64,000 bases of DNA, taken from contig CAVTMN010000007.1 of assembly GCA_963735845.1 (NCBI GenBank), forward strand, positions 197,014-261,013, written 5' to 3'. Under the pieces are notes generated by a model, which saw only the letters and a list, made by a program, of their open reading frames with translations, was not told the origin of the DNA and did not search any database. This document shows, piece by piece, positions 1 to 64,000 of this stretch (within the stretch, counting starts at the first letter, position 1; every line of letters begins with the position of its first letter). Both the position numbers and the translations under genes were made by a program. This stretch comes from Vulcanimicrobiota bacterium. GTDB lineage: Bacteria > Vulcanimicrobiota > Vulcanimicrobiia > Vulcanimicrobiales > Vulcanimicrobiaceae.

Positions 1-903
1 GGGCGAGCGTATGTAAAGCGAAGGCTCGAAGCCGCTCGACGTCGGCGCCTTCATAAAGGAAGCGATAGGCGCCGAGCTCGTCGTAGAGCGCGACGTGCCC
101 GGCGCCGAAGAGTCGCCGTCCGATCGCCAAAGCCGTCTCTGCCGCCGCTGCGCCGCGCTGCAGTGCGGCCAGCGGCTCGAGCCCGCTCGCGCCGCCCGAA
201 ACGCGCAGCGGCGGTTTGCGCCGCGCGGCGTTGCGCGGAAGCAGCGTCGCCGCCGTCTTGGCGTTGCTCGCGTCTACCGCTCGCATCGCCGGCACCAGAA
301 CGAAGAGCGTCGCGCTACGCTCGACGAATCCGATTTCCGCTTCGGCACCGCGAAAGCCATCCGTTGCGAGTGCGCGCAGCGCGCTGACGTCGGGTCGCGC
401 CGCATCGGCTTCCGTTTCGGCTTCCAACGCGATGGTCGACGTAGTTCGGCGCGACGGTGATGCCGTGCGAAGCGGCCTCTTCGCGCGCGCTCGCAGCGTC
501 GTGGAAACTCGCCCGCGAGTGCCGACTCCCAGAAGCTCGCTTTGCGCCCGCGGTACGACGCTTCGCGCCCGAGCTCCGTCCCGAGAGCCGCTGCCGCTAA
601 TCGCAGAAGAAGTTCGGCGTCGGGATCGGAGTCGGTGCCGAAGAGCGTGAGCCACCCGATGTGATGGTTTCCGGCGCTGACGCGCGCGGCTCGTCCCGGC
701 GCTCCCGCTTCGACGACGTTGCGGGCCGTCGCTGGAACGTTACCGGTGCCGGCCGCCGCGAGATGTCGCCAATTCGCGTCTTCGAGAAGAACGCCGGCGC
801 CGCAGGTTTGCGCGAGATGCGTCGCGAGCGCTTTGGCTCCGCCGCCCGAGGCGGCGATCTTCGCCAGCGCTTCGGCGAATTCGACGATCTCTTCCGGCCT
901 CAC
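1..903 (-). CDS. PucR/CdaR-family transcriptional regulator, N-terminal ~300 aa (continues past window start); frame-disrupted
   Basis: GTG at 903 overlaps the upstream stop (GTGA). The translation VRPEEIVEFAEALAKIAASGGG...HHIGWLTLFG...ALEAETEADAARPDVSALRALA...RLFGAGHVALYDELGAYRFLYEG resembles PucR/CdaR regulators. The sensible reading switches frame near ~500 and ~435, so it is hidden inside composite ORF 274..2208 and two other frames. Confidence 0.55.
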
Positions 904-2190
904 GTTAGCGCGGGGCGCGGCCGATGACGAGGACGAATGTGCGGAAGCTTGCGCGCGACTTCGTCGGGCATGATCGCGTCGATGGCGTCGTCGACGGTGA
1001 CGATGCCGAGCATCTTGCCACGCTCGTCGAGCACCGGTACGGCGAGCAAGTCGTACTTCGCAATCGTCGACGGCGACGTCGACGGCCGGCGTATCGGGAG
1101 CGACGGTTACTATGTCGGTCTCCATGATCCGCTCGATGAATGCCGTCGGCAGCTCGAGCAGCAGCGTGCGCAGCGAGAGCGTTCCGAGCAGCTGGTCGTC
1201 CTTGTCGAGCACGTACAGGTAGTAAATGAACTCCGAGGTCGGCGCGATCTCTCGGATCTTACGAATCGTCGCTTCGGTCGTGCGGTGCGGATAGATCCAG
1301 ACGTAGTCGGTCGTCATCATGCCGCCGGCCGTATCCTCGGGGTACTTCACCAGCTCGCGCAGCTCGCCGGCGGTGTAGGCGTTCATCTCGGCGAGCAGCT
1401 CCGACTGCTGCTCTTCGGGAAGCTCGGAGAGTAAATCGGCCGCGTCGTCGGAGTCCATCTCTTCGATGATGTCGGCGGCGCGCTCGGTGCCGATGTCCTC
1501 GATGAGATTCTTGCGCGTTTCGGTATCGAGATGCTCGAAGGCATCGGCCGCGGTTTCGTCGTCGAGCTGTCCGACGACGGCGGCCGCTTCGCGCGCGGAG
1601 AGGTCGCCGATGATCTCGGCGAGCTCCGACGGATGCAGCCGCGCGAGACGGCTCTCCTTGACCGAGAGTTTTACGTGCGACGGATTGACCTCGCGAATTG
1701 GCGCGACCGAATCCCACGCAATCATCGAACGCGGCACGTTGCCGATGCGCGAGAGCCAGCGCTTTCCGAAAGAGCGTAAGCCGAGCCGGCGCAGCAGCCC
1801 GGCGAATCCGACGTCGGCGGCGACGACGCGCAGCCGGCCGCCCGCGTTGGCGACCTCGATGTCGTTGATGCGCACGACCTTGCGGCCGTCCACGTCGACG
1901 ATCTGCTTGTCGAGCAGATCCGCGACGAGGTAGAGCTCCTCTTGTTCCGGCGGCGCCGGTTCGGCCGGCGCGACGTTCAGTGCGACGGTGCCGTCGCGGT
2001 CGACGTCGAGAACCGTCTCGATCGGCGCGAAGCGCATTCCGCGCGCCGTTTTTATGACCAAGCCGTCGATTTGCGGGAAGACCGCGTCCGGTTTACCGAC
2101 GACAAAATCGGCGACCTTGCCGATGGGCAGGTCGTCGAGCGTCGCCTGCCGTCCGACGAGCTCCGAGATGAATCCCTCGGTGAAGGCCAT
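900..2190 (-). CDS. Soluble MgtE-N / CBS-pair / PRC-barrel domain protein (no membrane domain); one frame break
   Basis: The N-terminus looks PRC-barrel-like. An acidic MgtE_N-like region follows (LHPSELAEIIGDL...DSDDAADLLSELPEEQQSELL). The CBS pair ends IAKYDLLAVPVLDERGKMLGIVTVDDAIDAIMPDEV after a frame switch near ~1065. ATG 2190 has AAGGG about 8 nt upstream. Stop is TGA at 900-902. Confidence 0.7.
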
Positions 2191-2243
2191 ACGTCGGCCC
2201 TTAGGCAAGCCCGGGCGAAAACCCGCCCCTTAGTGTCGTTCCC

Positions 2244-3603
2244 TTACGCGGCGAGCGGCTCGCGCCGCATCCATGCGCCGTCGCGGAGCTTCCACTGCGT
2301 CAGCAGAGCGCGCGCCGTCCACGCGACGATCCAGCCCAAAGCTACGCTATAGAGACCCAAGTTCAGGCGCTCGATTCCCAGCCACGCCAGCGGTATCACC
2401 AGCGCGCTGCATATTATGCCGACGGTCATCGAAAAGCGCGTGTCGCCCGAGGCCCGAATCGGCGCCAGCGATACCATCGCCCATCCTTTGAGTGGGAGCG
2501 TCAACATGTGCAGCGCAAGCGGCAGCGCCGCAATGCTGGCGACGGCGGCATCGAGCGTGAAGAGGTACGCCAGCGGCCACGCCAATGCGGCGACGACGGC
2601 ACCGGTGAGCGTCGTAACGATCAGCGAGAAGCGCAGCGAGCGCTCGAAGAACGAGCGCGCCCCCGCCGGATCGCGCGCTCCCAAGCGCTGTCCGATGACG
2701 ATCTGCGTCGCGCTCTGCAGTGGGCTGGGCACGACGAAGGTCAGGTCGGAGACGACGTTGAGCGCGCGAAACGCAGCAACCGCAATCGCGCCGAGCGGCG
2801 CGAGCAGCGCGACGATTACGATGTCGGGTACCGTTACACCGAGTAGAAAGATCGCTTCGGGGAGACCGAGCAAGGCGGTGCGCTGTGCCAGTCGCGGTGA
2901 AAAATCGAGGCTGGCGAAGATGCGATACTCCGGACGGCGCGCCGTGTAAAAGAGCGCGTAGCCCGCGGCGATCGTCTCCGAAAGCAGCGACGAAACGCCG
3001 GCGCCGACGATACCGAACGGATGATGCGTCCACCAGCCCAGACCAAGCATCAGCAGCAGCGGAATGTGAATCACGTTGACGACGACCAGCACCAAGATGC
3101 CGAGCTGTCGATTTCCGGCCGCGCCCAAGCCGACGATCAGCGACCCCGAGATCACGATCGGCAGAATCGAGGCGCAGCGCAGGATTAAATAGATCGCAGC
3201 TCGGGTGGGCGCTGGGCAGCGAGCCGACCAGCGCGTGAATCGACGGACCCGCGCCGAAGAGGCTCGCCGCGAAGCAGATGATGCCTACGAGCATCGGCAG
3301 CGCAACGCCGGCGCGAACGGTTCGCGCGAAGCCGTCCACGTCGCCGGCGCCGATGCGTTGCGCCGCGACGAGCGACGTACCGCTCAGAAAACCCGACGCG
3401 ACGAAGACGATCGCGACAAAGATGGTGTTGGCCGCCGTCGCGCCGGCTAGTGCGACGAAGCCGAGGCTGCCGATGGCAATCGTGTCGACCGTTCCGAGCA
3501 GCTGATCGCCGAGGATCTGAATGGCAACGGGAATCGAAAGGCGCCGGAATGCGGCGCCTATTCGGCTATGGTCGACGATCATGCTTGTCGCGTCCATATT
3601 CAA
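2244..3603 (-). CDS. MATE-family efflux transporter; one frame break
   Basis: The N-terminal half (ORF 2347..3603 frame: FRRLSIPVAIQILGDQLLGTVDTIAIGSLG...) and the C-terminal half (ORF 2244..3155) are both polytopic and MatE-like. They join near 3160-3200. Confidence 0.75.
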
Positions 3604-3634
3604 GGCAGGACAGCCCGCGGCTGAAAAAGGTTAC

Positions 3635-4788
3635 TTAACGAAGCTTATCGAGAACGCGGAAGAAGGCGTCGATCTCCTCTTCGGTCGTGTAGAAGTGCGG
3701 GCCGACGCGAATTCCGCACGCGGGCCGGTAATCCACGAAAACCCGCTCCGCAACCAGCGCCCGGCAGGCCCGATCGGCTCCGTCGAAATCTATCGCAATC
3801 CAACCGGTGCGGCGCTCCGCTTCGAGCGGCGTGTTTACGCGCAAGCCGCGCTCCAGCGCCATCGCCGCGATGCGATCGGTCAGCCGCACGTTGTGGCGAC
3901 GAATCGCCGGCACGCCCAGCTCGGCGATGATGCGGTGTCCCGGCTGGGCGACCACGTAGCCCGGAATCGTCGGCGTGCCGTGGCCGAAGCGATACATCGA
4001 CGGTGCGTGAACGGTCGGCGCCGGTTCGAACTCGAAAGGACGCGCGTGCGCCATCCACCCGGTGATTGCCGGACGGAGCGATTCGCGAAGCCCGGCGCGC
4101 ACGTAGATCCACCCGCATCCCGGACCGCCGCAGAGCCACTTGTGCGATCCGCCGGTCGCCATGTCGAGATCCAAGTCGAGAACGTCGTACGGATAAATGC
4201 CGGTTGTTTGATAGGCGTCCACGCAGAGCAGCGCGCCGACGCTGCGGCAGTGCCCCTGGATGGCGCGAACGTCGGCTAACGCACCCGAAACATAGTACGC
4301 GTGCGAGATCACCGCGATCGCCGTCTTCTCGGTAATGGCGGCGACGATGCGCTCCGTCGGAACGGTGCGCCCGTCGTCGGAGGGAACGACCCGCACGGCC
4401 GCGCCGAAACGCTCCCATTCGCGCCAAACGTAGGTCAACGACGGAAACTGCAAGGCTTCGTAGACGACCTCGTTGCGAGAGCGTACGAAAATCGAAGCAG
4501 GTCGCGATCGCGGCCTGCATCACCGAAACGTTCGGACCCAAGAAGCAGGTGCCGGCCGGCGCGCCGATGATGGCGCCGATGCCGTCGGCGATCTCGGCGA
4601 TGGCCGGCAGCCAACGCTCCCACGCCTCGGGACCGTCCTTGGCCCATTCGTTCCAGTAGCGATCCAGCGCGCGGCGCGCGCCTAGCGGGGCGGCTCCCAT
4701 CGAATGGCTGACGAGATACGTCGAGTCGGCGAGAATCGGAAAGTCGGCGCGCCGCTGCGCCGGGCTCGGCGTCGATCGTTTCTTTCAT
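3635..4788 (-). CDS. kynU: Kynureninase; two frame breaks
   Basis: Three frames stitch together: MKETIDAE..ADFPILADSTYLVSHSMGAAPLGARRALDRYWNEW..., then NEVVYEALQFPSLTYVW..., then DMATGGSHKWLCGGPGCGWIYV...GIRVGPHFYTTEEEIDAF. Breaks lie near ~4745 and ~4470. ATG 4788 overlaps the kynA stop (ATGA). Confidence 0.85.
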
Positions 4789-5657
4789 GCGTAGGTCCCC
4801 GCCCCAAGATAAGTGCGCACGTCCCAGAGCTCGGGAAAGAAGCGGTGTGAGAGCGTGCTCTCGAGATACCGCGCGCCGGCGGAACCTCCGGTGCCCATCT
4901 TCTGTCCGATCATGCGCTCGACCATGCGCACGTGGCGTCCGCGCCAGAGCAAAAAGCGTTCGTCGAATTCGATGAGGTCCTCGAGCAGCAGGTAGAGATC
5001 GTAGTTGGCGGCTTCGTCGGAATAGATGCGGCGGTAACTCTCGATGAGCTCCTCGCTGGTATCGACGGCAAAGCCGCGACGCCGCAGCAGCGATTTGACG
5101 CGGTCGTAGAGCGACGGCGATTGCGCCCGCTGCTCGAGGCGCGCGCGGCGAGCCTCGTCGAGCTCGATCCACTTCAGCAGATTGGTCTGCCGCAGGCCGC
5201 AGGTAAACTCCAGCTCGCGAAACTGCACCGATTGAAAGCCGCTGGCCGGGTTGAGGTTGTCGCGGAACTGATTGAACTCTTGCGGCGTCATCGTCTCGAG
5301 AATGTCGACCTGCTGTTCGAGCAGCCGTTGAATTGTGTGAATGCGGCGAAAGTGTTTGGCGACGCGCAGCAAATCGTCGCGGTCCAACGCGGCCATTGTT
5401 GCGTCAACTTCGTGTAAGAGCTGCTTGAACCACAGCTCGTACACCTGATGGATGATGATGAAGAGCATCTCGTCGTGATGCGGCGGCCGCGACAGCGGCT
5501 GCTGAAGATCGAGCAGCTCGTCGATTTTGAGATAGGATCCGTAAGAAAGCGGCACTTTACGAAGGCTTACGGGGGCCGCTGAGCTTCTCCTCGAATCGGC
5601 TGCGTGTGAATTACTTGCGCCCCGCGGGAGTGCTGGCAGCCATCTTGCTTGCGGCAT
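4785..5657 (-). CDS. kynA: Tryptophan 2,3-dioxygenase
   Basis: SYGSYLKIDELLDLQQPLS..HHDEMLFIIIHQVYELWFKQLLHE...FRDNLNPASGFQSVQFRELE is a textbook TDO sequence. The 5657 start would overlap the divergent gene at 5606. GTG 5555 (MPLSYGSYL) is a plausible true start. Confidence 0.88.
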   Translation of the reverse strand: MPQARWLPALPRGASNSHAADSRRSSAAPVSLRKVPLSYGSYLKIDELLDLQQPLSRPPHHDEMLFIIIHQVYELWFKQLLHEVDATMAALDRDDLLRVAKHFRRIHTIQRLLEQQVDILETMTPQEFNQFRDNLNPASGFQSVQFRELEFTCGLRQTNLLKWIELDEARRARLEQRAQSPSLYDRVKSLLRRRGFAVDTSEELIESYRRIYSDEAANYDLYLLLEDLIEFDERFLLWRGRHVRMVERMIGQKMGTGGSAGARYLESTLSHRFFPELWDVRTYLGAGTYA

Positions 5658-6289
5658 GTTCGAATGCGAGCCACTCTGGGGGAGGTAGCCCCTCTCCGAC
5701 GCCGACGAACCCGGTCGATATCCCCCTTTTCGAAGGCGCCAGCGTGCTTTCGGCGCGCGCGTGGCACGATAAGATTCCGGCGCAAGCGAGCAGCGTCGAG
5801 CGTACCGTTTTCGGACAGGGCGGCGGAACGTACGACGGACACGACGTGGTCGCCGGTACGCAAGCGATGATGCCGGCGCTGGAAGCGTGGCTCGGCGATC
5901 TGACGGCGCATCCTCCGCCGGGCTACTCGATCGCCGTTAGCGGCAACACGGTGGAAGCGGTGCGCACGCATACGCGCGTGCTCGGCGTTGACTTCGTTGC
6001 CCTACAGAGCACCGAAAACGGCAAACGCCACGGCGTCGTCATCATGGCCGTCGATCCGCAAACGCTCGATGAAAAGGCCGGACCGATGCTGCGCCTTATT
6101 GGAAACCTCAAGCACATGCCGAAGGCGTTTCGCGATCCGCTCGACGCTCAGGCTCGCAAGCAGACCGGATTCTCCATCTCAGAAGCGACGAATCCCGACA
6201 CGCCCATCGGGGCGGCGATTGCCGCGCTCGACCAATTGCGTGACTTTGGCGGCCGGGGCATCGTGGTTATCGACGCCGTCAAGAACTAA
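5606..6289 (+). CDS. Hypothetical lipoprotein
   Basis: GTG start, signal peptide with lipobox (AAILLAAC) and an intact 227-aa ORF. I do not recognise the family. Confidence 0.55.
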   Translation: MNYLRPAGVLAAILLAACSNASHSGGGSPSPTPTNPVDIPLFEGASVLSARAWHDKIPAQASSVERTVFGQGGGTYDGHDVVAGTQAMMPALEAWLGDLTAHPPPGYSIAVSGNTVEAVRTHTRVLGVDFVALQSTENGKRHGVVIMAVDPQTLDEKAGPMLRLIGNLKHMPKAFRDPLDAQARKQTGFSISEATNPDTPIGAAIAALDQLRDFGGRGIVVIDAVKN

Positions 6290-6301
6290 CCGCGTCCTCT
6301 A

Positions 6302-8687
6302 GTGTCTACCGGCTCGTCCCAAGTGCGCCAAATCGGCGCCTGGGTCATGATAAACTTCCTTTGGCTGCCGATCACCTTTCAGGATACGGCGCTCTTAACG
6401 ATTGCCGTGCCGGCAACGACGGCGCGGTTGGCTCCTGCGAACCACGTCTTCGTTCTCTCGATTCTGGCCAGCATGACGGCGCTGGCGACGATGCTGGTTC
6501 CGCCGGTGAGCGGATGGCTCTCAGATGCGCGCCGCCGCCGCGGCGGTTCGCGCAGCTCCTTCGTGATCGCCGGATTGGCCATCGACGTTGCCGCGCTCGT
6601 CGGACTCGCCTATGCGAACACGCTGCCGGCCTTCGCGATTCTGCTCGTCATCGCGACGCTCGGCTCAAACGTAGCTCTGAGCGCCTACCAGGCGATGCTC
6701 CCCGAGGCCGTACCGAGAAAACATTGGGGCGTCGTCTCGGGAATTCGCGGCGTTGCAACGCTGGCGGGAACGGTCATCGGTTTTGCGATTGCCGGTCTCG
6801 CGCCGCGCCCCGAGATAACCTACTTGGCTGCGGCCGGCGTCATGGGTGTCGGTGCGATCTCGCTCCTCGGCGTGCGCGAGGGCGAGTACGGCGCCGAAGA
6901 AGAGCACGCCCACGTGCGCGATTGGCACGATTTCATGGTGGTCTTCGTCGGTCGGGCGCTAGTATTCTTTGGTTTAACGCTGCTGCAGACGTTCGTTCTC
7001 TACTTTTTCAGAGACGTCTTACGGTTGGGCAATCCGTCGGCCGGTACCGCGCTCTACGCATTCGCGACGGTGATCGGCGCGGTGGCTTCCAGCGTCGTTT
7101 TGGGTATTCTGTCGGATCGCGCGCCGCGCAAGATAATTACGGCGCTGGCCTGCGCGTGCTTGGCTCTGGCGACGATCGGTTTTGCGGTAGCACCGGAGCT
7201 GCGTTGGATACTGCCCTGCGCAGTGCTCTTCGGCATTGGATTCGGCGGAGTTATCTCCAGCGGTTGGGCGTTGGCTATGGACGCCGTCCCCAAGCTGCAC
7301 AACGTCGGCCGCGACCTTGGATTGTGGGGCGTTGCGACGACCATCCCAAGCGTGATCGCGCCGCTCGTCGGCGGCTGGCTAATCGGCCTCTTCCACGGCG
7401 ATCTCGCCGGCTATCAAGCGGCCTTCGGACTCGCGGCGTTCGCATTCGCGCTGGCGTCGTTGACGGTTCTGCGCGTCGGACACCGGCCGCTCAGCTCGCT
7501 GTGGGCCGTCCCGCTGCGCACGACTTCGGTAATCGCGAACTACGCCTGGGATCATCTCGCCTATCGCGTGCGTCGCTGGGGCAAACTCCCGCGCCGGCGC
7601 GGCCCGACGCTGATCATCGCCAATCACCAGCACGACTTCGAATCGCCGGCGATCGTTACGACGGCGACCGTCGAGAGCGGATCGTGGCGCCACCCCGTAT
7701 TCACCGCAAGTTCTCGCCGCATGTACGAGCCGGGATTCTTGGCGACTCGCCTTTCCTGGCTGAGCGTCTTTCTGCGGCGCGTCAACGCGGGTCCGCTCTT
7801 TGTTTCGCTTGGAATGTTGCCGATCGAGAACGAGCTAAGCTCGCGCGAGTTCGCGGCGTTTGCGTGGGCCGTCGCCCGCCGTCACGGTCCGCTGCCGCTC
7901 ACCGAGATCTTCGACGAACGGGTGTCATCGCGTTTTCCGGCGGGAGCGACGAGTTCCGACTTGGGACGGCGCAGGTTCTTCGCCGAGGCGCACCGCGTCG
8001 TCAAAGTCTCGACCGTGCGCGAACCTTATCGCCGCGAAATCCTCGACGAGACGCGCGCCCAGGTGGAGCTCGATCTTACTCGCATGGAGGACGTCGTGCG
8101 GCGCGGCGGCACGTTCTATCTGACTCCGGAGGGACACTACTCCACCGACGGACGGATGCTGCTGATGCGCGGTGCCGCCGAGCGGCTCGCACCGCTCGCC
8201 ACGATCTACGTAGCCGGCGTTAGCTACGATCCGTTCGTCGCGCGGCGCTTTTCGATGCTCTATCACATGGTGCGTTACGGTCCATTGGATCCGCAGCGCG
8301 ACGACAAGAAGCTCACGACGCTGAGCAAAACGCTGGCTGCCATTCGTCCGGTGGTGACGAGCCAGCTGCTCGGCAAGTGGCTCGACGGCCGCGATGGCGA
8401 GTTTACGGCCGGCGAGGCGGTCGCAGCAGTCCAAGCGCAGCTCTTAGCGCTCCCGCCGCAGCTCTTCGTCGATCCCGAGCTACGGCGCAATCCCGTCCGC
8501 CATGGTACGGCGCGCGCTGCCGCTAATGACGCGATGGAAGATTCTCGAATGCGGCGACGGGCGCTATCGCCTCGGCGCCGTCCGCCGCCACCCGCAGTTT
8601 CCGTTCGTCGGCGATATCGTCGCCTACCAAGCGCGGTTTCTGGAAGAGACGATTGCGAACGCCGATTACGCGGTGAAGTCTTCCTAG
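6302..8687 (+). CDS. MFS transporter fused to a PlsC-type acyltransferase domain (LplT-Aas-like architecture); one frame break
   Basis: The first ~400 aa are polytopic and MFS-like. They are followed by [16 protein letters not shown] and [10 protein letters not shown] (acyltransferase blocks). The true C-terminus is in ORF 8502..8687 (..[29 protein letters not shown]..) after a break near ~8495. The rest of the 1415-aa track ORF is read-through and antisense. Confidence 0.7.
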
Positions 8688-9147
8688 TCACGCCGGGAGC
8701 GTTCGAAGGCGGCGAGCCGCACGCGCAACGAGATGGCCGATGCGCCCTTGATGCGACCGTCGGCGCCGATCACTCGGTGCGCGGGCACGAAAAGATCGAG
8801 CGGCGCCGCCGACATCGCCGCGGCCACGCCGCGATGCGCCAGCGGGCGGCCGATGGCGCGAGCGACGTCGGCATACGAAACGAACTGACCGAACTCGAGC
8901 GCCGCGAACGGCTCGCCAGACCGCCACGCGAAAGGGCGTTCCCTCGAGTGCGAGCGGCAGATCGAAACGGAGCAACCGGCGAGCGAAATACGGCGCGCAC
9001 CTGTGCGGCAGCTTCGGCGAGCAGCGCGTCGCTCGGCTTGCCGTGCGGCGCCCGGCTAAAAGGGACGAAGCGGCTGCCGGTAATCGCCAAACCGTTGCCT
9101 TCAATCAACAAATCGCGACGAAAGGGCGTCGCCAGACGGCATTGCAT
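8684..9147 (-). CDS. MGMT/Ogt-fold protein with active-site Cys replaced by Ala (alkyltransferase-like); two frame breaks
   Basis: Stitched from three frames: [17 protein letters not shown]...QVRA / [27 protein letters not shown] / [51 protein letters not shown]...FERSRRD*. PAHRV occupies the position of the PCHRV motif (codon GCG). Confidence 0.65.
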
Positions 9148-9167
9148 AGGTGGCTCCGGGCGCAACA

Positions 9168-10549
9168 TGAAAGTCCCTGCTTACGTTATAGGGCTGGAGG
9201 ATATCTTGTACCGCGGAATCATTCGGGCGCTCAATGTTATTGCCATCGTGGCCCTAACGGCTTGTTCGTTTGGAGGCCGGTCGATGCTGCCGCAAGGCGC
9301 GTCGCCGGCACAACAGACCGGTTACGGTGACGTTCCCTTCGTCGGCGCCAACCCCATTCGCCGGCTCTGCGCTCCGCCGACCGGCACGCGCATGGCGTGC
9401 CTCGCGTATATGCGCACCGACTTCCAGCCGGCGATGCAGATGACGCCGATGCTCGGAGGCGACGGCGAGACCTGTCCCTTCGAAGGTGAAGCGTACTGTC
9501 CCAACGATCTGCAAGATGCGTATAAACTGCCGTCGCTTACGGCGGGTAAACTCAAGACCGTTGCGGTCGTCGATGCGTACGGCTACCATCATGCGGCCGG
9601 CGATCTCGCCGTCTATCGCAAGACGATGGGATTGAAGGCCTGCACGACGGCGACCAAGTGCCTGCGAATCGTCAATCAAGAAGGCCATTCGTCGCCGCTG
9701 CCGCCCGAGCCGCCGCCGAGCGACGACTGGAAGGGCGAGCAGTCGTTGGATCTCGACATGGTCTCGGCGATCTGTCCGAACTGTAAGATCGTCCTAGTTC
9801 AAACCAATAACAACGAGACCAGTAATCTCTACGCCGGCGTCAAGACCGCGTATACGGTCGGCGCCAAGTACATCGGCGCATCGTGGGGCGCTGCCGAAGA
9901 CTCGGGCAACTCAATCTTCCGCCATCCCGGCGTGGTCATCGCGGCCGCGGCCGGCGATAACGGCGGCGGCGGCGCGTACGGCGGCGGTCCGATTCGACCG
10001 TGCACGTATGCGTACGTGGTCTGCGTCGGCGGCTCGCACCTGACGCGTGCGGGCAACATGCGCGGTTGGAGCGAGACCGTTTGGAACGACTGGACCTACG
10101 ATCAGTGCGGCAACAGCGGCACCTCGCCGTGCGGCGCCACCGGAAGCGGCTGCAGCCGCAAGATCTCCAAGCCTGCGTGGCAGACCGATGCCGACTGTCA
10201 TATGCGGTCGGCGGCCGACGTCGCGGCGACCGCCTCGCTGCGTGCGCCCGTCGCGGTCTATAACTCGGAAGAAGGCGGTTCGGGCTGGCTTGCTTTTGGA
10301 GGAACCAGCGCGTCGGCGCAAATCATCGCTGCCGTTTTTGCCTTGGCCGGCAACGCCGGCGGTCAGACCGGCGCCAAAGGCATTTGGCAGCACCACACGG
10401 GCAATCTCTTCGACGTCACGAGCGGCAACAATCTCGATGCGAAGCTCGGCGTGACCTGCGCCTCGAGCGTGAAGTACATCTGCACGGCGCGCTTCGGCTT
10501 CGACGGTCCCACGGGTTGGGGAACTCCTAAGGGAATCGGCGCATTCTAG
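9168..10549 (+). CDS. Sedolisin-type (S53) serine peptidase, lipoprotein
   Basis: ATG 9168 and lipobox IVALTAC. GEQSLDLDMV supplies the Glu/Asp of the S53 catalytic set, and FGGTSASAQIIA supplies the nucleophile Ser. It is the intact distal part of the 1415-aa ORF. Confidence 0.8.
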
Positions 10550-10575
10550 GAGCTACCGACAAATAAGGAGGGTCC

Positions 10576-11023
10576 ATGACTAAGCGGTTCGCTGCAACCC
10601 TGGTCGCCGCGATGGCGATTGCAACGTTTATGGCCGCCGGACCTGGCGATAGCGCCGTCATCACCAACTCGGGCTCGACCAACGCCTACGGATACACCAT
10701 TAAGGTAACGCCGGACGGTAACGCGACGGTCGCGATGCAGGCCAGAGGCGCGGCTCCAAGTGCGGCTAAGCCGTTCACCGTCCCCAGCGCAACGATAACC
10801 AAGTTCTTCGCCGATCTGGCGGCGGCGCGCAAGGCGAACGTCGCGAGCGTCCCGTGCATGAAGAGCGTTTCGTTCGGAACCACGACGCACGTTACGTGGC
10901 AGGGATGGCAGTCACCAGATCTCGATTGTCCGCCCAAGCGACGACTTGGGCACCGCACTCGTCAACGACGTCGAGGCGATTCGCAAGGCCTCAGGTATTT
11001 CATCGACGCCGCTGATGCACTAG
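10576..11023 (+). CDS. Small secreted hypothetical protein; probable frame break near 3' end
   Basis: Strong SD (TAAGGAGGG) 5 nt before the ATG, and a signal peptide. The alternative frame from ~10940 gives LGTALVNDVEAIRKASGISSTPLMH*. Confidence 0.5.
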
Positions 11024-12169
11024 CGCGCTAGTTCGGCGCGGACGGCGGCGGTCAGATCGACGCTGCCGCGCGGCCGCGCCGCGGTGAGATCTCCGACCGC
11101 GAGATGACGTTGCTCGGCGAACCGCCGTACGATCTCCTCGATTTGCGATACCATCGCTTGGCGCAGCGCCGCGCGTTCGCGAGCGATGTTCGCGACCTGC
11201 ATCGCGGCGTCGGCACGCGAGCGGCGCGCGCTCTCTCCGATTCGAGCGAAGCGATTTGCGATATCGGTCTGCGAATCGGTAAATGCCGATTCAATCGCCG
11301 CGGCGTTGTCGCCCGAAGGATAGGTGGCACGAAACGCCGCGATCCGCGTTGAAAGATCTGCCGTTGAGCTACGTGAGGCGGCCTGCGCTACGCGGCCGCG
11401 CAACGCCAGATTGGCCGCGGCCTTGGCGCGCAGTTGTTCGTTCATTCGGGCCGTGTCGGCCGCCGCTTGGCGCTCGAGGCCATTCCTATATTGCGACAAC
11501 GTCACGGCGTCGGCAGCTTGCATGCGCGAGAGCGTGGCGAGTTCTTGCCGGCTCAGTGCCGCCAGCTCTGCCTCGAGGCGAGCGCGCGCCGGACGATCGA
11601 GATGACAGCTCGTTGAGGTGAATCCGAAGCGTTAAGCGCGCCGGGGCATTCTTTCGCGCTAGGTCGTAGGCAACGTCCAGCTCTTTCTCGCGCAGTTGCT
11701 GCTCCCGCGCCGCCGCGGCCCGCTCGACTCGCGTGCGGCTCGCCCGAGCGTACGCCGCTGAGGCCGCGGCGCTTTCGCGCTGGAGGCGTCGAGCATACAG
11801 GCTCATTGATTCGGCCGCGGAACGACGCGCCGTCAAAACCGCCGACAATGCGGCGTTCTCGTCGGTCCGGTCCGACGATCCGGTTTCGGAAGCGACGAGC
11901 CGCACTTGCGTGCGGGCCGCGCCGGCGTCTCGCTGTGCGGCGGCGGTTCCTCGATCTATCTGCTGCGCGATCGAAGCCGAGAGATCCGGCGTCAAGGTCT
12001 GCTTTAGCGCGACGATCTCGCGATCGTAGTGGGCGAGCACACCGTGCAACGGGTGCGCCACCAGCAGCGCCGCGAGGTTTGCATAGGCGGTTCGCTGCGG
12101 CGGGGTCGCGCCGATCCAGCTCGCGGATAGCATCGAGAATAGAACGACGAGCGACAAGCGTTTCACCAT
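11020..12169 (-). CDS. Exported Ala/Arg/Gln-rich coiled-coil protein downstream of tamB (OmpH/Skp-like role is a guess); one frame break
   Basis: Signal peptide MVKRLSLVVLFSMLSASWIG. ORFs 11486..12169 and 11020..11523 join near ~11600. It overlaps the tamB stop by 7 nt. Confidence 0.5.
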
Positions 12170-15100
12170 GGGAACTTTCTCTGAAAGGCGAAAGTGATGC
12201 CGTTGTTTCCGGTGATCGGCGGAAGCGACGTGAGCGGATTGATGTTGAGGGTGCCGGCGGTTACCGGCAGCGGCTGCTGCAGCGAGAGAAGCGTCGGCCC
12301 GACGGCGGTGAACGCGGTCAGCCGTAAGCCCGTTGCGTCGCTCGGATGGGCGTCAAGGGTAATGCTTTGGACGCGCGGGTAGCCGAACGTTTGGGCGAAA
12401 ATCGCGTTGACGTTTTTTCCAAACGCCTTGACCGCACTTACGCCAAGGCCGCTCTGCAGGCCGGCAGTCAGCGTAACGTTGGTAAAGCCGAGCGCTTCGG
12501 CCATCGAGCTCGAGAGCGGCTGCAGCAGGTTGCGGGTAAAGAGCGTGTCGAGCTGACCCAGCGCGACGTTCGCTGCCGCCGACGAGAGAGAAAACGTGCC
12601 TCCCGTTGACTGCACGCCTTGCACGGCGCCGAACTGTTGGGCACCGACCAGCAATCCGAGGATTTGCTGGCGGCTGTACTCCGGTTGCGACGTCAGCGTC
12701 AACTGCATGCTCGTCGCCGGACCCGTGACCTGCAGGCCGATGGCGGTGCTGGGGTTGGTGACGAACGTCGTCGCCTTTGCGTTGACGTCGGGAATGAATC
12801 CGCTGCCGGGTGAGAACGCGACCTCCGCCCGCTCGATGTTGAACGTGCGGTAGAAGCTCAACGTGCCACCGCTCGAGGTAAACGTGCCGGTCAGTTTTGG
12901 TGCCGCAAGCGTGCCGTTGATGGTAACGGATCCAGTCGCGCCGACGTCGACGTTGGCGTCTTGAACGCGGACGTCGCGAGCGGCGGCAACGTGCAGTCCC
13001 GAGAACGATAGGGCCGGCAAAAATGACGACTCGTTCCCGCCGCTCTTGCCGCCGAGAAATGCGCCCATCGAGATGCGCGATTGCGAGAGCGTCACGTCGC
13101 CGCCGGCAACCGCCCCGGTTAACGGCGAGCGTGTCAACGTAACGTTTCCATTGACGTTACCGCGGAAATACGGCGACAGGTCCAAGCGCGCGTTCTGCGC
13201 CGAGACGACCAGGTTCGCGGTCGTTTCGGCGGGACGGCGCAGGCTTGCTAACGAGGCCGTGCCGTCGAGGCTCAGCGTGCCTCCGCCCAGCGCCGTGGAC
13301 GACTGTAAGCGAGCGTGGTTGCCGGAGAATGTGAGATCGGCGCCGATTCCGGTCAGCGGCGACTTCTGTTCGGGTACGCGAACACTTCCGGCGCTCAAGC
13401 GCAGCGAGCCGCTCAACTGCGGAACGCTCACCGTTCCGCTCCCCGCAAGCCGCCCGTCGATGCGGCCGCCGATCTGCGCGCCTTTCGGCAAGAGCGAGTT
13501 GAAGTTCGACAGTTCGACGTCGTCGGCGGCGAGCGCCGCCGTAATCGGTCCGCTTCCCGGGCGTATCGAGGACGACGTTACCTCGATCGGAACGACTGCC
13601 GAGAACGTTGCCTTGCCTTTTTCTAGATCGATTTCGCCGTAACTCACGGTCGCGACTCGACGGTTCAGGTCCACGGTCCCGGCGATTCGCGGAATCGCCA
13701 GTGACTGATAACGCGCCGATTGCAGCGTGACGGTATCGCTCAATCGAGGATCGTTCCGCGTGCCGCTTATGCGCAGCGTAGAATCGAGCGCTCCCGAGAC
13801 TTGAAGGTTTCTTCCGGTCGCGGCGACGATAAATGCGCCGACGTCCGGACTCGTCGCGTGTGCGACGAGCGAGAGCGGATCGCTCGCGCGCAGGCCGAAC
13901 CCGCCGGAGACTTCGGTCGTGAGCGAGGGCACGGAGATCACCGCCGACGATATCGTTCCGCGTCCGTGGGCGGCCGAAGCGGTGATTTCAAACCGCTCCA
14001 CCGGCAGTCGCGCGAGCGTGCCGTTGAAGACTGCGGCGTGCACGTTCATTGCAAGGTCGGGATAGCGGCCGGCGACGTGCGCGCGAGCGTCGAGCTTTCC
14101 GGTAACCGGTGCGGGAATATCGAGCATCGGCAGCCACATTGCCAGGTCGAGAGCGCCGGCCGTTCCGTTGAGGTTGACGGTACGGCTCGATGTTGCGACC
14201 GTACCCGTCACTCCGATGTTTCCCGACTTGCCCCCGGCATGCATCGAGGCATGGACGACGTCGCCTTTATTCTGCCACTGCGCGGCGACCGTCCCGAGAT
14301 CGAGCCGCAGATAACGTGCCCGGGCAAACTCGGCCGTGCCCGACGTTGCCGTGACCTGCTCGCCTTGCAGCGTCGCCTGCAGCTGCATCGCTCCGGTGCC
14401 GCGCAGCGTGTCGCCGGTATCGAAGAAATCGTTGAAGTCGGCAAGATCGGTTTGCGGGCCCTTGACCGCAACGCGCGTTGTTTTGCCGGCGACGTTTGCG
14501 TCGAAACTCAGCGCCGTGGTGCCGACGCGCACGCCGGCGTTGGTAACGGCGATCGCCGTGAGGTTGCCGCGCACCGTTGCCTTTGAGATCGCGAAAGGCG
14601 AGGCCGTTGACCGAGCCTTCCGGCGCGTCGAAGGTTCCGTCAATCGCCGGGGTCGCCGCCTGGCCTCCAATCCTCAAGTCGGCGTCGACGCTTCCCGCAA
14701 CGAGCCCGGCGGTACGCGGCTGCACCGCGGCGAGCAGCGTGCCGGCGTCGGATGTTTGCACCTGCGCGCTTAAATCGTACCGTGGAACCGGAGCGCCCCC
14801 AATCGAGAGGCCGTGAACGGCTCCGGCTACGCCGACGAATGCCGGCCCGAGCATCACCGCGGCGTCGTGCACGCGCAAGGTGCCGTCGGCATAAGCGACG
14901 CCGGCCGTGCCGCTGACGTCGAAATCGCGATAGCGGCCATTGGCAACCGCCACCGTTCCCGAAACTCGCGGAGATGAAGGCGTACCGGCTAGAATCGCGC
15001 CGAAGCTCGCCGCGGCGCCGGCGGTGCCGGTAATCGCGCCGTCGAGTGCACCGTTCTGCAGTCCGATCGCACCCGCCGCCGTTGCACCTCCCCAAGCACT

Positions 15101-16786
15101 CGCGATGCGCGCTGCGCCATCGGCCGCAATTCCCCCGGCCGTACGTCCGCCGAAGAAGTCGGCATCGGCAACGGCTCGCGCTCGCGGTATCGATAGGCGC
15201 GCGGGCGCGGACGAGCCCGAGCGCTAGATCGTGCGGACGGTCGAGCGCGACACGCGCATACAGCGTCCCGCGAGATCCGCTTATCCGCAACGGGCCCACC
15301 GTACCGACGCCGCGTGCGTCGACGTCGAAGAGCGCGGCGGCGCGTTGCGCCGAGTTCGCTCCCCACAACACTCCGCGCGCAGCGATGGCTTTTGGATCGT
15401 CGGCGGTGGCCGTCGCAAAGCCACGCAACGGCAAGTTCGGCAGCAAATCGCCCGTGTAAGGGACCGAACCGGGGGGCGCGCGTAGCGCCAGCATCACGTC
15501 GACGGCACCGGGAGTCTTGCGCAACGCCGCGCGACCGCGAGCACTGAGCTCCGCGCCATGATAGGCTGCATCGAAGCTCACCACATCGGCTTCTTTTCCG
15601 TCGAAGCCGACCAGCGCCTTAACGCGCTCGACGGGAGTCGACGCGTACACGACGCGCGGCGACTTGAGGTCTATCCACGTCATCGGCTGCGTCGCGTCTC
15701 CCGCGACGAGTACTGCGAAGTCGAGCGGTCCGCTCACCGGCAGGCGCTGCGCCGCGCTAAACGCGGTGCGCAAGCGCGCCAGATCGCCGCTACCCCGCAC
15801 GGCCATGCGGATGCGCGGATGGCGCAGATCGTAGATTCCTCCGCTCACGCGCACCGGGACGCCCGCTAGCGTAGCGTCGAGTTGCGGCGTTAGGAGGCCG
15901 TCTTCATAAGCATCGATCGGACCGCGAACGCCTTCGACGGGCTGCGAGAGGCCTTGAATTGCGATGCGCGCGCCCTCGAGCATTGCGGAGACCGCAAGGT
16001 GAGGCGCAGACGCGCTCTCGGCGGGCAGCGCAAAGTAGCGAGCGTCGATTTGATGCAGCGTTCCGGCACGCAAGCTTAACGTGGGAGAATCGAGGATAAA
16101 GTCGACCGCCCCGGAGATAGGCAAGGCCGAGCGCCGTCCAGTGCTGATCCATGGAGCCGGCCTGCGCGTCGATTTTGCCGCGCCCTCGCACTGGATAGAG
16201 CCGGCCGGCGCCCTCGCCGTAATCGAAAGCGGCGTTGTAGGTCGAGCGGGCGGCGGTGGAAACGTCGGCGTCCACGCTCGACGTTGCGCGCGTAGAGCCG
16301 CGAGTTCGACGCGGCGGGGCGCCGCTCGTCAACGACCGAGATCGAGCCGTCGACGACGCGCACCCGAGCGACCAGCGGCGTGCCCTGCCGGCCCGACGGA
16401 GCGGGAAGTTGCGGGATCGGAACGTTGTACGTTCCGTCGCGATGACGAACGATTGTCAGGCGCGGAGCGTAGATCTCCACGCTTCTTAATCCGAAGAGCC
16501 GCTTCGAACCGGGTAAGAGGTCGCGCAAACCGTACGCTATGGATACTCGATCGATCGTCGCGAGCGGCTCGTCGCGAGTCGAGAGCACGCGAGCATCTTC
16601 GAGCTCGACGCTTTGCGTCGTCAGCGAAACGCGTGCAAACGTTACGTTTGCGTGCAGAGCATTGCTCGCAACAACGCCGGCGACAATGCGAGCGAGCGCT
16701 GGAAACTGCCAAATAACGACTGCGGTTACTACGAGCACGGCCGCCGCACCAGCGGCGAAGATCCGGCGGACCGTGGAACGGCTCAT
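12163..16786 (-). CDS. tamB: TamB/AsmA-like translocation-and-assembly protein (~1540 aa); about four frame breaks in the 5' 2.2 kb
   Basis: N-terminal anchor MSRSTVRRIFAAGAAAVLVVTAVVIW, then a long repetitive beta-rich sequence (..VSGALDSTLRISGTRNDPRLSDTVTL..) typical of TamB/DUF490. Frames switch near ~16290, ~16130, ~15180 and ~14595. The last 2.5 kb (ORF 12163..14670) is intact. Confidence 0.78.
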
Positions 16787-16877
16787 AACGGATACTTTCC
16801 CGTAACCGGGCAAGCTCATGCGAAATCGCGGGAAGCGCTTGCCGGTCGTCGAAAGCGCAATCGCGGGAGAGCATAAG

Positions 16878-17129
16878 ATGAAGTTAGTCGAGCGTTTCGA
16901 TCGCGACTCGTTAGAGAAGTGCCCTCTGGTTGCAGAGTCGAGCGAGTTCGCGATCTTCGACGTCGGTAGCGATACGTACGCGCTGGTGCACCGCCACGAA
17001 GCCGTCGCGTGGCAAGGCGTCACGATCTCCGGCGATGGTTTATTCCGCATCGCCGACCTGCTCGGGCAAGCAACGCGAGCGCTCTATCGCAACGTCGCCG
17101 GCGAGCTCTCAAAGCAGCGAAATCGCTAG
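16878..17129 (+). CDS. Small hypothetical protein
   Basis: ATG 16878 is preceded by GGGAGAG. The 83-aa product (MKLVERFDRDSLEKCPLVAESSEFAIFDV...) has non-shadow-like composition. Confidence 0.4.
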   Translation: MKLVERFDRDSLEKCPLVAESSEFAIFDVGSDTYALVHRHEAVAWQGVTISGDGLFRIADLLGQATRALYRNVAGELSKQRNR

Positions 17130-17194
17130 CGAATAGGTACTTTCGACCGCCCTTTTGAAGTCTTCAGGCGGATCTGAAAGGAGGCCGTTATATC

Positions 17195-18203
17195 GTGCGT
17201 TCTGCAGCTTTTCTTATTGCCGGTTCGGTACTTTCCGCCATCGCCCTGACCGGATGCCGCGCCGCCGTCACGCCGTCACTCGCGCCCCAGGCGGCCTCGC
17301 CCCAGCGCGAGGCTCGATCCAAGTCGCTGCCCTCGATGATTCTGGTCGGCAACTACAGCGGTGACTCGATTCTCGGTTTCCCGCTGAGCGCGAAGGGCAA
17401 CGTCGCCCCCTCGATAGACATCGAAGGCACCAAAACGGGCCTGGGACATGCCGATAACGTTGCCCTGGACCCCTCGGATCGAATCTATGTATCGATCGAT
17501 GGAAAAACCATCGGCGCCTTTCCGGCCAACGGAAACGGCAACGTTCGGCGGATTCGTAAGATCGAGGGTTCGAATACCGAGCTCTTCTTTCCGATCGGCG
17601 TCGCGCTCGACTCGCAAGGCTATCTCTACGTTGCCGATTGCGGTTACGGCGACGTGAAGGTCTACGCGCCAGGCGCGAACGGCAACGTTTCACCCGTTCG
17701 TACCTTCAGTCCGTTGAACAACTGCACGATCGAGCTCGCCGTTGACGCCAACGACAACGTCTACGTTACTTCGGGCGAGAGCCGCATCTCGGAGTTCTCC
17801 TCGGCGTCGCAAGGGAACAACCCCATCAAGACTATTGAAGAGCAATCAGGCAAGAACGGCGTCGGCATTCGATCGATCGCCATCGACGGCGACGGAAATA
17901 TCTACGCCGGCAACCTGCGCGCACACGATATTCGCGTCTTCGCGCCGAGCGCGTCGGGATCGGCTAAGCCGATTCGCACGATCAAAGGCGGCAAGACTCA
18001 TCTGGGCGCGGCGACCGGACTCGGACTCGATTCCAAGAACCAGCTTTACGTTACGGTGTGCCAGCACTGCAGCGAGGGATCCGGTAAAGACAGCGTGCTG
18101 GTCTTTGAGCGCGGGCGCCAAAGGCAACGTCGCACCGCTGGCCGTGATTGCCGGCAGCAAGACGAAGCTGGATTCTCCGACCGATCTGGTTATTAGAGAC
18201 TGA
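17195..18203 (+). CDS. NHL/beta-propeller-type repeat lipoprotein; one frame break
   Basis: GTG 17195 follows AAAGGAGG. Lipobox AIALTGC. Repeats of the form GNV.P.R.I.G..T.L..P.G+A+D..G.+YV. The break near ~18110 joins ORF 17195..18196 to the end of ORF 17742..18203. Confidence 0.65.
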
Positions 18204-18274
18204 ATTTGCGCCGATGGTCGCTCCTGTTAGCCGTGTTGCTATTGGCGTGCGGCGGCCAAACCGCGCGCTTCGTG

Positions 18275-20398
18275 CTAGGTCATCAGCTTGCGGATGAAAT
18301 ATATCATCTCCAAAGCGCTGGTGAAGGCGCGTTCCTGCAGGTTAGCTCCGGCGCCGTGGCCGCCCTCGACGACCTCATAAAAGAGATAAGGTAAGTGCAT
18401 CGCTTCCATTTTTGCGGCGAACTTGCGTGCGTGCTGCGGGCCGACGCGATCGTCTTTGGTCGTCGTCCAGATGAACGGCTCGGGGTACTTCACGCCGGGC
18501 CGTAGATTGTTGTAGGGCGAGATCGAGGCAAGGAAGGCGCGCTGGGCAGGATTTGCAACGCTGCCGTACTCACCCGTCCACGAAGCTCCGGCTTGAATCT
18601 GCTCGAAGCGCAACATGTCGAGTAGTGGAACTTGAATGTCGACCGCGTTCCAGAGCTGTGGGTGCTGGGTAAACTCGACGCCCATGAGCAACCCGCCGTT
18701 GGAGCCGCCTTGGATTCCCAAGCGGCGCGGGCTGGTCACTTTGGTGGCGATCAGATCGCGGCCGACCGCAGCGAAATCGTCGAAGACGCGCTGGCGGTGC
18801 GTCGTAAGCCCGGCCTCATGCCACGCCTCTCCGAACTCGCCGCCGCCGCGAATATTTGCCACGGCGTAGACGCCGCCGCGCTCCAGCCAGAGTTTTCCGA
18901 CGATGCCGTTATAGTTCGGAGTCAACGAGACGTCGAATCCGCCGTATGCGTAGAGCAGCGTCGGGTTGCTGCCGTCGAGCTTCATCGTTTTGGGATGCAC
19001 GATGAAGTAAGGAATCTGGGTCCCGTCTTTCGACGCCGCCTCGCGCTGTTCGGCGACGTCCTGCGACGCGTCGAACCGTGCCGGGGAAGCTTTGATGTCG
19101 CGCAGCGCGCCGGTAGCGGCGTCGAGTTGCCAGAGCGTCGGCGGCGTAAGGAAGCTCGTAACGGTTATATAGGCCGTTTCACCGTCCTGATCGGCGGAGT
19201 TAACGACGATCGAGGAGTTATCGGGCAGATCCAGCCGCTGCTTCGACCAGCCTCCCGGAACCGGTGCGTACACCCACTCGCGGCCGCGCACGTTTTCGTA
19301 CGTCGTCAATAGAAGGCGCGATCTGGTCTGCGCGACCCCGTCGAGCGTCGCGCGCGGACCCGCCGTGTACACGAGCGCCGGACGCAGACGATTTGGTTCG
19401 CTTCGCGCCGCGTCCAGGTCGAGCGATATCAGCGAGCCGGCGGGGAACGACGTTCCGTTGATCGTCCAGCGTTGCTGGATGGTGAAGAGCAACCGTCCAT
19501 CGACCATTCCCTGCGGCTGGGACTTGAGCGGAACGTCGAGCCTGCGCGGTCCGGCCGAAGTCATGATGAACGTCTGCGACGTGAAGGTCGAGAGCGGGCG
19601 GTCGATCAGCACGACGGAGTGTCCGGCGCCGTCGTGCAGTTCCACCGGCGTGACGCCGTAGCCGCCGTCGGACTTGCTGCCGCGGAAGACTTCGACCGCT
19701 TCGGAAAGCGGTTTGCCGCGAACGACGCGCTTGACGACGTAGGGGTAGCCCGATGCCGTCAGTTCGCCCGGCGACCACTCCCGTGACACCAAAAGCGTAT
19801 CGCCGCTCTCCCACGCGAACCGCTGCTTGCCGCGCGGTAGGGCGAGGCCGCCGTCGACGAACGCGGCGCTCGAAAGGTCGAACTCACGCACGGTGATGGC
19901 GTCTTCGCCGCCGTCGGACAGGCTGATCATGCAGCGATTCTCGGCCGGCCAAACGCAATCGGCGCCTTTCCAAACCCAGTTCGCGTTCTCGGAACGCGCC
20001 AGCGCGTCCAAATCCAAGACGGTCGTCCAGGTTGGCGTCGCGCCGGCATAATCCGCGGGCGACGTGCGGCGCCAGATCCCGCGCACGTGATCGGTGTCTT
20101 GCCAAAAGTTGTAGACTCGACCGCCGATGAAGGAAGGAACGGGAATCCGATCCTTGGCTTGCGCGATCTTCAAGGCGTCCGCGTAGAGCGTCGAAAAGTT
20201 TGGGTCGTTCTGCAGAACCGCCAGAGTCTTAGCGTTTTGCTCTTTTACCCACGCCATTGCGCGCGCGCCGTTGAGCTCCTCGAGCCAGATAAACTGATCG
20301 CTCGTCGCGACGGGCATCGTGGCCGGCGTCTGCGCGCGCGCGAACGTCGCGGCGGCGAGGAGTGCAAGAAGGGCGGCTAAGACGGTTGTGACTCTCAC
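18275..20398 (-). CDS. Prolyl oligopeptidase family (S9A) serine peptidase, secreted
   Basis: Intact 707 aa with a signal peptide. C-terminal catalytic domain: GIQGGSNGGLLMG...TTTKDDRVGPQHARKF...EGGHGAG. Confidence 0.9.
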   Translation of the reverse strand: MRVTTVLAALLALLAAATFARAQTPATMPVATSDQFIWLEELNGARAMAWVKEQNAKTLAVLQNDPNFSTLYADALKIAQAKDRIPVPSFIGGRVYNFWQDTDHVRGIWRRTSPADYAGATPTWTTVLDLDALARSENANWVWKGADCVWPAENRCMISLSDGGEDAITVREFDLSSAAFVDGGLALPRGKQRFAWESGDTLLVSREWSPGELTASGYPYVVKRVVRGKPLSEAVEVFRGSKSDGGYGVTPVELHDGAGHSVVLIDRPLSTFTSQTFIMTSAGPRRLDVPLKSQPQGMVDGRLLFTIQQRWTINGTSFPAGSLISLDLDAARSEPNRLRPALVYTAGPRATLDGVAQTRSRLLLTTYENVRGREWVYAPVPGGWSKQRLDLPDNSSIVVNSADQDGETAYITVTSFLTPPTLWQLDAATGALRDIKASPARFDASQDVAEQREAASKDGTQIPYFIVHPKTMKLDGSNPTLLYAYGGFDVSLTPNYNGIVGKLWLERGGVYAVANIRGGGEFGEAWHEAGLTTHRQRVFDDFAAVGRDLIATKVTSPRRLGIQGGSNGGLLMGVEFTQHPQLWNAVDIQVPLLDMLRFEQIQAGASWTGEYGSVANPAQRAFLASISPYNNLRPGVKYPEPFIWTTTKDDRVGPQHARKFAAKMEAMHLPYLFYEVVEGGHGAGANLQERAFTSALEMIYFIRKLMT

Positions 20399-20430
20399 GG
20401 CGCGATAGATTTAGGGGCTTTGCGAAGGTC

Positions 20431-20444
20431 CCTCCCGCGGGAGG
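20431..20444. promoter_or_regulatory. Perfect 14-bp palindrome CCTCCCGCGGGAGG in a divergent intergenic region
   Basis: It lies between the start of the S9 peptidase gene (20398, minus) and the secreted-protein gene at 20489 (plus). It is a candidate operator or 5' hairpin. Confidence 0.25.
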
Positions 20445-20488
20445 CCTTGAGTGGCGCCTGTCTAAGGCCCCAAGCCAGGAGGTCGCTC

Positions 20489-20902
20489 GTGATGAGAACG
20501 TGGTGCACGCGCGTCGCGCTGTTCGGAGCCGCATTCGCGCTTGCCTTTGGAGTGCTCGCGACGCCGGCATCTGCCGGACTCGATCTAGCCATCGGTGCGA
20601 AAAAACTCGTAAAAGGCGAGCCGCTTTCTAGTTGCAACGACAAAGCGAAAGCCGCACTCAACGCCGTGCTCGAGAACGCGCTGGAAGTCGGCGGCGATAC
20701 CGGCGAATGGCGGGCCTCCGCCGCTCCCGATTCGTTGGGCAACTCATTGGCGGCCGCGGCGGTGCACTGCTATCCGGCCGACACCGGATACGTCGTCACG
20801 TTCACGTGCGCGGTGCAGGCGCCGCCCTATCAGGATTCAGCCAATGGGCTCTGCACGAAGCTCGCCAGCGCATTCGACGCTAAGGCAACGGCGCAGCGAT
20901 GA
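20489..20902 (+). CDS. Secreted Cys-containing hypothetical protein (paralogue 1)
   Basis: AGGAGG lies 6-9 nt upstream of GTG 20489 / ATG 20492. It has a signal peptide and shares its domain with the next gene. Confidence 0.55.
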   Translation: MMRTWCTRVALFGAAFALAFGVLATPASAGLDLAIGAKKLVKGEPLSSCNDKAKAALNAVLENALEVGGDTGEWRASAAPDSLGNSLAAAAVHCYPADTGYVVTFTCAVQAPPYQDSANGLCTKLASAFDAKATAQR

Positions 20903-21567
20903 AGCGGAGTTATCGCGTCGTCCTCTTTGCGGTCGCCTTCTGCGGCGGACTCCTCGCCAGCATCGCGCCGGTGCCGGCTGCCGTCGACCTTTCGGTGGGC
21001 ATTCGTCACGTCAGCGACGACGGGACGCTGCAGGATTGCGGCAGTAAAGCGCGAGCGTCGCTCAATGCCTTCCTTCAAAACGCTTCGGAGTCGGCGCCGG
21101 GCAGCGGCGATTGGTTGGCCTACTCCAGCAACGGTCCGGACGGGACGCCGGCGGCAGCCGCAGCGCTGCGCTGCTACGCGTTGCCCAAAGGCTACGTCGT
21201 AACGTTTACGTGCGTCATCCAGTCGCCGGCAAGTCCGTACACGCCCGACGCCCTATGCCTCAACATCGCACATAAATTCTACGGCGGCGCGATCACGTCG
21301 CTAGCACCCATGCCAACGCCCTCTCCGATTCCGACGGGATGCGCCACCAATAGTTTGGTCGGCACGTGGATGTCCGACGACAAGCCCGGGTTTACGTACA
21401 AGATGGAGCTGAACGGCGAACTCACCGACAGCGACGGCGTCTCGGGCAACTGGATTCTCAAAGGCAACACCGCCGTTCTCACCTACTACGGAGAGCACTC
21501 GATGACGCTCTCGTCGGACGGCAAGCACCTGCGCGGTGGAGGATACAGCCTCACGCGCAAGTGCTAA
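20899..21567 (+). CDS. Secreted Cys-containing hypothetical protein (paralogue 2, with extra C-terminal domain)
   Basis: ATGA overlap with the previous gene. The N-terminal domain aligns by eye: DLSVGIRHV..CGSKARASLNAFLQNA..AAAALRCYALPKGYVVTFTCVIQSP versus DLAIGAKKL..CNDKAKAALNAVLENA..AAAAVHCYPADTGYVVTFTCAVQAP. Confidence 0.6.
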   Translation: MKRSYRVVLFAVAFCGGLLASIAPVPAAVDLSVGIRHVSDDGTLQDCGSKARASLNAFLQNASESAPGSGDWLAYSSNGPDGTPAAAAALRCYALPKGYVVTFTCVIQSPASPYTPDALCLNIAHKFYGGAITSLAPMPTPSPIPTGCATNSLVGTWMSDDKPGFTYKMELNGELTDSDGVSGNWILKGNTAVLTYYGEHSMTLSSDGKHLRGGGYSLTRKC

Positions 21568-21587
21568 GCGCAAAACGCTTAGGTTTT
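21564..21587. terminator. Possible bidirectional terminator hairpin
   Basis: CTAAGCG-CAAAA-CGCTTAG (7-bp stem) followed by GTTTTCT. It sits across the stops of the convergent genes ending at 21567 (+) and 21579 (-). Confidence 0.3.
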
Positions 21588-22488
21588 CTCCGATACGATC
21601 GTCAGCGTCTGTTGGTCGACGCTGTAGTTCCCAGCCGACACGAGATTGTTGGGATAGGCGCAGATCACGCTGTTGTTCGGGCCGTAGATCACCACGAGAT
21701 TGGGCGGTCCGCAAGACGTTTGCGTGAGATGGTAGCTCGAAAGTAGTTTGGCGCCGGGGCTCTCCGGCTGCGCTTGGTACGACGTATAGGTAACGCTATT
21801 AGCGGCGACGATCGATCCGTAGACCGCCGCGCTCGTGGCACCGATTGCAAATGCGCCCCAGAAACCGCCGCCGTAGTAGTACGGCGCCGGGTACCAGGCA
21901 TAGCCGCCGTTCCAGCCCCACACACCGTGATAGACGGGATTGGCTACCGTCGCACCGTGGTAGACGTAGCCGTTATTTGCGTACGTGCTCGAGTGATACG
22001 TCTGACCCCAGGCGTTGGTGGCGGTCCCGGAACCGGAGTACGTGTGGTTGTACGTGTTACCCGAGCCACTCGTGTTGTACGAACCGTACGGATTACTCCC
22101 ACTGCCGCTGTGATTGTAGTTTCCGGAGTTATAATTACCGTTCGTGCTGCTGCTGTGGCTGCCGTAGCCGTTGGAACCGCTGCTGCTGTGATAGTAGTTG
22201 CCGTTGCTCGACGCGCCGCCGGTCGTGGTCCGGTTATAGCCACCGTTGGTCGCCGTCGTCGTGCGGTTATACCCATTGCCGGTGTTCGTTGCGGTAGTCG
22301 TGCGGCTCGTACCGGCCGGCCCGGTGCTGGAGTGAGTGGCCGTCTGCGGCGGATGGTAGGTGCCACCGTCGCCGTGCATGTCGAATCCCCCGGACGGCCG
22401 CGCCGCCGCCGCGTCCGGCTTGACCGGCCGCCGGCATGAGCGCGAAGACGAGTGCGAGCGAGAGCGAGAAAATGCGGTTAGCGTTCAT
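21579..22488 (-). CDS. Exported low-complexity N/G/S/T/Y/H-rich protein with aromatic-Gly segment and C-terminal globular domain; one frame break
   Basis: Signal peptide MNANRIFSLSLALVFALMPAAGQA (ORF 22267..22488) joins the 266-aa ORF 21579..22379 near ~22400-22440. About 140 aa are of the form ..NGNYYHSSSGSNGYGSHSSSTNGNYNSGNYNHSGSGSNPYGSYN.., then VWGWNGGYAWYPAPYYYGGGFWGAF. Confidence 0.55.
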
Positions 22489-22940
22489 CTGATCACCTCG
22501 TCGACGCGGCCGGTGAGCGAAACGTACGTTCCGGCCTTGGTTTTGATCGACAAAAGGACGCCTCGCGGCGGAAGCTGTGCCGACGAGTGCGTCAGAGGTT
22601 GCGTGGTTTGGCTCGGATTGATGTAGACGGTTCCCGAGGCCAGTGGAACGTGCCGTTTGGCGCCGTACTGATAGAGCGTCGCATCGTAAGGGATGCAGCG
22701 CAGGAGCTCGCCGACCTTCGTGCAGGCCGCTTTGCCGAGGACGAATGTTCCTTGACCGTCGCTCGACGTGATCGCCATGCTCTCGTCGCGAATGGCAATC
22801 CGGACGCCGGCGTAGGTTTTCGTGGTTCCGTCGCGCTGTTGGATGACGACCGTTCCAGTTGCGCCGGCGGGACCCGCAAACGCCGAAACGAGGATCACGA
22901 GCGCGACAAGGAGGAGACGCCTTTCAATGGTGCCTTGCAT
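22485..22940 (-). CDS. Secreted hypothetical protein, translationally coupled to the low-complexity gene
   Basis: Internal ATG 22940 (MQGTIERRLLLVALVILVSAFAGPAGA) gives a 151-aa product. The Arg-rich upstream part of ORF 22485..23228 looks non-coding. ATGA overlap at 22485-22488. Confidence 0.55.
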   Translation of the reverse strand: MQGTIERRLLLVALVILVSAFAGPAGATGTVVIQQRDGTTKTYAGVRIAIRDESMAITSSDGQGTFVLGKAACTKVGELLRCIPYDATLYQYGAKRHVPLASGTVYINPSQTTQPLTHSSAQLPPRGVLLSIKTKAGTYVSLTGRVDEVIR

Positions 22941-22962
22941 AATGGTATTGTACGACCTAACG

Positions 22963-23350
22963 ATGCTCGAGAGCCAGACCGGCACGATTCTGATATTCAC
23001 CGGCGCCTTAACCCTGCTTGCCGCAGCTGCAGTCGTGGCGCCGGCCGGCAGTTTTGCGCGCCGTGTTCGGCAGCACCGCGCCCGACCGCGTCGCTCGCGC
23101 GGTAGCGAGGCACTGGGGCCTGCTCGTCGCGCTCTTCGGGGCGCTGCTCGTATACGCCGGCTATCACCCGGAGGTGCGCGTGCCGGTGATGCTCGCCGCG
23201 GCGATCGAGAAGCTTGGCGTCGCCGCAATCTTCGGGGTCGCGCTGCCGCGCCGCCCGCTACTCGTTGCGATTATCGCCGGCGACGCAGCAATGGCGATTA
23301 TTTATCTCGTGATTCTCAGCGCGTCGCTGCGATCGTTGCCGACGCAATAA
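22963..23350 (+). CDS. Small multi-pass membrane protein; one frame break
   Basis: MLESQTGTILIFTGALTLLAAAAVVAPAG (frame of ORF 22822..23406) joins ORF 23018..23350 (..HWGLLVALFGALLVYAGY..AIIAGDAAMAIIYLVIL) near ~23045. Confidence 0.45.
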
Positions 23351-23413
23351 CCGGCGCGTTTACTCGTGGCTCTGCGGCGGATTACCGGTGTCGGACCCGG
23401 GTATAAGCGACGC

Positions 23414-23761
23414 ATGAGAGCAACCTGGAAACCGCACGAAAAGCACGGGCGCCTTACCAAACAGAGCGATCTGCCCGATAGCGTGTACGCGTTCCCCTCA
23501 GAGCGCAAGGAGCCGCTCACGGACGCCCGGCACGTCCGCAACGCCGTGGCGCGCTTCGATCAAGTGACCGGCGTCTCGGATCGCGAGCGGGCCCTCGCCT
23601 TCGCCAACATCAAGAAAGCGGCCGAGTACTACGACGTCGATCTCTCTGAGAGCTTCATGGCACGACCTCGGCGTCCACCCGCAGCGCGACCGCAAGGCGG
23701 CCGCCCGCAAAGCGGTGGCGACGCGCAAGCGCAAAACGGTGGCGGGCGGGTCGTCACGTAA
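23414..23761 (+). CDS. Conserved hypothetical protein (DUF6582-like, tentative)
   Basis: MRATWKPHEKHGRLTKQSDLPDSVYAFPSERKEPLTDARHVRNAVARFDQV... An alternative frame from ~23655 gives a Lys/Arg-rich tail ending at 23789, so the 3' end is uncertain. Confidence 0.4.
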   Translation: MRATWKPHEKHGRLTKQSDLPDSVYAFPSERKEPLTDARHVRNAVARFDQVTGVSDRERALAFANIKKAAEYYDVDLSESFMARPRRPPAARPQGGRPQSGGDAQAQNGGGRVVT

Positions 23762-23814
23762 GAAGAAGGGATCGCGCAAGAGCACATAATCTAGCTCATC
23801 CGGAGGTTAGGACG

Positions 23815-24012
23815 ATGGATAAGATGCCGCACGAGCACTCCAACGGGACGGTGCATACGCACGAAGGCGACAAACCGGGCCACACGCACGATCATTTGCA
23901 CCCTCACGAGCATTACGACGGAACCGTCCACACGCACGAGCACAGCCACGACGGCTCGGATGCCGATCACCAGCACGAGCACGAAGAGGCTGCGCGCGAT
24001 GCCTCGAGCTAA
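23815..24012 (+). CDS. Histidine-rich small protein (candidate Ni/metal-binding peptide)
   Basis: GGAGG lies 8 nt upstream of the ATG. The 65-aa product has 17 His: MDKMPHEHSNGTVHTHEGDKPGHTHDHLHPHEHYDGTVHTHEHSHDGSDADHQHEHEE.., with GTVHTHE repeated twice. Confidence 0.6.
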   Translation: MDKMPHEHSNGTVHTHEGDKPGHTHDHLHPHEHYDGTVHTHEHSHDGSDADHQHEHEEAARDASS

Positions 24013-24364
24013 GGGATCGGGAAAACTTGGTCCGGTGAGATCGCTGCGGTTGCCGCTCGAACTCGATGGTTGGTTCGAGCAACGGCTGCGCGACGATGGG
24101 GCTCGCCCTGCGAGCGACATTCTCTTAGAGGCCGTACACGGCGGCTTACGCCTGCAGCCCGGTTATATGATTCGGCAGCACCGCGCGCTCGGCGAGCTGG
24201 TTCGGGCCGGCGACCGGATTCACTACGATTCGTACGTTCGCGCGCTGGCCGACTCGTTCGGGAGCGCGTACGTCAACCATCTCGAGGCGTGGCTCTTTGC
24301 CGACGGAACGCTTCCATTCGATACGGAAACCTCGACCGAAGCAGGAATTGCCGCTACGCGATAA
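23999..24364 (+). CDS. Ribbon-helix-helix (CopG/Arc-like) DNA-binding protein, tentative
   Basis: ATG 23999 overlaps the end of the His-rich ORF by 14 nt. VRSLRLPLELDGWFEQRLRDDGARPASDILLEAV fits a strand-helix-helix N-terminus. Confidence 0.45.
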   Translation: MPRAKGSGKLGPVRSLRLPLELDGWFEQRLRDDGARPASDILLEAVHGGLRLQPGYMIRQHRALGELVRAGDRIHYDSYVRALADSFGSAYVNHLEAWLFADGTLPFDTETSTEAGIAATR

Positions 24365-25318
24365 CGCTGCAGGGCGTGGAGTCCCATCGAGCCTGCCCAT
24401 GCTAGCGCGAACGCACCGACGATCGCGAATCCAAGCCAGCCCACCGAGACGTTCGCGCCCGCGATGCTCGCCAACTCGACGCCGCCAACGACGACGGCAA
24501 TCAGTACCGATGCCGTCGTGATGCCGAGATTGTAGTAGAGCTTGCGTTCGGGCTTGAGAAAGGCCCAACCGTACGCGCCGAGCATTAGGACTCCGTCGGT
24601 CGTATCGACGAGCGACATCCCGGCGGTAAACAACGCCGGGAAGATCAGGATCGCCCAGACCGGTAAGCCTTTACCGGCTTCGATCGCCGCGATGCCGAGG
24701 AGACCGACCTCGGTGGCGGTGTCGAAGCCGAGACCGAAAAGCACGCCGATAAGATACATGTGGCGGCTTCGCGTGACCAAGCGCAGCAGAGGCTTGAAGA
24801 AACGCCCCAGCAACCCGCGTCGATCGAGCGATTCGCCGAGGCTCTCCTCGCAGAACGTTCCGTTCTTGTCGCAGCCGCAGCAGCGCTTGCACGATGTCGA
24901 CCAGCACGAACGCGTTGATGGCGGCGATAACGAACAGGAAGGCCGCCGAAATGCCGGTGCCGGCCAGCCCCCCAAAGTTTTCCAAGCTCGGGAGGTGCGA
25001 GCGAATGCTTCCCGCGCCGAGTACGATGGCGAGCGTCAGCAGTACCACGATGGTCGAATGCCCGAGCGAGAAGAACAGGCCGACGCCGACCGGCCGTTGT
25101 CCCTCTTGCATCAGCTTGCGCGTGACGTTGTCGATCGCGCAGATGTGATCGGCATCCACGGCGTGGCGCAATCCGAACGTGTAGGCGAGCAGCGCCGTGC
25201 CTAACAACAGCGCGTGCGGCGGAGCGAAGAAACGAAAGGCGGCGACCCAGACGAGCACGTTGGCTCCAAGCAGGAGCGCGTACGTGATTACAATCTTCGC
25301 GCGCGTGGATTCGGCCAC
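24223..25318 (-). CDS. HoxN/HupN/NixA-family nickel/cobalt permease (NiCoT); one frame break
   Basis: Signature motifs RHAVDADHICAIDN and FFSLGHSTIV, then LFGLGFDTATEV in the second frame. The break is near ~24870. The 3' 140 nt overlap the convergent RHH gene, so the true stop may be earlier. Confidence 0.85.
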
Positions 25319-25372
25319 GCGATCGCGTTCTACGCTACGAAGACCCGAACCGCCGCGTTTCTGTAGACAAAT

Positions 25373-27961
25373 TCACGAGGGAGCGGTTTGTGCGAAACCG
25401 GTACGATCGCGCCGCATCGCGTCTTGTGCCAACGTTTGCGCCAGCTCTCGCCGAACTTCGGCGAGATATGAGGCGTACGGTGCGAACCAGCTCCAGCCGG
25501 CCACGTGCGCCGGCGTGCGATCGCTCCAGCTTGCCAGCAGCCGTTCCACGCGCTGCCGTTGCGACTCGCCCAATATCCCCGCGCCGCGTACCGAGTGCAG
25601 GACGTTCTCGGTCTCGCGAACGTCGCTGCCGACGTGCTCCCCAAGCGCGTATCCGTTTCTCGCGTTTTGAATTGACTCGCGATCTCCGAGTTGCGCGCGC
25701 GTCCGCGAGACGCACATCTTCAAGGCGTTGACGGCGCCTTTTCGGTCGAGCGCCGGCCAAAGGGCGGCGGCCAGCTCTTCGTTGACCGTGCCGCTCTCGA
25801 AGAGGGAGAGCGCGGCAAGCAGTTCGAGGCCGCGATCGGAGACGTGAAGGATCTCCGAGCCGCGCCGGACGTGACCGTGGATGACGTCGACGAAGAGCCG
25901 GTCGTGGCGCGCTCGCAGCGGCGATCGCGCGACGCGCGCGGCGAGACCTTTAAAAATTCCGTAATCTTCCAGTTCCGGCGAATCTACGAGCAGCTCGATC
26001 GACGTTTGAAGCGGCGGCGATTCGATCGAAGCGGCAATCGTGCGCGCCTCGAGCAGCCGGCGGCGTTGCGGCGGAGCGAGCAGCGCCGCGCATACGCGGA
26101 TGACGACCCGCAGAAAGTCGTTCTCGCTCCCGTCGATACGCTCGATTGCGCGATCCATCAACGCGACGGCCCGATCTCCGTCGTAAGAGGTTAGCGCCTC
26201 TTGAAGGTCGGCGAATGCCGCAGACTCTATTGCGTCTCCGTCCCGCGCACCGCTGACGACGAGGATCTGGCGTGCCGCCGCGACGCGATCGTCATCGTCG
26301 CGGAACCATGCCGCCTGCGCCACTGCCCGCGCCGCCTCGACGATGCGCTCGCTAGGCCCGGTGCGCAGGGCCGATGCCAGGCGCTCTTCGGCGAGTTTGA
26401 GGAGATCGTCCCAGTTGCCGTGCGTCGTCGCTTTTGCCGCAGCGATCTGAGCGCGCTCCTCGTCAAAGCGTAGATGTCGCGCTTCGTAGATCCCGGCCGC
26501 CTCTTCGACGAAACGGTCGGCATCGATGAAGCGACCCTGCTTGGCGGCGACCACGGCTGCAGTCATCAAAGCGAGGCGCTGTTCTTCGGGCGTTTCGCCG
26601 GGTGATGCCAGCGCGGCCAGGTCGGCGAGCGTTGCGCGCGCCTCCGCGAGCCGGTCGAGCTCGCACGCAAGCATCGCCCGCCGCACGCCGAGACGCCGGT
26701 AGAGCGCCGGAGAGGCGTCGGGCGAGATCGCCTGTTGCAGCGCTGCGGCTTCTTGGTAGAGACGCGCGGCGTCGGCACTACGCTGCCGGTATTTGAGCGC
26801 CGCAATCCACAAGTTGGGACGCGTCGCCAGCGACGAAACCGGAATCTTGGCGAGGGCGTCGACTAATCGCGAGGACGGCTGCTGCAAGGTTTCGAGAGGC
26901 AGGCGATCGAGAATGCCGGCTGCGGCCTCGCGTTCGCCGGCGACGTTGTAAAGCTCCGCGGCTCGCAAGAAGTCACCCACGCGCTCGTTTCCGCGCGCCG
27001 CTCGCAGTACGTAATCGGCAAAGTCGCTACCGTGCCGGGCGCGCAGTGCCGGGTGCAGCAACGGATGTAACGTATACGTTCCGGATTCGTACGTGATGAA
27101 GCCGGGGAGGCGCAATAAACCTTCGATAACCGGCGAGGCGTGTGCGATGCCGCTCGCAACGGAGATGTCTTCGAGCGTTGCGTGCGGGATGGCCGCCGCG
27201 GCCAGCATCGTCGACGTCATCTCCGCGGTTAGCGCCGAGAGCACCTCGTTGACGAGATACTCGTGCAGATCGGTCGGTATGGTGCCGAGCCGGTCGAGCA
27301 GTCCGCCGAGGTCGGCTTCGTAATGCGCGATGCGTGCCAGCAACAGCAGTGCGATCGGCCACCCTTCGGCCAAACGGACGATGCGATCGATCGTCGGTTC
27401 TGCGAGATCGGTGCCCTGGAAGATGGCCGCCGCTTCTTCGGCGTCGAGCTGCAACTCTTCGCGCGACAGCGTGAGCACTTGATGCGGCTCCAAGTAACGC
27501 GCGACGTCGAGCGGCAGGGGCCGTCGCGAACTTACTAGCAGCACGCGCTCGGCCGGACGCGCAGCCAGGAGATCTCCGATGAGCGCAAGCACGCTGGGCT
27601 GCCCGGCGATAGTATCGGCGCTTTCGAGAATCAACAGCGCGCGCTCTTGACGGAGCTTCCAGAACTCGAGCAGCGCCCGACTCCAGGCGGCTTCGCCGGC
27701 TTCGGTCGCGTGCAGCGCCAATCGGGTGCGCGCGATGGCCTCTCCGCCGGGCGATTCGCCGGCGAGCGCCGCCATCAGACGTCCGGCGAAGTCGACGGTT
27801 CCGGCAAGCTCGGCGCAGTTGCAAATCGCGTGACGATCGAATCGGCGAGCGAAAAGCTCGGCGAAATCCGTCTTGCCGTAACCCGGCGGGGCGCAAAGAA
27901 GTACGAGGCGCGGTTCGGCTGCACCGAGGCGGGCCAGCAAGCGCCGGCGGGCGAGAATCAT
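25373..27961 (-). CDS. MalT-like STAND ATPase with C-terminal OmpR/SARP-type winged-helix plus BTAD-like module
   Basis: ATG 27961 overlaps the hypB stop (ATGA). Walker A is [11 protein letters not shown], and [13 protein letters not shown] is MalT-like. A long helical-repeat middle follows. The C-terminus ([25 protein letters not shown]...[22 protein letters not shown]) looks like a trans_reg_C/SARP wHTH. The 862 aa are intact. This is the distal part of the 995-aa track ORF. Confidence 0.72.
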
Positions 27962-28641
27962 CCAGCCGGAGCGAGCGATTTCGTGCGGATCATCTCCTCG
28001 AGTAGCGAGAACCACTCGTCCATCCCTGCTCCGGTTCGCGCCGAAAGCTCGAGAATCCGCGCCTCTGGATTGACTTGGCGGATGCTGTGCGATCGCTGCC
28101 GCGCGATCGTAGCCCACGGCCTCGGCGATGTCGATCTTAGTGATCGTCGCGACCTGCGAAGTATTGAACGCCAGCGGATATTTGAGCGGCTTGTCCTCGC
28201 CTTCGGTCACGGAAAAAAGCACGACGCGCAGGTCTTCACCGAGATCGTATTCGGCCGGACAGATCAGGTTGCCGACGTTCTCGATAAAGAGCACGTCGAA
28301 GCGGCGCGTCGATCCAATCGTCGAGTGCCTTCGGCAATCATGTCGGCGTCGAGGCGGCATTCGGCACCGGTGGTGATTTGACGCACGGCGGCGCCGTCGC
28401 GGCTCAAACGTATCGCGTCGTTGTCGGTGGCTTGATCGCCGACGAGCACGCCGACTTTATAGCGAGGTCCAAGCCGTTCCAGCGTGCGTTCGAGCAGCGT
28501 CGTTTTACCGGAGCCGGGGCTCGACAGCACGTTGACGACGAGCGTTCCGCTCGCAGCAAAGCGTTCCCGAAGTCGGTTTGCGATCGCGTCGTTCTTTACC
28601 ATGAGATTACGCGCGATAGCGATGACGCGCATCTGGTTCAT
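27958..28641 (-). CDS. hypB: Hydrogenase nickel-incorporation GTPase HypB; two frame breaks
   Basis: [43 protein letters not shown] / [42 protein letters not shown] / [26 protein letters not shown]. Breaks near ~28330 and ~28085. There is no His-rich or CxxCGC N-terminus. Confidence 0.9.
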
Positions 28642-28985
28642 GCCGGAACCTCCATTGCGACGAGTTCCATTTCACGTCCCCGAACGACGCGAGGCGAGAC
28701 GGTTTCACAGTCAGGGCAGAGTAATCCCGAGCCGGGCCGCGGTGCGCGTTCGCCGAGACACCGCTCGCAGTAGACGACCAGCGGAATCTCTTCGAGGCGC
28801 AGTTGACTGCCTTCGCAGATCGTCTCGGCCGTGACGGCATCCCAGGAGAAGAGCAAGGCGTCGCGGACGATGCCGCTCAGCGCTCCGATGCGGACGTGGA
28901 CCGCATTGACGCGGTCGATCCCCTGCTCGCGGGCGGTCGTTTCGACGCCCTCTAAGAGACTGAGCGCTACCGAGATCTCGTGCAA
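28638..28985 (-). CDS. hypA: Hydrogenase nickel-insertion protein HypA
   Basis: TTG 28985 is preceded by AAGGAAGG at 7 nt and gives the canonical MHEIS N-terminus. Zn site CERC...CPDC. ATGA overlap with hypB. Confidence 0.85.
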   Translation of the reverse strand: MHEISVALSLLEGVETTAREQGIDRVNAVHVRIGALSGIVRDALLFSWDAVTAETICEGSQLRLEEIPLVVYCERCLGERAPRPGSGLLCPDCETVSPRVVRGREMELVAMEVPA

Positions 28986-29027
28986 ACGTTCGCCTTCCTT
29001 GCGACAGATCGGTCGAGCATTAACCAT

Positions 29028-29370
29028 AACCGTTGGCGGGGGATTTGAAAAGCGGGTTCAGCGCCGGTGACCCGCCGGGTGCTCGCTCACTCGTAACCGT
29101 TCGGTAACGCCCTTTCGCCTGCCGGTTGCCTACGGAATTTAGGGCGCGCGTTCGCTCGGGAGCGGCCGTTCGCGCAGAGCCTCAGCGAATCTCAAAAGCC
29201 GGCGGGTGCAGTAACAATTCGGTAACCGATTTGTGCGCATTTCCCCGATAAAACAGCAGCCGCACACCCTTGTAATTCGCAATTGTTTTCACTAGCCTGA
29301 TTAGTACGGTGTCCTGCGCGCCGCTGCGCGAGGTTCGGTTTTGCGGCGCATTACGTGTGAGGATAATTGC
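29028..29370. promoter_or_regulatory. Divergent hypA / hydrogenase structural-gene control region
   Basis: 343-nt non-coding gap. TTCGGTAAC occurs twice (29100-29108 and 29218-29226). The second copy sits inside the near-palindrome AATTCGGTAACCGATTT (29216-29232). A sigma70-like TTGTAA (29270-29275), 17-nt spacer and TAGCCT (29293-29298) lie upstream of ATG 29371. Confidence 0.35.
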
Positions 29371-30392
29371 ATGGCGGAAACAGTCGTAAACGTCCTCTGG
29401 ATCCCGGCCGGACTTAGCTGCGACGGCGATTCGGTAGCGCTAACGGGCGCGATCGCAGCCTAGCATCGAGGAGATCGCCCTCGGCGCCCTTCCCGGACTG
29501 CCCCCCGTCAAGTTCCACTGGCCGCTGATCGAGTTTAGTTTGGGCGGCTCGGAGTTTCTCGAGGCCTTTTTCAAGGCCGAACGCGGCGAGCTCGACCCGT
29601 TCGTTTTAGTGATCGAAGGCTCGATCGCCAACGAAGAGATCAAAAAAGAAGGCTACTTCACGGGCTTTGGCAACGCGCCGGGAACCGATCAGCCGATTAC
29701 GTTCAGCGGTTGGATCGATCGCTTATCGCCCAAGAGCGTGGGCCATTTTGGCCGCTGGAACGTGCGCGACGTACGGCGGCATCCATGCGATGGCCGGCAA
29801 TCCGACCGGAGCGATGGGCATTCTCGATTATCTCGGCTGCGACTGGAAATCGAGCGCGGGCGTTCCCATCGTTTGCGTACCCGGATGTCCGATCCAGCCG
29901 GACAATCTCTCGGAAACGATTCTCTATCTGCTTTGGCAGGCTGCAGGACGAGCTCCGATGATTCCCACTCGACGACGCGGGCCGGCCGACCTGGCTCTTC
30001 GGCAACACCGTGCACGAAGGTTGCGATCGGGCCGGTTACTACGAGCAGGGCGAGTTCGCCACGGAATACGATTCGCCCACGTGCTTGGTCAAGCTCGGCT
30101 GCTGGGGACCGGTCGTTAAGTGCAACGTTCCCAAGCGCGGCTGGATGGGCGGCGTCGGAGGCTGTCCCAACGTCGGCGGAATCTGCATCGGCTGCACGAT
30201 GCCGGGCTTCCCCGACAAGTTCATGCCGTTCATGGACGAGCCGCCGGGCGGCAAGATCTCGTCGACGGTCACGCACCGCGACCGGCACGGTCGATCAAGG
30301 CATTGCGCAACTTCACGACGGCAACGCTCGACAAGGAGCCGAGTTGGCGCCATAAGGGCAAGCAGCTCACGACGGGCTACATTAAAGGCTGA
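29371..30392 (+). CDS. hhyS: [NiFe]-hydrogenase small subunit, group 1h/5 type (no Tat signal); about four frame breaks
   Basis: GAGGA lies upstream of ATG 29371. The stitched sequence reads: MAETVVNVLWIPAGLSCDGDSVALTGA / QPSIEEIALGALPGLPPVKFHWPLIEF..DPFVLVIEGSI / AILAAGTCATYGGIHAMAGNPTGAMGILDYLG..VCVPGCPIQPDN / WLFGNTVHEGCDRAGYYEQGEF..VKLGCWGPVVKCNV..GGCPNVGGICIGCTMPGFPDKFMPFMD / ALRNFTTATLDKEPSWRHK. Breaks near ~29450, ~29740, ~29965 and ~30275. Confidence 0.9.
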
Positions 30393-30412
30393 CGACGGAG
30401 CGTACGAGAACG

Positions 30413-32208
30413 ATGGCTATTAAAGATCTTCCCGGCACCGTCACCGGAACTCAGCCTTCGCGGCTGGTCGAGATGTCGTGGGATCCGATTACGCGGATCG
30501 TCGGAAGCCTCGGAATCTACACGAAGATCGACTTCCAGAAGAAGATCGTCGCCGAATGCCACGCGACCTCGTCGATCTTCCGCGGCTACAGCATCTTCAT
30601 GAACGGCAAAGATCCGCGCGACGCGCACTTCATCACGTCGCGCATCTGCGGAATCTGCGGCGACAACCACTGCGTCTGCTCGGTCTACGCGCAGAACATG
30701 GCGTTCGGCGTGCGGCCGCCGGCGATGGGCGAGTGGATCATGAATCTCGGCGAAGCCGCCGAGTACATGTTCGATCACAACATCTTTCAGGAGAATCTCG
30801 TCGGCGTCGACTACTGCGAGAAGATGGTTCGCGAGACCAATCCGAGCGTTTGGGAGAAAGCGAAGAAGACCGAAGCGCCGAACGCCGAGAATTCACGGCT
30901 ACAAAACGATCGCCGACATCATGACGTCGCTCAACCCGTTTACCGGAGACTTCTACCGGCAAGCACTGCAGATCAGCCGCTACACGCGCGAGATGTTCTG
31001 CCTGATGGAAGGGCGCCACGTGCATCCGTCGACGCTCTATGCCGGCGGAACGGGAACGGTCGCGACGCAGCAGCTCTTCACCGACTACTACTCGCGGCTC
31101 ATGCGCTACATCGAATACATGAAGGTCTGCGTGCCGCTGCACGACGATCTCTTCGACTTCTGGTACCAGGCGCTGCCCGGATACGAGCATAACGGCGAGC
31201 GGCGCATCTTGCTGGGCTGCTGGGGCGCGTTCCAAGATCCCGACCATTGCGACTTCCAGTATAAGAACATGACGCAACTGGGGGCGCCAGATGTTCGTGA
31301 CGCCGGGCGTCGTCGTCGACGGGAAGCTGGTGACCAACGATCTCGTCGCAGATCAATCTCGGCGATTCGCATTCTGCTCGGCCATTCGTACTACGACGAT
31401 TGGGAGAACGAGGAGATCTTCGTTCCTCAAGATCCGCTCGGCAATCCGGTCGACCGGCGTCATCCGTGGAACATGCACACGCTGCCGACGCCCAAGAAAC
31501 GCGACTTCGCCAACAAGTACAGCTGGGTGATGTCGCCGCGCTGGTTCGACGGCAAGGATTATCTTGCGCTCGATACCGGCGGCGGCGCCATCGCGCGCCT
31601 CTGGTCGACCGCGCTCTCCGGTTTGGTGGACATGGGCGGCTACGTCAAGGCGACCGGCAACAGCGTGCAAGATCAATTTGCCCAAGAGCGCGTTCAGCGG
31701 GCCGGTTTCCTTCGAGTGGAAGGTGCCGAAGTGGTCGAACACGCTGGAGCGCAATCGCGCGCGCACGTACTTCCAAGCGTACAGCGCCGCAGCGCGCTGT
31801 TCTTCCTCGATAAAGCCTTCGAGGAACTCAACGCCGGCAGAACGCGTTCGTGGGAGCCGTTCACGGTGCCGAAGGAGGCGATCGGCTGCGGTTTTACCGA
31901 GGCAGTGCGCGGGCGTTCTCTCGCATCACATGGTCATCCGCGACGGCAAGATCGCCAACTATCATCCGTGGCCGCCGACGCCGTGGAACGGGAACCCGCG
32001 CGACATCTACGGAACTCCGGGACCGTACGAAGACGCGGTGCAGAACACGCCGATTCACGAGGAGAACGGACCGGACTCTTTCAAGGGCATCGACATCATG
32101 CGCGCGGTGCGCAGCTTCGATCCCTGTCTGCCGTGCGGCGTTCACATGTATCTGGGCGAAGGGAAGAGCATCGAGACGGTCCATTCACCGCTCGCGCCGT
32201 TCGGATAA
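30413..32208 (+). CDS. hhyL: [NiFe]-hydrogenase large subunit, group 1h/5 type; about six frame breaks
   Basis: N-terminal Ni-binding motif HFITSRICGICGDNH and C-terminal RSFDPCLPCGVHMY. Conserved blocks appear alternately in ORFs 30413.., 30921.., 31291.. and 31564... Breaks near ~30895, ~31285, ~31350, ~31670, ~31795 and ~31915. Confidence 0.92.
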
Positions 32209-32218
32209 ACGTCAAGGG

Positions 32219-32763
32219 ATGAGCTCCGACGTCGCTGCCGTTGGAAGGCGGATCGAAGAGCTGCTCGCTGGTTTCGGCACGCCTGGGGAGCACGGCGAAG
32301 CCCGCGAGCGGGCGGAGGAGCTCGTTCGGACGATCGTTACGCTGTACGGTGAGGGACTCGAACGTCTGCTCACGATCGTGCACGCCGAGCTTGGCGAGCG
32401 TTCCGACGAGCTCTTCGGACGGATCTGCGAAGACAGGCTCGTCGAGGGGCTCCTCTGCCTGCACGGATTGCATCCCGTCTCGCTCGAGGACCGCATCGAG
32501 GCACGCGATGCAATCGGTGTTGCCGTACATCCGGTCGCACCACGGAAACATGGAGCTCTCGCGGATCGACGGCGACGTCGTCTATCTTGCGCCTCGAGGG
32601 CAGCTGCGACGGCTGCGCCGCCTCGGCCTCGACGCTCAAGCAGGCCGTCGAACGCGCCATTCTGGAACGCGCGCCGGAGATTCGGGAAGTGCGCGCCGAG
32701 GAAAGCCTGCTCGCGCCGAGCGGCTTGCCGGAAACCTCGCTCCGGGTCGTCGCACGGGTGTGA
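32219..32763 (+). CDS. NifU-C-terminal-domain protein of the hydrogenase cluster; two frame breaks
   Basis: MSSDVAAVGRRIEELL...LHGLHPVSLEDRIEA / PYIRSHHGNMELSRIDGDVVYL / RLEGSCDGCAASASTLKQAVERAILERAPEI. Breaks near ~32500 and ~32590. Confidence 0.7.
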
Positions 32764-33404
32764 GTGATGTGAATAACGGTGGAGACAATCAGGCGCTGCT
32801 GCAGCGCATGCTGCGCAAGCGCCCGCCGCCCGGCGAGCGCTGTGACTTCTGCTCGGCGCCGCTTGCGCCGGAGCACAGCCATCTCATCGAGCTTGCCGCG
32901 CGGCGGATTCTCTGCTCCTGCCGGCCCTGCTACATCGTCTTCGAACCGGAAGGCGCCGCAGTCGGGCGATACCGTCCGATTCCCGAGCGTTACCTCGAGC
33001 TCGCGGATTTCGCGCTCGAAGATGCGACATGGGACGCGCTCGCCATTCCGATCGGTCTAGCTTTCCTCTTTTACAACTCGCTGGAAAAGAAGATGGTCGC
33101 CTTTTATCCCAGTCCGGTCGGCGCGACCGAATCGTTGCTGCCGCTCGATACGTGGGGCGAGATCGCGGCGGCCAACCCCGTTCTGTCGACGTTGAGTCCC
33201 GACGTCGAAGCGATCCTGATACAACGCTCCGCGAGAGCGGCCGCGCTGCTTCATCGTGCCGATCGACGCCGCCTACGAGCTGGTCGGCACGATCCGGAGC
33301 ACGTGGAAGGGCTTCGACGGCGGCGAGGAGGCGCACCGCCGCATCGGCGAGTTCTTCGACAAGGTCGAGGAACGGGCGCGCGGCAGCGTGACGCGCGCAC
33401 GTGA
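32760..33404 (+). CDS. Conserved hydrogenase-cluster protein (DUF5947-like, tentative); two frame breaks
   Basis: GTG 32760 is in a GTGA overlap. ERCDFCSAPLAPEHSHLIELAARRILCSCRPCYIVFE...AFYPSPVGATESLLPLDTW.. / CFIVPIDAAYELVGTIRSTWKGFDGGEE. Confidence 0.55.
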   Translation: MSDVNNGGDNQALLQRMLRKRPPPGERCDFCSAPLAPEHSHLIELAARRILCSCRPCYIVFEPEGAAVGRYRPIPERYLELADFALEDATWDALAIPIGLAFLFYNSLEKKMVAFYPSPVGATESLLPLDTWGEIAAANPVLSTLSPDVEAILIQRSARAAALLHRADRRRLRAGRHDPEHVEGLRRRRGGAPPHRRVLRQGRGTGARQRDART

Positions 33405-33405
33405 C

Positions 33406-34044
33406 ATGATCGATCTCTCGTTTAGCATTACCGGCGCTCGCGTCGATCGCTATGCAGCGTCGCCGTGCATCCTGCTGCGAGTTGCGCGTGCAGGAGCGAA
33501 CCGGTGCACGCGTGGGCGCGATCGCGCTGCGGGCGCAGATTCAGCTCGAGGTCGCGCGCCGGCGCTACCTCCCTGAAGAGAGCGCGCTGCTCGCCGAACT
33601 CTTCGGCGAGCCGTCGCGTTACGCGCAAACGCTCAAACCGATGCTCTGGACACACGTCGCGCAGACGGTGCTGGCATTCCAAGGCGAAGGCGAGTTCGAT
33701 TTGCCGGTGCCCTGCAGCTACGATTTCGAAGTAGCGTCGAATAAGTATCTGGCGTCGCTGCAGGAAGGCGCGATACCCATCAACCTGCTCTTCAGCGGCG
33801 CGGTCTTCGTAGACGGGCCGGACGCCGTTACGCCGGAGTTCGTCCCGTGGAGTTGCGAGGCGCGCTACGCGCTCCCGGTGACGCTGTGGCGCGAAGCGAT
33901 GGAGGCTTTCTTCCCCAACTCCGCATGGATCCGCGTCAATCGCGACCTCTTCGACGAACTGCGGCGCTTCAAGACGGCGACCGGCTTCCGACGTGGGACG
34001 CCGCGCTCGAACGCCTCTGCGAGCTGGCACGGGTGAAGTCGTGA
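33406..34044 (+). CDS. Conserved hydrogenase-cluster protein (DUF6084-like, tentative); two frame breaks
   Basis: MIDLSFSITGARVDRYAASP / ALRAQIQLEVARRRYLPEESALLAELFGEPSRYAQTLKPMLWTHV...FSGAVF.. / TWDAALERLCELARVKS*. Breaks near ~33480 and ~33985. Confidence 0.55.
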
Positions 34045-35323
34045 ACTCAATGGCGCCGGCCCTCGCCGTCGCCAACGCGGTGCTGTACGAAGGCTATATT
34101 CTCTTTCCGTACACCGCGTCGGCAAAGAAGAATCGCATCCGCTGGCAGTTCGGCGTGATCGTGCCGCAGGCGTACGCCGACGGCGGAACGGGCGAGCCGG
34201 CCGAGGCGCAGACCGAAATCTTCGTCGAGCTGCGAAGAGTCGACGCGCGTAACGGTATTGGTCCGCTTTCTCCAAGTCGAGCCGCGCTGGGTTCAACGGC
34301 TCGAAGACGGCGACTTCGTTACGGTCGATGCGCTCGAGATCGATGGGCGTCGCATGGTCACGTTCGACGAAGGCGTCGAACGCGAAGTCGCGCTCTGCGT
34401 CGATCCGGCGATGCCGTCGATCGCCGTTCCGATCGCATTCGGCGCGGAGGAACGGATCGAACCGCTGCACGATGCCGCGGGCAACGCTTCGCGGTCGAAT
34501 TCTTCGCCGGCGCTGGGCGCTGCACGGCTCGGTGACGGTCGATTGCGAGCCGGTGGTCGCGAAGCCGTCGCTGCGCAAACTGCGCGTTCGCATCGCGAAT
34601 GCGTCGGCCGTCGTCGAGGGCGAGCGAAGCTCGGCGCTGCGGACGGCGTTCGTTTCGACGCACACGCTGCTCAATGCCGAGCGCGGCCGTTTTCTCTCGG
34701 TGCTCGACCCGCCGCACGAGGCCGAAACGGAAACCGCCGCGCTGGTCAATCGGCACACCTGGCCGGTTCTGGTCGGCGACGGCGAAGCCGACGCGCAGCG
34801 CTCGCCGCTCGTGCTCTCCTCGCCGATCATTCTGTACGACTTTCCGGCGGTCGCGGCGCAGAGCGAAGGCGATACCTTCGACGCTACCGAGATCGACGAG
34901 CTGATGATGCTGAGCGTGCGCAGCCTCTCCGACGAGGAGCGCGACGAAGCGCGAGCGACCGATCCGCGCGCCCGCGCGATCGTCGAGCGCGCGGAGCGAT
35001 TCGGCGCCGAGGAGCTGACCGAGCTGCACGGCGTGCTCGACATCCCGTCGATGGATTGCGTATTCGTGCAAGGAACGAAGATCGCGAAGGGCTCGGTGGT
35101 TCGGCTCCATCCCAAGCGCCGCGCCGACGTCTGGGATCTCTTTCTCGACGGCAAACTGGCTACGGTGCGCGCCATCCATCAAGACGTCGACAATCAAATG
35201 TACGTCGCGGTGACCGTCGACGACGACCCCGCCAGCGAACTGCACGACTGGTACGGGCGCTCGCTCTTCTTTTATCCCGACGAAGTCGAACCGGCGTCGA
35301 TGGTTGCGGAGAGCTCGGGGTGA
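34041..35323 (+). CDS. Conserved hypothetical protein of the hydrogenase cluster (~425 aa); two or three frame breaks
   Basis: GTGA-coupled start. VANAVLYEGYILFPYTASAKKNRIRWQFGVIVPQ.. / VRFLQVEPRWVQRLEDG.. / ..ILYDFPAVAAQSEGDTFDATEIDELMMLSVRSLSDEERDEA...LHDWYGRSLFFYPDEVEP. Confidence 0.5.
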
Positions 35324-35817
35324 AGCTGCTGGTGGCCGGTATCGGCAACATCTTTTTCGGCGACGACGGATTCGGACCGGAGGTCGCACGCGCACTGGCT
35401 AGCGACGAGTTCCCCGGCGTCAAGATCGAAGACTTCGGCATCCGCGGGCTCCATCTCGCCTACGAGCTGCTCTCGGGCTACGACCGCGCGTTCCTCATCG
35501 ATGCGGTTCCCCGAGGCGGACGGCCCGGCACGCTTTATTTGATCGAGCCGGATTCGCCGCGTTCGGCAACGATGCCCGACGCGCACCGAATGGATCTCGA
35601 AAATGTCTTTGCGTTTCTCGACCTGCTCGGCGGCAAGCCGCCGCCGATTACCCTCATCGGGTGCGAGCCGTCGCAGATCGACGAAGAGATCGGGCTCTCG
35701 CAACCGGTTCGCGAAGTGGTCGTGCCGGCGGCCGACCTCGTGCGCAGACTCCTGAGCGAAACCTTAGCCGCGACCAATGGCGGCGGAAAAGAGAGCAAGG
35801 TATGGTCAGAGGCATAA
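35320..35817 (+). CDS. [NiFe]-hydrogenase maturation endopeptidase (HupD/HyaD/HybD family)
   Basis: GTGA-coupled start. VKLLVAGIGNIFFGDDGFGPEVA...FGIRGLHLAYELL..AFLIDAV...HRMDLENV. The product is intact. Confidence 0.85.
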   Translation: MKLLVAGIGNIFFGDDGFGPEVARALASDEFPGVKIEDFGIRGLHLAYELLSGYDRAFLIDAVPRGGRPGTLYLIEPDSPRSATMPDAHRMDLENVFAFLDLLGGKPPPITLIGCEPSQIDEEIGLSQPVREVVVPAADLVRRLLSETLAATNGGGKESKVWSEA

Positions 35818-36059
35818 TCGTAGGCGCGATTGCCTTCGCAGTTGCATTCGCAGCCGAACGCGTCATTGCCGGCATGCAGCCGGATCTCGATCGGTACGAC
35901 GCAATGCGCAAGATGTCGGGTGAGGAGCCGCTTCCCAAAGAGCTGCTCTCGACGGTTGGATCGCTGTTCTCCGGGTCGGTGGACAAGAGCGCCGTTTCCT
36001 CGCTGATCGACTCTCTCACCAACGACGCCGTACGCTACGCAAAGATGCGAGGCATGTGA
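35802..36059 (+). CDS. Small protein with one N-terminal hydrophobic helix
   Basis: ATG 35802 overlaps the protease gene by 16 nt. MVRGIIVGAIAFAVAFAAERVIAG..., 85 aa. Confidence 0.45.
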   Translation: MVRGIIVGAIAFAVAFAAERVIAGMQPDLDRYDAMRKMSGEEPLPKELLSTVGSLFSGSVDKSAVSSLIDSLTNDAVRYAKMRGM

Positions 36060-36598
36060 ATCGAATGGCCGCGCAGGCGGAAACGGTCACCCGCTACGAC
36101 GTCGATTCGGCAGACTCTTCGCTGACGATTGACGCCCGATCGACGCTGCACGCCGTGCGAGCGGCGGCCTCGGGGCTCACCGGATACGTCGTTGCGGGCT
36201 GGAACTCCGACGGCAGCGTGGCCGCTGCCCCGGCCCCGATCGTACACGTCGAGTTTCCCCTCGACCAGGTTCGGTCCGGCAACCCGATGCAGGATCGCGA
36301 GATGCGTCGTCTGGTCGACGCGGGAAGATTCCCCAAAGCAAGCGGCGATCTTCGCAGCGTTGACTTGATTGCACCACCGGGTCGTTACCGGGCCAGCGGC
36401 GAGATCACCCTGGTGGGCCGCACGCGCACCTACGCCGGCGAGTTTACGATGACAAACGACGGGGGGATCGTTACCGTCGAAGGCGAGTTCAGCCTCGATA
36501 TCCGCGACTTTGGCCTCAAACCGCCGAGCTTGCTGATACTCAAGGTCGATCCCGTCTTACGCGTGATCTTGCGGCTAGTTGCGAGGAAGGGCGCGTGA
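36056..36598 (+). CDS. YceI-like (polyisoprenoid/lipid-binding beta-barrel) domain protein, copy 1
   Basis: GTGA-coupled. RYDVDSADSSLTIDARSTLHAVRAAASGLTGYV..VRSGNPMQDREMRRLVDAGRFPKA..YRASGEITLVGRTRTY..SLDIRDFGLKPP follows the YceI pattern seen in the canonical copy at 49221..49772. Confidence 0.6.
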   Translation: MNRMAAQAETVTRYDVDSADSSLTIDARSTLHAVRAAASGLTGYVVAGWNSDGSVAAAPAPIVHVEFPLDQVRSGNPMQDREMRRLVDAGRFPKASGDLRSVDLIAPPGRYRASGEITLVGRTRTYAGEFTMTNDGGIVTVEGEFSLDIRDFGLKPPSLLILKVDPVLRVILRLVARKGA

Positions 36599-37173
36599 CG
36601 GTTATCGAAGAGCGATGCGACGGGCGTGTTCAATTGAAAGTCATGGCAGAAAAGCCGAACTACGAACGCTTCGATGTTGCGAGCACCGACTCGTCGCTGA
36701 CGTTCTTTGCGACTTCGACCCTCTTTCCGGTGTACGGAAAAGCGACCGAGATGACCGGCTACGTCGAGGCGGCTTGGCACGAGAACGGCACGCTGGCCGT
36801 CGATCCGCCGCCGCGGATGTACGTCGAGCTCAAGGTCGAGAGCCTGCGCACCGGCAACGAGCTGCAGGACCGCGAGATGTGGAAGCTCGTCGATAGCAAG
36901 CGGTTTCCCAAGATCGTCGGAGAGCTGCGCGAGCTGAGCGCGGCTGCGCTACCAGGGCGCTACACTGCCGCGGGCAATATCACGCTGGCCGGCTTGGCGC
37001 GCCGCTACGAAGGCGAGCTGTTGCCTTCCCGCGATGGCGATTTAGTGCGAATCGCCGGCGAGATCAACGTTGACGTGCGCGACTTTGGATTGAAGTCGAT
37101 GAACCTGCTCGTGCTCAGCGTCGAACCGCTGGTGCGCGTGCGCCTGCGCATGGTCGCGCGTAAGAAAGGGTAG
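36595..37173 (+). CDS. YceI-like domain protein, copy 2 (tandem paralogue)
   Basis: GTGA-coupled. RFDVASTDSSLTFFATSTLFPVYGKATEMTGYV..LRTGNELQDREMWKLVDSKRFPKI..YTAAGNITLAGLARRY..NVDVRDFGLKSM aligns with copy 1 throughout. Confidence 0.6.
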   Translation: MTVIEERCDGRVQLKVMAEKPNYERFDVASTDSSLTFFATSTLFPVYGKATEMTGYVEAAWHENGTLAVDPPPRMYVELKVESLRTGNELQDREMWKLVDSKRFPKIVGELRELSAAALPGRYTAAGNITLAGLARRYEGELLPSRDGDLVRIAGEINVDVRDFGLKSMNLLVLSVEPLVRVRLRMVARKKG

Positions 37174-37181
37174 AGGCCGCT

Positions 37182-37460
37182 ATGTGTTTGGCCATTCCCG
37201 GCCGCATCATCGAAATTTCGCCCGAGCAGTCGGCGCTGGCGAAGGTCGACGTGGCCGGCGTGCGGCGCAACGTCAACATCAGCCTCCTCGTGGACGAGGG
37301 CGTGCAATCCGGGGACTGGGTCTTGATCCACGTCGGATTTGCCATGAGTAAGATCGAGGAATCGCAGGCGCGCGATCAGCTGCGCATGCTCGCGGCGCTG
37401 GGTGAAGACGAGATGGCAATGGACGAGATACGGGGTTATACGTTTGCCGAACGCGAGTGA
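37182..37460 (+). CDS. hypC: Hydrogenase assembly chaperone HypC/HupF
   Basis: MCLAIPGRIIEI...GDWVLIHVGFAM is the canonical HypC N-terminus and core. Confidence 0.9.
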   Translation: MCLAIPGRIIEISPEQSALAKVDVAGVRRNVNISLLVDEGVQSGDWVLIHVGFAMSKIEESQARDQLRMLAALGEDEMAMDEIRGYTFAERE

Positions 37461-37653
37461 AGGCTGCACGACCTGCGGCGACACTGCGTTGGCACTGCGG
37501 GTCCTCGAACGCGACGGCAACCGCGCGGTTTGCGCCGGCGCGGATGGTGGCCGGAGTGTCGTAGAGCTGGATTTTGTTCCCGACGCTACGACCGGCGACG
37601 TCGTACTCGTTCATTTTGGCGTTGCGATCGCGCGGGCACCACGGGAATCGTGA
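37444..37653 (+). CDS. Second HypC/HupF-family small protein (CxxC type)
   Basis: ..EGCTTCGDTALALRVLERDG..AVCAG..VELDFVPDATTGDVVLVHFGVAIA. The start is TTG 37444 or GTG 37402. Confidence 0.55.
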   Translation: MPNASEGCTTCGDTALALRVLERDGNRAVCAGADGGRSVVELDFVPDATTGDVVLVHFGVAIARAPRES

Positions 37654-37654
37654 G

Positions 37655-38767
37655 ATGAAGTTCGTCGACGAGTTTCGCGACCCGCAGCTCATTCGCAATG
37701 TTTCGCGCGAAATCGGCCGGCTGGCCGATTCCGATCGCCACTACCGCATCATGGAGGTCTGCGGCGGGCATACCCACGCTATTTACCGGCACGGCCTCAA
37801 GAATCTGCTGCCGCCCAACGTCGAACTGATTCACGGACCGGGATGTCCGGTCTGCGTCTTGCCGATGGGGCGCATCGACGACGGTCTGGCGATCGCCGAA
37901 CAGCGCGACGTAATCATGACCGCGTTCGGCGATATGATGCGCGTTCCCGGAACGCGGGGAACGCCGCTCGAGCTCAAGGCGCGCGGCGTGGATATCCGGA
38001 TGGTGTATTCGCCGCTGGACGCGCTGCGCATCGCTCAAAACACACCCGATAAACACGTCTTTTTCTTCGCCATCGGCTTCGAAACGACGGCACCGTCGAC
38101 GGCGTTGACGCTGGCACGCGCGAAGGCGCTGGGGATTCGCAACTTTTCCGTGTTCTCCAATCACGTCACGATCGTTCCGGCGATTCGCGCGATTTTGGAT
38201 TCGCCCGATATGCGTCTCGATGCGTTCGTCGGCCCGGGACACGTTTCGACGGTAACCGGATGCCGGCCGTACGAGTTCATCGCGCGCGACTACGGCAAGC
38301 CCGTCGTCATCTCGGGCTTCGAGCCGCTCGACATCCTCGAGTCGATCCTGATGATCTTGCGGCAGCTGCGCGATAAGGAGTCGCGCGTCGAGAATCAGTA
38401 TCGCCGCATCGTTCCCTGGGAAGGCAACTTGCCGGCGCTGGCGGCAATCGGCGAAACCTTCGAGCTGCGGCCGTATTTCGAGTGGCGCGGCTTAGGATTC
38501 ATCTCGCAGTCGGCGCTGAAAGTCTCCAAGGCCTACGCGCAGTGGGATTCGGAGGTGCAGTTCGAGGTGCCCGGCGTGCGCGTCACCGATCCGAAGGCGG
38601 CGCAGTGCGGCGAGGTGCTCAAAGGCGTGCTCAAGCCGCCGCAGTGCAAGCTCTTTGGAAAAGAGTGCAATCCCGAGCATCCCATCGGCGCGCTGATGGT
38701 CTCGAGCGAGGGTGCCTGCGCGGCCTACTATCGTTACGTGCACCTCAACGAGTCGGTGACGGCGTAG
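37655..38767 (+). CDS. hypD: Hydrogenase maturation protein HypD
   Basis: MKFVDEFRDP..IMEVCGGHTH..HGPGCPVCV..FFAIGFETTAP..GPGHVS..SGFEP. The 370 aa are intact. Confidence 0.93.
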   Translation: MKFVDEFRDPQLIRNVSREIGRLADSDRHYRIMEVCGGHTHAIYRHGLKNLLPPNVELIHGPGCPVCVLPMGRIDDGLAIAEQRDVIMTAFGDMMRVPGTRGTPLELKARGVDIRMVYSPLDALRIAQNTPDKHVFFFAIGFETTAPSTALTLARAKALGIRNFSVFSNHVTIVPAIRAILDSPDMRLDAFVGPGHVSTVTGCRPYEFIARDYGKPVVISGFEPLDILESILMILRQLRDKESRVENQYRRIVPWEGNLPALAAIGETFELRPYFEWRGLGFISQSALKVSKAYAQWDSEVQFEVPGVRVTDPKAAQCGEVLKGVLKPPQCKLFGKECNPEHPIGALMVSSEGACAAYYRYVHLNESVTA

Positions 38768-38779
38768 AGGTCCGCAGGC

Positions 38780-39829
38780 ATGGATACCATCGAACGCGCC
38801 GTGCCGCGGGTGCGTTTCGCCGACAGTCAAATCGAAATGGCGCACGGTGCCGGCGGCAAAGCCTCGCGGCGTTTGGTCGAAGGCCTTTTCGTTCCATTGC
38901 TCTCCAACCCAATTCTGGAGACGCTCTCCGACGCCGCCATCTCACATTTCAACGGCTCGCGGATTGCGACGACCGCCGACGCCTACGTCGTCAAGCCGCT
39001 GCGTTTCCCCGGTGGGTCGATCGGTGAGCTAGCCGTGAACGGAACGGTCAACGACTTGGCCGTCTCCGGTGCCAAGCCGCTCGGCCTCATGGCGGCGTTC
39101 ATTCTCGAGGCCGGCCTGACCGGCGACACGCTGCGAGCCGAGGTCGAAGCGATGGCGGCGGCGGCGGCGCGTGCCGAGGTTGCGATCGTCGGCGGTGACA
39201 CCAAGGTCGTCGAGCACGGAATGGCCGATGGAATGTACGTCACGACCTTCGGGTTCGGCGAAGTCGATGCGCGCGCACATCTCGGGCCGGCGCGAGTTCG
39301 CGAGGGCGATCGGGTGCTGCTCTCGGGCCCCATCGGCGATCACGGCATCACCATTCTGCTCGCGCGCGGCGAGCTCGATCTCGAAGCCGACTTGGCATCG
39401 GACACGCGCTCGGTCGCGCCATTCGTCGACGCGCTGCTCGATTCGGCCGGGGATGCGCTGCACTGGATGCGCGATCCGACGCGCGGCGGCGTCGCCACGG
39501 CACTCAACGAGCTGGTGCATGCGACCGAATTCGGTATAACGCTCTTCGAAGAAACGATTCCGCTGCGCGACGAAGTGCGCGGAGCCTGCGAGATTCTCGG
39601 CCTCGATCCGTTGCACATCGCCAACGAAGGACAGCTTCTTGCCGTTGTCGCGCCCGACCACGCCGATGCGGCGCTGGCAGCGATGCAGGCCGTACCGGGC
39701 GGCGAAGGTGCCGTCTGCATCGGTGAAGTGAGGTCGAAACCGGCGCGCGCGGTGCTGGCGGTGACGAGCTACGGTGGAAGCCGCATCATCGACATGCTCG
39801 TCGGTGACCCTCTTCCACGCATATGCTGA
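38780..39829 (+). CDS. hypE: Hydrogenase maturation protein HypE
   Basis: AIR-synthase-like fold sequence with the diagnostic C-terminal ..DPLPRIC*. The 349 aa are intact. Confidence 0.93.
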   Translation: MDTIERAVPRVRFADSQIEMAHGAGGKASRRLVEGLFVPLLSNPILETLSDAAISHFNGSRIATTADAYVVKPLRFPGGSIGELAVNGTVNDLAVSGAKPLGLMAAFILEAGLTGDTLRAEVEAMAAAAARAEVAIVGGDTKVVEHGMADGMYVTTFGFGEVDARAHLGPARVREGDRVLLSGPIGDHGITILLARGELDLEADLASDTRSVAPFVDALLDSAGDALHWMRDPTRGGVATALNELVHATEFGITLFEETIPLRDEVRGACEILGLDPLHIANEGQLLAVVAPDHADAALAAMQAVPGGEGAVCIGEVRSKPARAVLAVTSYGGSRIIDMLVGDPLPRIC

Positions 39830-41020
39830 CGCACGAACCGTCGCTGCGGAAACTCGAGCGATGGATGCGCACAGCGCTTCGAGGAACGCGATGCCGTCTC
39901 CGAGACGTTCTTCCCGCAGCAAGCGCGGCCGCTGGCTCTGGCCTGCCGGCAGACGTTCGAGCGGTTTCGCCGCGGCGGCCGTTTGCTGGCATTTGGAAGA
40001 GGCGCCTACGCGACCGACGCGCAGCACGTCTCGGTGGAGTTCGTTCACCCCGTCATCGTCGGAAAGCGCGCGCTGCCGGCGATGGATTTGAGCTTGGCTT
40101 TCGCGCCGTGGATCGACGCGATTCTCGATCCGAATGATATCGTGATGGGCTTCGGTCCGCCCGAAGGCGACCCCGAGGTTATGCGCGTGCTCGAGCGAGC
40201 GCACGACCGCGGCGCGCTCACCTTTGCGCTACCCGGAGAGAAGGCCGATTATGCCGTAGCGGCTCCCAGTACCGATCCGCACGTGCATCAAGAGATGATC
40301 GAGATTCTCTGTCACACGCTATACGAAACCGTGCACGTTTTTTTCGAGCACGACGAGATGGGACACGACGTCGGCGCGTCGAGCTTTCTCTATCCGTTTT
40401 TGGGCGAACGCGGCGGATCGCAGGATTCGCTGGTGGACGAAGTCGCCGCCTCAATCCTCATGAAGGCACAAGATGCGCGTCGTTTGCGCGGCGAGGTCGT
40501 CGCGAGCCAGGCCCCCGCGATGGCGCGGGCCGTAACGGCAATCGCCCGCGAGCTCCAGTCGGGCGGCAAGCTCATCCTCTTCGGTAACGGGGGCTCGGCA
40601 ACCGACGCGACGGATTGGGCGCTGGACTGCGTGATTCCCGAAGGAGACGTTCGTCCGATTCCGGCCGTTTCGCTGGCGCTCGAACCGGCCATCCTTACGG
40701 CCGTTGCCAACGACGTCGGCACCGAGGTCATCTTCCTGCGCCAGCTCGTCGCGCAAGCGCGTCCGCACGACGTGGCCATCGCGCTCTCGACCAGCGGCGG
40801 ATCGAAGAACGTCGTCGCGGCACTCGAAGAGGCGCGCAAACGCGAGATGCTCACCATCGCGCTGCTCGGATACGACGGCGGCGAGATCGTTCGCCGCGGG
40901 CTGGCCGACATTCCGATCGTCGTTCACAGCGATTACATCCCGCGGATTCAAGAAGTGCAGGGAAGCATCTATCACGTCATGCGCGAGGCGCTCGATAGGC
41001 TCGGCCGCGATGCCGCTTGA
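39823..41020 (+). CDS. Double SIS-domain (GmhA/sedoheptulose-7-P-isomerase-like) protein; one frame break
   Basis: ATG 39823 overlaps the hypE stop. The break near ~39875 leads into ..RFRRGGRLLAFGRGAYATDAQHVSVEFVHPVIVGKRALPA.. and a second SIS unit ..GGKLILFGNGGSATDATDWALD..ALSTSGGSKNV. Confidence 0.7.
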
Positions 41021-41249
41021 GCTTTATGGGACGCGTTCGTGTCCCTATACCGCCGAACTGCGCTCCGAACTGCAGTGGGACGGCAAGCCGTTCGTCGAGT
41101 ACGACGTCGAAGCCGACGCCGGCGCGCTCCGGCGTCTCTTCGCGCTCGTCAGCGGCTCGGTCAGCGTGCCGGTGCTCGTCGAAGACGGGCAGGTCATACA
41201 GGTCGGCTGGAACGGTCAAGGCTGTTACGTAGCCGCCGCACGGACGTGA
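41010..41249 (+). CDS. Glutaredoxin/NrdH-fold small protein (CPYT motif)
   Basis: MPLELYGTRSCPYTAELRSEL..FVEYDVEAD..VPVLVEDGQVIQVGWNGQGCYV. It overlaps the SIS gene by 11 nt and is GTGA-coupled to hypF. Confidence 0.6.
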   Translation: MPLELYGTRSCPYTAELRSELQWDGKPFVEYDVEADAGALRRLFALVSGSVSVPVLVEDGQVIQVGWNGQGCYVAAART

Positions 41250-43484
41250 TCGAGGCCCGGCACGTACGCATCACCGGGATCGTGCAGGGCGTCGGCTTCC
41301 GCCCGTTCGTCTACCGGCTCGCCCGCGCGCACGGCCTGCACGGCTGGGTGCTCAACGCCGAGACCGGCGTCGAGATACACGTCGAAGGGGCACCATCAGC
41401 GCTGCCAGGTTTTCTCGGTGCAATCGAATCACAGGCGCCCGCCGCGTCGCGCATCGCCTCGTTCGACATCGTTCCGACGCTGGTGTCGGGATTCGACGAC
41501 TTCACCATTCGCGAGAGCGTGCGAACGAGCCGCCCGACGGTGCGCGTCTCGCCGGATTTGCCGGTCTGCGAGGATTGCTTGCGCGAAATGGGCGACCCGA
41601 ACGACCGCCGCTTCGGTTACCCGTACATAAACTGCACCAACTGCGGGCCGCGCTACAGCATCATTCTAGGTTTGCCGTACGACCGTCCGCAGACGACGAT
41701 GCGCGACTGGCCGATGTGCGAGCGCTGTGCCGCCGAATATCACGATCCGCTCGACCGCCGCTTTCACGCGCAGCCCGTCGCGTGTCCCGACTGCGGGCCA
41801 TCGTACTATTTGACGGTCGACGGCGTCACGGAGCGCGGGGACGCGGCGGTTTCTCGCGCCGCAGCGCTGCTGCGCGAGGGTGCGATCGTCGCGATCAAAG
41901 GTCTGGGCGGCTACCACTTGGCTTGCGACGCAACGCAGCCCGAGGCGGTCGCGCGCGCTGCGCGAACGAAAGTATCGAAAAGAGCGGCCCTTTGCGGTGA
42001 TGACGCGCGATTTAGAATCGGCCGCAGCATTGGTGGACCTCTCGCCGGAACACGAACGCCTGCTGCAATCCATGCAGCGGCCGATCGTGCTGGCTCCGGC
42101 AAAGGTTGAGTTAGAGGGCGTCGCGCCGGAGAATCGCGACTACGGCGTCATGCTGCCGTACACGCCGCTGCATCATTTGCTCTTCCGGCACGGCGCGCCC
42201 AGCGTGCTGGTGATGACGAGCGCGAACCGCTCCAGCGAACCGATCGCGTACGCCGATGACGACGCGTTCGAGCGGCTCTCCGGAATCGCCGACGCGTTTT
42301 TGACCGGCGAGCGCGAGATCGCGCGCCGCGTCGACGACTCGGTGGCAGCGGTCGGTCCGTACGGCCCGGTCGTGCTCCGTCACGCGCGCGGAGGCGCGCC
42401 GGCTGCGATCGCCCGGCTACCGACGCGCCGTCCGACGCTTTGCACGGGCGCCGATTTGAAGAACGCGGTTACGCTGGTCGTCGACGGGCAAGCATTTACG
42501 AGCCAGCATATCGGCGATCTCGATCACTACGGATCGTTCGCGGCGTTCAAAGAAACGATCGCCGATCTCTGCACGATGTACGACGTGCCGATGGGCGAGC
42601 TTCTGGTCGTCCACGACGCGCATCCGGAATATGCATCGACCCAGTACGCTCGCACGCTTCCGGGCGAACATCGAGCCGTACAGCATCATCGCGCGCACGT
42701 CGCCAGCGTGCTGGTCGAACGCGAGGCGTTCGATACGCGCGTCGCCGGGATCGCTTTCGACGGAACTGGTTACGGCGACGACGGAACGATTTGGGGTGGA
42801 GAGATCTTCACCGGCAGCTTGCGCGAGGGCCTAACGCGTGCCGTTTGGCTGCGTGAAGCCAAGCTACCCGGCGGCGACGCCGCCGCGCGCTATCCGGTGC
42901 AAGCGGCGGCCGGCTTTTTGAGCGAGCTCGACGATTTGCCCGATCTTACCGCCGCGCCTTTCGACTTCCCGGAACGTTACACCAAAGCGAAGCGGTTAAC
43001 CGAGAGCGGCATCCGTACGTTTACCACGACGTCGGTCGGCCGGCTCTTCGACACGGTGGCCGCGCTGCTGGGCTTCACGCGTCCGATCACGTTCGAAGGG
43101 CAGGCGGCGATGTGGGTCGAGCACCTCGCCTGGTCGGACGCGAGCGAAGATAGCTATCCTTTCCCCGTCGTCGCTGCGCGGCTGGACTTTCGCCCGCTGC
43201 TGGCGGCCGTGGTCGCCGATCGCCGGCGCGGCCGCGACGTGCGCGAGATCGCGGGCGCCTTTCATCGCGCGCTTGCGGACGCGATCGCGAGCGCCGTCGA
43301 GATGCTCGAACCAAAGCAGATCGTTGCGTCGGGCGGCGTCTTCCAGAACGCACTGCTGGTCGAACTGCTCGCCCAGCGTTTCGGCGACCGGCTTTGGATC
43401 AACCAAAAGGTTCCCGCCAACGACGGCGGCATCAGCCTCGGCCAGGCGGGCATCGCCGCCGTTTACTCAGGCACGACCGCTTAG
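41246..43484 (+). CDS. hypF: Carbamoyltransferase HypF; one frame break
   Basis: Acylphosphatase domain (RITGIVQGVGFRPFVYRLA), two Zn-finger pairs (CEDCLREM..INCTNCGPRYS; CERCAAEY..ACPDCGP), YrdC-like (IKGLGGYHLACD) and Kae1-like C-terminal half. The break is near ~41950. Confidence 0.9.
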
Positions 43485-44038
43485 GGTGAAGCCGGCGTCC
43501 AATCCGTTCCGTTCGAGTACTCGATGCGCGTGACACGATAGGTCGCCATACGCGCTGAGAGGAGCGGGAAGGCCGCGACGCTCTGTTTCAACCCCGTGCA
43601 GTTCTCGTCGTAACCGCGATTCGTGCTGCTCTGCCAGGTCGACAGGTCTTTCCATCCATGGATCTCGACGCTCGGAGAGAAGGTGCCGCGGCGATCGAGG
43701 GTCAGCGTGGCGACCTGCTCTCCGGCGTGGTTCATCAGCAGGAACTCAAATAGCACGCGAGTCGCCGTTAGCGAGCCTTCGTTCTTGAACGAGATGCAGG
43801 CATGAGCGCCGCGTCCGTCGCGCATCACGGCCGCCCAGCCGTTGAAAACGGCGATGCCGCCGGGCGGCGTACCACCCAGCGTCGGCGTGCCGAAATGCAG
43901 CAGGCGATACGGATTCGGTGTCGCCGACGGGGTGGCCGTCGGCTTGGGTGAAGACGTCGAAAGTTGAGCCGTCGCCGGCGCGGCCGCGCCGATCGCCACG
44001 GCGGCAATGGCGAAAAGCCAAACGGCATTCCTTTTCAT
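43481..44038 (-). CDS. Secreted hypothetical protein
   Basis: ATG 44038 (MKRNAVWLFAIAAVAIGAAAPATA) gives a signal peptide, a Pro/Thr linker and a ~130-aa domain. Confidence 0.5.
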   Translation of the reverse strand: MKRNAVWLFAIAAVAIGAAAPATAQLSTSSPKPTATPSATPNPYRLLHFGTPTLGGTPPGGIAVFNGWAAVMRDGRGAHACISFKNEGSLTATRVLFEFLLMNHAGEQVATLTLDRRGTFSPSVEIHGWKDLSTWQSSTNRGYDENCTGLKQSVAAFPLLSARMATYRVTRIEYSNGTDWTPASP

Positions 44039-44113
44039 GGTAAAGCCGTTCTCGATGGAATTCACCGCTCCTCGATAGAATATCGCGACCATGACGCGAA
44101 GCAGGAGGACGTA

Positions 44114-44689
44114 ATGTCAGGCATTCCGTGGGAGACCGAGTATAAGGCGGCGCTCGAGCGCGCCGCAAAGGAGCGGAAGTTCGTCTTTCTGGACGTCTTC
44201 AACCCTGGTTGAGGGGGATGCCAAGCGCTGGATACCGTGACGTATCCTCAAACCGAAGTTGCCGAGACGATCCTCGCCCATAGCATTCCGGTTCAGTTCG
44301 ACAACTCGAAGAAAGAGAACAATCTCTTCCTGCACGGCATCCATCACATCTGGACGCCGGACGTTCGAATTCTGAATCACGACGGGTACGAGCTCTATCG
44401 TTGGGATGGATTTCTACCGCCGTCCGAGTTTATCGCACGCACGCTCTGCGGGTTCGCGCTGGCGTACCTGCGGCTCAAACGATTCGAACAGGCCGAAGCC
44501 GTATACGTCGACGTTCTCAAACGTTTCTCGACCACGTATGCGGCGCCCGAGGCGCAATACTATCTCGGCGTGACCCGGTATCGCCGCGATCCCGACAGCG
44601 ACGAGTTGCTGAATCAGTGGGCGAACCTGCGTTCGCGCTATCCGGAGAGCGAGTACCGGGTCAAGCAGTCGTTCAAGGATTTTCCGTAG
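44114..44689 (+). CDS. Thioredoxin-fold protein with in-frame UGA at the CxxC position (candidate selenoprotein, U-G-G-C)
   Basis: AGGAGG lies 5 nt upstream of ATG 44114. Track ORFs 43964..44212 and 44237..44689 are in the same frame and are separated only by TGA at 44210-44212. Read-through gives ..KERKFVFLDVFNPG-U-GGCQALDTVTYPQ..., the WCxxC position of Thioredoxin_7/DUF255-like proteins. Confidence 0.55.
44230..44247 (+). other. Candidate SECIS-like hairpin
   Basis: GGATAC-CGTGAC-GTATCC (6-bp perfect stem, 6-nt loop) starts 17 nt after the in-frame UGA. Confidence 0.3.
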
Positions 44690-44716
44690 CCGTGCCTCGG
44701 CCCGGACGCCTTGTCG

Positions 44717-44971
44717 TTACGTGCCTTCCTGCACCTCGATCAGGTGGTCGGCGACCAGCCCGTGCGCTTCGCGGTGTACCGCGTTGGCGGCTTCTCTCGA
44801 CGGCGCTTTGACGAGGCAAAAGACCTTGCCCGTTCCCTCGTCAAACCAGTAGCGCATGTACTCGACGCCGTGCTTCTCTTGAACCTTGAGGTCGGCTTCG
44901 TGTGCGTGGGCCACGCCGTCGGCGGTCAAACCCTCGACGTGATCGTGGACGTCCATGTAAAGTGGCACCAA
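44717..44971 (-). CDS. DUF4242 / SCO4226-like small protein (family with a reported Ni-binding member)
   Basis: MVPLYMDVHDHVEGLTADGVAHAHEADLKVQEKHGVEYMRYWFDEGTGKVFCLVKAPSREAANAVHREAHGLVADHLIEV. The 84 aa are intact. Confidence 0.55.
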   Translation of the reverse strand: MVPLYMDVHDHVEGLTADGVAHAHEADLKVQEKHGVEYMRYWFDEGTGKVFCLVKAPSREAANAVHREAHGLVADHLIEVQEGT

Positions 44972-45040
44972 AAACTCCTATCGTGACGACGAGACGGAAG
45001 GTGAATATGGTTAGTCTACGCCGGGCGGGCCCGCGCGTAA

Positions 45041-46079
45041 ATGACCGGTCGTCCCGAGTACTATGCTAATCGTCCTAGGAGGCCTGGCGGTCTAGTGGAT
45101 CCGCTCTCGAGCATGCTGCGCGCCGTGCGCCTTACCGGTGCGGTCTTCTTTGAGATCGACGCGGCGGATCCGTGGGCCGCCGAAACGCCGCCCGGCGGCT
45201 CGATTGTGGATGCGGTTATGCCGGGTTCGGGACACTTGATTCCCTATCACGTGCTGACCTACGGGAAGTGCTGGGTCTGGCCCAGCGGCGGTCCGCCGAT
45301 TCAACTCTCGGCCGGCGACATCGTGGTCTTTCCGCACGGCGACGCTCACGTCGTCGCCAGCGAACCCGGCATGCAAACCGTGCCCGACTTGGACCGCTTT
45401 CGCGCGCCTCGCGACCGTCCGTTGCCGTTTCACCTGCGCATGGGCAGAGCGTCGGGCGAGTCCAGCGCGCACATGGTCTGCGGTTATCTCGGCTGCGATC
45501 GCCTCCCGTTCAATCCGCTGCTCGACTCGCTGCCGCGCGTGATTCACATCGGCGATCGCGACGGCGGCGCGCTGGCGGCGGCCTTTGCGCTGGCGCGAGA
45601 AGAGGCAAAGCACGACCGGATCGGCGGCGAGACGGTGCTCGGGCGCCTTCAGCGAGCTGATGTTCGTGCAGGTCGTGCGCCGTTATTTGGAGACGCTGCC
45701 GCCCGAAGAGACGAACTGGCTCTCGGGTCTGCGCGACCCGGTCGTAGGCGCCGCGCTGACCGCCCTGCACGGTGATCCGTCGCGCGAATGGAGCTTGAAT
45801 CTGCTGGCGCAGGAGGTCGGCGTCTCGCGCTCGCGGCTGGCGGAGCGTTTCACGCAACTCATGGGAGAGTCACCGATGCAGTATCTACTTCATTGGCGCA
45901 TGCATCTCGCCGCCAACCGCTTGCGGGACGGCTCCGAAACCGTCGCTGCGGTTGCCGATGCGGCCGGCTACGAATCGGAAGTCGCCTTCAGCCGGGCGTT
46001 CAAAAAGATCGTCGGCATGCCGCCGACGCAGTGGCGAAAGGAGGGTTCGCCCGGCAGGCCAAAACAAGCGAGGGCTTAG
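45041..46079 (+). CDS. AraC-family regulator with N-terminal cupin domain; one frame break
   Basis: DPLSSMLRAVRLTGAVFFEIDA... is the cupin part. After the break near ~45640 comes the HTH part WSLNLLAQEVGVSRSRLAERFTQLMGESPMQYLLHWRM..AGYESEVAFSRAFKK. GTG 45095 is an alternative start. Confidence 0.75.
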
Positions 46080-46097
46080 TCGTACAGAGGAGGCTGT

Positions 46098-47593
46098 ATG
46101 CGTCATATCACGGTGAATGCGCTTGTCGCCCTCGCACTCGTCTTTGCGCCCCTATCCGGTGCGGGCGCCGCAACCATATCGAAGGACGATAAGGCGGCCG
46201 CCCTTTTGGCCAAGCACCGCGCCTACGTCGGCTGGCAGTTCGGTGACGACACGTTCCGCACGATGCGAGTTACCGGCAACATTACCAACTCGAAAGGCGT
46301 GCAGACTGCAAAGATGGTCACGTTGTGGGACGGTTTGGTTTATCACACCACCAGTACGCTGCTCGATCGCGGAGACGTGACGGAGCACACCGGCTATACC
46401 GGCAATCTCTTTTGGCAGTCCAACATTAACGGGTTCACGACACCCGTCTACGGCGACGAGGCCAAGTTCCTTGCGTCCTGGACGCTGCTCATGCGCGAGG
46501 GTACGTCCGGGCTGACGGGATCATTCGTCGAGAACAAAACGATCGATGGGAAAGCGGTGGCAATTGTGCGCGTCTCGCTGACCAAAGGCGATCCCATCGA
46601 CCTCGCGATCGATCCGGATACGGGCGCCTACGTGGCGGCGACGGTCGACCCCGACGGTGCCTACGAAACGACGTATCACTTTCTCTCGTATCAGGACGTA
46701 TTGCCCGGCAAGAAGCTGGTCTCGTCCTTCCGCATGGACGAAGATAAAGACGTTCATACGTACACGTCGTTCGAGCCGAACATTCCGGTCAGCGACGGAG
46801 ACCTGCATCCGCCGGGCCCAACTGCGACCTGGACCTTCGGAGACGGCAGCCCGTATCCGATCACGATGACGCACGACCGCATGCTTATTGACGTTGCGGT
46901 TAACGGCGTCAAGGGGCGATTTATCTTAGATACGGGGTCGGACTCCATCGTTCTCGACGACCGGTTCGCCGACAAAGTCAACGCGACGGCGCTCAAGGGT
47001 GGAACCGAAGCCTTCACGATGTACGGCGACGTACCGACGCGCGTGCGCAAGACTTCGACGATTACCGTCGGCGGCTCCACGCTAGCCAACGCACTGGTCT
47101 TTTCGCAAGACTTCCGCCACGGTGACGCGCGCGGGCTCGACCGCGAGGGATACGACGGCTTGATGGGCTTCGATCTCTTCGCCGCGGCGATCGTCAAGCT
47201 CGACGTCTATGGCTCCAAGATAACGATTTTAGATCCGTTGGCGGATCTTTCTGGGAAAAGGGCTTGCCGATCCTCGTCGACGTCTCAGACGGGGTTCCGA
47301 CCATACCGATGGTTCTCAACAAGAGCATCGACGTTAACGCGATGCTCGATACCGGCAATCCCGGCATCATTTACTTCGGTCCGGATCTGCGTAAGAAGCG
47401 CGGGTTGAAGATTCCCGAGTGCGGCGTCCTGAGCAGCCTTGCCATCGGCCCGATCACCTATGCGAACGAACAGGCGTGCGACGCTGGTTTTGCCGCGAAC
47501 TACATGCTCTTAGGGTTCGATTTTCTCAAGCACTTCGATTATGTCTTCGACTATCCGCACGGGCGGATGTTCATGTCGCCGAATAAAAACTGA
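46098..47593 (+). CDS. Secreted retropepsin-like (two-lobed) aspartyl peptidase; one frame break
   Basis: Signal peptide. Two Asp-Thr-Gly lobes (FILDTGSDSIVL and AMLDTGNPGIIY). The break is near ~47255. Confidence 0.65.
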
Positions 47594-47597
47594 CTGG

Positions 47598-49127
47598 CTA
47601 CGGAAATCGCCGGTTGGCAAGCTGGAATACCACGTAGGCAACCGCCTTGGTGGTCAGCTCCAGCACGAAGGGGTCGTTGTTCGAGAGGTTGTCGCACCAG
47701 CGATGCGGATGGTCGACGCAGCCGCCGTTGAAGCTCGGAATCTTACCTTCGTAGTTCCCTCGGTACCCGCCCCAAAGCTTTGTCTCCCAAGGCCGCTTGC
47801 AGCAGTCCTGTCCGGTAAGAATGCCGGTATCCGGAACGCCCGCCAGCGCAAAGGATAACGAGTCCGTTCCATCGTTTCCGAAGCGCGCGTTGCGCGACAC
47901 CACGCCCCCTTTTTTGAAGAAATCGGCGAAATATTCGTTGCCGACCTTCGACTGCGGAATAACGTTAGGCGGGAAGTGCTTTGCTCTCTTTGCGAACTTC
48001 GGATCGGCAACCAAAATATCGAAGTTCGGCGTTGCCGTGACGTCCGCGTCGACGTCGAAGGCAATGCGGTGCAGGTCGGCGTGCGACAGGTGTTTCGTAT
48101 AATAGCGCGATCCGAGCAACGCGATCTCCTCGCCGCCGAACCAAATATAGCGCAGCCGGTTCCGAGTATGGGTCTTAGCCATGTCGAGCGCCGTTTCGAG
48201 AATCGTCGTCGAGCCCGAGGCGTTGTCGAGCATGCCGGCCCCGTAGATTGCGTCGAGATGGGCGTCAACGACGACGACGTGCTGCGGATCGCCGTGCGGC
48301 GAGTCGGCAATCACGTTATAGTCAACGTCGCTGCGGTGCTGCGTGCGGACGGCGATGCGCACGGTTGGCGATTCCCCCGAGTGGTATCGCTGGAGCAACT
48401 CGGCGCCGACGTCGCGCCTCGTAACGCCGATCACCGGAATGTCGGCGAGGTCCATCAGCCGCGCCTCGTAGGCCGGTTCCTCGGACGTCGCTGCGTACAG
48501 CACGACGGCGGCGGACCCGGCGGCCCGTGCGTTGCGCACTTGGTCGTCGAAGTCGCACGCCGCGTTCTCCTCGAGGAGGGCGACGTCGCCGCGGTTGAAG
48601 CCGGCAAAATCGCTCGCCGCACAGCCGGAACTCGAACCGCGCGGTGGCGCGATAGCGGCGGTCAGCGCACCGCCGCCGGATTGGCGTGCAACGAACCAAT
48701 CGTCCTCGAGGGAGTAGTGATGCGCGGCGCTGCCAAAGGAGGGCGTCCCGAGCACCGCGGACTTCTTATAGTTGTACTGCTGGATCGTAACGGCGTAGCC
48801 GGCGTCGCGCATGAGCTTGGCAACGAACGCCACGGATGCGGCATAACCGGGCGTGCCCGTATCGCGATTCCCATGGCCCTTCGGCCCGGGGTTGTCGTCG
48901 GCGATCTTTTGAAAGTGCGCGAGATGCTGCCAAAGTGAGTCGCGCTGGATGCAGGCCTCCACCTCGTTCAACGTGTCGTTCGAACGCGCTCCACAGCCTT
49001 GAGCGGCGGTTTCGCGAGTGGCGGCGTTGGGCAACAACGCCGATTGCGCAAACGATGCCGGCTGGCAGGCGGCGACGCAAACGAGCGCGCAAGTCATTAA
49101 GAGGCGGCGGCAAATATGCATCGCCAT
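47598..49127 (-). CDS. M28-family aminopeptidase with PA domain, secreted
   Basis: Intact 509 aa. HVVVVDAHLDAIYGAGMLDNASGSTTILE..FGGEEIALLGS (M28 metal ligands), with a PA-like insert upstream. Confidence 0.8.
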   Translation of the reverse strand: MAMHICRRLLMTCALVCVAACQPASFAQSALLPNAATRETAAQGCGARSNDTLNEVEACIQRDSLWQHLAHFQKIADDNPGPKGHGNRDTGTPGYAASVAFVAKLMRDAGYAVTIQQYNYKKSAVLGTPSFGSAAHHYSLEDDWFVARQSGGGALTAAIAPPRGSSSGCAASDFAGFNRGDVALLEENAACDFDDQVRNARAAGSAAVVLYAATSEEPAYEARLMDLADIPVIGVTRRDVGAELLQRYHSGESPTVRIAVRTQHRSDVDYNVIADSPHGDPQHVVVVDAHLDAIYGAGMLDNASGSTTILETALDMAKTHTRNRLRYIWFGGEEIALLGSRYYTKHLSHADLHRIAFDVDADVTATPNFDILVADPKFAKRAKHFPPNVIPQSKVGNEYFADFFKKGGVVSRNARFGNDGTDSLSFALAGVPDTGILTGQDCCKRPWETKLWGGYRGNYEGKIPSFNGGCVDHPHRWCDNLSNNDPFVLELTTKAVAYVVFQLANRRFP

Positions 49128-49168
49128 ATTGATTAGAAGCCGGCAGTGCGGCGCCCTTGAAATTGTTT

Positions 49169-49211
49169 GCGCGGGCCGAGCCGTGCGATCCCTTGCCGGC
49201 TCAGCCCGCGC
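49169..49211 (-). terminator. Strong GC hairpin downstream of yceI (possible terminator)
   Basis: 15-bp stem GCGCGGGCCGAGCCG / CGGCTCAGCCCGCGC with one G-U pair and a 13-nt loop. The trailing U-tract is only weak. Confidence 0.3.
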
Positions 49212-49220
49212 GCGAGGACC

Positions 49221-49772
49221 TTACGGTTGTAAGATCGCCTCAACGTTGAGCTCGATGCGAACCTCGTCTCCAACGACGACACCGCCGGTTTCGAGTGCGG
49301 CGTTCCAAGTCAGCCCGAAGTCTTTGCGATTGACCGTGGTGTGCGCGGCATAACCAACGCGCGTTCCGCCCCACGGATCGCTGGTGCGCCCTTCGAAGGT
49401 TGCCGTCAACGCGACCTCGCGTGTGACGCCGTGGATAGTGAGGTTTCCGTGGATCGTAAACTCGTCCGGAGTTCCTTGGATGCGGGTGCTCTCGAACGTC
49501 AGCTCGGGATAGTTCTCGACGTCGAAAAAATCGGCCGACCGCAGATGCGCGTCGCGTTGCTCTTCGCGCGTATCTAGTGAAGCCGCCTCGATTCGCGCCG
49601 CGATCGCTTGAGGAAGATCGCTGCCCGGCGCGACCTCGATCCGGCCGTCGAAGTTGGTAAAGCGGCCGCGGACCTTGGTAATCATGAGATGGCGCACCAC
49701 GAACTCGATGGTTGTGTGCGCCCGGTCGAGCGAATAGACGCTCGTTTGCTGTTGTGTGGCGGTGGTCGTCAT
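49221..49772 (-). CDS. yceI: YceI-family protein (canonical)
   Basis: YSLDRAHTTIEFVVRHLMITKVRGRFTNFDG..LDTREEQRDAHLRSADFFDVENYPELTFES..GNLTIHGVTREV..NRKDFGLTWN. Confidence 0.85.
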   Translation of the reverse strand: MTTTATQQQTSVYSLDRAHTTIEFVVRHLMITKVRGRFTNFDGRIEVAPGSDLPQAIAARIEAASLDTREEQRDAHLRSADFFDVENYPELTFESTRIQGTPDEFTIHGNLTIHGVTREVALTATFEGRTSDPWGGTRVGYAAHTTVNRKDFGLTWNAALETGGVVVGDEVRIELNVEAILQP

Positions 49773-49830
49773 GAGGGTTGACTAGGCTCCTTGAATGGTT
49801 GCTTGTGGGGAAAAAGTGTGATAGCGTTGT

Positions 49831-49853
49831 GTTAGTAACTTTTACATACTAAC
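49831..49853. promoter_or_regulatory. Inverted repeat GTTAGTA-N9-TACTAAC in the yceI/hxlR divergent region (candidate HxlR operator)
   Basis: Perfect 7-bp arms in the only AT-rich stretch (49773-49896) between the divergent genes. Confidence 0.35.
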
Positions 49854-49896
49854 AATCACGAATCAAGTACGCACTCTAAAGTAGCCTAGGAACCTA

Positions 49897-50298
49897 ATGG
49901 TAACCACTAAACTGCCCTACGTGCCCTCGGACGCCGAGGTCTACAATCAACGAGACTGCCCTTCGCGGCTCATCCTAGAGCGGATAGCCGATAAGTGGAC
50001 CGCGCTGATCATCGGCATTCTCGCGCAGTCCGAGCGCCGCCGTTTCAACGAATTGCGCCGCATGATCGGCGGGATCTCGCAGAAGATGCTGACCCAAACG
50101 CTGCGCGATCTCGAGCGCGACGGGCTGGTGAAGCGGACCATCTATCCGGAAGTTCCGCCGCGCGTCGAGTACGAGCTCACACTATTGGGCCGCACGCTCT
50201 GCGCCCCGCTCGGTTCGCTCACGCAGTGGGCGCACGATCACATCGACGAGGTCAAGCGCGCGCAGACTAAGTTCGACGTGGGGCGGGCGCGTGGCTAA
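49897..50298 (+). CDS. HxlR-family winged-helix transcriptional regulator
   Basis: CPSRLILERIADKWTALIIGIL..RRFNELRRMIGGISQKMLTQTLRDLERDGLVKRTIYPEVPPRVEYELT. Confidence 0.85.
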   Translation: MVTTKLPYVPSDAEVYNQRDCPSRLILERIADKWTALIIGILAQSERRRFNELRRMIGGISQKMLTQTLRDLERDGLVKRTIYPEVPPRVEYELTLLGRTLCAPLGSLTQWAHDHIDEVKRAQTKFDVGRARG

Positions 50299-51073
50299 GG
50301 CGGCACTGCCGGCACTCTTCATCGGTCACGGCAACCCGCTTAACGCGCTGCGAGAGAACGAATACTCGCGCGCGTGGGCATCGCTCGGCGAGTCGATCCG
50401 CCGTCCGCGCGTTATTCTCTGCGTTTCGGCGCATTGGTGCGCCCCGCAAACGGCCGTGACGGCGATGTCGCGGCCCCGCACCATCCACGACTTTGGCGGT
50501 TTTCCGCAGGCGCTCTTCGAGGTGGAGTATCCGGCGCCGGGAGATCCGGCGTTTGCCAATCGTGTTGCCGCAGCGTTGGCGCCGATTGAAGTCGGTCGCG
50601 ACGAGACTTGGGGACTCGATCACGGGGCGTGGTCGATATTGGTGCACATGTATCCAAAGGCCGACGTTCCCGTCGTCCAGCTCAGCATCGACGAAACGCA
50701 GCCGGCGTTGTTTCACTACGAGTTAGGCAAGCGGCTGCGCCCACTGCGCGACGAGGGCGTTCTGCTGCTCGCCAGCGGCAATCTCATTCACAATCTCGAG
50801 GCATATGCATGGGGACGCCACGAGACCGAGCCGTATTCGTGGGCGCTGCGTTTTGAAGCGGAAGCGCGCAGGCTTCTCGATTCGGGCGACGATGCGCCGC
50901 TCGTGGAGTATGCAAAATTGGGGGGCGACGCGCTGCTGTCGATTCCAACGCCCGAGCACTACTTACCATTCCTCTATGCGCTCGGCGCGCGCTACGAGGG
51001 TGAGGAAGTGGCGTATCCCGTCGAAGGCATCGATGGCGGATCGATCTCGATGCTCGGCGTTCAGTTCGGCTAA
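50291..51073 (+). CDS. ygiD: Class III extradiol dioxygenase (4,5-DOPA dioxygenase, YgiD-like)
   Basis: LPALFIGHGNPLNAL..ILCVSAHW..TIHDFGGFPQALFEVEYPAPGDP..WGLDHGAWS..GNLIHNL. Confidence 0.8.
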   Translation: MAKAALPALFIGHGNPLNALRENEYSRAWASLGESIRRPRVILCVSAHWCAPQTAVTAMSRPRTIHDFGGFPQALFEVEYPAPGDPAFANRVAAALAPIEVGRDETWGLDHGAWSILVHMYPKADVPVVQLSIDETQPALFHYELGKRLRPLRDEGVLLLASGNLIHNLEAYAWGRHETEPYSWALRFEAEARRLLDSGDDAPLVEYAKLGGDALLSIPTPEHYLPFLYALGARYEGEEVAYPVEGIDGGSISMLGVQFG

Positions 51074-51492
51074 ACCTCTGAAATACTACACCGAAGCCTT
51101 TAAGAAATACGCCGTATTCTCCGGGCGCGCCACTCGGAGCGAGTATTGGTTCTTTGTTTTATTTAACGGGATCGTGACGATCGCGCTAGCGGTAATCGCG
51201 GCGGCTTCGAAGACGGCGCAATGGCCAATCCTTATTTATTACCTTGCAGCGCTGCTGCCTTCGTTGGCCGTTCTCGTAAGAAGGCTGCACGATACCGGTA
51301 GAAGCGCCTGGTGGGTTTTCGCTTCGATTTTCAGCCGGCGCGCTCATGGCGTTTGCCAACGTACTCCCGAACTATGCGTTGGTCTTTGCCATACCCGCAT
51401 TCTTGCTATCCCTTGTCATTTTGGCGTTCACGATCCAAGAAGGCGAACGCGGCACCAATCGCTACGGTCCGAACCCCAAAGAAGTGCTATAG
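51033..51492 (+). CDS. DUF805-family inner-membrane protein; one frame break
   Basis: ..YYTEAFKKYAVFSGRATRSEYWFFVLFNGIV..RRLHDTGRSAWWV. After the break near ~51330 it reads ..AFTIQEGERGTNRYGPNP. The start is uncertain (ATG 51033 overlaps ygiD, and CTG 51078 is an alternative). Confidence 0.6.
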
Positions 51493-51608
51493 GCTCGGTC
51501 CCATGAGCCTTTAGGCTCGAATTTTCCTCCATCGCCCGCACCATCCGAGGGGCGGTCCGCCCCGACTCTGTAGTCGTAACGATTGCACCCAAACAAGGGG
51601 ATATCGTA

Positions 51609-52975
51609 ATGATGCGCTGGATTTGCCTGGCTTACAGTGCCTGCGTCGTCTTAGGCCTCGGCGCCTGCACTCAAGGGACTTCTCAGTCGGGCAACGCGCT
51701 GCCGGCTGCGAGATCGGCGAACTCGAACGCGGCCGTCTCGCGATCGTCGTCGAGTGCGCCAATTTCGCACGTCATCATCGTCATTCAGGAGAATCGAAGC
51801 TTCGACAATCTCTTTGCGACGTTTCCAGGAGCCGAAGGTACGACCACCGGCAAGCTCCATAACGGCACGACGATACAGCTCAAGGCCCGCAAGCTCGAGA
51901 GCAAAATGGTTCTCAACAACAGCTGGCCTGCTTTCGTCACCGACTACGACAAGGGAAAGATGGACGGATTCGATTTGGTGTGGGTAGACGAACACCAGTG
52001 CACTCTGCGCCTATCAGTACGTTAAGCCGTCGCAGATTAAGCCGTACTGGTCGATGGCCAAACAATACGTGCTCGCCGACCACATGTTTCCGACCCAGGC
52101 GAGCGGCAGCTTTACGGCCCACCTTGATTTGATTCGCGGCGATACCAAGATCAACTCGTACGAGAGTTTGATCGATTTCCCGCAACACGGGCCGTGGGGT
52201 TGCGACGCGGCGCCGGGTATCACGACCTCGCTTCTGACCGACACGCAGCAGTATCTTTACGAGGAAGGTCCCTTCCCGTGCTTTACGTTCCCGACGATGC
52301 GCGATCTCTTGGACGCAAAAAGCGTCTCGTGGAAGTACTACACGCCGAACATTAAAACGCACGGCGGCGATATCTGGAACGCCTTCGATGCGATCCAGCA
52401 GGTTCGCAACGGATCGGAATGGGGCACCAACGTAACGTGGCCCGAGACGAACATTTTTACCGATATCTCGTCCGGAACGCTGCCGGCGGTTTCATGGATT
52501 GTTCCCGACGGTCAAAACTCCGATCATCCGGCCCAGCAGAACTGGGGAATCAAAAAAGACACGGGACCGTCATGGGTGGCGCAAGTCGTGAACGCGGTCG
52601 GCGAGAGCTCATATTGGAATTCGACCGCGATCGTCATCGTGTGGGACGACTGGGGCGGATTCTACGACCACGTTGCGCCTCCGCAGCTGGACTACACCGG
52701 TCTGGGCTTCCGCGTCCCGATGATCGTGGTATCGCCGTACGCTAAGGCCGGGCTACGTTTCGCATACACAGTACGAGTTCGGCAGCATTTTGAAGTTCGT
52801 CGAGGACACGTTCAGCTTGGGAAGCTTGGGCACGAGTGATAGCCGCGCGACGAGCATCGGCGACGTTTTCAACTTCAAGAAGCCGGCTCGAAGATTCAAG
52901 CAGATCGAGGCGCAGTACTCGAAGTCGTACTTCCTGCACGAGAAGCCTTCCAATATGCCGGTGGATACGAACTAA
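51609..52975 (+). CDS. Phosphoesterase-family protein (phospholipase C / AcpA-like), lipoprotein; two frame breaks
   Basis: Lipobox [22 protein letters not shown].. / ..[48 protein letters not shown] / ..[20 protein letters not shown]. Breaks near ~52000 and ~52755. Confidence 0.75.
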
Positions 52976-53033
52976 TAGCGCGCAGCGCCCAGCCCGAGGG
53001 ATTAGATTCTCGGCAAGTAAAAGACGGTCTAAA

Positions 53034-53973
53034 ATGTCCGAGTCGCCACGAACCGTAATAGTCGCCGTCCTGGTAAACGTGGGCATCGCCGTTGCTAAGT
53101 ATGTCGCCAGCGCTTTGACGGGAAGCGCGGCGATGACAGCCGAGGCGATTCACTCCAGCGTCGATGCAGGCAACTCAGCGCTATTGCTCGTGGGGTTGCA
53201 CCGATCGACCAAGCCCGCCGACGAGCGTCATCCCTTCGGCTACGGTCGCGAGATCTATTTTTGGTCGCTGGTGGTAGCCGTCGTTATCTTTGGAGCCGGA
53301 GGGGTTGCCGCGATAGCGGAAGGCGTTAGCCGGTTTTATGAGCCGCACCAATTGCAAAACGTTCTAGTGAACTACGTCGTTCTCGGCATCGCCCTCGTTT
53401 TTGAGGGGGTCTCGTGGCTTGTCGCGTATCGCGGAATATCTAAGGAGCACCCTGGAATGTGGCCCTTTGCCGCAGCCGGACGAAGCAAAGACCCAAGCCT
53501 TTTCGTGGTGCTGTTCGAAGACACGGCCGCGATTATAGGTCTGCTGATTGCGCTTGTCGTCGGGACCGTGTGCGCCTCGTTTTTCCCTGCCATGCACCTA
53601 GACGCGATTGCGTCGCTGCTGATTGGACTTCTGCTCATTGCAACTGCCCTGTTCCTAATGAACAGAACGCGAAGCCTGCTCGTCGGCGAAAGCGGTGACG
53701 AAGAAGTTCTAAATGGAATCCGAGCCTTGCTGGCGGCGGATCCGCGAGTGCGCATCCGTTCACCGCATCCTCTCCGCGCAGATGTCGCCCGGAAATCTAC
53801 TTCTGAATCTCGACCTTCGTCTCGAACGCAGCATTGTCATCAAGGATATGCCCGAGGCGATTCAGGGCGTCGAAGGGGCTATTCGCGACAAGTTTCCCAT
53901 GGTGAAGGAGGTCTTCATAGAAGTGCAGGCCTTTAGTGTCCCCAAAGATGCTACGCTGGTAGATACGACCTAA
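53034..53973 (+). CDS. Cation diffusion facilitator (CDF) metal efflux transporter; one frame break
   Basis: VIVAVLVNVGIAVAKYVASALTGSAAMTAEAIHSSVDAGN..HPFGYGRE..FEDTAAIIGL. The C-terminal cytoplasmic domain is in ORF 53713..53973 after the break near ~53750. Confidence 0.8.
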
Positions 53974-53986
53974 AATGCCTGAGCTC

Positions 53987-55141
53987 TTAGCATTTCGGTA
54001 TCCGGCTGCTCGCCGGTGGCCGGTATGGATTCTTTGGTTCGTACATCAAGCGGTTCGGCGCAGTGCCGTCGACGCGCACGTAGTAAGTGGATTCGCGCCC
54101 GCACCACGTCCTGAAATCGAACGTATCCCCTTGCGCGCTTAGCTTCGTTACGGTGAGTTTTCCCGAGACGAATGGCCGGCCTCGCACGATCTGCCTTGCC
54201 GCGCCTCCGCGAATCAAGAACGCCGAGCCGCCGCTACCTTGCAGAAGCAGCGTTCCGATGCCGCGTTTATCGACGACGATGCCGCTGGCCTCGTCCACGG
54301 CGACGCCCAGCACCAGTTGCTTTCGGTGCTGAACTTTTCCCTCGGCGATCTGCCGAGCCATGAACACGGCCGTACGGCCGAAGCGATTGCGCGTGACGAA
54401 GTGCTGGTCGGTAATGGCGTCGGCGAGCGCCGGGAACTTCAAAAAGTCATACGTAAAGCTGATGATCCGCTCCCACGGATGCTGGACGGCGTTGTCGGTC
54501 GTCGTGTCGCGGTCGCCTTCGGCAACCGCATCGAAAACGTACTTACCCAAGATCGCCTCGCCCGCGCTGGTACCGCCGATCACGCCTCCGCGCCCGTAGA
54601 CGTCCAACACCGCGCTTTGAATCGGCGTATCCTTCCAAATCACGTAATCCGCCTGATTTCCGCCGGCGAAGAAAACGGCACCCGAGCGTTCGATGATGCG
54701 CGCGGCAGCTTTCAGCGTACTAGTATTTGAGCACGTCGGAATCAGTAACGTCCGCACCGAGTTGTAAGGGGCGAGACGGTAGATGTAGCGGTCGTAATCG
54801 TTATTGCCGGTGGCGCGCAACACGACGAGATCGGCGCCGCGTTTAGCGGAACTGCCGACGATCGTGTCGTGGATCCAGACGAACTCCGCGTCCACGTCGG
54901 TCCCGCCTCCGCCGAGCACGAGTCCCGGACCGTTCAGCTTGGCCCGCTCGGGTCGCGGCGCGCCGCGCGGCGCATAGAAGATCGGGTGGCAGCCTCGAGC
55001 CGGCTCGGTCGGAAGATGCGCGGTCGCCGGCGACACGACCGCGGGTGTCGTCGGCCGGCCGCAGGCAGTCGCGGTCAACGTCGCGATCGTGAAGAGAACG
55101 AGAACGATATCGGTGCGGCCGAACCGTTGCCACGCGATCAT
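53987..55141 (-). CDS. Peptidase S51 (cyanophycinase-like) family lipoprotein
   Basis: Lipobox LTATAC. ..AVFFAGGNQADY..VIGGTSAGEAILG (nucleophile Ser). ATG 55141 is ATGA-coupled to the upstream gene, and the track start at 55159 is also possible. Confidence 0.65.
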   Translation of the reverse strand: MIAWQRFGRTDIVLVLFTIATLTATACGRPTTPAVVSPATAHLPTEPARGCHPIFYAPRGAPRPERAKLNGPGLVLGGGGTDVDAEFVWIHDTIVGSSAKRGADLVVLRATGNNDYDRYIYRLAPYNSVRTLLIPTCSNTSTLKAAARIIERSGAVFFAGGNQADYVIWKDTPIQSAVLDVYGRGGVIGGTSAGEAILGKYVFDAVAEGDRDTTTDNAVQHPWERIISFTYDFLKFPALADAITDQHFVTRNRFGRTAVFMARQIAEGKVQHRKQLVLGVAVDEASGIVVDKRGIGTLLLQGSGGSAFLIRGGAARQIVRGRPFVSGKLTVTKLSAQGDTFDFRTWCGRESTYYVRVDGTAPNRLMYEPKNPYRPPASSRIPKC

Positions 55142-55725
55142 TCTTCGGCGATTGGCCAAGGATTGTCGATCTCTAAGCGCCGCATCTCGGGAGGATACGT
55201 ACCCGGCCTGTCTCGTGTAAGGTCCAGCGTGACCACCACGAGATATTCAAACATTTCCCACATCGTGTTGCTGCCTTGTGCCTTGCGGAAAAATGCAATG
55301 TAGGGTGTTAGGCGAGTCCATTCTTGAATGATTAGCTGTTCGTATTGATATACGAACAGATCGCGGTCAATGCATCCGTTCTTGAGCAGCAGCCCCATCT
55401 GGTCGAACGTATTCCCAACCGAAATAGCGGCACGACGAACGTCGAGCTGCTCTGAATCGACATCGGGTAACGGTAGGCCCCGAGCGTGAGCGATTTCATA
55501 TCGGCGGAACGAGGGATCGCTAAGGATGGCATTAAGTTTGCGACCCACTAGCCCGCACGCTTCGATATACGCCGAACTGTCAAACTGCTTGCCGATCTCG
55601 AGCATGGCGTTTATTTGATTGCTCACGCGCAAATGCCTCAATTGAACGAGTGCGGCGAGGGCGGTGGCCGCGACGATGGCCACGGTTGACAAGCTGGCAA
55701 CGGTGTTAAGGACTTCGAGCGACAA
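55138..55725 (-). CDS. Membrane-anchored hypothetical protein (DUF4760-like, tentative), lower GC than its surroundings
   Basis: Intact 195 aa with an N-terminal helix LSTVAIVAATALAALVQL. GC is visibly about 52-54% against about 65% in the flanks. Confidence 0.5.
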   Translation of the reverse strand: MSLEVLNTVASLSTVAIVAATALAALVQLRHLRVSNQINAMLEIGKQFDSSAYIEACGLVGRKLNAILSDPSFRRYEIAHARGLPLPDVDSEQLDVRRAAISVGNTFDQMGLLLKNGCIDRDLFVYQYEQLIIQEWTRLTPYIAFFRKAQGSNTMWEMFEYLVVVTLDLTRDRPGTYPPEMRRLEIDNPWPIAEE

Positions 55726-55794
55726 GGTTGCCTCCGCCCTTTACAGAGTCTGCGAGAAGATGGTGCCGTATAGCAGTGGTGGCGCGGCAGGCGC

Positions 55795-56140
55795 TTATTG
55801 TCCGGCACGTTTGAGATCGGCAACGAGCGCTTTCGAAGCGGGCGCCGGGACTCCAAGATTTTGAAGCGCGGAGTCCGTAAACTTTCCGCTCGTCACCTTG
55901 ACGATCGTCCATCCGGTCTTGCCTTTTTTCGTCAGCGCCTCGCCGGCGGTGTAGTTCCCGCCGGCATTCCAGAACGCGATGGCGTAGGGCTTTTCAGCCA
56001 CCATTTTGACGTTGATGTCGCTGGCCTTGAGGCGGTCCTGAACGATGCCGAGACGCTACGGCATCGTCGGCGCCAAGGATCTCCGCGCCGGCAGGTGCGA
56101 CGGACGCCAGCACTAGAGCGACAAAAACAAACGTTCGCAT
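55795..56140 (-). CDS. Small secreted hypothetical protein; one frame break
   Basis: MRTFVFVALVLASVAPAGA joins ORF 55795..56004 (..NVKMVAEKPYAIAFWNAGGNYTAG..) near ~56050. No convincing SD. Confidence 0.35.
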
Positions 56141-56202
56141 GAGGTGCTCGCAGGCGGAAGCTCGACAACTCGGTCGCGCTTACGCCTGCAGCGTGATGTG
56201 GT

Positions 56203-56679
56203 CTAGAGGTGCTTTACGTGCGCCCAGGACGTTATGCGCCAGCCATTCGCCGTCTTCTTAAGCGTCACGACGAGGGCTGAACCCTGCTCCCTTACGGTCG
56301 CACCCTTTTGATTGTAGTGGTAGTCGAATGGAGTACTGATGTACGCGTTATTCCCGGTCACGAACACGTGCCACGGCATGCCGATGCCGGCGGTTGCGTC
56401 GGTGATTTGAGCCGTCTTGTCGTAGGCGTCTCGCGCGTTCCAATAATCGGTGCAACCCGTCGCTCCACCGTCAAGGTACGGATCGAAAGTGTCGATCATA
56501 AAGGCCGGGGAATCGCACAACGCCACGAACTTGCTCATGTTGTTTTTGTTCATCGCGTCTATGGCAAGCTTGACGGTGTTAATCGCATCGCTCGAGGGCG
56601 ATGCCGAGCAGATTGCAGGCGTTGCCGAAAACGCCAGAGCCGCGGTCAGCGCCCAACCTGCAAATCGATGGATTCTCAT
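56203..56679 (-). CDS. Secreted NTF2/SnoaL-like (DUF4440-type) protein
   Basis: ATG 56679 follows AAGGGAGAG. Signal peptide. ..AIDAMNKNNMSKFVALCD..GSALVVTLKKTANGWRITSWAHV. Confidence 0.55.
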   Translation of the reverse strand: MRIHRFAGWALTAALAFSATPAICSASPSSDAINTVKLAIDAMNKNNMSKFVALCDSPAFMIDTFDPYLDGGATGCTDYWNARDAYDKTAQITDATAGIGMPWHVFVTGNNAYISTPFDYHYNQKGATVREQGSALVVTLKKTANGWRITSWAHVKHL

Positions 56680-56916
56680 GCTCTCTCCCTTATGAAGCTG
56701 CAGCAGCGCAGCCCCTGAAGCTGCAGTGGTGCAACTCCGATAGCTTGGAAGTTTTCGGCAAGGCAGGCTTCCCCCTGCCCGCCAAGGGCGTGCGACAGGC
56801 CTTTTCGCCGGCATTCCGCTTCAATCGCGCGTAGAACCGATAGGTCTAACCCTGCGAGCTCTTTTTGGTGTTTATATACTGTTCATATTAGCAAATTGGG
56901 TTCAAGTAACCTCAAG

Positions 56917-58917
56917 TCAGGCCGCCGTCGTGCGTTTCGTCGGAAGAACGATACGCATTCTCGTGCCCATTCCGGGCTCAGCTTCGATTTGGACGTCACG
57001 CGCCAGGGACGCAATCAGAAAAAGACCGCGTCCGTTTTCGTTCAGTGCGTCCGCGGGCAACGCTGCCTCGAATCGCGGCAGTCCGGGCCCGGCGTCAGAA
57101 ACGATAACGACCGGATACGCATCCGTCCAATCGACGTCAACGCTGACCGAGCCCGGCGCATGCTCGACCGTGTTTGCGAGTGCCTCACCGATGATGAGCT
57201 CGGCACGAAACAGCTCGTCTTCATTCGACGCGAACGATCGTATGAAGTGCGTGATCTCGCGGCGTAATGCATGCGCACCGAGCGGATTTCTTGAATCGTA
57301 ACTCCAGGATTTTTGAAACCGGACGCTGAGTTGAAGCACCAGGAGTACCGTATCGTCGGTGGGTCTTTGGTCACCCATGATGCTGCGTTGGATGAGAAGC
57401 GCGGGACGATCCACGTGCGGGTCGTCAACTAGATGCTTAACTGCCTGTAATACCGCTCGTTCGGTGCGTTCGATATCTCGCTTGAACTCAGTGAGCCCAT
57501 CGGTGTAGAAGAGAATCGCCGCATCGGGCTCCAAAGCTATGGTGTGCGTTTCCGCCGCGATCGGAATGCCGATGCCGAACGGGAAGCCTCCGTGTGGAAG
57601 CGATCGTGCTGCGGTACGCGGGCTCGCAACGATCGGCGGCGGATGTCCCGCGCCGGCGTAACTGAGCGTAGAGAGATCCTGGCTCAAAATGGCGACCAAC
57701 GCGGTGACCGGAGCCTCCTGGCTAGATCCTAGCGCCTGGTCGACCTTGGCAAGGATCGCGGCGGGATCCGGGGCGTCGAAGGCTGCGGTGAAAATGCTGC
57801 GCCGAAGGCGCGCAGCCGTTACGGCCGCGTCGAGTCCATGACCGGTCACGTCGCCAATCGAAAAAGCAATGCGTCCGTCGGGCAGCTCGAAGCCATCGTA
57901 CCAGTCTCCACCGATCAGCGCTTCGCGCTCGGCCGCGATGTAAAGGGCATCGGAGCGAACGCCACGGCGCTGCGGGAGATGCTCGGGAAGGAACGCGGCT
58001 TGCAGCATTACCGCCGATCGCTGCGTCTCCGTCAACAGTGCTTGGAGAGCGAGACGAGCGGTCCGCCTTTCGGCGGTGATCGCGCCAAGCACCAGTCCCG
58101 TTATCGCCAGAACCGACATCCAACTATCAAGTTGGACGAGTCGTGAATCGAGAGAACCCGAGGCCCAGGGACCCAAACCATGCGATGTCGCCCAGATGGC
58201 CAGACCGCCAACAACTGCAATTGCTGCAGTCATTTCGCGCTGTCGAAAACGCAGAGCCGTCCAAATTATGAACGGGTAGACCGAAAAGCGTAGCGGGATA
58301 TTGCTTAGAAACGAAATTGAGCTTGACGCAAGCAACGTGGCGCCGAGAGCGGCAAGCTCGAGCGTGCTGCCATTTGGAGATTCCTTCTGCCTCGCGCCGA
58401 TCCACGAGAGCAACAACGGCGTAACGAAGAGCACGCCCATCGCGTCGCCCGCCCACCATACCCACCAAACCGATAGGAAAGCACTCCACGGGATAATTCG
58501 AGCAAGTGCGAGTTGGGCGACGCCATTCGTCGCGGATACCGTCATTGCAATCGCCGAACCGAACAGCACGAGGAGAAGAACGTCGCGCACGCGCTGTAGC
58601 GCATTATCGAAACCGAACCGTCGCAGGAGGAAGTTGCCGAACAACGGCGCGAGCGTATTCCCCGTCGCGATCGCCGCGGCTGTCAAAACTGGCTCGAAGC
58701 TGAGTGCATTACTCACAAACGCTCCGAGCCAAATCCCCGGCCAGACGCGATACCCCCAGATCAAGATAGCGGCGAGCGCAATGCCGGTCGGCGGCCACAC
58801 CGCCGTCACTTGCTTCGTCGTGAACGCCATCGTGAAGCCAAACTTCGCTGCAGCAATGTATGCGACGGCCACCAAAAGCGGGACAAATATTGTCCGAGGA
58901 AGCGTCTTCAAGTGCAC
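56917..58917 (-). CDS. MASE1 membrane sensor fused to a PP2C/SpoIIE phosphatase and an RsbW-type HATPase domain
   Basis: Intact 666 aa. MASE1-like N-terminus (VTAVWPPTGIALAAILIWGYRVWPGIWLGAFVSN). PP2C domain (IGGDWYDGF..FSIGDVTGHGLDAA..YTDGLTE). C-terminal GEALANTVEHA..VSDAGPG..GRGLFLIASLA. Confidence 0.8.
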   Translation of the reverse strand: MHLKTLPRTIFVPLLVAVAYIAAAKFGFTMAFTTKQVTAVWPPTGIALAAILIWGYRVWPGIWLGAFVSNALSFEPVLTAAAIATGNTLAPLFGNFLLRRFGFDNALQRVRDVLLLVLFGSAIAMTVSATNGVAQLALARIIPWSAFLSVWWVWWAGDAMGVLFVTPLLLSWIGARQKESPNGSTLELAALGATLLASSSISFLSNIPLRFSVYPFIIWTALRFRQREMTAAIAVVGGLAIWATSHGLGPWASGSLDSRLVQLDSWMSVLAITGLVLGAITAERRTARLALQALLTETQRSAVMLQAAFLPEHLPQRRGVRSDALYIAAEREALIGGDWYDGFELPDGRIAFSIGDVTGHGLDAAVTAARLRRSIFTAAFDAPDPAAILAKVDQALGSSQEAPVTALVAILSQDLSTLSYAGAGHPPPIVASPRTAARSLPHGGFPFGIGIPIAAETHTIALEPDAAILFYTDGLTEFKRDIERTERAVLQAVKHLVDDPHVDRPALLIQRSIMGDQRPTDDTVLLVLQLSVRFQKSWSYDSRNPLGAHALRREITHFIRSFASNEDELFRAELIIGEALANTVEHAPGSVSVDVDWTDAYPVVIVSDAGPGLPRFEAALPADALNENGRGLFLIASLARDVQIEAEPGMGTRMRIVLPTKRTTAA

Positions 58918-59004
58918 CTCCAGCGAAATTCATGAAGCCTCGCGGCGGACCTTCTCGATTGTCGGACTTTTGATTGTCGTAAGATTCCGGGCCTGGAGGC
59001 CCGC

Positions 59005-59324
59005 GTGGCGATGCGTGTTCACGCGACCTGGTCGGGAGTCGGAACGGCTCCGAGCGTGCTCGGCGGCGCCGTGAATATCAAACGATCGGCCTTTCCACAT
59101 TACCGAGACCGCATACCCGAAAACCCCCGACGCGTTATCGTTATGGTCTACGTGAACGCTACGGGCGATGTGTCCGGCGTTAGCCTAGCGGAGTCGAGTG
59201 GGAATGCGATGCTGGACGAAGGAGCCATTGAGTCGGCTCAAGCGAGTACGTTCACACCCGGCACGTTAAACTGCTTGCCCATGGGCGGCGTGTTCGGTTC
59301 ATCTTGTCTTGGGCTCACGTGTGA
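59005..59324 (+). CDS. TonB C-terminal-domain protein or fragment; probable frame break
   Basis: ..AFPHYRDRIPENPRRVIVMVYVNATGDVSGVSLAESSGNAMLDEGAIESAQASTFTPG.. matches TonB_C. The alternative frame from ~59290 ends VRFILSWAHV*. No N-terminal anchor or Pro-rich region was found. Confidence 0.4.
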
Positions 59325-59445
59325 AGAGCGCGCTAAAGACGCTACTGGTGTTCGTCGCCGCCCGTTCCGGATTACACCCTTGCACACGTCCACACACATT
59401 CTAATGCGGCGGATACGGTCGAAGTGACGTCGGAGATCCTTAAGT

Positions 59446-60501
59446 ATGGGAAAACTTAGAGGCACCGTATCGTGTGTGATGTGCGGGGCCAGCGAGCAGG
59501 CTTCGGCGCGGGCGGTAAGCAAAACGCAACCGATGAGAGAGCTTCCCGCGATCCCTTGGGTTGCCGGCGTATTGGCAGCCGCAGTCGCCGTTGCTGGGTG
59601 CAGCGGCGGATCGCAAACACAGCCCACCGCGAACGCGCAGTTGCTTAGACGAGGCGCGTCGTGGATGGCTGCGGGCCTGGCGAAGCGCGATCTGCTCTAC
59701 CTTTCAGACGACGGCGACGGCAACGTGTACGTGTATTCGTTTCCCGATGCCAAGCTCCAGGGGACGCTGACCGGCTTGAACGTCCCGGCGGGTGAATGCG
59801 TTGACAAAGCGGGCGACGTCTGGATCGTTGAAGAGGGGACCAACGACATCGTCGAGTACGCGCACGGCGGCACCATCCCGATCGCTACCTTGACCGAAAC
59901 CAACAACGCCCCGGAAGGCTGCTCGGTGGATCCGACGACGGGAAACCTCGCCGTTGCCAACGCCCAAACCTTGAGCGGCGGCGCCGGAAGTGTCGGCGTA
60001 TACGCACACGCTCAGGGCACGCCGACGCTCTACACCGACAGCCAGATGAAGTTCGTTCTGTTCGTGACGTACGACGACGGAGGCAACCTCTACGCCGATG
60101 GAGTCGACTCGTCGCTTGCGTACCGGCTGGCTGAGCTTCGCAAGAATGCCGGAACGCTCATCCCAATCGCGTTCAATCAGAGCATCGTCCAACCCACCAA
60201 CATTCAGTGGGACCGCAAGTACTTAGCCGTTGGAGACGGAGGCGGCATCGTAGGGACGAGCGCCCCGGTGATCTATCACGTCAAAGTCGCGCACTCCGCC
60301 GGCACGGTGGTCGGCGAGACTCCGCTCACCGGGACGACGGGCATCTTTCAGTTCTTCATCCACGGCGACACCTTCATCGGGCCCAACCTCGGCAACGAGA
60401 ACGTCCTGTTCTGGAAATATTCCGCCGGCGGTATGCCGACAAAAGCGATCGGCGGATTCAACGATCCGTTTGGCTCGGCGGTCAGCGAAGGTAAGAAGTG
60501 A
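59446..60501 (+). CDS. Lipoprotein, beta-propeller-like (paralogue A)
   Basis: Lipobox AVAVAGC. Intact 351 aa and clearly paralogous to 60762..61790. Confidence 0.6.
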   Translation: MGKLRGTVSCVMCGASEQASARAVSKTQPMRELPAIPWVAGVLAAAVAVAGCSGGSQTQPTANAQLLRRGASWMAAGLAKRDLLYLSDDGDGNVYVYSFPDAKLQGTLTGLNVPAGECVDKAGDVWIVEEGTNDIVEYAHGGTIPIATLTETNNAPEGCSVDPTTGNLAVANAQTLSGGAGSVGVYAHAQGTPTLYTDSQMKFVLFVTYDDGGNLYADGVDSSLAYRLAELRKNAGTLIPIAFNQSIVQPTNIQWDRKYLAVGDGGGIVGTSAPVIYHVKVAHSAGTVVGETPLTGTTGIFQFFIHGDTFIGPNLGNENVLFWKYSAGGMPTKAIGGFNDPFGSAVSEGKK

Positions 60502-60761
60502 GCCGGTGAAGAGAGATCGATTGCGGTGAGCCACGACGCTGCCGTCCAGCGCGTACTTAGGCCACCTCTCCGCGTTTCTTGAGACCTATTGAGGCTAGCA
60601 AACCAAATTTCAAAGGTGGTCACGGAAATCGAGAATGGCGCGTCTTTTGGAATCTTTAGCAGCGACAACCCATAACTCCAAGACTGAGGAGGACGCAGAC
60701 CGAAAGGCGGCTGCCTGATCGACGCCTTGAGCGGAACGTACAGGATTAAGGAGGCGGGCGC

Positions 60762-61790
60762 TTGTATGGGAACTCTGTTAACCGTGAACCTAGTTCACGA
60801 GAAAGCGAGCGTTCCACCGTGAAGCTCACACTTTTTTCTGCACATCTCGTCGGCGCGGCAACCGTCGCGCTCCTGGCCGGCTGCAGCGGCTCACAGACCG
60901 GCGCTCCGAGCGTTCCCTCTCAATCGACGTCGGCGGTCACGGCCAAGGCCAAGCACGCGCCGGTTGGGCCTTTGCTCTACATCTCGGACCCGGGGACGGG
61001 CCAAGTCCAGGTATTCAACTACCCTGCGGGCTCGCTCTTTCAGACGCTGACCGGCTTCGTGACGCCCGCCGGCGAGTGCGTCGACGCGGCCAGCAACGTT
61101 TACGTCACCGATACCGGCGCGAACACGATCGTCAAGTTTGCGCACGGGAATCCGGTTCCGGTGGCTACGCTAAGCGATTCCGGCGAACTTCCCGTCGCCT
61201 GCGCGTGGAAAAACAACAGAGTCGCGGTGGCCAATATCGCCACGACGAGCGGACCCCCTGGAAGTATTTCCGTTTACATCGGTGCCGCGACGACGCCCAA
61301 CTTTATCGCCTCGAATCCGACCGCGTTCTTGACGATCAACTACTTAGCATACCGCGCCGGAACGCTGTATCTCGACGGTCTAGATACGAGCAGCGTGTTT
61401 GCGTTCGGCAGCATGAACAATACCGGAACGATCACGCCGATCCCCATAACCGGGCCGGGTGGGGCGCCGGTCGCTCCGGGGGGCGTTGCGCGCCCGCCAT
61501 GGGCCGTCGCATACCTTGCCGTCGGCGATGCTGCCGGATCCACGATCTACCACATCAAGACGAACGGTTACTCGGTACTAAACGCACCGAACTCGCCGAC
61601 CGTTCTGACCGGAACTTGCAACACTATTCTGCAGTTCTTTCTCGTGAATATCGGGCCACAACAACACGAAGTCATCAACCCCGAGTCGTGTGCGGGTACC
61701 GTCGGCGTTCATAAGTTTCCGGCTGGGGGGCCATCTGGTTACAACTACACGGGCCTCGTTGCGCCGGTAGGAGCCGTCGTCAGCCCGTAG
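60762..61790 (+). CDS. Lipoprotein, beta-propeller-like (paralogue B)
   Basis: TTG 60762 lies 7 nt after AAGGAGG. Lipobox VALLAGC. LLYISDPGTGQVQVFNYPAGSLFQTLTGFVTPAGECVDAASNVYVTDTGANTIVKFAHG aligns with LLYLSDDGDGNVYVYSFPDAKLQGTLTGLNVPAGECVDKAGDVWIVEEGTNDIVEYAHG. Confidence 0.6.
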   Translation: MYGNSVNREPSSRESERSTVKLTLFSAHLVGAATVALLAGCSGSQTGAPSVPSQSTSAVTAKAKHAPVGPLLYISDPGTGQVQVFNYPAGSLFQTLTGFVTPAGECVDAASNVYVTDTGANTIVKFAHGNPVPVATLSDSGELPVACAWKNNRVAVANIATTSGPPGSISVYIGAATTPNFIASNPTAFLTINYLAYRAGTLYLDGLDTSSVFAFGSMNNTGTITPIPITGPGGAPVAPGGVARPPWAVAYLAVGDAAGSTIYHIKTNGYSVLNAPNSPTVLTGTCNTILQFFLVNIGPQQHEVINPESCAGTVGVHKFPAGGPSGYNYTGLVAPVGAVVSP

Positions 61791-62012
61791 CTGTAGAGCT
61801 GGCTCGGCGGCAGGTTGAAACCGGGGCCATGCCAGGCCCGCGGCGAGTCTTTTCTGTTCGTGCCGCCGTTGCTGGTCGGAGGTCACAACGCGGCGCACCT
61901 AGGCTCACGCGGTCTTGAAATGCTTACAGCTAACCTCGATAAGTCTCCGCAAGTTTCATTTAAGCACGATTCGCCAGCTTCTCATACCTAACCGAGTCGC
62001 GTTACGTCTTAT

Positions 62013-62062
62013 TTGGTGAGAAAATTGGTGAGACGATAACGTGTTTCTCACGAGGGTCTCAC
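62013..62062. repeat. Nested direct/inverted repeat element
   Basis: TTGGTGAGA (62013-21) and TTGGTGAGA (62025-33) are followed by TCTCAC (62046-51) and TCTCAC (62057-62). That is two direct copies and two inverted copies, able to fold as an interrupted hairpin. Confidence 0.6.
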
Positions 62063-62173
62063 AGGCGATTTCTAACAACTCGCGCTGACTCCAGATCGTG
62101 GCGGTTCCTCGAGGGATGCCTTAAATGCGGCTGTTACTCCGCTACTCTTGTGCTCCATGCCCTAATTCTGTTG

Positions 62174-62860
62174 TCAGAGCGGCATTCTAAAGAGCGTTCC
62201 GCAACCTACTCCAAAGGTGAGGCAGTCTGACATGTTTCCACCCCCTCGCGTCGTACCATACAACGAGCCGTTTAATTCGAAGAGCCCCGCGTCGGGCGTC
62301 TGGCCATCGGTGCCGCCCTCGAAGGTGTAGAGGACGCTCTCATGCCTGGAACCGTCAATCTTGAAGATCGTGCCGTAGCCGGTCGTGCCGCCGGAAGGAG
62401 GTTGTGCCGTACAGCGCACCGTCGACGCTGATGATCGGTGAAACGGGGTTTTCGCCGTCGCGACCGCCCGCGAAGCTATGGATAACGCGTTCGTCTCCGG
62501 ACGCGGTTATCGCATAAACCGTGCCCAATTGATGCGCTCCGCCCCCAAGAAGTCGTACCGTACAGCATGTCGCCGGAATAGATCAGCTTGGCATCAGGCT
62601 GAACGCCATCATCCTGTCCACCGAACGTGTGGAGTACAGTCTCCTCGCCCCTAGTGGTGATCTTGAAGGCTGCTGCCCTACAACAACGCTCCCCAGCGGT
62701 GACAAAAGGAATCGGGTTTTGCCGCCGCGACGATATCTCGATAGCTCACGGCAGAAGTGCGCAGAGAGCGGCGCCTGCGACCCCTCCCGGTCTGAGATCC
62801 CGCTCGTATTTTGTGACATCGAACATCCGCCCAAAAAGACAGCAGGCCGCGGTTGCAGCG
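62174..62860 (-). pseudogene. Decayed C-terminal fragment of a tandem-repeat (GloVer-type, LYGTT..GG..GTVFK) protein
   Basis: At least three repeat units are spread over different frames: ..AFKITTRGEETVLHTFGGQDDGVQPDAKLIYSGDMLYGTT / GTVYAITASGDERVIHSFAGGRDGENPVSPIISVDGALYGTT / GYGTIFKIDGSRHESVLYTFEGGTDGQTPDAGLFELNGSLYGTTRGGG. No start or N-terminal part is present. Confidence 0.55.
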
Positions 62861-62889
62861 AACACCACTCACGAAAAAGGAAAACTTAG

Positions 62890-63529
62890 ATGAGTTTTGG
62901 GACGGTTCCGCGCAACGATCCTGACGGGCTCTTCGGGTTCGACGCATCGATATACGTGCACGAAATCGATTGGAAAATGATAGAATCTGCTGGACACTTT
63001 TAACTTCGGGTTCATTGAGTGCGCGAGCGAGCTGAAGCCTAGTATCCCGTTTAAGAGCATATGGAATGACGCTGCCCGCTCGATACCGTGCGGCTCTTAT
63101 CAGCGAATATCGACGGCCAATGTCGGGAAAACATATGCTTCGGCGTTCATAGACGACTTCATGTCAGCTACCGCTCTAAAAGATACGGACCTTCCTCCGG
63201 TCCTCGACGTGGAAGCTGACACTGACGGACATATTAGAACACCGGAACTCTATTTGAAGTCCATGGATGATTGGATTGAGATGATTGAAGCGCGCTTCAA
63301 ACGGCGCCCGATCACTTATACGGGACCGTCATTTTGGAGGCACATCGGAAGCGCGACGAAATATGGAAATCACCCGCTATGGATTGCCAAAGACTGTGTT
63401 CCTAGGCCTGACGTTCCAGCGCCTTGGCAAGGGTACCACTTTTGGCAATATGCTCAAAATGTGAGCTCTGCTGGATTCGGGCGCGAAACTGTAGATGTCG
63501 ATTTCTTTGGTGGTGACGGTGCCAGTTGA
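62890..63529 (+). CDS. GH25-family muramidase (lysozyme), about 48-50% GC; one frame break
   Basis: AAGGA lies upstream of ATG 62890. GFDASIYVHEIDWKMIESAG (GIDVSxxQGxIDW block) / FGFIECASE..SIWNDAARSIPCGSY..DLPPVLDVEAD..RPITYTGPSFW..HPLWIAKD..WQGYHFWQYAQ..VDVDFFGGD. The break is near ~62990. Confidence 0.65.
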
Positions 63530-64000
63530 AAAAGATAATTGATGATTCGAAGCTGTAATTGCGGAAGCCCCTGCTCGCTCTTTACATGCGAAGCAAAAAT
63601 CCAGCAAATCCCAGTCGACGCAAGAAACCCAAGAAATAGGCGGTTTTTCCGTGTAAAATCGTGGCCTTTTGGAGGCAAGACCGCTTCGCTCGCGTTCGCG
63701 TTTTCCGCCCGTTGCCGTCTCACTTGTCGTACGATCGTCGTAAGGTTCTACCCAAGCCTCGTTTGGCCGAGTCCTTCAGTTTGTTAGTACGCAGCGGTCC
63801 GGTAGTATACAAAACGACATCAGGCTTGCTTGAATTTCGAGAAGCGATTTGCGAAGCTCGTATAGGAGCGTAAAGGCGCTCGCGGTATTGGGAGCCTCAT
63901 CTGAAGGTCGCGTCCGTCTTTTGCCCACGCCTTCGAGCCGACGTCTAATCCAACGGACTAACCAAGTATTTTTACAAAGGTATCTGTAAGTTTCGCCAGT

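Follow-up and report, generated by a model that had tools for sequence, protein, structure and literature searches.

Is the [NiFe] hydrogenase gene cluster at positions 23815 to 43484 of a 64,000-nucleotide stretch of Vulcanimicrobiota DNA (the window) a self-contained island with non-standard accessory genes, as was originally predicted, or a system of a known kind? The cluster is indeed present at these coordinates, with unrelated genes on both sides. It is very probably a chromosomal hhy locus, from a soil bacterium of the Vulcanimicrobiota (Eremiobacterota/WPS-2), and would encode an oxygen-insensitive, cytoplasm-facing [NiFe] uptake hydrogenase of group 1h along with all genes for its assembly, controlled by a regulator encoded beside it; the roughly 26 frameshifts in it would be sequence errors. 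Group 1h is the class of hydrogenases that scavenges atmospheric hydrogen. The system is of an already known kind, with lineage-specific features on top.

Hydrogenase subunits and core genes

29371 to 30392, + strand: hhyS, small subunit
30413 to 32208, + strand: hhyL, large subunit
32219 to 32763, + strand: hhyE-like NifU-domain protein, short form (Pfam NifU), CxxC at 32596 to 32625
32760 to 33409, + strand: DUF5947 protein (Pfam, E = 2e-68), N-terminal CxxC...CxCxxC
33406 to 34042, + strand: DUF6084 protein (Pfam, E = 2e-70)
34050 to 35323, + strand: conserved protein of ~425 aa, no family model
35320 to 35817, + strand: large-subunit maturation endopeptidase, HycI/HupD type (Pfam HycI)

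Frame-corrected HhyL matched HofG of the structurally characterized group 1h enzyme from Cupriavidus necator (5AA5) with 1054 bits, far ahead of other hydrogenases (next-best match, 157 bits), and HhyS matched HofK of the same structure with 521 bits (next-best match, 149 bits). The predicted hallmarks TSRICGICGDNH and SFDPCLPCGVH were indeed found in HhyL, at 30635 to 30670 and 32113 to 32145, and no twin-arginine motif was found in HhyS, which starts with MAETVVNVLWIPAGLSCDGDS at 29371. Because of these scores, the presence of the L1 and L2 motifs and the absence of a Tat signal, HhyS and HhyL are classified, by sequence, as group 1h subunits. Of the predicted "high-affinity type" only the class stands; high affinity is not guaranteed by it, the C. 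necator 1h enzyme being described as low-affinity (PMC10017518). The named top-scoring homologues of HhyL are mostly from Eremiobacterota, the named homologues of the regulator are from Candidatus Cybelea and Tumulicola, and HhyL is 95% identical to P0001.

In a survey of 85 1h loci, the core of hhyE, the DUF5947, DUF6084 and ~425-aa genes and the protease gene was present in 82 to 83; the ~425-aa protein, which had no Pfam or NCBIfam match, was found in 82. HhyL is ~75% identical to its counterpart on megaplasmid pHG1 of C. necator H16, and the core order is the same there: a divergent NiCoT gene, then small subunit, large subunit, NifU, DUF5947, DUF6084, a ~450-aa hypothetical protein and the protease. 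Also common to both are hypFCDEAB, a SIS gene and, directly after the protease gene, a DUF6893 micro-ORF that is unannotated in pHG1. In contrast, pHG1 lacks the MalT/SARP regulator and the YceI, glutaredoxin-like, His-rich and 121-aa genes, it encodes a single-domain SIS protein where a double-SIS protein is found here, and its hypA and hypB come last on the same strand, with a His-rich stretch in HypB itself. Hhy of Mycobacterium smegmatis likewise belongs to group 1h, and a NifU-type HhyE gene immediately follows hhyL there. Hhy activity in that organism depends on HhyE (PMC6883350), but the protein encoded here is short and lacks the C-terminal double-CxxC domain.

Frameshifts in the cluster

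About 26 single-base indels, mostly insertions, break 10 genes of the cluster as given: hhyS (5), hhyL (7; 6 insertions and 1 deletion), hhyE (2), the DUF5947 (2), DUF6084 (2) and ~425-aa (2) genes, the SIS gene (1), hypF (1), hypB (3) and nicO (1). The gene positions given in the original prediction are right, but the intact set of coupled genes that it described, with no more than a hint of these breaks, is not encoded by the sequence as given. If the frameshifts were genuine, the cluster would be a decaying pseudogene array and H2 oxidation would have been lost; the number of breaks and their concentration in the genes of the two structural subunits speak for this, but we consider it very improbable. 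HhyL had 9 lineage-specific residue changes, whereas two relatives with intact genes had 15 and 20; for HhyS the figures were 12 here and 10 and 12 in the relatives; 12 indels with essentially zero extra substitutions are not what ageing of a pseudogene would produce. The frames, once corrected, were free of premature stops. Outside the cluster, the same kind of indel breaks the unrelated genes for TamB, MATE, kynureninase and MgtE at positions that coincide with 1-nt indels relative to contig L094, and L094 and L018, both contigs of long-read style, have different, private split genes of their own. Since indels of this kind also affect genes elsewhere in the window and amino acid changes are not in excess in the broken genes, the frameshifts are read as sequence errors, most likely from a long-read consensus. 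The spread of the indels is uneven, with 12 in the 2.84 kb of hhySL (Poisson P = 7e-4) and none in the 2.56-kb regulator gene (P = 0.03) or in the 4.5 kb from the protease gene to hypE (P = 0.002), and therefore a uniform error model does not predict their distribution.

Gene packing and genomic context

As predicted, 17 ORFs lie on one strand from 29371 to 43484, and all their junctions are overlaps (several GTGA, one ATGCTGA, others 11 and 16 nt long) or gaps that do not exceed 20 nt (20 nt for hhyS/hhyL, 10 nt for hhyL/hhyE). At the DUF5947/DUF6084 junction, the sequence as given has no in-frame stop. There was no excess of terminators within the operon; together with the junctions, this is consistent with one long, tightly packed operon from hhyS to hypF. 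The divergent genes had been taken for a second coupled unit, which is true of hypA/hypB and hypB/regulator, both overlapping by ATGA, but not of the regulator and nicO, which are ~55 nt apart.

Public Eremiobacterota (Vulcanimicrobiota) contigs (L001, L004, L005, L008 and a 22-kb JGI contig) carry these genes unbroken and in identical order. The cluster is therefore, judged from its sequence, a conserved chromosomal locus and not the one-off island that had been proposed. It is self-contained, and 1h clusters are plasmid-borne in C. necator and some actinobacteria, as would suit a recently acquired mobile genomic island. However, the GC content is flat across the cluster boundaries, the window contains no tRNA genes or Rfam matches, a Pfam scan of the ten flanking genes revealed no integrase or transposase, and the flanks are syntenic with L094, which is 88.8% identical and collinear from 12.8 to 34.4 kb, well past the cluster. 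Recent acquisition is thus hardly credible, and we treat the region as a conserved locus.

Nickel and hyp genes

23815 to 24012, + strand: His-rich protein of 65 aa, two (N/D)GTVHxH repeats
23999 to 24364, + strand: 121-aa protein, unassigned fold
24223 to 25318, - strand: nicO, NicO/HoxN-type nickel transporter (spliced protein, Pfam NicO, E = 1e-85), frameshift near 24871
27958 to 28641, - strand: hypB, GTPase without His-rich N terminus (spliced protein, Pfam cobW), frameshifts at ~28332, 28307 and 28093
28638 to 28985, - strand: hypA, TTG start (Pfam HypA, E = 2e-28)
37182 to 37460, + strand: hypC (Pfam HupF_HypC, E = 1.5e-25)
37402 to 37653, + strand: second HypC-family ORF (Pfam, E = 2e-9), GCTTCGD at 37462 to 37482, start uncertain
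37655 to 38767, + strand: hypD (tblastn, 92% to HypD of L004)
38780 to 39829, + strand: hypE (tblastn, 86% to HypE of L004)
41246 to 43484, + strand: hypF, frameshift at ~41933

By sequence, the locus thus encodes HhyS, HhyL, the NifU-type HhyE-like protein, the DUF5947, DUF6084 and ~425-aa proteins, the C-terminal endopeptidase, HypA to HypF and the nickel importer NicO. The second HypC-like ORF did not hold up as an ordinary gene: no start codon lies beside its Cys motif, and the ORF is absent from the nearest relatives, the sequence here having ~195 nt more than L004. Orthologues occur in L023 and L030.

The His-rich protein had no Pfam or NCBIfam match and is a candidate nickel buffer or chaperone; orthologues are present in L094, L092, L088, L111 and L200. 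Its gene overlaps that of the 121-aa protein by 14 nt, and the latter overlaps the 3' end of nicO by ~140 nt. The 121-aa protein has 66 homologue clusters, every one starting with MPRxKGSG, and its gene adjoins nicO in L094, L088, L092 and L093; no tool supported the ribbon-helix-helix fold that had been assigned to it. The three genes form a conserved, lineage-specific trio that was also found away from any hydrogenase (L092) and is therefore a separable module.

Accessory genes

35802 to 36059, + strand: single-helix membrane protein of 85 aa, internal PDLDRYDAMRKM, C-terminal NDAVRYAKMRGM
36065 to 36598, + strand: YceI-like protein 1, no signal peptide (Pfam YceI, E = 2.5e-12), alternative GTG at 36056, position kept across phyla
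36643 to 37173, + strand: YceI-like protein 2, no signal peptide (Pfam YceI, E = 1.2e-9), alternative GTG at 36595
39823 to 41020, + strand: double-SIS, GmhA-like protein (Pfam SIS_2, NCBIfam gmhA-like), frameshift at ~39868
41010 to 41249, + strand: glutaredoxin-like protein of the Uxx-star family, CPYT and a conserved C-terminal GC motif (NCBIfam NF041212, 68.7 bits, cutoff 66)

The accessory genes had been regarded as a non-standard set that was uncharacterized as a unit, and as a novel, integrated unit they would set the locus apart from known 1h clusters. Several features point that way. The regulator was found only in loci of the Eremiobacterota type; the survey of 85 loci revealed neither the His-rich nor the 121-aa gene next to hhyL, and both were encountered only on contigs of the Eremiobacterota type; the membrane peptide takes its 85-aa form in this lineage alone; and there are a doubled YceI gene and a second HypC-like ORF. 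However, most of the listed genes do co-occur with 1h hydrogenases in other phyla (SIS in 31 of the 85 loci, YceI in 13, glutaredoxin-like and NicO in 8 each), and some are already in print (PMC5900883, PMC6883350), a gmhA-like SIS gene and a glutaredoxin having been drawn in acidobacterial 1h loci (Eichorst et al. 2018, PMC5900883). The latter and loci of Gemmatimonadota share the block hypD-hypE-double SIS-glutaredoxin-hypF at 50 to 77% identity (L018, L036, L067, L068, L077), but lack the regulator, mostly lack YceI and have a different extended form of the DUF6893-like protein. In 68 of 83 1h loci, the protease gene has a DUF6893 micro-protein gene as its neighbor, and the 85-aa peptide is, by sequence, a divergent, extended relative of this near-universal micro-protein. 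Moreover, the nickel trio is separable, and the full arrangement already exists in public contigs. A novel unit is thus unlikely, and the original view is largely overturned. Particular to the lineage, as far as the sequences tell, are the regulator and its repeats, the nickel trio, and the doubled YceI together with the extended membrane peptide.

The regulator and its putative binding sites

25373 to 27961, - strand: regulator of 862 aa, frame intact; MalT-like P-loop NOD (Walker A at 27869 to 27892), helical/TPR middle, C-terminal SARP module
29093 to 29108, + strand: repeat site 1, GTAACCGTTCGGTAAC, two GTAAC units 11 bp apart
29211 to 29226, + strand: repeat site 2, GTAACAATTCGGTAAC, 43 bp upstream of the -35 element
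29270 to 29298, + strand: putative hhyS promoter, TTGTAA, 17-bp spacer, TAGCCT

The description of this protein as a STAND/SARP regulator was right in substance. Its N-terminal NOD matched MalT (NCBIfam, E = 2e-21; PDB 8BOB, E = 1e-13), and the last 200 aa, modeled with AF2 at a pLDDT of 89.7, had AfsR (8HVR/8K60) as top Foldseek matches, with a TM score of 0.67 over 176 to 181 columns. This module comprises an OmpR-type winged helix, which by sequence scored below the cutoff (Pfam Trans_reg_C, E = 0.0056), and BTAD-like helices. The domain order NOD-sensor-SARP is the reverse of that in AfsR (SARP-NOD-TPR), and the output domain is SARP in place of the LuxR-type HTH of MalT. Since the same C-terminal placement of SARP is seen in many other ~900-aa proteins, this architecture represents a wider, unstudied family. 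All 12 regulator homologues examined are arranged as hypA-hypB-regulator adjoining hhySL. Control of Hhy in mycobacteria is attributed to DosR and starvation, and a cluster-encoded regulator was not reported (PMC13098282).

Two GTAAC-N6-GTAAC repeats lie upstream of the conserved putative hhyS promoter in 13 loci, in 12 of which both were seen. The exact double repeat occurs twice per available hypA-hhyS spacer and is otherwise missing from the window; it was absent from the 84 fetched loci without such a spacer, and the regulator, too, is missing from 83 of these. The promoter, kept in the 13 loci, was not called by a scan with the E. coli consensus, by which its -10 element TAGCCT is weak.

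SARPs read direct repeats with 11-bp spacing, and several repeat sites per promoter region recall both MalT boxes and SARP heptads. It is nevertheless conceivable, if rather doubtful, that the repeats are not the operator of the neighboring regulator, either because another factor binds them or because the regulator mainly governs nickel uptake. Its gene lies between hypB and nicO, and classical SARP sites lie over the -35 element, whereas the repeats here are ~42 bp upstream of it (site 2 is 41 to 43 bp away in 11 loci but 12 bp away in 2, roughly three helical turns closer). However, the repeats accompany the regulator even where neither nicO nor the 121-aa gene is nearby (L001, L090), none of the fetched loci that lack the regulator contains them, and their geometry of 11-bp direct repeats suits a tandem winged-helix reader. 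We therefore favor the regulator as the protein that reads the repeats.

Proposed function of the locus

The MalT-like NTPase would bind both repeats in the hypA-hhyS spacer via its C-terminal SARP module and, upon a signal, activate the hhyS promoter, and probably also the divergent hypA-hypB-regulator unit. Nickel would enter through NicO and be buffered by the His-rich protein. HypCDEF would build the Fe(CN)2CO unit, HypAB would insert nickel, and the protease would trim HhyL. Electrons derived from H2 would leave via the three FeS clusters of HhyS, and possibly HhyE, to the respiratory quinone. In the group 2a hydrogenase Huc, the additional small subunit HucM connects a soluble-type uptake hydrogenase with membrane and quinone (PMC10017518); the DUF6893-like and YceI proteins may have a role here that resembles that of the HucM stalk by functional analogy only. 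The regulator with its putative binding sites and the small membrane protein are the parts of this locus that are worth testing.

The hydrogenase locus and its gene order

The cluster at 23815-43484 comprises 23 genes in two divergent sets.

Genes of the hydrogenase cluster
23815-24012, plus strand: 65-aa His-rich protein, convergent with nicO
23999-24364, plus strand: 121-aa protein, convergent with nicO
24223-25318, minus strand: nicO
25373-27961, minus strand: 862-aa regulator
27958-28641, minus strand: hypB
28638-28985, minus strand: hypA, TTG start
29371-43484, plus strand, first part: hhyS, hhyL, NifU-type hhyE-like gene, DUF5947 gene, DUF6084 gene, ~425-aa gene, maturation protease gene
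29371-43484, plus strand, remainder: 85-aa membrane protein gene, two YceI-like genes, hypC, second HypC-like ORF, hypD, hypE, double-SIS gene, glutaredoxin-like gene, hypF

Since the flanking genes are unrelated to the cluster (a DUF6582 protein and an S9 peptidase upstream; a lipoprotein-like ORF, a TPR protein and an AraC-like regulator downstream), the boundaries given in the original prediction are valid. All plus-strand junctions are, as had been claimed, overlaps or gaps of at most 20 nt. Translational coupling of the whole minus-strand unit had also been proposed; hypA/hypB and hypB/regulator indeed share an ATGA overlap, but the regulator gene and nicO are separated by about 55 nt. 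Terminator-like hairpins showed no excess in the operon and were rarer than expected from shuffled sequence (8 versus 17). A single long transcript would be compatible with the junctions and the hairpin count, without these being evidence for one. No riboswitch or other RNA element reached the gathering score in an Rfam scan of the window, and no family model matched the product of the ~425-aa gene. The second HypC-like ORF (37402-37653) has a GCxTCGD motif and lacks a start codon adjoining the Cys motif; it is not present in the closest relatives and was found in two loci of Actinomycetota (L023 and L030; L numbers denote fetched relative or comparison loci and contigs).

The soil sink of atmospheric H2 is attributed in part to group 1h hydrogenases, and those of Eremiobacterota have been proposed to drive carbon fixation in desert soils. 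Judged by its sequence, the hydrogenase belongs to group 1h (formerly group 5), and this assignment in the original prediction was correct. The L1-type signature TSRICGICGDNH (30635-30670) and the L2 motif SFDPCLPCGVH (32113-32145) were found as quoted, and both align with HofG, the large subunit of the solved group 1h enzyme of C. necator (5AA5). The small subunit has no Tat signal peptide, again as stated; its N terminus reads MAETVVNVLW..., and the alignment with the small subunit HofK begins at HofK residue 21. Both subunits are nearest to 5AA5: frame-corrected HhyL gave 1054 bits with HofG, with the next PDB match at 157 bits, and HhyS gave 521 bits with HofK, with the next match at 149 bits. 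Huc (group 2a) scored 110 and 98 bits against the two subunits. The nearest database proteins to HhyL are 95% identical, and its best-scoring named homologues come mostly from Eremiobacterota/Vulcanimicrobiota, a phylum from which group 1h is already known (PMC9561532, PMC9758169).

The hhyE-like gene lies directly 3' of hhyL, and its product has a NifU domain (Pfam NifU, E=3e-20; motif EGSCDGCAAS). The 180-aa protein stops after this domain, and the C-terminal domain of HhyE with its two CxxC motifs is absent. HhyE is needed for Hhy activity in M. smegmatis, and truncated forms have been noted (PMC6883350). A literature search on hofK/hofG and DUF5947/DUF6084 returned nothing useful. In several 1h loci from other phyla, a second HhyS-like gene precedes the first by about 3 kb (L010:5165-6139, L018:5377-6336, L068:5768-6712), which suggests tandem paralogous hydrogenases.

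Frameshifts: sequence error or decay

Most proteins of the cluster are not encoded in one frame by the sequence as given. By frameshift-aware alignment of proteins from close relatives to the DNA, together with DNA-DNA alignment, about 26 single-base indels were located in the cluster, nearly all of them insertions: five in hhyS, seven in hhyL, three in hypB, two each in hhyE and the DUF5947, DUF6084 and ~425-aa genes, and one each in the SIS gene, hypF and nicO. The indels are strongly clustered, with 12 in the 2.84 kb of hhySL (29371-32208) and zero in both the 2.56-kb regulator gene (25373-27961) and the 4.5-kb stretch that begins with the protease gene and runs to hypE (35320-39827); their density is roughly one per kb in the window and up to four per kb in hhySL. 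Homopolymer or methylation-motif error was considered as the source, but the inserted A, C or G stood in mixed contexts, only two insertions lengthened a run, and no clear pattern emerged.

If the hydrogenase genes were decaying, drift long enough for 12 indels would have brought many more amino acid changes. In a relative-rate test with two intact relatives as references, HhyL of the window had 9 private amino acid changes versus 15 and 20 in the relatives, and HhyS had 12 versus 10 and 12, which speaks for error. Frame switches of the same kind were also found outside the cluster, in the genes for TamB, a MATE transporter, kynureninase and MgtE; in TamB, the frame changes at the positions where the window and an intact ORF of the related contig L094 differ by 1-nt indels. 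Moreover, L094 and L018, both long-read assemblies to judge by their record names, have private split genes of their own. Decay specific to the island was therefore rejected, on the grounds of the relative-rate test, the indels across the whole window and the private frameshifts in related contigs, and these results argue that the frameshifts are sequence errors and not biology. As a practical warning, the indel density of the window would make automated annotation call the hydrogenase broken.

The TamB-like giant gene (12172-16657, minus strand) is split into five frames. A kynurenine-pathway pair (3644-5531, minus strand) consists of tryptophan 2,3-dioxygenase (4800-5531) and kynureninase (3644-4745), the latter frameshifted at about 4475.

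Conservation of the locus and its accessory genes

Public relatives have exactly the same gene order with intact genes, and L094 is syntenic with the window far past the ends of the cluster. DNA identity to the window is 84.5% for OY969808.1 (L008) and 88.8% for L094, which excludes that the window is from the same genome as either. The GC content is flat at the cluster, the window has no tRNA genes, and mobile-element genes were absent from the flanking genes scanned. Together, these features indicate a stable chromosomal locus. The GC content drops from ~0.64 to 0.53-0.60 beyond about 46 kb, and a MASE1-SpoIIE(PP2C)-HATPase signaling protein is encoded at 56920-58887 (minus strand).

The original prediction had described the accessory genes as a combination uncharacterized as a unit. 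The proteins of the window were compared with 85 group 1h loci that span many phyla. In the window, hhyS and hhyL are adjacent and followed by hhyE, the conserved hypothetical genes and the protease gene; these genes occur in 82 to 83 of the 85 loci, and hhyE, the DUF5947, DUF6084 and ~425-aa genes, the protease gene and hypC, in 81 to 83, can be called universal. A second set was patchy (SIS, 31/85; YceI, 13/85; glutaredoxin-like, 8/85; nicO, 8/85), each gene occurring outside the Eremiobacterota as well, and the YceI genes nearly always lie between the protease gene and hypC. The window has its hypD-hypE-SIS-glutaredoxin-hypF block in common with Acidobacteriota and Gemmatimonadota, with identities of up to 77%, and gmhA-like and glutaredoxin genes have already been drawn in acidobacterial 1h loci (PMC5900883). 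The cluster on C. necator pHG1 has the same core, a divergent NiCoT gene and a SIS gene. The glutaredoxin-like protein belongs to the Uxx-star family (NF041212; 68.7 bits versus a cutoff of 66), and CP(Y/H)(T/C) and a C-terminal GC motif are conserved among its relatives. A third YceI-family gene of the window (49233-49778, minus strand) is outside the cluster, beside genes for an HxlR-like regulator (49927-50274, plus strand) and a LigB-type ring-cleavage dioxygenase (50276-51070, plus strand).

The original observation was real but incomplete, and the claim that the accessory combination is uncharacterized is mostly overturned, with the gene order found in public relatives and most genes recurring in 1h loci of other phyla. 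What remains of interest is a variant specific to the lineage, in which a cluster-encoded regulator with a well-defined candidate operator is joined by a nickel module and by a micro-protein that is near-universal but here has an extended form.

A putative nickel-uptake module

The genes for the His-rich protein, the 121-aa protein and NicO were found together in several arrangements: as in the window in L094, L111 and L200, and all in the same direction in L088. In L092 the trio had no hydrogenase within 7 kb, and L093 has the 121-aa gene next to those for NicO and a TonB-dependent receptor. These arrangements point to a separable nickel-uptake module. C. necator HypB has a His-rich stretch, whereas the local HypB lacks one, which would fit a separate nickel-buffering protein. 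The original prediction had labeled the 121-aa protein (23999-24364) RHH, and by eye its sequence does have an RHH-like pattern. No RHH domain was found in Pfam, in NCBIfam or with a profile against the PDB, and the AF2 model (pLDDT 71.6) gave no significant Foldseek match. With all of these searches negative, an RHH or NikR-like identity has no profile or fold support and was not adopted, yet the RHH label may still apply, since the strand pair of an RHH cannot form in a model of the monomer.

A regulator and its candidate operator

The N-terminal half of the regulator matches the MalT nucleotide-binding oligomerization domain (NOD), a P-loop NOD with the Walker A motif APPGYGKT (NCBIfam MalT, E=2e-21, below the equivalog cutoff; 8BOB, E=1e-13). 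The last 200 aa were modeled with AF2 at a pLDDT of 89.7. In this model, the C terminus folds like a SARP module, in which a helical BTAD comes after a beta-sheet, three helices and a wing. Foldseek matched it to AfsR (8HVR_I; E=1.6e-4, TM 0.67 over 176 columns), with OmpR/PhoB DNA-binding domains next. Pfam Trans_reg_C reached only E=0.0056 (17 bits versus a 26-bit cutoff), and BTAD was not matched; one homologue bears a precomputed PF00486 assignment. The domain order is the reverse of that of AfsR. The traits of classical SARPs, an N-terminal module and sites over the -35 element, were not found: the module is C-terminal, and the repeats described below end upstream of -35. The architecture of a NOD with a C-terminal SARP module is not unique, since a wider search matched many other ~900-aa proteins with the module at the C terminus. 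The regulator itself belongs to a tight family of ~70 clusters at ≥47% identity, whose given names are all Eremiobacterota genera, and in 12 of 12 loci examined it is placed in a hypA-hypB-regulator set adjoining hhySL.

An alignment of the hypA-hhyS spacer from four loci revealed two copies of GTAAC-N6-GTAAC and a conserved putative promoter, TTGnAn-17-TAG(C/G)(C/G)T; an E. coli-type promoter scan of the spacer gave nothing useful. Within the 64-kb window, the exact repeat is confined to two positions, 29093 and 29211. Each Eremiobacterota-type locus in which the spacer is covered likewise has exactly two copies, and none was found in 84 other fetched loci. A metagenome scan for the double site gave 120 matches; 6 were further hypA-hhyS spacers and 114 were chance matches, as expected for 20 specified bases. 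From the end of site 2 to the -35 element, the distance is 41 to 43 bp in 11 of 13 loci and 12 bp in the other two (L175 and L200), a shift of about three helical turns by which the site stays on the same face of the DNA. A spacing of 11 bp between two 5-mers fits a tandem winged-helix reader. From these patterns we infer that the regulator would bind the candidate GTAAC sites and activate hhyS and probably also the divergent hyp unit. How the hhy genes are switched on has been left as an open question (PMC13098282), and the locus supplies a testable candidate for this control: a MalT/SARP-type regulator encoded in the cluster, together with a conserved promoter and two sharply conserved repeats that resemble binding sites.

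A membrane micro-protein of group 1h loci

In tblastn searches the membrane peptide seemed restricted to Eremiobacterota (3/85), but this was an artefact of sensitivity, as revealed by a motif search and Pfam DUF6893. The 1h loci of other phyla encode, between the protease gene and the next gene, a 33- to 50-aa protein with one hydrophobic helix and the tail S-(L/I)-P-D-(I/V)-x-R-Y-L-(K/R)-(I/M)-R-x-M before the stop. With a loose pattern and a hydrophobicity filter, applied up to 900 nt from the protease gene, the micro-ORF was found in 68 of 83 group 1h loci, once in the window and not at all in 599 kb of unrelated control loci. Codon positions 1 and 2 of the invariant residues never vary, whereas position 3 does, and residues that the pattern does not demand are conserved (Asp in 70/70 and Pro in 60/70 copies); from this we take the micro-ORF to be a real coding gene. 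The copies include L006:19700-19800 (C. necator pHG1), L007:19253-19372 and 66 other 1h loci; neither the gene table shown for pHG1 nor that for the M. intracellulare plasmid lists the micro-ORF.

In Pfam the micro-protein is DUF6893 (PF21833), listed as of unknown function; a literature search found no mention of DUF6893. The short forms from other phyla score 29 to 57 bits against the model, and the 85-aa protein of the window only E=3.9, below the gathering score (L008 orthologue, E=0.0073). The latter is encoded directly 3' of the protease gene and has one transmembrane helix, a tail of the type PD-x-x-RY-x-x-h-R-x-M and the motif twice, as PDLDRYDAMRKM after the helix and as NDAVRYAKMRGM at the C-terminal end. 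We treat it as a divergent, extended relative of DUF6893.

In papers up to 2026, Hhy is described as membrane associated, with no known anchor and without transmembrane segments (bioRxiv 10.1101/769216; PMC13332983), which makes a role of the micro-protein as a tether attractive. A DUF6893-type protein, encoded in at least 68 of 83 1h loci and always with an RY-x-x-h-R-x-M end, could conceivably, if with rather low probability, act as the membrane anchor that is missing for group 1h enzymes, with cytoplasmic YceI-like proteins handing quinone to the enzyme. [quoted passage not shown] The locus supplies a testable candidate for the anchor, a conserved one-helix micro-protein that annotation tends to miss, encoded next to lipid-binding proteins of the YceI-like type. 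The anchor reading, if true, would explain how Hhy, without a transmembrane segment of its own, is membrane associated and coupled to respiration.

Follow-up and report, generated by a model that had tools for sequence, protein, structure and literature searches.

A STAND ATPase with a C-terminal SARP-like module as candidate dedicated regulator of the group 1h [NiFe]-hydrogenase cluster in a lineage of Eremiobacterota

Much of the atmospheric H2 that soils take up is consumed by group 1h [NiFe]-hydrogenases. These enzymes also sustain 'atmospheric chemosynthesis', of which Eremiobacterota is a flagship uncultured phylum, and little is understood about what switches them on. A 64-kb stretch of DNA from an uncultured Eremiobacterota bacterium (the phylum name used in this report; the whole stretch is hereafter called the window) contains such a hydrogenase cluster together with a gene encoding a protein of 862 aa, which raises the question of whether this protein is a regulator of the genes that surround it. 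The genes concerned are the following:

24223..25318, minus strand: nicO, gene of a HoxN/NixA-type nickel permease (orthologue matches TIGR00802, 7e-105)
25373..27961, minus strand: regulator gene, 862 aa (open reading frame, homologues, AlphaFold2 model and indel comparison)
27958..28641, minus strand: hypB, nickel GTPase (orthologue matches TIGR00073, 4e-82)
28638..28985, minus strand: hypA, nickel metallochaperone (orthologue matches TIGR00100)
29371..32208, plus strand: hhyS-hhyL, small and large subunits of the group 1h [NiFe]-hydrogenase (orthologous large subunit compared with 5aa5_C)

The first-pass annotation of this DNA had described an intact 862-aa reading frame on the minus strand whose start overlaps the hypB stop codon, and both points hold. 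The entry in the list of open reading frames is longer, 995 aa (25373..28360), since a mis-framed internal segment of hypB is in frame with the regulator, which makes up the final 862 codons. The start of the regulator is backed by 67 aligned homologues (47-91% identity) with the N-terminus MxLxRxRLLARL, and the motif CAPPGYGKT quoted in the annotation is present in the translation, as is the second motif quoted there. The hypB TGA (27960-27958) and the regulator ATG (27961-27959) overlap as ATGA, a junction also found in the frame-intact relative L001 and in L029, whereas in L031 the two genes are separated by a gap of 79 nt. The translational coupling to hypB that had been proposed would thus hold only in the closer clade.

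The genes around the regulator are in a different state: hypB carries three single-base insertions in the window (at about 28327/28331, 28310/28311 and 28088), nicO is split by a 1-base insertion at 24865, and both hhyS and hhyL are broken by single-base insertions. Compared with L001 and L002, two relatives with ~94% nucleotide identity, the regulator shows zero indels and the flanking genes many; single-base insertions in 28000-36000 number roughly 33. The annotation was therefore right that a long gene without a frame break stands in a broken island, but the breaks are most likely a sequence-quality artefact, so that the intactness of the regulator means little biologically. The alternative that the hydrogenase genes are genuine pseudogenes beside a retained regulator was rejected as the main interpretation, since the differences from L001 fall mainly at third codon positions and the frame breaks are almost all +1 insertions.

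The large subunit is of group 1h; its orthologue scores 1059 bits against 5aa5_C, the actinobacterial-type hydrogenase HofG of R. eutropha. The hhyS-hhyL genes diverge from hypA, whose true start is the TTG at 28985 and not the upstream ATG at 29027, and nicO follows the regulator by 54 nt on the same strand. About 70 orthologues of the regulator were found, all of them in Eremiobacterota, and those linked to a hydrogenase essentially constitute one cluster at 50% identity (P0081). The arrangement hhyS-hhyL-... divergent from hypA-hypB-regulator is present in 28 of 28 species-level genome loci with enough flanking sequence, all of which were found through the regulator itself, and further contigs agree with it. 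The linkage of the homologues to hydrogenase and nickel genes, on which the annotation had staked its functional proposal, is therefore borne out, as is the placement of the gene between hypB and a nickel permease, with nicO adjoining the regulator in most orthologous loci; in a more distant clade nicO is convergent, or its place is taken by PNPOx and a HypF-like gene. Among the cluster genes annotated here the regulator is the sole DNA-binding protein seen.

The protein itself is composed of four parts, all encoded on the minus strand:

27062..27961, minus strand: aa 1-300, nucleotide-binding and oligomerisation module with P-loop core, helical arm and winged helix (MalT matches, Foldseek, motif conservation)
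25967..27061, minus strand: aa 301-665, all-helical repeat region, TPR/SUPR-like (DSSP of the model, Foldseek)
25637..25906, minus strand: aa 686-775, OmpR/SARP-type winged helix-turn-helix (Trans_reg_C, secondary structure, Foldseek, invariance in 67 sequences)
25376..25636, minus strand: aa 776-862, three helices forming a truncated BTAD-like extension (alignment with the AfsR SARP domain and EmbR)

The NTPase belongs with the MalT clade of STAND NTPases, as its Walker A and B motifs, GxP motif, histidine and homology to MalT all indicate. All 64 ungapped sequences have Walker A (G27-x-G29-K30-[ST]31), and the acidic residue of Walker B (hhhh-E113) is E or D in 63 of 67; further along are R139, G200-W-P202 and Y296-x-x-H299-PLL, and in the 67-sequence alignment G200, P202 and H299 are invariant and Y296 nearly so. 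This YxxHPLL motif we take to be the equivalent of the RYHPLF of MalT. The window protein matches the NCBIfam MalT model over aa 3-455 (E=2e-21; at 75.7 bits against an equivalog cut-off of 537 it falls short of MalT itself) and MalT 8bob over aa 3-326 in a PDB profile search (2.5e-15); taken alone it gives a sub-threshold Pfam match to AAA_16 (E=7e-4), and no match to NB-ARC was obtained. In Foldseek searches with the whole-protein AlphaFold2 model (pLDDT 88.5) the matches include 8bob_C, with a target TM of 0.68, and the STAND-TPR protein 6mfv, whose alignment with the model extends over 704 columns. The MalT-like NTPase and the long helical-repeat region recognised at first pass are thereby confirmed, the latter by DSSP of the model and by 6mfv; the repeat region is presumed to be the signal-sensing domain. 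The whole-protein Foldseek list is dominated by AAA+, ORC and RFC proteins and is uninformative on the C-terminus.

For the C-terminal domain, single-sequence Pfam and NCBIfam searches were too weak, which made family scans and structure prediction necessary, and the C-terminus was resolved by a separate model of its own. In the window protein alone Trans_reg_C is sub-threshold (E=0.055, aa 706-769), and 22 of 49 family members match it at E<=0.01. No GerE/LuxR-type HTH (PF00196) was found in the window protein or the 49 family members scanned, and no Pfam BTAD (PF03704, about 146 aa) in the window protein or 46 orthologues; more distant full-length paralogues have a C-terminal Trans_reg_C with a full BTAD. 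The model of aa 665-862 (pLDDT 90) finds its best Foldseek matches in the AfsR SARP domain (8k60_J, 8hvr_I) and EmbR, over 180-185 columns with TM 0.65-0.67; PhoB and CovR are also among its matches, and plain OmpR-type domains align over only about 85 columns. In the predicted model aa 686-775 form three beta strands, alpha1-alpha3 and a beta-hairpin wing, and the recognition helix (N745-757) is almost invariant in the 67 sequences, more strongly conserved than any other segment. The OmpR/SARP winged helix named in the annotation is thus secured at the level of both family and structure. Its BTAD-like segment stands in part: three helices (aa 780-858) correspond in the alignment to the initial BTAD helices of AfsR and EmbR, but the orthologues give no Pfam BTAD score. 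A C-terminal region unrelated to Trans_reg_C or BTAD is not what was found, given the 22 of 49 members and the distant relatives that have both domains. Since the BTAD is cut to three helices, RNA polymerase contacts like those of AfsR may not apply.

SARP modules described in the literature are N-terminal only (PMC10972967, PMC10936776), whereas that of the regulator occupies aa 686-862 of 862. AfsR and the large Streptomyces SARPs (SARP, NB-ARC, TPR) likewise combine a SARP module with a STAND switch and helical repeats, and it is the AfsR SARP domain to which the C-terminal model is closest, but the order is permuted, the NTPase is N-terminal and MalT-like rather than NB-ARC, the BTAD is reduced, and the setting is a hydrogenase cluster (the predicted target) of Eremiobacterota rather than the antibiotic genes of actinomycetes. 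MalT and the LAL regulators have the same plan from N- to C-terminus (STAND NTPase, helical sensor, DNA-binding domain), sequence homology over aa 3-455 and the GWP and YxxHPLL motifs in common with the regulator, but end in a LuxR-type HTH where the regulator has an OmpR/SARP winged helix. The architecture, presented at first pass as unusual, is not unique: the same order of N-terminal NTPase and C-terminal SARP recurs in Eremiobacterota paralogues that make up at least 150 clusters at the 50% identity level, automatically annotated as 'BTAD domain-containing putative transcriptional regulator' or 'DNA-binding SARP family transcriptional activator'. These paralogues, for example P0072-P0074, P0083 and P0087, are 920-970 aa long, have a full BTAD and match end to end (profile positions 3-880, about 30% identity); in the two neighbourhoods that were read, those of P0072 and P0074, hydrogenase genes are not adjacent. 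No description of the regulator or of a C-terminal SARP architecture was found in the library of literature searched.

Dedicated regulators encoded with hydrogenase and hyp genes have a precedent in HoxA/HoxBC/HoxJ. The known [NiFe]-hydrogenase systems of this kind comprise an NtrC-type response regulator, a histidine kinase and an H2-sensing regulatory hydrogenase, none of which was seen in the annotated parts of the present cluster. For the high-affinity hydrogenase Huc of M. smegmatis, a 2026 study found no factor binding the promoter, and no direct transcription factor is reported there for Hhy either (PMC13098282).

The following elements were located in the region between hypA and hhyS:

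29093..29108, plus strand: site A, GTAACCGTTCGGTAAC, direct repeat in 11-bp register proximal to hypA, conserved in orthologous loci
29211..29226, plus strand: site B, GTAACAATTCGGTAAC, direct repeat in 11-bp register proximal to hhyS, conserved in orthologous loci
29023..29051, minus strand: predicted hypA promoter, TTTTCA-17 nt-TATGGT, with a TATGGT/TATGCT/TATACT element recurrent in the loci
29270..29298, plus strand: predicted hhyS promoter, TTGTAA-17 nt-TAGCCT, from cross-locus conservation

The TTCGGTAAC sites to which the annotation had drawn attention each form one half of a direct repeat, GTAAC-N6-GTAAC, with an 11-bp register, and they proved to be real, conserved and specific. The repeat occurs exactly twice in the window, both times in the hypA/hhyS intergenic region (0.01 expected), with the two sites in the same orientation although the flanking promoters diverge; with one mismatch allowed, the rest of the window has sites at 9321, 49889 and 58410, about as many as chance would give. 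Of 25 orthologous intergenic regions, 23 contain the repeat twice, with spacers that vary in sequence, and the others have one N6 copy with one N5 variant (L016) or an N5 variant only (L022); the flanking DNA of the orthologous loci (487 kb) contains a single further copy. As a control, 80 group 1h loci (1.01 Mb), four of them from Eremiobacterota, were fetched with HhyS: the motif is present only in the one that encodes the regulator, and the other 79, including three Eremiobacterota of other genera with the same divergent hhyS and hypA-hypB layout, have neither regulator nor motif. The near-invariant recognition helix of the protein parallels the invariant half-site.

A generic scan for sigma-70 promoters and terminators gave nothing useful in the intergenic region, calling neither the hhyS nor the hypA promoter, and the promoters were therefore deduced from cross-locus conservation; Rfam returned no RNA family in 24000-29600. 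The predicted hhyS promoter, with a putative start at about 29305, is conserved in 23 of the 24 loci having site B, and site B lies only 12, 22, 32 or 42/43 nt from its -35 element (Rayleigh p about 3e-10, uncorrected and with loci treated as unrelated, or 0.009 with distinct values only). Spacings from A to B are likewise grouped, at 84, 94, 105-107 and 114-119, and site A is only moderately phased with the hypA -10 (p 5e-5 to 0.02, loci treated as unrelated). The site centres fall roughly at -55 to -87 relative to the predicted start sites, that for hypA lying near 29016 on the minus strand. A class II SARP-like arrangement via the A-rich element GATAAA (29247-29252), 20 nt past site B, was set aside because this element, unlike the TTGnAn-17-TAGCCT promoter, is not conserved where the spacing is short. 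Classical SARP boxes overlap the -35, as in the AfsR-type SARPs, and the candidate sites differ from these in lying upstream of it. SARPs bind as side-by-side protomers on direct repeats spaced 11 or 22 bp (PMC10936776, PMC10972967), and the afs box is a direct repeat in the same 11-bp register as the candidate operator (PMC10936776).

The architecture, synteny, motif conservation and specificity, and helical phasing are established computationally. The regulator is probably a transcription factor of the STAND/NLR type, switched by nucleotide and dedicated to this cluster, that serves the group 1h hydrogenase regulon in one Eremiobacterota lineage. The proposal at first pass of a dedicated regulator for the hydrogenase/nickel regulon is thus supported by the synteny of the 28 loci and by the motif, to which the protein is inferred to bind. 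The N-terminal NTPase would act as an ADP/ATP switch and oligomerisation module, the helical-repeat region would sense some signal, and nucleotide and signal would together control activity; in the active state the C-terminal winged helices would bind head-to-tail to GGTAAC(G) half-sites in 11-bp register, at sites A (29093-29108) and B (29211-29226) of the hypA/hhyS control region. From these sites, which precede the -35 elements and keep to one face of the helix, the protein would probably activate rather than repress the hhyS-hhyL... operon, and likewise the hypA-hypB-regulator(-nicO) operon, in which case the regulator would be under positive autoregulation.

The GTAAC repeats could instead be the operator of another factor, such as an orphan OmpR-type response regulator encoded elsewhere, with the STAND protein acting on a different target or outside transcription altogether, such as in the role of an NTP-dependent scaffold for hydrogenase maturation. 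OmpR/PhoB response regulators, too, typically use direct repeats in 11-bp register, the C-terminal model has Foldseek matches to their domains as well, the site positions are unlike those of classical SARPs, and binding by the regulator is itself deduced; however, gene and motif strictly co-occur (the motif is in about 25 of 25 loci that have the gene and in 0 of 79 that lack it, among them Eremiobacterota with the same layout), the strongest conservation in the protein falls on its recognition helix, and the cluster has no other conserved regulator, all of which makes this reading unlikely. Slightly less improbable, though still doubtful, is a variant of the preferred model differing only in the signal, in which the regulator is specifically nickel-responsive, its helical domain sensing Ni(II) or Ni-loaded HypA/HypB, and the main object of control is nickel uptake by nicO and insertion by hypAB, not energy or carbon status. 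The location of the regulator between hypB and the HoxN-type permease gene, in one operon in the closer clade, and the overlap of its start with the hypB stop speak for such a role, but the invariant residues include no Cys/His cluster resembling a nickel site, the distant clade in which nicO is convergent or replaced lacks a repeat upstream of nicO, and to our knowledge no nickel regulator is a STAND protein.

That the protein is an Avs-like anti-phage STAND sensor with an incidental location in the hydrogenase cluster is highly improbable: Avs3 and Avs4 do appear in the whole-protein Foldseek list, but PADLOC matched it to none of its families, on which ground a defence-system reading was rejected, and Pfam and the model show neither a nuclease nor any other effector domain. 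The C-terminus is moreover a DNA-binding SARP module, and the gene is vertically conserved at a fixed position in one metabolic cluster, with species differing by up to 50% in the regulator.

In conclusion, returning to the reading of a dedicated hydrogenase regulator, we lean, by a modest degree, towards regarding this protein and its repeats as the first identifiable pair of transcription factor and operator dedicated to a high-affinity hydrogenase oxidising atmospheric H2 (group 1h). The protein would then be a domain-permuted MalT-type STAND regulator from a non-actinomycete lineage, with SARP output and a sensor that gates H2 scavenging and nickel supply, and the founding member, to which a function can be assigned, of a large family specific to Eremiobacterota. 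Because the regulator gene, two candidate operator sites and two predicted promoters are named at single-base resolution, they can be put to the test in vitro or in a heterologous host without cultivation. The SARP module is, on this evidence, restricted neither to actinomycetes nor to an N-terminal position and can stand in for the LuxR HTH of a MalT-type STAND regulator, and the regulator is a testable candidate for how these bacteria turn on hydrogen scavenging.

Our analysis confirms the first-pass observation of an intact regulator gene between hypB and the HoxN/NixA-type nickel permease gene nicO, and supports the interpretation placed on it, with three corrections, which concern how unique the protein architecture is, how far translational coupling extends and what the surrounding frame breaks mean. 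The minus-strand ORF 25373..27961 is real and comprises the last 862 codons, from the ATG at 27961, of a 995-aa ORF (25373..28360); the 133 codons before that ATG come from the middle part of hypB, shifted out of its own frame and by chance into that of the regulator. This start is backed by the motif MxLxRxRLLARL, which opens 67 homologues, and both peptide motifs quoted earlier are found in the translation. The ATG overlaps the hypB TGA as ATGA, at the point where the true hypB C-terminus ends, and the junction is identical in the frame-intact relative L001 and in another compared locus, L029; the proposed coupling to hypB is nevertheless limited to the closer clade, and L031 has a 79-nt gap there. 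A pseudogene or artefact was also considered, but the ORF is intact and conserved.

Alignment with L001 and L002, two loci of about 94% nucleotide identity, shows about 40 single-base insertions in the window, between 23048 and 35780 (densest at 28088-35780) and also at 41039-43484. Of these, hypB has three, the hydrogenase small-subunit gene hhyS five, the large-subunit gene hhyL nine and nicO one, and more lie in the downstream maturation genes; the NifU-like gene, DUF5947, DUF6084 and a 423-aa unknown are also broken, and hypF is split into two ORFs. None was found in 24866-28087, an absence that is non-random. Substitutions in the broken genes fall overwhelmingly on third codon positions (9/3/73 in hhyL), so purifying selection has acted on these genes over essentially the whole divergence. 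The breaks also show a strong excess of +1 insertions. Both findings point towards errors of assembly or consensus calling, or very recent events at most, and not towards an eroding "island". The regulator is indeed free of frame breaks, as had been remarked, but its clean sequence is consequently not evidence of selective retention.

Domain matches for the regulator alone are weak (AAA_16 at 7e-4; Trans_reg_C at E=0.055, aa 706-769), with no BTAD match in the single sequence, and the NCBIfam MalT match over aa 3-455 (2e-21) lies far under the equivalog cut-off. A database search returned about 70 full-length homologues (47-91% identity), all from Eremiobacterota metagenome-assembled genomes (Ca. 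Cybelea, Tumulicola, Baltobacteraceae), and a few further relatives at about 30%. A 67-sequence profile matches the MalT nucleotide-binding domain (8bob) at 2.5e-15; over aa 694-752 it also has a weak match to the DNA-binding domains of OmpR-type response regulators. Scanned one by one, 22 of 49 family members show Trans_reg_C at E<=0.01, and in the three distant relatives an AAA domain at the N-terminus is followed by Trans_reg_C (about 712-789) and BTAD (about 792-940). The NTPase motifs G27xGK30[ST], hhhhE113, R139, G200-W-P202 and YxxH299PLL are kept in the family, and the recognition helix (745-757, starting at N745) is essentially invariant. The AlphaFold2 model built with the family alignment is confident (pLDDT 88.5), its nearest structures being the STAND-TPR protein 6mfv and MalT. 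Modelled separately (pLDDT 90.3), aa 665-862 show OmpR topology: three strands and three helices with a beta-hairpin wing, after which come three extra helices. The AfsR SARP domain (8k60_J, 8hvr_I) and EmbR are the top PDB matches (180-185 columns, TM 0.65-0.67), plain OmpR/PhoB domains scoring lower over about 85 columns. On this combined evidence the NTPase-first architecture with a C-terminal SARP-type module holds, but the proposed BTAD segment is only a three-helix remnant.

This order of domains had been considered unusual. In the literature searched, SARP modules are described solely at the N-terminus and the family is treated as actinomycete-specific (PMC10972967, PMC10936776). At E<=1e-30, an exhaustive profile search over 1.84 billion representative proteins gave 393 clusters. 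Of the best 150 listed matches, most align end to end (profile about 3-880; about 850-970 aa), others being shorter and partial. All ten sampled matches carry C-terminal Trans_reg_C and/or BTAD: both in six, BTAD alone in one and Trans_reg_C alone in the three shortest (852-876 aa). One protein, P0093 (1154 aa), adds an N-terminal adenylate/guanylate cyclase domain ahead of the same architecture. Every named member is from Eremiobacterota/Vulcanimicrobiaceae, auto-annotated as "SARP family" or "BTAD domain-containing". The NTPase-first, SARP-last order is therefore not a one-off but a trait of a large, uncharacterised family that numbers at least 150 clusters at the 50% identity level and appears restricted to this phylum. 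The regulator itself is a variant of STAND and SARP regulators, both known kinds. The hydrogenase-linked orthologues form essentially one 50%-identity cluster (P0081); no hydrogenase genes were seen in the two neighbourhoods examined of distant paralogues (P0072, P0074).

Scanning one genome per GTDB species gave 28 regulator loci, all labelled Eremiobacterota except one short, 8.7-kb contig labelled Candidatus Acidiferrales (DATHOO010000230.1), which carries hypA-hypB-regulator-nicO and is probably mis-binned, since its genes show typical Eremiobacterota identity. The linkage to hydrogenase genes is borne out: tblastn with the neighbours from L029 recovered a single gene order wherever the flank was long enough, namely hycI, the 423-aa unknown, DUF6084, DUF5947, NifU-like, hhyL and hhyS, divergent from hypA, hypB and the regulator. 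In the closer clade the permease gene lies next, in the same orientation; in the more distant clade it is convergent, and in one locus a PNPOx and a HypF-like gene take its place. In the window the cluster runs on through two yceI genes, hypC, hypD, hypE, a SIS protein and hypF, and among the cluster genes annotated no DNA-binding protein other than the regulator was seen. The large subunit scores 1059 bits against the R. eutropha "actinobacterial-type" hydrogenase 5aa5, which by sequence makes this a group 1h enzyme, of the high-affinity, O2-insensitive type. One MAG, MFD05841.bin.3.297, holds two full cluster copies (L001 and L027), with regulators only about 56% identical and a separate GTAAC repeat pair in each; either a single genome has two paralogous systems of group 1h, or the bin is mixed.

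The TTCGGTAAC sites pointed out in the first-pass annotation proved to be the 3' half-sites of direct repeats with the form GTAAC-N6-GTAAC, which are listed here with the predicted hhyS promoter.

29093-29108, site A, GTAAC-N6-GTAAC, same orientation as site B
29211-29226, site B, GTAAC-N6-GTAAC, same orientation as site A
29270-29298, predicted hhyS promoter, sigma-70-like (TTGnAn-17-TAGCCT), conserved, downstream of site B

In each repeat the two half-sites follow one another in an 11-bp register, in effect as a heptamer, GGTAAC(G), with a 4-nt spacer. Sites A and B are the sole exact matches in 64 kb (0.01 expected); one-mismatch versions occur at 9321-9336 (-), 49889-49904 (+) and 58410-58425 (+), a number near chance expectation. 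Exactly two repeats are present in 23 of 25 orthologous hypA/hhyS intergenic regions, where the 6-nt spacer sequence varies freely, the exceptions being L016, which combines a single N6 copy with an N5 variant, and L022, which has an N5 variant only; just one further match occurs in 487 kb of the orthologous loci. As a control, 80 group 1h loci (1.01 Mb, mostly Actinomycetota) were fetched with an HhyS query: a single locus encodes the regulator, and it alone has the motif, the 79 others having neither. The regulator gene and the repeats thus go together, in presence as in absence. Three loci from other Eremiobacterota genera (L036, L037 and L038, including Ca. Velthaea and Ca. Eremiobacter antarcticus) keep the divergent hhyS/hypA-hypB layout and lack both, so the regulator is a lineage-specific addition.

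Between the end of site B and the hhyS -35 element there are always 12, 22, 32 or 42/43 nt, in steps of one helical turn (Rayleigh p about 3e-10 uncorrected for relatedness; 0.009 on distinct values only), and A-to-B spacings group at 84, 94, 105-107 and 114-119. Upstream of hypA a -10-like element (TATGGT/TATGCT) recurs, 14, 33, 42-44, 53-54, 63-64, 73-74 or 81 nt from site A, with moderate phasing (p 5e-5 to 0.02). As in all orthologues, hypA most likely starts at the TTG, here at 28985 (MHEIS..., preceded by AAGGAAGG); an alternative ATG at 29027 falls within the predicted -10 element. A 14-nt inverted repeat (29279-29292/29357-29370) connects the spacer of the hhyS promoter to the region of the ribosome-binding site, and in the more distant clade a hairpin, CCGTCG-CAA-CGACGG, is conserved in the hhyS leader (L012, L013, L016, L020, L023, L027); neither has an Rfam match.

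Conserved linkage and repeats specific to regulator loci support the proposal of a dedicated regulator of the hydrogenase/nickel cluster. Its helical sensor region would control a MalT-like ADP/ATP switch, and the active, probably oligomeric protein would place two SARP-like winged helices side by side on each 22-bp site, an arrangement modelled on AfsR, which occupies the afs box as side-by-side protomers (PMC10936776). Lying on one helical face, sites A and B could be occupied cooperatively. From promoter-phased positions centred at about -55 to -87, the regulator would activate the hhyS-hhyL operon, and also hypA-hypB-regulator(-nicO), its own gene included; we infer activation rather than repression because the sites are upstream and phased, and from the family.

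Binding of the repeats by a different factor is disfavoured by the strict co-occurrence of regulator gene and repeats and by the invariant recognition helix. As for the signal perceived by the regulator itself, nickel is a reasonable sub-hypothesis in view of the neighbouring genes, although no conserved metal-binding cluster is evident in the family alignment. An anti-phage STAND protein was also considered and rejected: there is no PADLOC match, an effector domain is absent and the gene keeps a fixed place within the cluster.

Group 1h hydrogenases are ecologically important and their regulation is largely unknown (PMC13098282); the regulator and its candidate operator constitute an unusually well defined and directly testable hypothesis.

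What the first reader, a model, noticed from the sequence alone, without database searches (positions are those of the whole stretch)
35802..37173. Membrane-helix peptide plus two tandem YceI-like proteins embedded between the maturation protease and hypC
Three consecutive GTGA- or overlap-coupled genes lie inside the hydrogenase operon. The first is an 85-aa protein with one hydrophobic N-terminal helix. The other two are paralogous YceI-like proteins of 180 and 192 aa that align with each other and with the canonical YceI at 49221..49772. YceI-family beta-barrels bind polyisoprenoid chains or quinone-like lipids. Group 1h enzymes lack a cytochrome b or Tat-dependent membrane anchor, and their physiological link to the quinone pool is poorly defined. 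I infer that this trio may tether the enzyme to the membrane or present a quinone/isoprenoid acceptor.
Basis: inference. Interest (0 to 1): 0.7.

Follow-up and report, generated by a model that had tools for sequence, protein, structure and literature searches.

The report
Membrane peptide plus lipid-barrel pair in hydrogenase operon
Three small genes inside the operon of an air-hydrogen-scavenging enzyme encode a tiny membrane protein and two cytoplasmic lipid-binding barrels; the membrane protein belongs to an unstudied family found next to almost every enzyme of this class, so it is a concrete candidate for the unknown link between these enzymes and the membrane.

Summary
Window 35802-37173 holds three overlapping, co-oriented genes between the hydrogenase maturation protease and hypC of a group 1h [NiFe]-hydrogenase operon (Eremiobacterota/Vulcanimicrobiota). 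ORF2 and ORF3 score above Pfam's YceI threshold, are 49% identical, and ORF3 models as a YceI barrel. Neither has a signal peptide. All three are under purifying selection (dN/dS 0.06-0.09).

The trio, or peptide plus one barrel, is syntenic in 66 of 70 metagenome loci. Analogous modules (small membrane peptide plus one or two YceI-like genes) occur in 1h clusters of Acidobacteriota, several Actinomycetota MAGs (including Acidimicrobiales) and Binatia. They are absent from Streptomyces, Mycobacterium and Cupriavidus clusters.

New here: ORF1 is an extended, two-motif relative of Pfam DUF6893, a 33-55 aa protein (one membrane helix plus C-terminal D-x-x-R-Y-x-x-h-R-x-M). I found it beside the protease gene in 77 of 80 evaluable 1h loci. 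No paper in the searchable library mentions it. Some actinobacterial clusters also carry PadR-YceI fusion regulators.

Function is inferred, not shown. The most likely role is a membrane-proximal module: a peptide anchor plus an isoprenoid or quinone-binding barrel coupling the soluble enzyme to the quinone pool.

The parts
35320..35817 (+). Hydrogenase maturation endopeptidase (HycI/HupD type). It is the upstream neighbour, and its 3' end overlaps ORF1 by 16 nt.
   Evidence: Pfam HycI 56.7 bits. One frame, 66% identical to the L002 protease.
35802..36059 (+). ORF1, 85 aa. It has an N-terminal membrane helix (residues 2-24). Motif copy 1 is D28-x-x-R-Y-x-x-M-R-x-M38, followed by a helical linker. 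Motif copy 2 is D75-x-x-R-Y-x-x-M-R-x-M85 at the C-terminus. It is an extended relative of DUF6893.
   Evidence: Sequence. Family alignment with D28, R31, Y32, R36, M38, D75, R78, Y79 and M85 invariant. hhalign against the DUF6893 alignment gives probability 94.5%, E 7.7e-8, for residues 23-38. AF2 predicts four helices at pLDDT 70.6. dN/dS 0.079. No Pfam hit for ORF1 itself.
36056..36598 (+). ORF2, 180 aa (or 177 aa from the ATG at 36065). YceI-like barrel, 'A' type, with no signal peptide.
   Evidence: Pfam YceI 47.9 bits. 49% identical to ORF3. Orthologues sit in the same position in L001-L007, L011 and L092-L135. dN/dS 0.091.
36595..37173 (+). ORF3, 192 aa. YceI-like barrel, 'B' type, with a conserved but poorly modelled N-terminal 20 residues (MTVIEER...) and no signal peptide.
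   Evidence: Pfam YceI 39.1 bits. AF2 pLDDT 81.8. Foldseek top hits are 1wub, 5ixh, 5ixg, 7bwl and 1y0g, with TM-scores 0.59-0.74. 165 homologues found. dN/dS 0.062.
37182..37460 (+). hypC, the downstream neighbour, 8 nt after the ORF3 stop.
   Evidence: Pfam HupF_HypC 89.5 bits.
29371..32222 (+). hhyS and hhyL, the small and large subunits of the group 1h [NiFe]-hydrogenase that the trio accompanies. Both are broken by frameshifts in this window.
   Evidence: Pfam NiFeSe_Hases on fragments. tblastn pieces lie in three frames. The L002 orthologue scores 1062 bits to 5AA5 HofG.
32219..35308 (+). Conserved 1h accessory genes: NifU-like, DUF5947, DUF6084 and a ~450-aa protein of unknown family. 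All are frameshifted here.
37655..43484 (+). hypD, hypE, a SIS-domain protein, a glutaredoxin and hypF. This is the rest of the operon downstream.

Best explanation
The three genes are genuine, translationally coupled accessory genes of a group 1h (Hhy-type, atmospheric-H2-oxidising) [NiFe]-hydrogenase operon in an Eremiobacterota/Vulcanimicrobiota genome.

Shown:
- ORF1 is a small single-helix membrane protein. Its helix is followed by the signature D-x-x-R-Y-x-x-h-R-x-M of the DUF6893 small-protein family. It then carries a ~36-residue helical linker and a second copy of the signature at the very C-terminus.
- ORF2 and ORF3 are paralogous YceI-fold eight-stranded barrels without signal peptides. 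They belong to a small subfamily found almost only inside 1h hydrogenase clusters, always directly after the membrane peptide.

Inferred:
- The peptide's helix sits in the cytoplasmic membrane, and its basic signature motifs face the cytoplasm as docking sites.
- The two barrels, probably as a heterodimer, hold an isoprenoid lipid. The most plausible ligand is the respiratory quinone.
- Together they place the otherwise soluble, Tat-less hydrogenase at the membrane and give it, or a sensor of it, access to the quinone pool.
- This would be the functional counterpart of the HucM tube of the group 2a enzyme Huc, and of the cytochrome b561 + YceI lipocalin pairs of Proteobacteria.
For: - Gene reality and coupling: overlaps and Shine-Dalgarno sequences; dN/dS 0.06-0.09; no internal promoter or terminator signal above chance.
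- YceI membership: Pfam; AF2 plus Foldseek.
- Cytoplasmic location: no N-terminal hydrophobic segment in ORF2 or ORF3; HhyS lacks a Tat motif.
- Dedication to the hydrogenase, from the barrel side: 66 of 70 metagenome loci found with the barrel alignment carry hydrogenase genes in the same order. Of the other four, one is too short to judge, two are only 31% identical, and one (L145) is a genuine lone copy.
- Subfamily size: only 530 representative clusters at E<=1e-3, and 206 at E<=1e-10, among 1.84 billion proteins.
- Recurrence across phyla: a small DUF6893-type peptide sits immediately upstream of one or two YceI-like genes between the protease and hypC (hypA in L071) in Eremiobacterota, Acidobacteriota, several Actinomycetota MAGs (including Acidimicrobiales) and Binatia.
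- DUF6893 lies beside the protease gene in 77 of 80 evaluable 1h loci, against 4 hits elsewhere among 25,285 stop-to-stop segments. It is also there in Rhodococcus and Streptomyces genomes.
- ORF1 relates to DUF6893 by hhalign.
- PadR-YceI fusion regulators inside 1h clusters show that this barrel type serves as a ligand- or partner-binding module in hydrogenase biology.
- Literature: most solved YceI barrels contain octaprenyl compounds or ubiquinone-8, and they are usually paired with a membrane cytochrome b561 (PMC9113575). 1h enzymes are membrane-associated without a known anchor or redox partner (10.1101/769216, PMC7174314). Huc uses a dedicated protein tube to fetch menaquinone (PMC10017518).
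Against: - No ligand, interaction or localisation has been measured.
- The barrels are absent from most 1h clusters (65 of 80 species-level loci, including Streptomyces, Mycobacterium, Cupriavidus and Burkholderia). They therefore cannot be a general requirement for electron transfer.
- Their position among maturation genes (protease, hypC) would equally fit an assembly role.
- The topology of ORF1 is not decided by charge: its part after the helix is about neutral.
- The number of signature motifs (two) does not track the number of barrel genes, because single-barrel clusters also have two-motif peptides.
- ORF1 itself does not reach any Pfam threshold.
- In this window the structural genes are frameshifted. 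If those breaks are real, the module would be orphaned here.
Confidence: 0.45

Rival explanations
1. Sensor or regulatory module. The YceI-like barrels bind a lipophilic signal, such as the redox state of the quinone pool or a membrane lipid, or they bind the peptide's motif. They would then modulate hydrogenase activity or expression rather than carry the electron acceptor.
For: The same barrel subfamily is fused to PadR DNA-binding domains in proteins P0238, P0255, P0268 and P0298 and inside 1h loci L018, L019, L034 and L062. In L018 a DUF6893 peptide directly precedes the fusion gene. A stand-alone PadR sits next to DUF6893 in Streptomyces.
Against: The window's barrels have no DNA-binding or signalling domain. 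They are co-translated with structural and maturation genes. Two tandem paralogues kept at 49% identity suggest a stoichiometric structural complex rather than a sensor.
Confidence: 0.2
2. Maturation or assembly factors. The peptide and barrels would act transiently during cofactor insertion, proteolytic processing or oligomerisation of HhySL, as their position between the protease and hypC might suggest.
For: The genes lie between the maturation protease and hypC/hypD/hypE. DUF6893 is always adjacent to the protease gene, on either side of it.
Against: No known [NiFe] maturation step uses a lipid-binding barrel or a membrane peptide. The barrels are missing from most 1h clusters, which share the same maturation set. 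The enzyme is cytoplasmic and has no export step.
Confidence: 0.15
3. Protection against lipid or oxygen radicals. As proposed for BcnA/LcoA, the barrels would hold a quinone that quenches radicals generated near an O2-exposed hydrogenase at the membrane.
For: The BcnA (YceI family) plus cytochrome b561 system is proposed to detoxify lipid peroxyl radicals through bound ubiquinone-8 (PMC9113575). 1h enzymes work in air.
Against: That system is periplasmic or secreted and is paired with a haem protein; neither applies here. Nothing explains why such protection would be encoded inside the hydrogenase operon in only some phyla.
Confidence: 0.08
4. Hitch-hiking genes with no functional tie to the hydrogenase, or decaying remnants in a pseudogenised operon.
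For: The upstream structural genes in this window carry about 17 frameshifts. One lone copy of the barrel exists away from hydrogenase genes (L145).
Against: The trio is intact and under strong purifying selection. Synteny is conserved in more than 60 loci and across phyla. A short-read relative has every gene in a single frame, which points to assembly error in the long-read contigs.
Confidence: 0.05

Closest known systems
YceI family lipocalin-like barrels (Pfam PF04264): T. thermophilus TT1927b (1WUB), E. coli YceI (1Y0G), B. cenocepacia BcnA/BcnB (5IXH/5IXG), N. meningitidis GNA1030
   Same: Profile match above threshold for ORF2 and ORF3. Same eight-stranded barrel plus helix by AF2 and Foldseek, with TM-scores 0.59-0.74. 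These proteins typically enclose octaprenyl compounds or ubiquinone-8 and are genetically paired with a membrane redox protein (PMC9113575).
   Different: Only 13-19% identity to any solved member, and no PDB relative by sequence. They have their own signature, T-G-N-x-L-Q-D-R-E-M-W-K-L-I-D-S-K-R-F-P, in place of the canonical R-D-x-H-L motif. They are cytoplasmic, with no signal peptide. They are encoded inside a hydrogenase operon and paired with a one-helix peptide rather than a cytochrome b561. The ligand is unknown.
DUF6893 (Pfam PF21833; NCBI name 'DUF6893 family small protein')
   Same: One membrane helix followed by D-x-x-R-Y-x-x-h-R-x-M. The gene lies next to the 1h hydrogenase maturation protease. 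hhalign probability is 94.5% for ORF1 residues 23-38. The C-terminal residue is Met, as in the family.
   Different: ORF1 is 85 aa against 33-55 aa. The signature is internal and then repeated at the C-terminus after a 36-residue linker. ORF1 has a conserved G-x-x-x-G and F-x-x-x-F pattern in its helix. It does not reach the Pfam threshold. The family has no described function and no paper in the searchable library.
HucM of the group 2a hydrogenase Huc (M. smegmatis)
   Same: An extra small protein encoded with an air-H2-oxidising, Tat-less [NiFe]-hydrogenase. It ties the soluble enzyme to the membrane and gives it access to menaquinone (PMC10017518). It is the proposed functional analogue.
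   Different: There is no sequence or fold relationship. HucM is a 188-189 aa coiled-coil scaffold that forms a hydrophobic tube. Here there is a transmembrane peptide plus separate beta-barrels. This is analogy only, and it was not tested.
Cytochrome b membrane anchors of group 1a-1e hydrogenases (HyaC/HupC type)
   Same: The role under consideration is the same: membrane attachment and electron delivery to quinone.
   Different: No haem-binding multi-helix protein is encoded in this cluster or in the other 1h clusters examined.

Membership tests
YceI family (PF04264) | Match to the family profile above the curated gathering score | tested here: met
   ORF2 47.9 bits and ORF3 39.1 bits against a cut-off of 23.7.
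YceI family (PF04264) | Eight-stranded antiparallel lipocalin-like barrel with one helix | tested here: met
   The AF2 model of ORF3 (pLDDT 81.8) shows a beta-barrel plus a helix at residues 89-100. The top 17 Foldseek PDB hits are all YceI proteins. ORF2 was not modelled; its fold is inferred from 49% identity.
YceI family (PF04264) | Binding of a polyisoprenoid or quinone inside the barrel | not testable with these tools
   This needs a purified protein or a solved structure.
YceI family (PF04264) | Secretion to the periplasm (typical of the E. coli/BcnA type, but not universal) | tested here: not met
   There is no N-terminal hydrophobic segment. The profile match starts at residue 14 (ORF2) and residue 28 (ORF3) after polar sequence.
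DUF6893 (PF21833) | Match to the family profile above the gathering score (24.6 bits) | tested here: not met
   ORF1 gives no DUF6893 hit at E<=1. Short peptides from pHG1, Mycobacterium and Streptomyces score 38.9-48.8 bits. The acidobacterial 68-aa form scores 22.1 bits.
DUF6893 (PF21833) | Profile-profile similarity to the family | tested here: met
   hhalign of the ORF1 family against the DUF6893 alignment gives probability 94.5% and E 7.7e-8, but over only 16 columns.
DUF6893 (PF21833) | Single hydrophobic helix directly followed by D-x-x-R-Y-x-x-h-R-x-M, with the chain ending in Met | tested here: met
   The helix spans residues 2-24. D28, R31, Y32, R36 and M38 are invariant. A second copy runs D75...M85 and ends the chain.
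DUF6893 (PF21833) | Gene adjacent to the maturation protease of a group 1h hydrogenase cluster (association established here) | tested here: met
   ORF1 overlaps the protease gene. The family shows this position in 77 of 80 evaluable loci.
Group 1h [NiFe]-hydrogenase operon (context) | Large subunit closest to the actinobacterial-type enzyme; small subunit without a Tat signal; NifU-like, DUF5947 and DUF6084 accessory genes | tested here: met
   The L002 orthologue scores 1062 bits to 5AA5 HofG, against at most 159 bits to other groups. The HhyS N-terminus has no twin-arginine motif. Accessory genes are shown.

The most novel reading that the evidence does not exclude
DUF6893, with ORF1 as its extended form, is the long-missing membrane anchor of group 1h atmospheric-H2 hydrogenases. 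In Eremiobacterota, Acidobacteriota, several Actinomycetota lineages (including Acidimicrobiales) and Binatia, a dedicated cytoplasmic YceI barrel docks on it and shuttles or presents menaquinone to the enzyme. This would be a second, independently evolved solution to the problem that Huc solves with the HucM tube. The PadR-YceI fusions would then be quinone-state sensors controlling hydrogenase expression.
Probability: 0.3. Interest if true: 0.85.

Novelty: new variant of a known kind. Interest (0 to 1): 0.72.

Why it matters
Group 1h hydrogenases are responsible for most biological uptake of atmospheric H2 by soils. They sustain dormant bacteria and desert or Antarctic communities.

The papers I could read state that these enzymes are membrane-associated and respiration-coupled, yet have no transmembrane segment, no Tat signal, no cytochrome b and no identified redox partner (10.1101/769216; PMC7174314).

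A one-helix membrane protein encoded beside almost every 1h enzyme gives that question specific genes to delete, tag and co-purify. So does a hydrogenase-dedicated quinone-type lipid-binding barrel in several abundant soil phyla.

It would also extend YceI proteins from envelope stress factors to cytoplasmic partners of a respiratory enzyme.

Tried and rejected
- Pfam and NCBIfam on ORF1 gave only noise. The link to DUF6893 came from reading intergenic ORFs in other loci, a regular-expression scan and hhalign.
- A PDB sequence search with the DUF6893 profile found nothing. The same search with the YceI-like profile found only a spurious EtpA match. No solved complex is available.
- Literature searches for YceI or 'polyisoprenoid-binding' with hydrogenase, for DUF6893, DUF5947 or DUF6084, for HhyS/HhyL structures and for pHG1 locus tags found no paper that links any part of the trio to 1h hydrogenases.
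- I tested whether the two signature motifs in ORF1 match the two barrels. This was rejected, because single-barrel clusters also have two-motif peptides.
- I looked for a cytochrome b561 next to the canonical YceI of the window. There is none.
- I considered that the trio sits in a dead operon. This was judged unlikely, because a short-read relative has every gene in one frame and the trio is under purifying selection.
I repeated it with longer members.
- Co-folding of the peptide, the barrels and HhySL could not be run.
Full report
**1. What is in the sequence**

The window is high-GC (about 64%).

| ORF | Coordinates | Start | Length | Coupling |
|---|---|---|---|---|
| ORF1 | 35802-36059 | ATG | 85 aa | starts 16 nt before the stop of the preceding gene |
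| ORF2 | 36056-36598 | GTG within ATGTGA, GAGG 4 nt upstream | 180 aa | overlaps the ORF1 stop |
| ORF3 | 36595-37173 | GTG within GTGA, GAGGAAGG upstream | 192 aa | overlaps the ORF2 stop |

- An ATG at 36065 would give ORF2 177 aa, which is the start called in relatives.
- The preceding gene (35320-35817) is a HycI-type hydrogenase maturation protease.
- The following gene (37182-37460) is hypC.
- Further downstream are hypD, hypE, a SIS-domain gene, a glutaredoxin and hypF.
- Upstream are hhyS, hhyL, a NifU-like gene, DUF5947, DUF6084 and a ~450-aa gene. hypA and hypB are divergent.
- A consensus scan finds no promoter- or terminator-like site inside the trio, and the region has no more such sites than shuffled sequence.

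**2. The hydrogenase and the organism**

- The large subunit of the intact relative L002 scores 1062 bits to the actinobacterial-type (group 1h/5) enzyme HofG of C. necator (PDB 5AA5). It scores at most 159 bits to any other solved [NiFe] hydrogenase.
- HhyS begins MAETVVNVLWIPAGLGCDGDS, with no twin-arginine signal.
- The closest named homologues are from Candidatus Cybelea and Candidatus Tumulicola. The best genome locus is a 'Candidatus Eremiobacteraeota' chromosome. Cybelea is classified in Vulcanimicrobiota, also called Eremiobacterota or WPS-2.

**3. ORF2 and ORF3 are YceI-fold proteins of a special kind**

- Both pass Pfam's YceI gathering score, at 47.9 and 39.1 bits against 23.7. The canonical YceI of the window (49221-49772, minus strand) scores 174.9 bits.
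- ORF2 and ORF3 are 49% identical to each other and 21-26% identical to the canonical copy.
- An AlphaFold2 model of ORF3, built from 45 sequences, has mean pLDDT 81.8 and shows a beta-barrel with one helix.
- Foldseek against the PDB returns only YceI proteins at the top: TT1927b, BcnA, BcnB, PA0423, E. coli YceI, the S. degradans polyisoprenoid-binding domain and HP1286. E-values reach 7e-9 and TM-scores are 0.59-0.74.
- Neither protein has a signal peptide or an N-terminal hydrophobic stretch. Like the enzyme, they should be cytoplasmic.
- The subfamily has its own signature...SLRTGNxLQDREMWKLIDSKRFPKI... and ...DVRDFGLK....
- An exhaustive phmmer search of 1.84 billion representative proteins returns only 530 hits at E<=1e-3 and 206 at E<=1e-10. 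Most ordinary YceI proteins are therefore too distant to be found, and this is a small, distinct branch.

**4. The genes are real and selected**

Against the closest relative (L001, about 90% nucleotide identity), dN/dS values are as follows.

| Gene | dN/dS |
|---|---|
| ORF1 | 0.079 |
| ORF2 | 0.091 |
| ORF3 | 0.062 |
| protease | 0.087 |
| hypC | 0.052 |

**5. Conservation of the trio**

- Every context retrieved for ORF3 homologues at 58-95% identity shows the same order: hhyS, hhyL, NifU-like, DUF5947, DUF6084, ~450 aa, protease, 85/86-aa gene, YceI, YceI, hypC, hypD, hypE, SIS, (glutaredoxin), hypF.
- A metagenome scan with the barrel alignment gave 70 loci, and 66 carry hydrogenase genes in that order.
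- The four without adjacent hydrogenase genes are a 1.2-kb fragment, two hits at only 31% identity, and one genuine lone copy (L145).
- About twenty of these loci (L136-L155) have the 85-aa peptide followed by a single barrel. The pair in the window is therefore a tandem duplication within the clade.

**6. How far the module extends among 1h clusters**

I scanned one genome per species with a HhyL alignment and kept the 80 best loci, spanning several phyla. I added three plasmid-borne clusters.

| Lineage | YceI-like genes in the 1h cluster |
|---|---|
| Eremiobacterota (L011) | pair, between protease and hypC |
| Actinomycetota MAGs L019 (Acidimicrobiales), L034, L062, L071 | single copy, between protease and hypC (hypA in L071) |
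| Binatia (L027) and a 'delta proteobacterium' MAG (L015) | single copy, same position |
| Microthrixaceae (L018) | upstream of hhyS |
| Seven Acidobacteriota loci (L044, L054, L060, L063, L080, L087, L088) | one or two tandem copies of a more canonical type; Pfam 53-66 bits for the three run (L060 x2, L080) |
| Streptomyces, Kitasatospora, Actinoplanes, Mycobacterium, Burkholderia/Paraburkholderia, Cupriavidus pHG1, Methylocystis | none; the protease is followed within 5-430 nt by hypC, hypA or hypF |

- In total, 15 of the 80 species-level loci carry the barrel.
- A neighbour-joining tree groups the Eremiobacterota and Actinomycetota/Binatia barrels together. The acidobacterial ones form a separate clade.

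**7. ORF1 is an extended member of a nearly universal 1h companion**

- Reading the short gaps after the protease gene, I saw that each contains a tiny ORF. It encodes a hydrophobic helix followed by ...(S/L)(I/L)PD(I/V)(K/R)RY(L/M)(R/K)(I/M)R(S/R/N)M-stop.
- A pattern scan (C-terminal [RK][YFW]xx[LMIV][RKS]x[ML] plus a hydrophobic 17-mer) found 82 hits among 25,285 stop-to-stop segments in the 83 loci. Of these, 78 lie within 1.3 kb of the protease gene. The other four also look like family members.
- With a relaxed pattern, 77 of the 80 loci that include the region have one.
- Examples are pHG1 (MKGFLKYLVLPALVVALLANIKDIRRYIRIRSM) and the M. intracellulare plasmid. In both, the PLSDB gene table lists nothing at that place.
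- Pfam recognises these peptides as DUF6893 (PF21833) at 38.9-48.8 bits. NCBI names some of them 'DUF6893 family small protein'. In Rhodococcus and Streptomyces genomes the called gene sits between the ~450-aa gene and the protease, or just after the protease.
- ORF1 is not picked up by Pfam. However, a profile-profile comparison of its family with the DUF6893 alignment gives 94.5% probability (E 7.7e-8), aligning ORF1 residues 23-38 (AGMQPDLDRYDAMRKM) with the DUF6893 C-terminus.
- ORF1 then continues for 47 residues and ends in a second copy (NDAVRYAKMRGM). D, R, Y, R and M of the first copy and D, R, Y and M of the second are invariant in 39 sequences.
- AF2 predicts four helices (2-24, 26-39, 44-59, 62-82) at moderate confidence.
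- Acidobacterial peptides (67-98 aa) also have an extended form, with a degenerate first motif (NPLVRRYLG) and a canonical terminal one.
- Wherever a barrel gene is present between the protease and hypC or hypA, a peptide gene directly precedes it.

**8. A further clue: fusions to a transcription factor**

- Several hits of the exhaustive search are 320-380 aa. Pfam shows an N-terminal PadR winged-helix domain and a C-terminal YceI-like domain in P0238, P0255, P0268 and P0298.
- The same fusion genes lie inside the 1h loci L018, L019, L034 and L062. In L018 one is directly preceded by a DUF6893 peptide gene.
- A stand-alone PadR gene sits next to DUF6893 in a Streptomyces cluster.
- This barrel type is therefore used as a ligand- or partner-binding module in hydrogenase-related regulation too.

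**9. What is known, and what the literature says**

- In most solved YceI barrels an isoprenoid molecule (octaprenyl phosphate, octaprenylphenol or ubiquinone-8) fills the tunnel.
- The N. meningitidis protein is purified with ubiquinone-8.
- YceI genes of Proteobacteria are generally linked to a membrane cytochrome b561 that is proposed to reduce the bound quinone (PMC9113575).
- For the unrelated group 2a enzyme Huc, an extra subunit, HucM, forms a hydrophobic tube that brings menaquinone 94 Å from the membrane (PMC10017518).
- I found no paper that mentions DUF6893 or that links YceI to these hydrogenases. No PDB chain matches the DUF6893 profile.
- The library does not contain most subscription-journal papers, so absence there is not proof of absence.

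**10. Most likely mechanism (inference)**

- The peptide's helix is in the cytoplasmic membrane.
- The arginine-rich signature of the short forms favours a cytoplasmic C-terminus by the positive-inside rule. For ORF1 itself the charge balance is neutral, so its topology rests on the cytoplasmic location of its presumed partners.
- The invariant D/R/Y/R/terminal-Met signature is a docking element for the hydrogenase or its accessory proteins.
- The barrels, probably an A/B heterodimer in the window's lineage, hold a polyprenyl lipid. The most plausible ligand is the respiratory quinone. They either present it to the enzyme or report on it.
- I put this at 0.45.
- Rivals, with the numbers used in the report sections: a sensor or regulatory role (0.2, favoured by the PadR fusions); a maturation or assembly role (0.15, favoured by gene position); radical protection as for BcnA (0.08); and no functional tie (0.05).
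- The main argument against a universal electron-transfer role for the barrels is their absence from most 1h clusters. The peptide is nearly universal and is the stronger anchor candidate.

**11. State of the operon in this window**

- tblastn with intact relatives shows frame changes in hypB (2), hhyS (4), hhyL (at least 2), the NifU-like gene (2), DUF5947 (1), DUF6084 (2) and the ~450-aa gene (2).
- There are none from the protease through the glutaredoxin, and one in hypF.
- Single-base indels against relatives cluster at 29-34 kb.
- Two other long-read-style contigs (L001, L011) also have breaks in hhyS or hhyL, at other positions. A short-read metagenome contig of similar distance (L092) has every gene in one frame.
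- The conserved segments remain 90-96% identical to intact orthologues.
- I read this as consensus error in long-read assemblies over a region that is extremely conserved between organisms. Real pseudogenes cannot be excluded without reads.

**12. Verdict**

- The barrels are new, cytoplasmic, hydrogenase-dedicated members of a known family.
- The peptide is a divergent member of a catalogued but unstudied family. Its near-universal association with 1h hydrogenases appears not to have been discussed in the papers I could search.
- Together they make the open question of how these enzymes reach the membrane and the quinone pool directly testable.

Noticed in passing
window 27900-34500 (hypB, hhyS, hhyL, NifU-like, DUF5947, DUF6084, ~450-aa gene); also hypF near 41955-41980: About 17 frame-breaking single-base indels are concentrated in the 5' half of the hydrogenase cluster. 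The protease, the trio, hypC, hypD, hypE, SIS and the glutaredoxin are intact. The long-read-style relatives L001 and L011 have breaks at other positions. The short-read contig L092 has every gene in one frame. This is probably assembly error over a very conserved region, but pseudogenes are not excluded.
   Followed up: partly
L008 (pHG1) stop at 15800; L009 (M. intracellulare plasmid) stop at 15372; 77 of 80 evaluable 1h loci; L162-L165: A 33-55 aa DUF6893 protein (one membrane helix plus a C-terminal D-x-x-R-Y-x-x-h-R-x-M) is encoded beside the maturation protease in almost every group 1h hydrogenase cluster examined. It is missing from the PLSDB gene tables of pHG1 and of the Mycobacterium and Kitasatospora plasmids. 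No paper in the searchable library mentions the family.
   Followed up: yes
L018 5764-7092, L019 574-1776, L034 1458-2582, L062 17671-18765; proteins P0238, P0255, P0268, P0298: Fusion proteins with an N-terminal PadR DNA-binding domain and a C-terminal hydrogenase-type YceI-like barrel are encoded inside actinobacterial 1h clusters. In L018 the fusion gene is directly preceded by a DUF6893 peptide gene. A stand-alone PadR gene lies next to DUF6893 in Streptomyces (L164 7180-7578).
   Followed up: partly
L060 4836-8634 (similar in L044, L054, L087, L088): Upstream of the acidobacterial 1h clusters lies an orphan HhyS-like small-subunit paralogue with no large subunit. It is followed by a multi-PAS histidine kinase and a LuxR-type response regulator, which may be an H2- or redox-sensing arrangement. 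L054 (stop 4498) and L088 (stop 4395) have an extra DUF6893-like peptide on the opposite strand nearby.
   Followed up: partly
window 49221-49772 (-): The canonical YceI of the window (174.9 bits) also lacks a signal peptide (it begins MTTTATQQQTSVYSLD). It has no cytochrome b561 neighbour. Its neighbours are an M28 peptidase and a LigB-type dioxygenase.
   Followed up: partly
L145 4345-4848, neighbour 3185-4018: This is the only clear lone copy of the hydrogenase-type YceI-like barrel (50% identical to ORF3). It sits next to a membrane protein with a His-rich loop (HGHGHGHSHYEHGHAHRHGEGLEHVHWHAH) that has no Pfam match. No hydrogenase genes lie within 4-6 kb.
   Followed up: partly
window 25373-28360 (-): The 995-aa ORF is an artefact. 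A frameshift joins the C-terminal part of hypB to a large MalT-like regulator (faint to weak WHD_MalT match in relatives), which is conserved divergently upstream of the operon in L002, L004 and L006.
   Followed up: no
window 39830-41237: A ~395-aa SIS-domain protein and a ~77-aa glutaredoxin lie between hypE and hypF. They are conserved in the Eremiobacterota and Acidobacteriota clusters. The role of the glutaredoxin in this operon is not described in the papers I read.
   Followed up: no
L015 3405-6139 (-): A second, divergent hhyS-hhyL pair (65-71% identical) lies on the opposite strand, about 3 kb upstream of the main 1h cluster in a 'delta proteobacterium' MAG.
   Followed up: no

Follow-up and report, generated by a model that had tools for sequence, protein, structure and literature searches.

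A predicted UxxC selenoprotein gene of the Geobacter-type family, with thioredoxin-like and TPR-like domains, in Eremiobacterota

A single gene appears to occupy positions 44114 to 44689 on the forward strand of the window, the whole 64,000-nt stretch of DNA analysed here. The only interruption of the frame between ATG 44114 and the TAG at 44687-89 is a TGA at 44210-12. ORFs 43964..44212 and 44237..44689 lie in this same frame, and the whole gap between the TGA and the GTG at which ORF lists restart consists of eight sense codons (GGCQALDT). The motif around the interruption is FNPG-TGA-GGC, and the gene translates as MSGIPWETEYKAALERAAKERKFVFLDVFNPG*GGCQALDTVTYPQ... The AGGAGG, the ATG, the TGA and a hairpin at 44230-47 were all found on re-reading exactly where the original prediction had put them. 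The features of the gene itself are the following.

44103..44108, + strand: AGGAGG, Shine-Dalgarno-like by direct reading, with a 5-nt spacer to ATG 44114
44114..44689, + strand: full predicted selenoprotein gene, 191 codons including Sec33, with stop codon TAG at 44687-89
44210..44212, + strand: UGA, predicted Sec33, first position of the U-G-G-C redox motif, from the conserved TGA and the Sec/Cys column
44219..44221, + strand: TGC, Cys36, presumed resolving cysteine of U-x-x-C, a near-invariant column in alignment A2
44237..44239, + strand: GTG taken as the gene start in annotations, predicted to be internal Val42; it lies inside the hairpin loop and has no SD-like motif at a usable distance

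The TGA is conserved among related genomes, and the sequence on both sides of it varies like coding sequence. A genome scan with one genome per GTDB species yielded 61 loci with the gene. Nearly all are labelled Eremiobacterota or Vulcanimicrobiota, and a few are MAGs with other labels. Residues 1-191 were matched in a single frame in the 61 genomes by tblastn. All 61 loci have the TGA at the same codon, in the context FNP[G/H]-TGA-GGCQALD, and keep the N-terminal 32 residues in frame. ATG or GTG is present at the window's start position in 31 of the 61 related loci, with an SD-like motif 4-16 nt upstream in 30. The TGA was also found in 21 additional metagenome loci and in distant family members outside Eremiobacterota, including the isolate Desulfocastanea catecholica (L119). 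Of the 102 family loci examined, 94 have TGA and eight have a cysteine codon (TGC or TGT); the latter make up a Nitrospirota-like Cys subfamily.

The coding signal was measured in 57 intact genes with pairwise nucleotide identities of 61-99%. Entropy by codon position is 0.56/0.46/1.20 in the 27 codons 5' of the TGA and 0.54/0.34/1.24 downstream, so that variation is dominated by the third position on both sides. A stop within the 27 upstream codons was found in none of the 57 genes. This pattern indicates that the 27 codons evolve as coding sequence and that purifying selection acts on both sides of the TGA. The N-terminal beta-alpha unit, which the original prediction had proposed to look for in homologues as a check, precedes the TGA in frame and is conserved. 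The neighbouring hypE, SIS-domain and aspartyl-protease genes use TGA as an ordinary terminator, and therefore the genetic code has not been reassigned.

These data effectively refute the idea that the TGA arose by an error in sequencing or assembly, or by a recent mutation of TGC or TGT in a pseudogene. This idea draws on the indel-type frame breaks in the window, where hypF is split by a frame break and AraC has one C more, at 45650, than ENA contig_68138, and on the origin of many related MAGs in the MFD (Microflora Danica) series, which we take to be long-read assemblies. However, 94 loci that differ in sample, assembler and phylum share this TGA, and run ERR12035936, when assembled independently (L122), gave a sequence that matches the window with 100% identity along 1549 nt, TGA included. 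The TGA is also a substitution-type feature rather than an indel, with purifying selection on both sides, which agrees with its earlier description as a clean in-frame stop unlike the other frame problems of the window.

Homologues have either selenocysteine (as TGA) or cysteine in the column of the UGA, which had been predicted to fall on the first cysteine of a CxxC motif. Alignment A2 places the TGA at the first cysteine of C-x-G-C in the full-length homologues. Near-invariant features of this alignment are the second cysteine, the cis-proline motif W-T-P and the motif G-(F/Y)-L-P-P, and Cys36 aligns with the second cysteine of CxxC in DsbD-gamma and 2kuc. An exhaustive HMMER search with the part of the protein after the TGA gave 544 representative clusters. 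Among the best 150 of these, 70 are N-truncated and begin with M(D/G)(A/T)VTYP, 19 are full-length with CGGC or CxGC, and a few have lost the motif. One of the 150 (L064) has tryptophan at the column; the DNA there is TGA, and the gene caller put Trp. Truncated forms inspected as DNA (L066, L110, L112, L114, L115/L116, L117, L118 and L119) have an in-frame TGA in eight of eight cases, and in all eight it is preceded by the conserved beta-alpha unit.

The widespread annotation of this gene as a "tetratricopeptide repeat protein" of 150 aa starting at GTG 44237 is evidently an artefact. A search with the protein in which U was replaced by C found 345 relatives. Among the 120 matches listed, all are 142-160 aa long, mostly 150, they start at the downstream GTG, they come mostly from Eremiobacterota, and they carry the name "tetratricopeptide repeat protein" or one like it. 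Read literally, such records mean that the TGA is a genuine stop, with a 32-residue peptide followed by a separate 150-residue TPR protein from GTG 44237. Public gene callers all annotate the locus in this way, and the GTG is invariant in the 57 genes. Nevertheless this reading is very improbable. Protein-level conservation in a single frame extends over the eight codons from TGA to GTG as well as the 27 codons preceding the TGA, and the Cys-form homologues run continuously over the junction. The 150-aa product would have a broken thioredoxin fold that lacks the N-terminal helix and strand beta1, in line with the earlier remark that neither half makes a sensible protein alone. No SD-like motif precedes the GTG, and the location of this codon within the hairpin loop accounts for its invariance. 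Homologues starting at this GTG had been named beforehand as possible evidence against a selenoprotein; those inspected as DNA carry both the TGA and the upstream beta-alpha unit.

The sequence and a homologue model indicate that the product is a cytoplasmic protein with a thioredoxin domain followed by a TPR-like domain. The following features were assigned.

44129..44437, + strand: thioredoxin-fold domain of DsbD-gamma / Thioredoxin_7 type, residues about 6-108
44351-59, + strand: cis-Pro motif W80-T81-P82, with P82 invariant in alignment A2
44438..44686, + strand: C-terminal helical TPR-like domain, YbgF/CpoB/BamD-like, residues about 109-191

With U replaced by C, the protein matches Pfam Thioredoxin_7 (PF13899) over residues 6-86 at 31.5 bits, against a threshold of 27 (E-value 1.9e-7). 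TPR_16 (5e-5) gives a weaker TPR signal at residues 114-158, and TIGR02795 (YbgF) matches at 2.5e-5. When the family profile was compared with PDB, the N-terminal half matched 2kuc (1.3e-16) and DsbD-gamma (4e-15), with their CxxC aligned to U-G-G-C, and the C-terminal half matched 2xev YbgF (6.8e-13) and the TPR domains of YbgF, CpoB and BamD. An AF2 model was made of P0288, a full-length Cys homologue (38% identical, with CGGC) that stood in for the window protein. The model has a pLDDT of 95.3 and a pTM of 0.90; C38-G-G-C41 is at the N-terminus of helix 39-48, and helices at 106-194 follow the thioredoxin fold. The prediction of a Thioredoxin_7-type protein with a redox motif thus holds, with the Pfam score above threshold and the motif at the N-terminus of a helix in the P0288 model. 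The window protein has no N-terminal hydrophobic segment or signal peptide, suggesting a cytoplasmic location.

A hairpin downstream of the UGA is a candidate bacterial SECIS. Two features are relevant here.

44230..44247, + strand: candidate bacterial SECIS hairpin, arms GGATAC (44230-35) and GTATCC (44242-47), apical loop CGUGAC (44236-41)
44207..44245, + strand: near-frozen synonymous stretch, from codon -1 (GGT) to codon +11 (TAT)

The hairpin has perfect 6-bp pairing and starts 17 nt past the TGA. The surrounding 71-nt region folds no better than shuffled sequences (z=0.15). By itself the hairpin is therefore at chance level, and only the comparison of genomes makes it significant. In the 57 intact genes the normalised synonymous entropy of codons -1 to +11 is 0.12, versus 0.72 in the remainder of the gene (Mann-Whitney p=1.7e-8), the lowest value among 174 sliding windows of twelve codons. 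The frozen stretch overlies the hairpin. The codons CTG GAT ACC GTG ACG TAT show zero third-position change in the 57 genes, compared with about 1.5 bits in codons for invariant residues elsewhere. The Cys subfamily, at comparable divergence, has ordinary synonymous variation over the same codons. The original prediction of a hairpin at SECIS distance from the UGA is thus borne out: it is present at that place and under strong constraint at the nucleotide level.

Covariation points in the same direction. Pairing is kept in 97.8% of cells in 30 distinct sequences, every one-sided change gives G-U, and the covariation score was reached by none of 500 shuffles. The compensatory changes come from two distant sequences only. 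L118 has two compensated pairs (G-C to C-G and A-U to G-C), and Desulfocastanea independently repeats the A-U to G-C compensation, at pair 23-36, and has a seventh pair. L112, L114 and L064 are without a hairpin of the window type; 10-11 nt past the UGA they have a different one instead, with six perfect pairs and a GG loop.

The hairpin clearly fits three of the four criteria for bacterial SECIS elements and is marginal in energy. The model limits of bSECISearch, taken from the Fig. 2 legend of PMC13188914, are a stem of 4-16 bp, a loop of 3-9 nt, a UGA-to-loop distance of 16-37 nt and an energy cut-off of -7.5 kcal/mol. The window hairpin is like these elements in its 6-bp stem, its 6-nt loop with G at position 2 followed by U, and its 23-nt spacing. 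It is unlike them in energy, which is -6.0 kcal/mol for the isolated hairpin and -7.2 in context and so falls slightly short of the cut-off; it passes -7.5 only with flanking pairs that are not conserved, and it has no conserved lower stem. A search of Rfam at gathering and permissive thresholds gave no family match.

A second hairpin, B, competes with this structure in the window's own sequence.

44214..44249, + strand: hairpin B, GGGGAUGC at 44214-21 paired with GUAUCCUC at 44242-49

Both RNAfold and RNAalifold show that hairpin B is favoured thermodynamically in this sequence, with a pair probability of about 0.95 in RNAfold. In 19 of the 30 distinct sequences the middle pair of this hairpin is broken, and shuffles do as well in covariation. 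The 5' arm begins only 1-4 nt past the UGA, a stretch that sits inside the ribosome while the UGA is decoded. Hairpin B was therefore rejected as the functional element, and it is probably a competitor rather than a signal.

The gene belongs recognisably to a known selenoprotein family. The "thiol:disulfide interchange protein" family of selenoproteins was reportedly first described by Kryukov and Gladyshev in 2004. Its sequences are found in supplement 4 of Zhang, Romero and Gladyshev 2006 (PMC1794560), where the Sec form is listed in three organisms of deltaproteobacterial lineages. The member from G. metallireducens reads ...RLVLLDFFNPGUIGCKQMDAVAYP...WTPT... and that from G. uraniireducens ...TILLDFFNPGUIGCKQMDAVTYP... 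(PMC1794560). In BLASTP comparisons the window protein is 35% identical to the G. uraniireducens selenoprotein over 178 aa (E=8e-37) and 31% identical to that of G. metallireducens over 184 aa (E=7e-31), and the U of both Geobacter proteins falls on the window's TGA in the pairwise alignments. Of the original prediction of a candidate U-G-G-C selenoprotein, the selenoprotein part stands, with its conserved TGA and Sec/Cys column. The notion of a new family falls, because the protein matches the Geobacter FNPG-U-xGC sequences in supplement 4 of PMC1794560. A 2026 review (PMC13188914) has the family in its Table 1 as PF13098, UxxC, WP_011366075.1, "predicted with high confidence"; the table has no Thioredoxin_7 or TPR entry.

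Another way to read through the UGA would be decoding by a tRNA other than tRNA-Sec, either near-cognate Trp or Cys tRNA or a suppressor, with the hairpin acting merely as a stimulator. It gains some credit from the searches for Sec machinery. Neither selA, selB nor selD was matched by tblastn with E. coli SelA, SelB and SelD in 619 kb made up of the window and the family loci to L118, and ARAGORN, run on the window and on 60 loci, found no tRNA-Sec. The literature searched also holds no link between Eremiobacterota and selenocysteine or selenoproteins. On the other hand, the codon is exactly at the nucleophilic cysteine of CxxC, where a tryptophan would destroy the redox site. The homologues have been published as Sec proteins of known Sec users such as Geobacter and Syntrophus, and the hairpin is like a bacterial SECIS in its spacing and in the G-U signature of its loop. 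Decoding by a non-Sec tRNA is for these reasons highly unlikely.

The gene neighbourhood is not conserved. The ORF at 38780-39829, with an AIRS domain, was considered as SelD and is HypE instead (TIGR02124, 386 bits). The adjoining hyp genes and a nickel-responsive SCO4226-like gene are syntenic only in the five closest genomes, and a functional link to either was rejected on this ground. No neighbouring gene recurs in more than 12 of 62 loci.

The reading that best fits the data, to which we give a probability of about 0.9, is that the UGA at 44210-12 is a selenocysteine codon, served by a SECIS hairpin, in a thioredoxin-fold UxxC protein of the published Geobacter-type family. Positions 44114-44689 would then form one gene for a cytoplasmic selenoprotein of 191 residues, with the UGA decoded as selenocysteine during translation. 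The 18-nt hairpin GGAUAC-CGUGAC-GUAUCC may act as a bacterial SECIS that brings SelB, together with GTP and Sec-tRNA(Sec), to the ribosome while the UGA is in the A site. In the product, a DsbD-gamma-like thioredoxin fold at the N-terminus is predicted to be fused to a YbgF-like TPR domain. Sec33 would be the attacking nucleophile at the N-terminus of the active-site helix, Cys36 would resolve the reaction through a selenenylsulfide, and Pro82 would be the cis-proline. The TPR domain most likely binds a protein partner or substrate. Several points count against this reading: the 619 kb searched gave no match to selA, selB, selD or tRNA-Sec, the hairpin is weak and has a thermodynamically stronger competitor in the window, Rfam gave no match, the compensatory changes are limited to two distant sequences, and even in the published family Sec insertion is a high-confidence prediction.

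Two aspects appear to be new here. The gene seems to occur throughout Eremiobacterota, with only the Sec form in the species examined, and it is widely annotated as a 150-aa "tetratricopeptide repeat protein". Hundreds of public protein clusters may thus represent the C-terminal four-fifths of a selenoprotein. These misnamed clusters of about 150 aa go by "tetratricopeptide repeat protein", "TolA-binding protein", "BamD" or "hypothetical", and they include each Eremiobacterota copy seen and the copy of the cultured Desulfocastanea catecholica. The gene could serve as a simple marker for the decoding of UGA as selenocysteine in Eremiobacterota; such decoding in this phylum was not found stated in the literature searched. 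The constrained 18-nt hairpin would be a clean natural case of a SECIS written into conserved codons. General knowledge of selenoproteins is unchanged by these results.

Other Sec-containing families of related fold are distinct from this one. No NCBIfam model matched the window protein at its curated cut-off. VPGUxxT proteins (NF041382/NF041383) and the C-terminal domain of TsoB (NF045694) are of Thioredoxin_7 type and have selenocysteine behind a P-G or N-P-x turn. Their HMMs match the window protein weakly (E-values of 1.3e-4 for VPGUxxT and 2.6e-6 for TsoB), and the best values among family members are 8.7e-11 and 2.6e-14; the members of alignment A2 likewise have only weak E-values against NCBIfam models, 2.6e-14 at best. 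NF041383 has 287 positions and NF045694 has 572, with other architectures and a UxxT motif instead of the UxxC of the window. With 21.8 bits against a cut-off of 275 for VPGUxxT type 2 (NF041383) and 25.8 against 805 for TsoB (NF045694), both assignments were rejected, and membership in Trx7/PDZ was likewise rejected on HMM scores.

Among proteins of known structure, the thioredoxin domain is closest to folds of the DsbD-gamma, Thioredoxin_7 and DsbH type (1uc7, 2fwe, 2kuc, 2ju5), which the N-terminal domain profile matches with E-values of about 1e-16 to 1e-15. DsbD-gamma, DsbH and 2kuc superpose on the thioredoxin domain of P0288 with a TM of about 0.7-0.8 on the target and an rmsd of 2-3 A. 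The window protein differs from these DsbD-gamma/DsbH-type proteins, which are Cys forms, lack a TPR domain and are either periplasmic or tethered to a membrane. The NCBIfam DsbD model scores 23.5 bits against a cut-off of 330, so DsbD is a fold relative only.

CnoX/YbbN (3qou, 3qdn) has the only solved cytoplasmic architecture of thioredoxin followed by TPR, and it is the top full-length Foldseek match of the P0288 model (E=4e-7 to 6e-7). The global superposition is poor, with a TMq of 0.41 and an rmsd of 11.5-11.8 A. CnoX is about 284 aa long, with a larger TPR domain and an SxxC site instead of CxxC or UxxC. Membership in CnoX/YbbN was rejected on the poor packing match and on the PDB profile matches, which are to separate Trx and YbgF/BamD domains and not to YbbN. 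Judged from these comparisons, the resemblance is one of architecture only. A bolder proposal, which we regard as doubtful, is that the family is misnamed and its distribution and function have been overlooked: it would be a cytoplasmic Sec-dependent chaperedoxin like CnoX, or a protein-disulfide reductase, with the TPR domain holding clients, and Sec-only throughout Eremiobacterota. If this were true, there would be a phylum-wide selenium requirement in Eremiobacterota, a soil phylum. The SECIS hairpin would also be unusually ancient, with the same sequence in different phyla owing to its place within the conserved D-T-V-T-Y-P codons.

The closest known system remains the Geobacter-type family. 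The window protein and this family have in common a length of 186-191 aa, the FNPG-U-x-G-C motif and the lack of a signal peptide. They also share the motifs (M/L)D(A/T)V(T/A)YP, WTP, GF(L/Y)PP, APEA.Y..GV.R(Y/F) and YP(D/E)S. The redox motif is U-G-G-C in the window and U-I-G-C in Geobacter, and the host is a member of Eremiobacterota, in contrast to the deltaproteobacterial lineages of the published family. No mention of a TPR domain was found in the literature searched on the Geobacter-type family. The historical name of the family suggests a periplasmic Dsb protein and does not convey the combination of thioredoxin and TPR domains, whereas the window sequence and the homologue model indicate a cytoplasmic protein with this architecture.

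The TGA codon of the selenoprotein gene (44210-44212) is found alike in the window and in contig_68138 (ENA ERZ25039517), an independent public assembly of run ERR12035936 from the same organism. Frame breaks are present elsewhere in the window. The features concerned, together with the neighbors of the selenoprotein gene, are as follows.

25373-28360, - strand: one 995-aa ORF with a HypB fragment (residues 20-91) and a MalT-like regulator
37574-43484, just upstream of the selenoprotein gene: hydrogenase-maturation cluster of hypD, hypE, a SIS-domain protein, and hypF
41039-42109: first hypF ORF, acylphosphatase and HypF zinc fingers
41880-43484: second hypF ORF, YrdC and Kae1-like domains
43481-44092, - strand: divergently transcribed 203-aa ORF; hydrophobic segment at the N-terminus, linker rich in Pro/Thr/Ala
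44717-44971, just downstream of the selenoprotein gene: SCO4226-like nickel-responsive gene

The hypF gene (41039-43484) is broken into two overlapping ORFs that lie in different frames, apparently through an indel-type frame error. The hypF gene call on the public contig is likewise just a C-terminal piece of 470 aa. At position 45650 the window has one C more than contig_68138, while the rest of the 2453 nt is identical, and this extra base breaks a 327-aa Cupin_6/AraC regulator (45041-46079) into two ORFs. The HypB/MalT-like ORF is probably two genes fused by a frame or assembly artifact.

The adjacency of the hyp cluster and the SCO4226-like gene to the selenoprotein gene is common only to the five closest genomes. 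Conservation of the 203-aa ORF is also confined to the closest relatives, and a Pfam search with it gave no match. The most frequent neighbor of the family is a Rieske-type [2Fe-2S]-like ORF (CTHDGGPL...CPRHG), found at 12 of the 62 Eremiobacterota loci, a frequency too low to point to a functional partnership.

L026 706-1836 and 11 other loci, - strand: Rieske-type ORF, upstream of the family gene

ARAGORN calls tRNA-like elements at two family loci. One lies immediately upstream of the family gene (L056 2902-2995) and was called as a tRNA-Leu(cag) of unusual length, 94 nt, and the other (L035 5910-6001) could not be assigned by this program. ARAGORN found a UCA anticodon in neither element.

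Gene calling affects how family members appear in the databases. In an AT-rich organism (L064/L065, 117-698) the TGA was rendered as Trp, giving FNPG-W-GGC in protein P0144, presumably because the gene caller used genetic code 4. At the DNA level the codon is TGA, and the hairpin after it, AGAGCU-GGAC-AGCUCU, differs from that of the window. The cluster of the homologue P0128 (90% identity) contains 190-aa CGGC forms together with 148-aa forms. The two lengths could reflect very recent Sec/Cys switches or merely alternative start calls; P0128 as a query in the metagenome scan found no DNA. Other family members are named tetratricopeptide repeat protein, TolA-binding protein, BamD, or thioredoxin family protein and are annotated as 150-aa proteins, a misannotation that extends over hundreds of database clusters. 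Even a cultured isolate from a Sec-rich lineage, Desulfocastanea catecholica, carries a misannotated copy.

BAAHYZ010000002.1 (L119), 10001-10453: D. catecholica family member, annotated as a 150-aa protein
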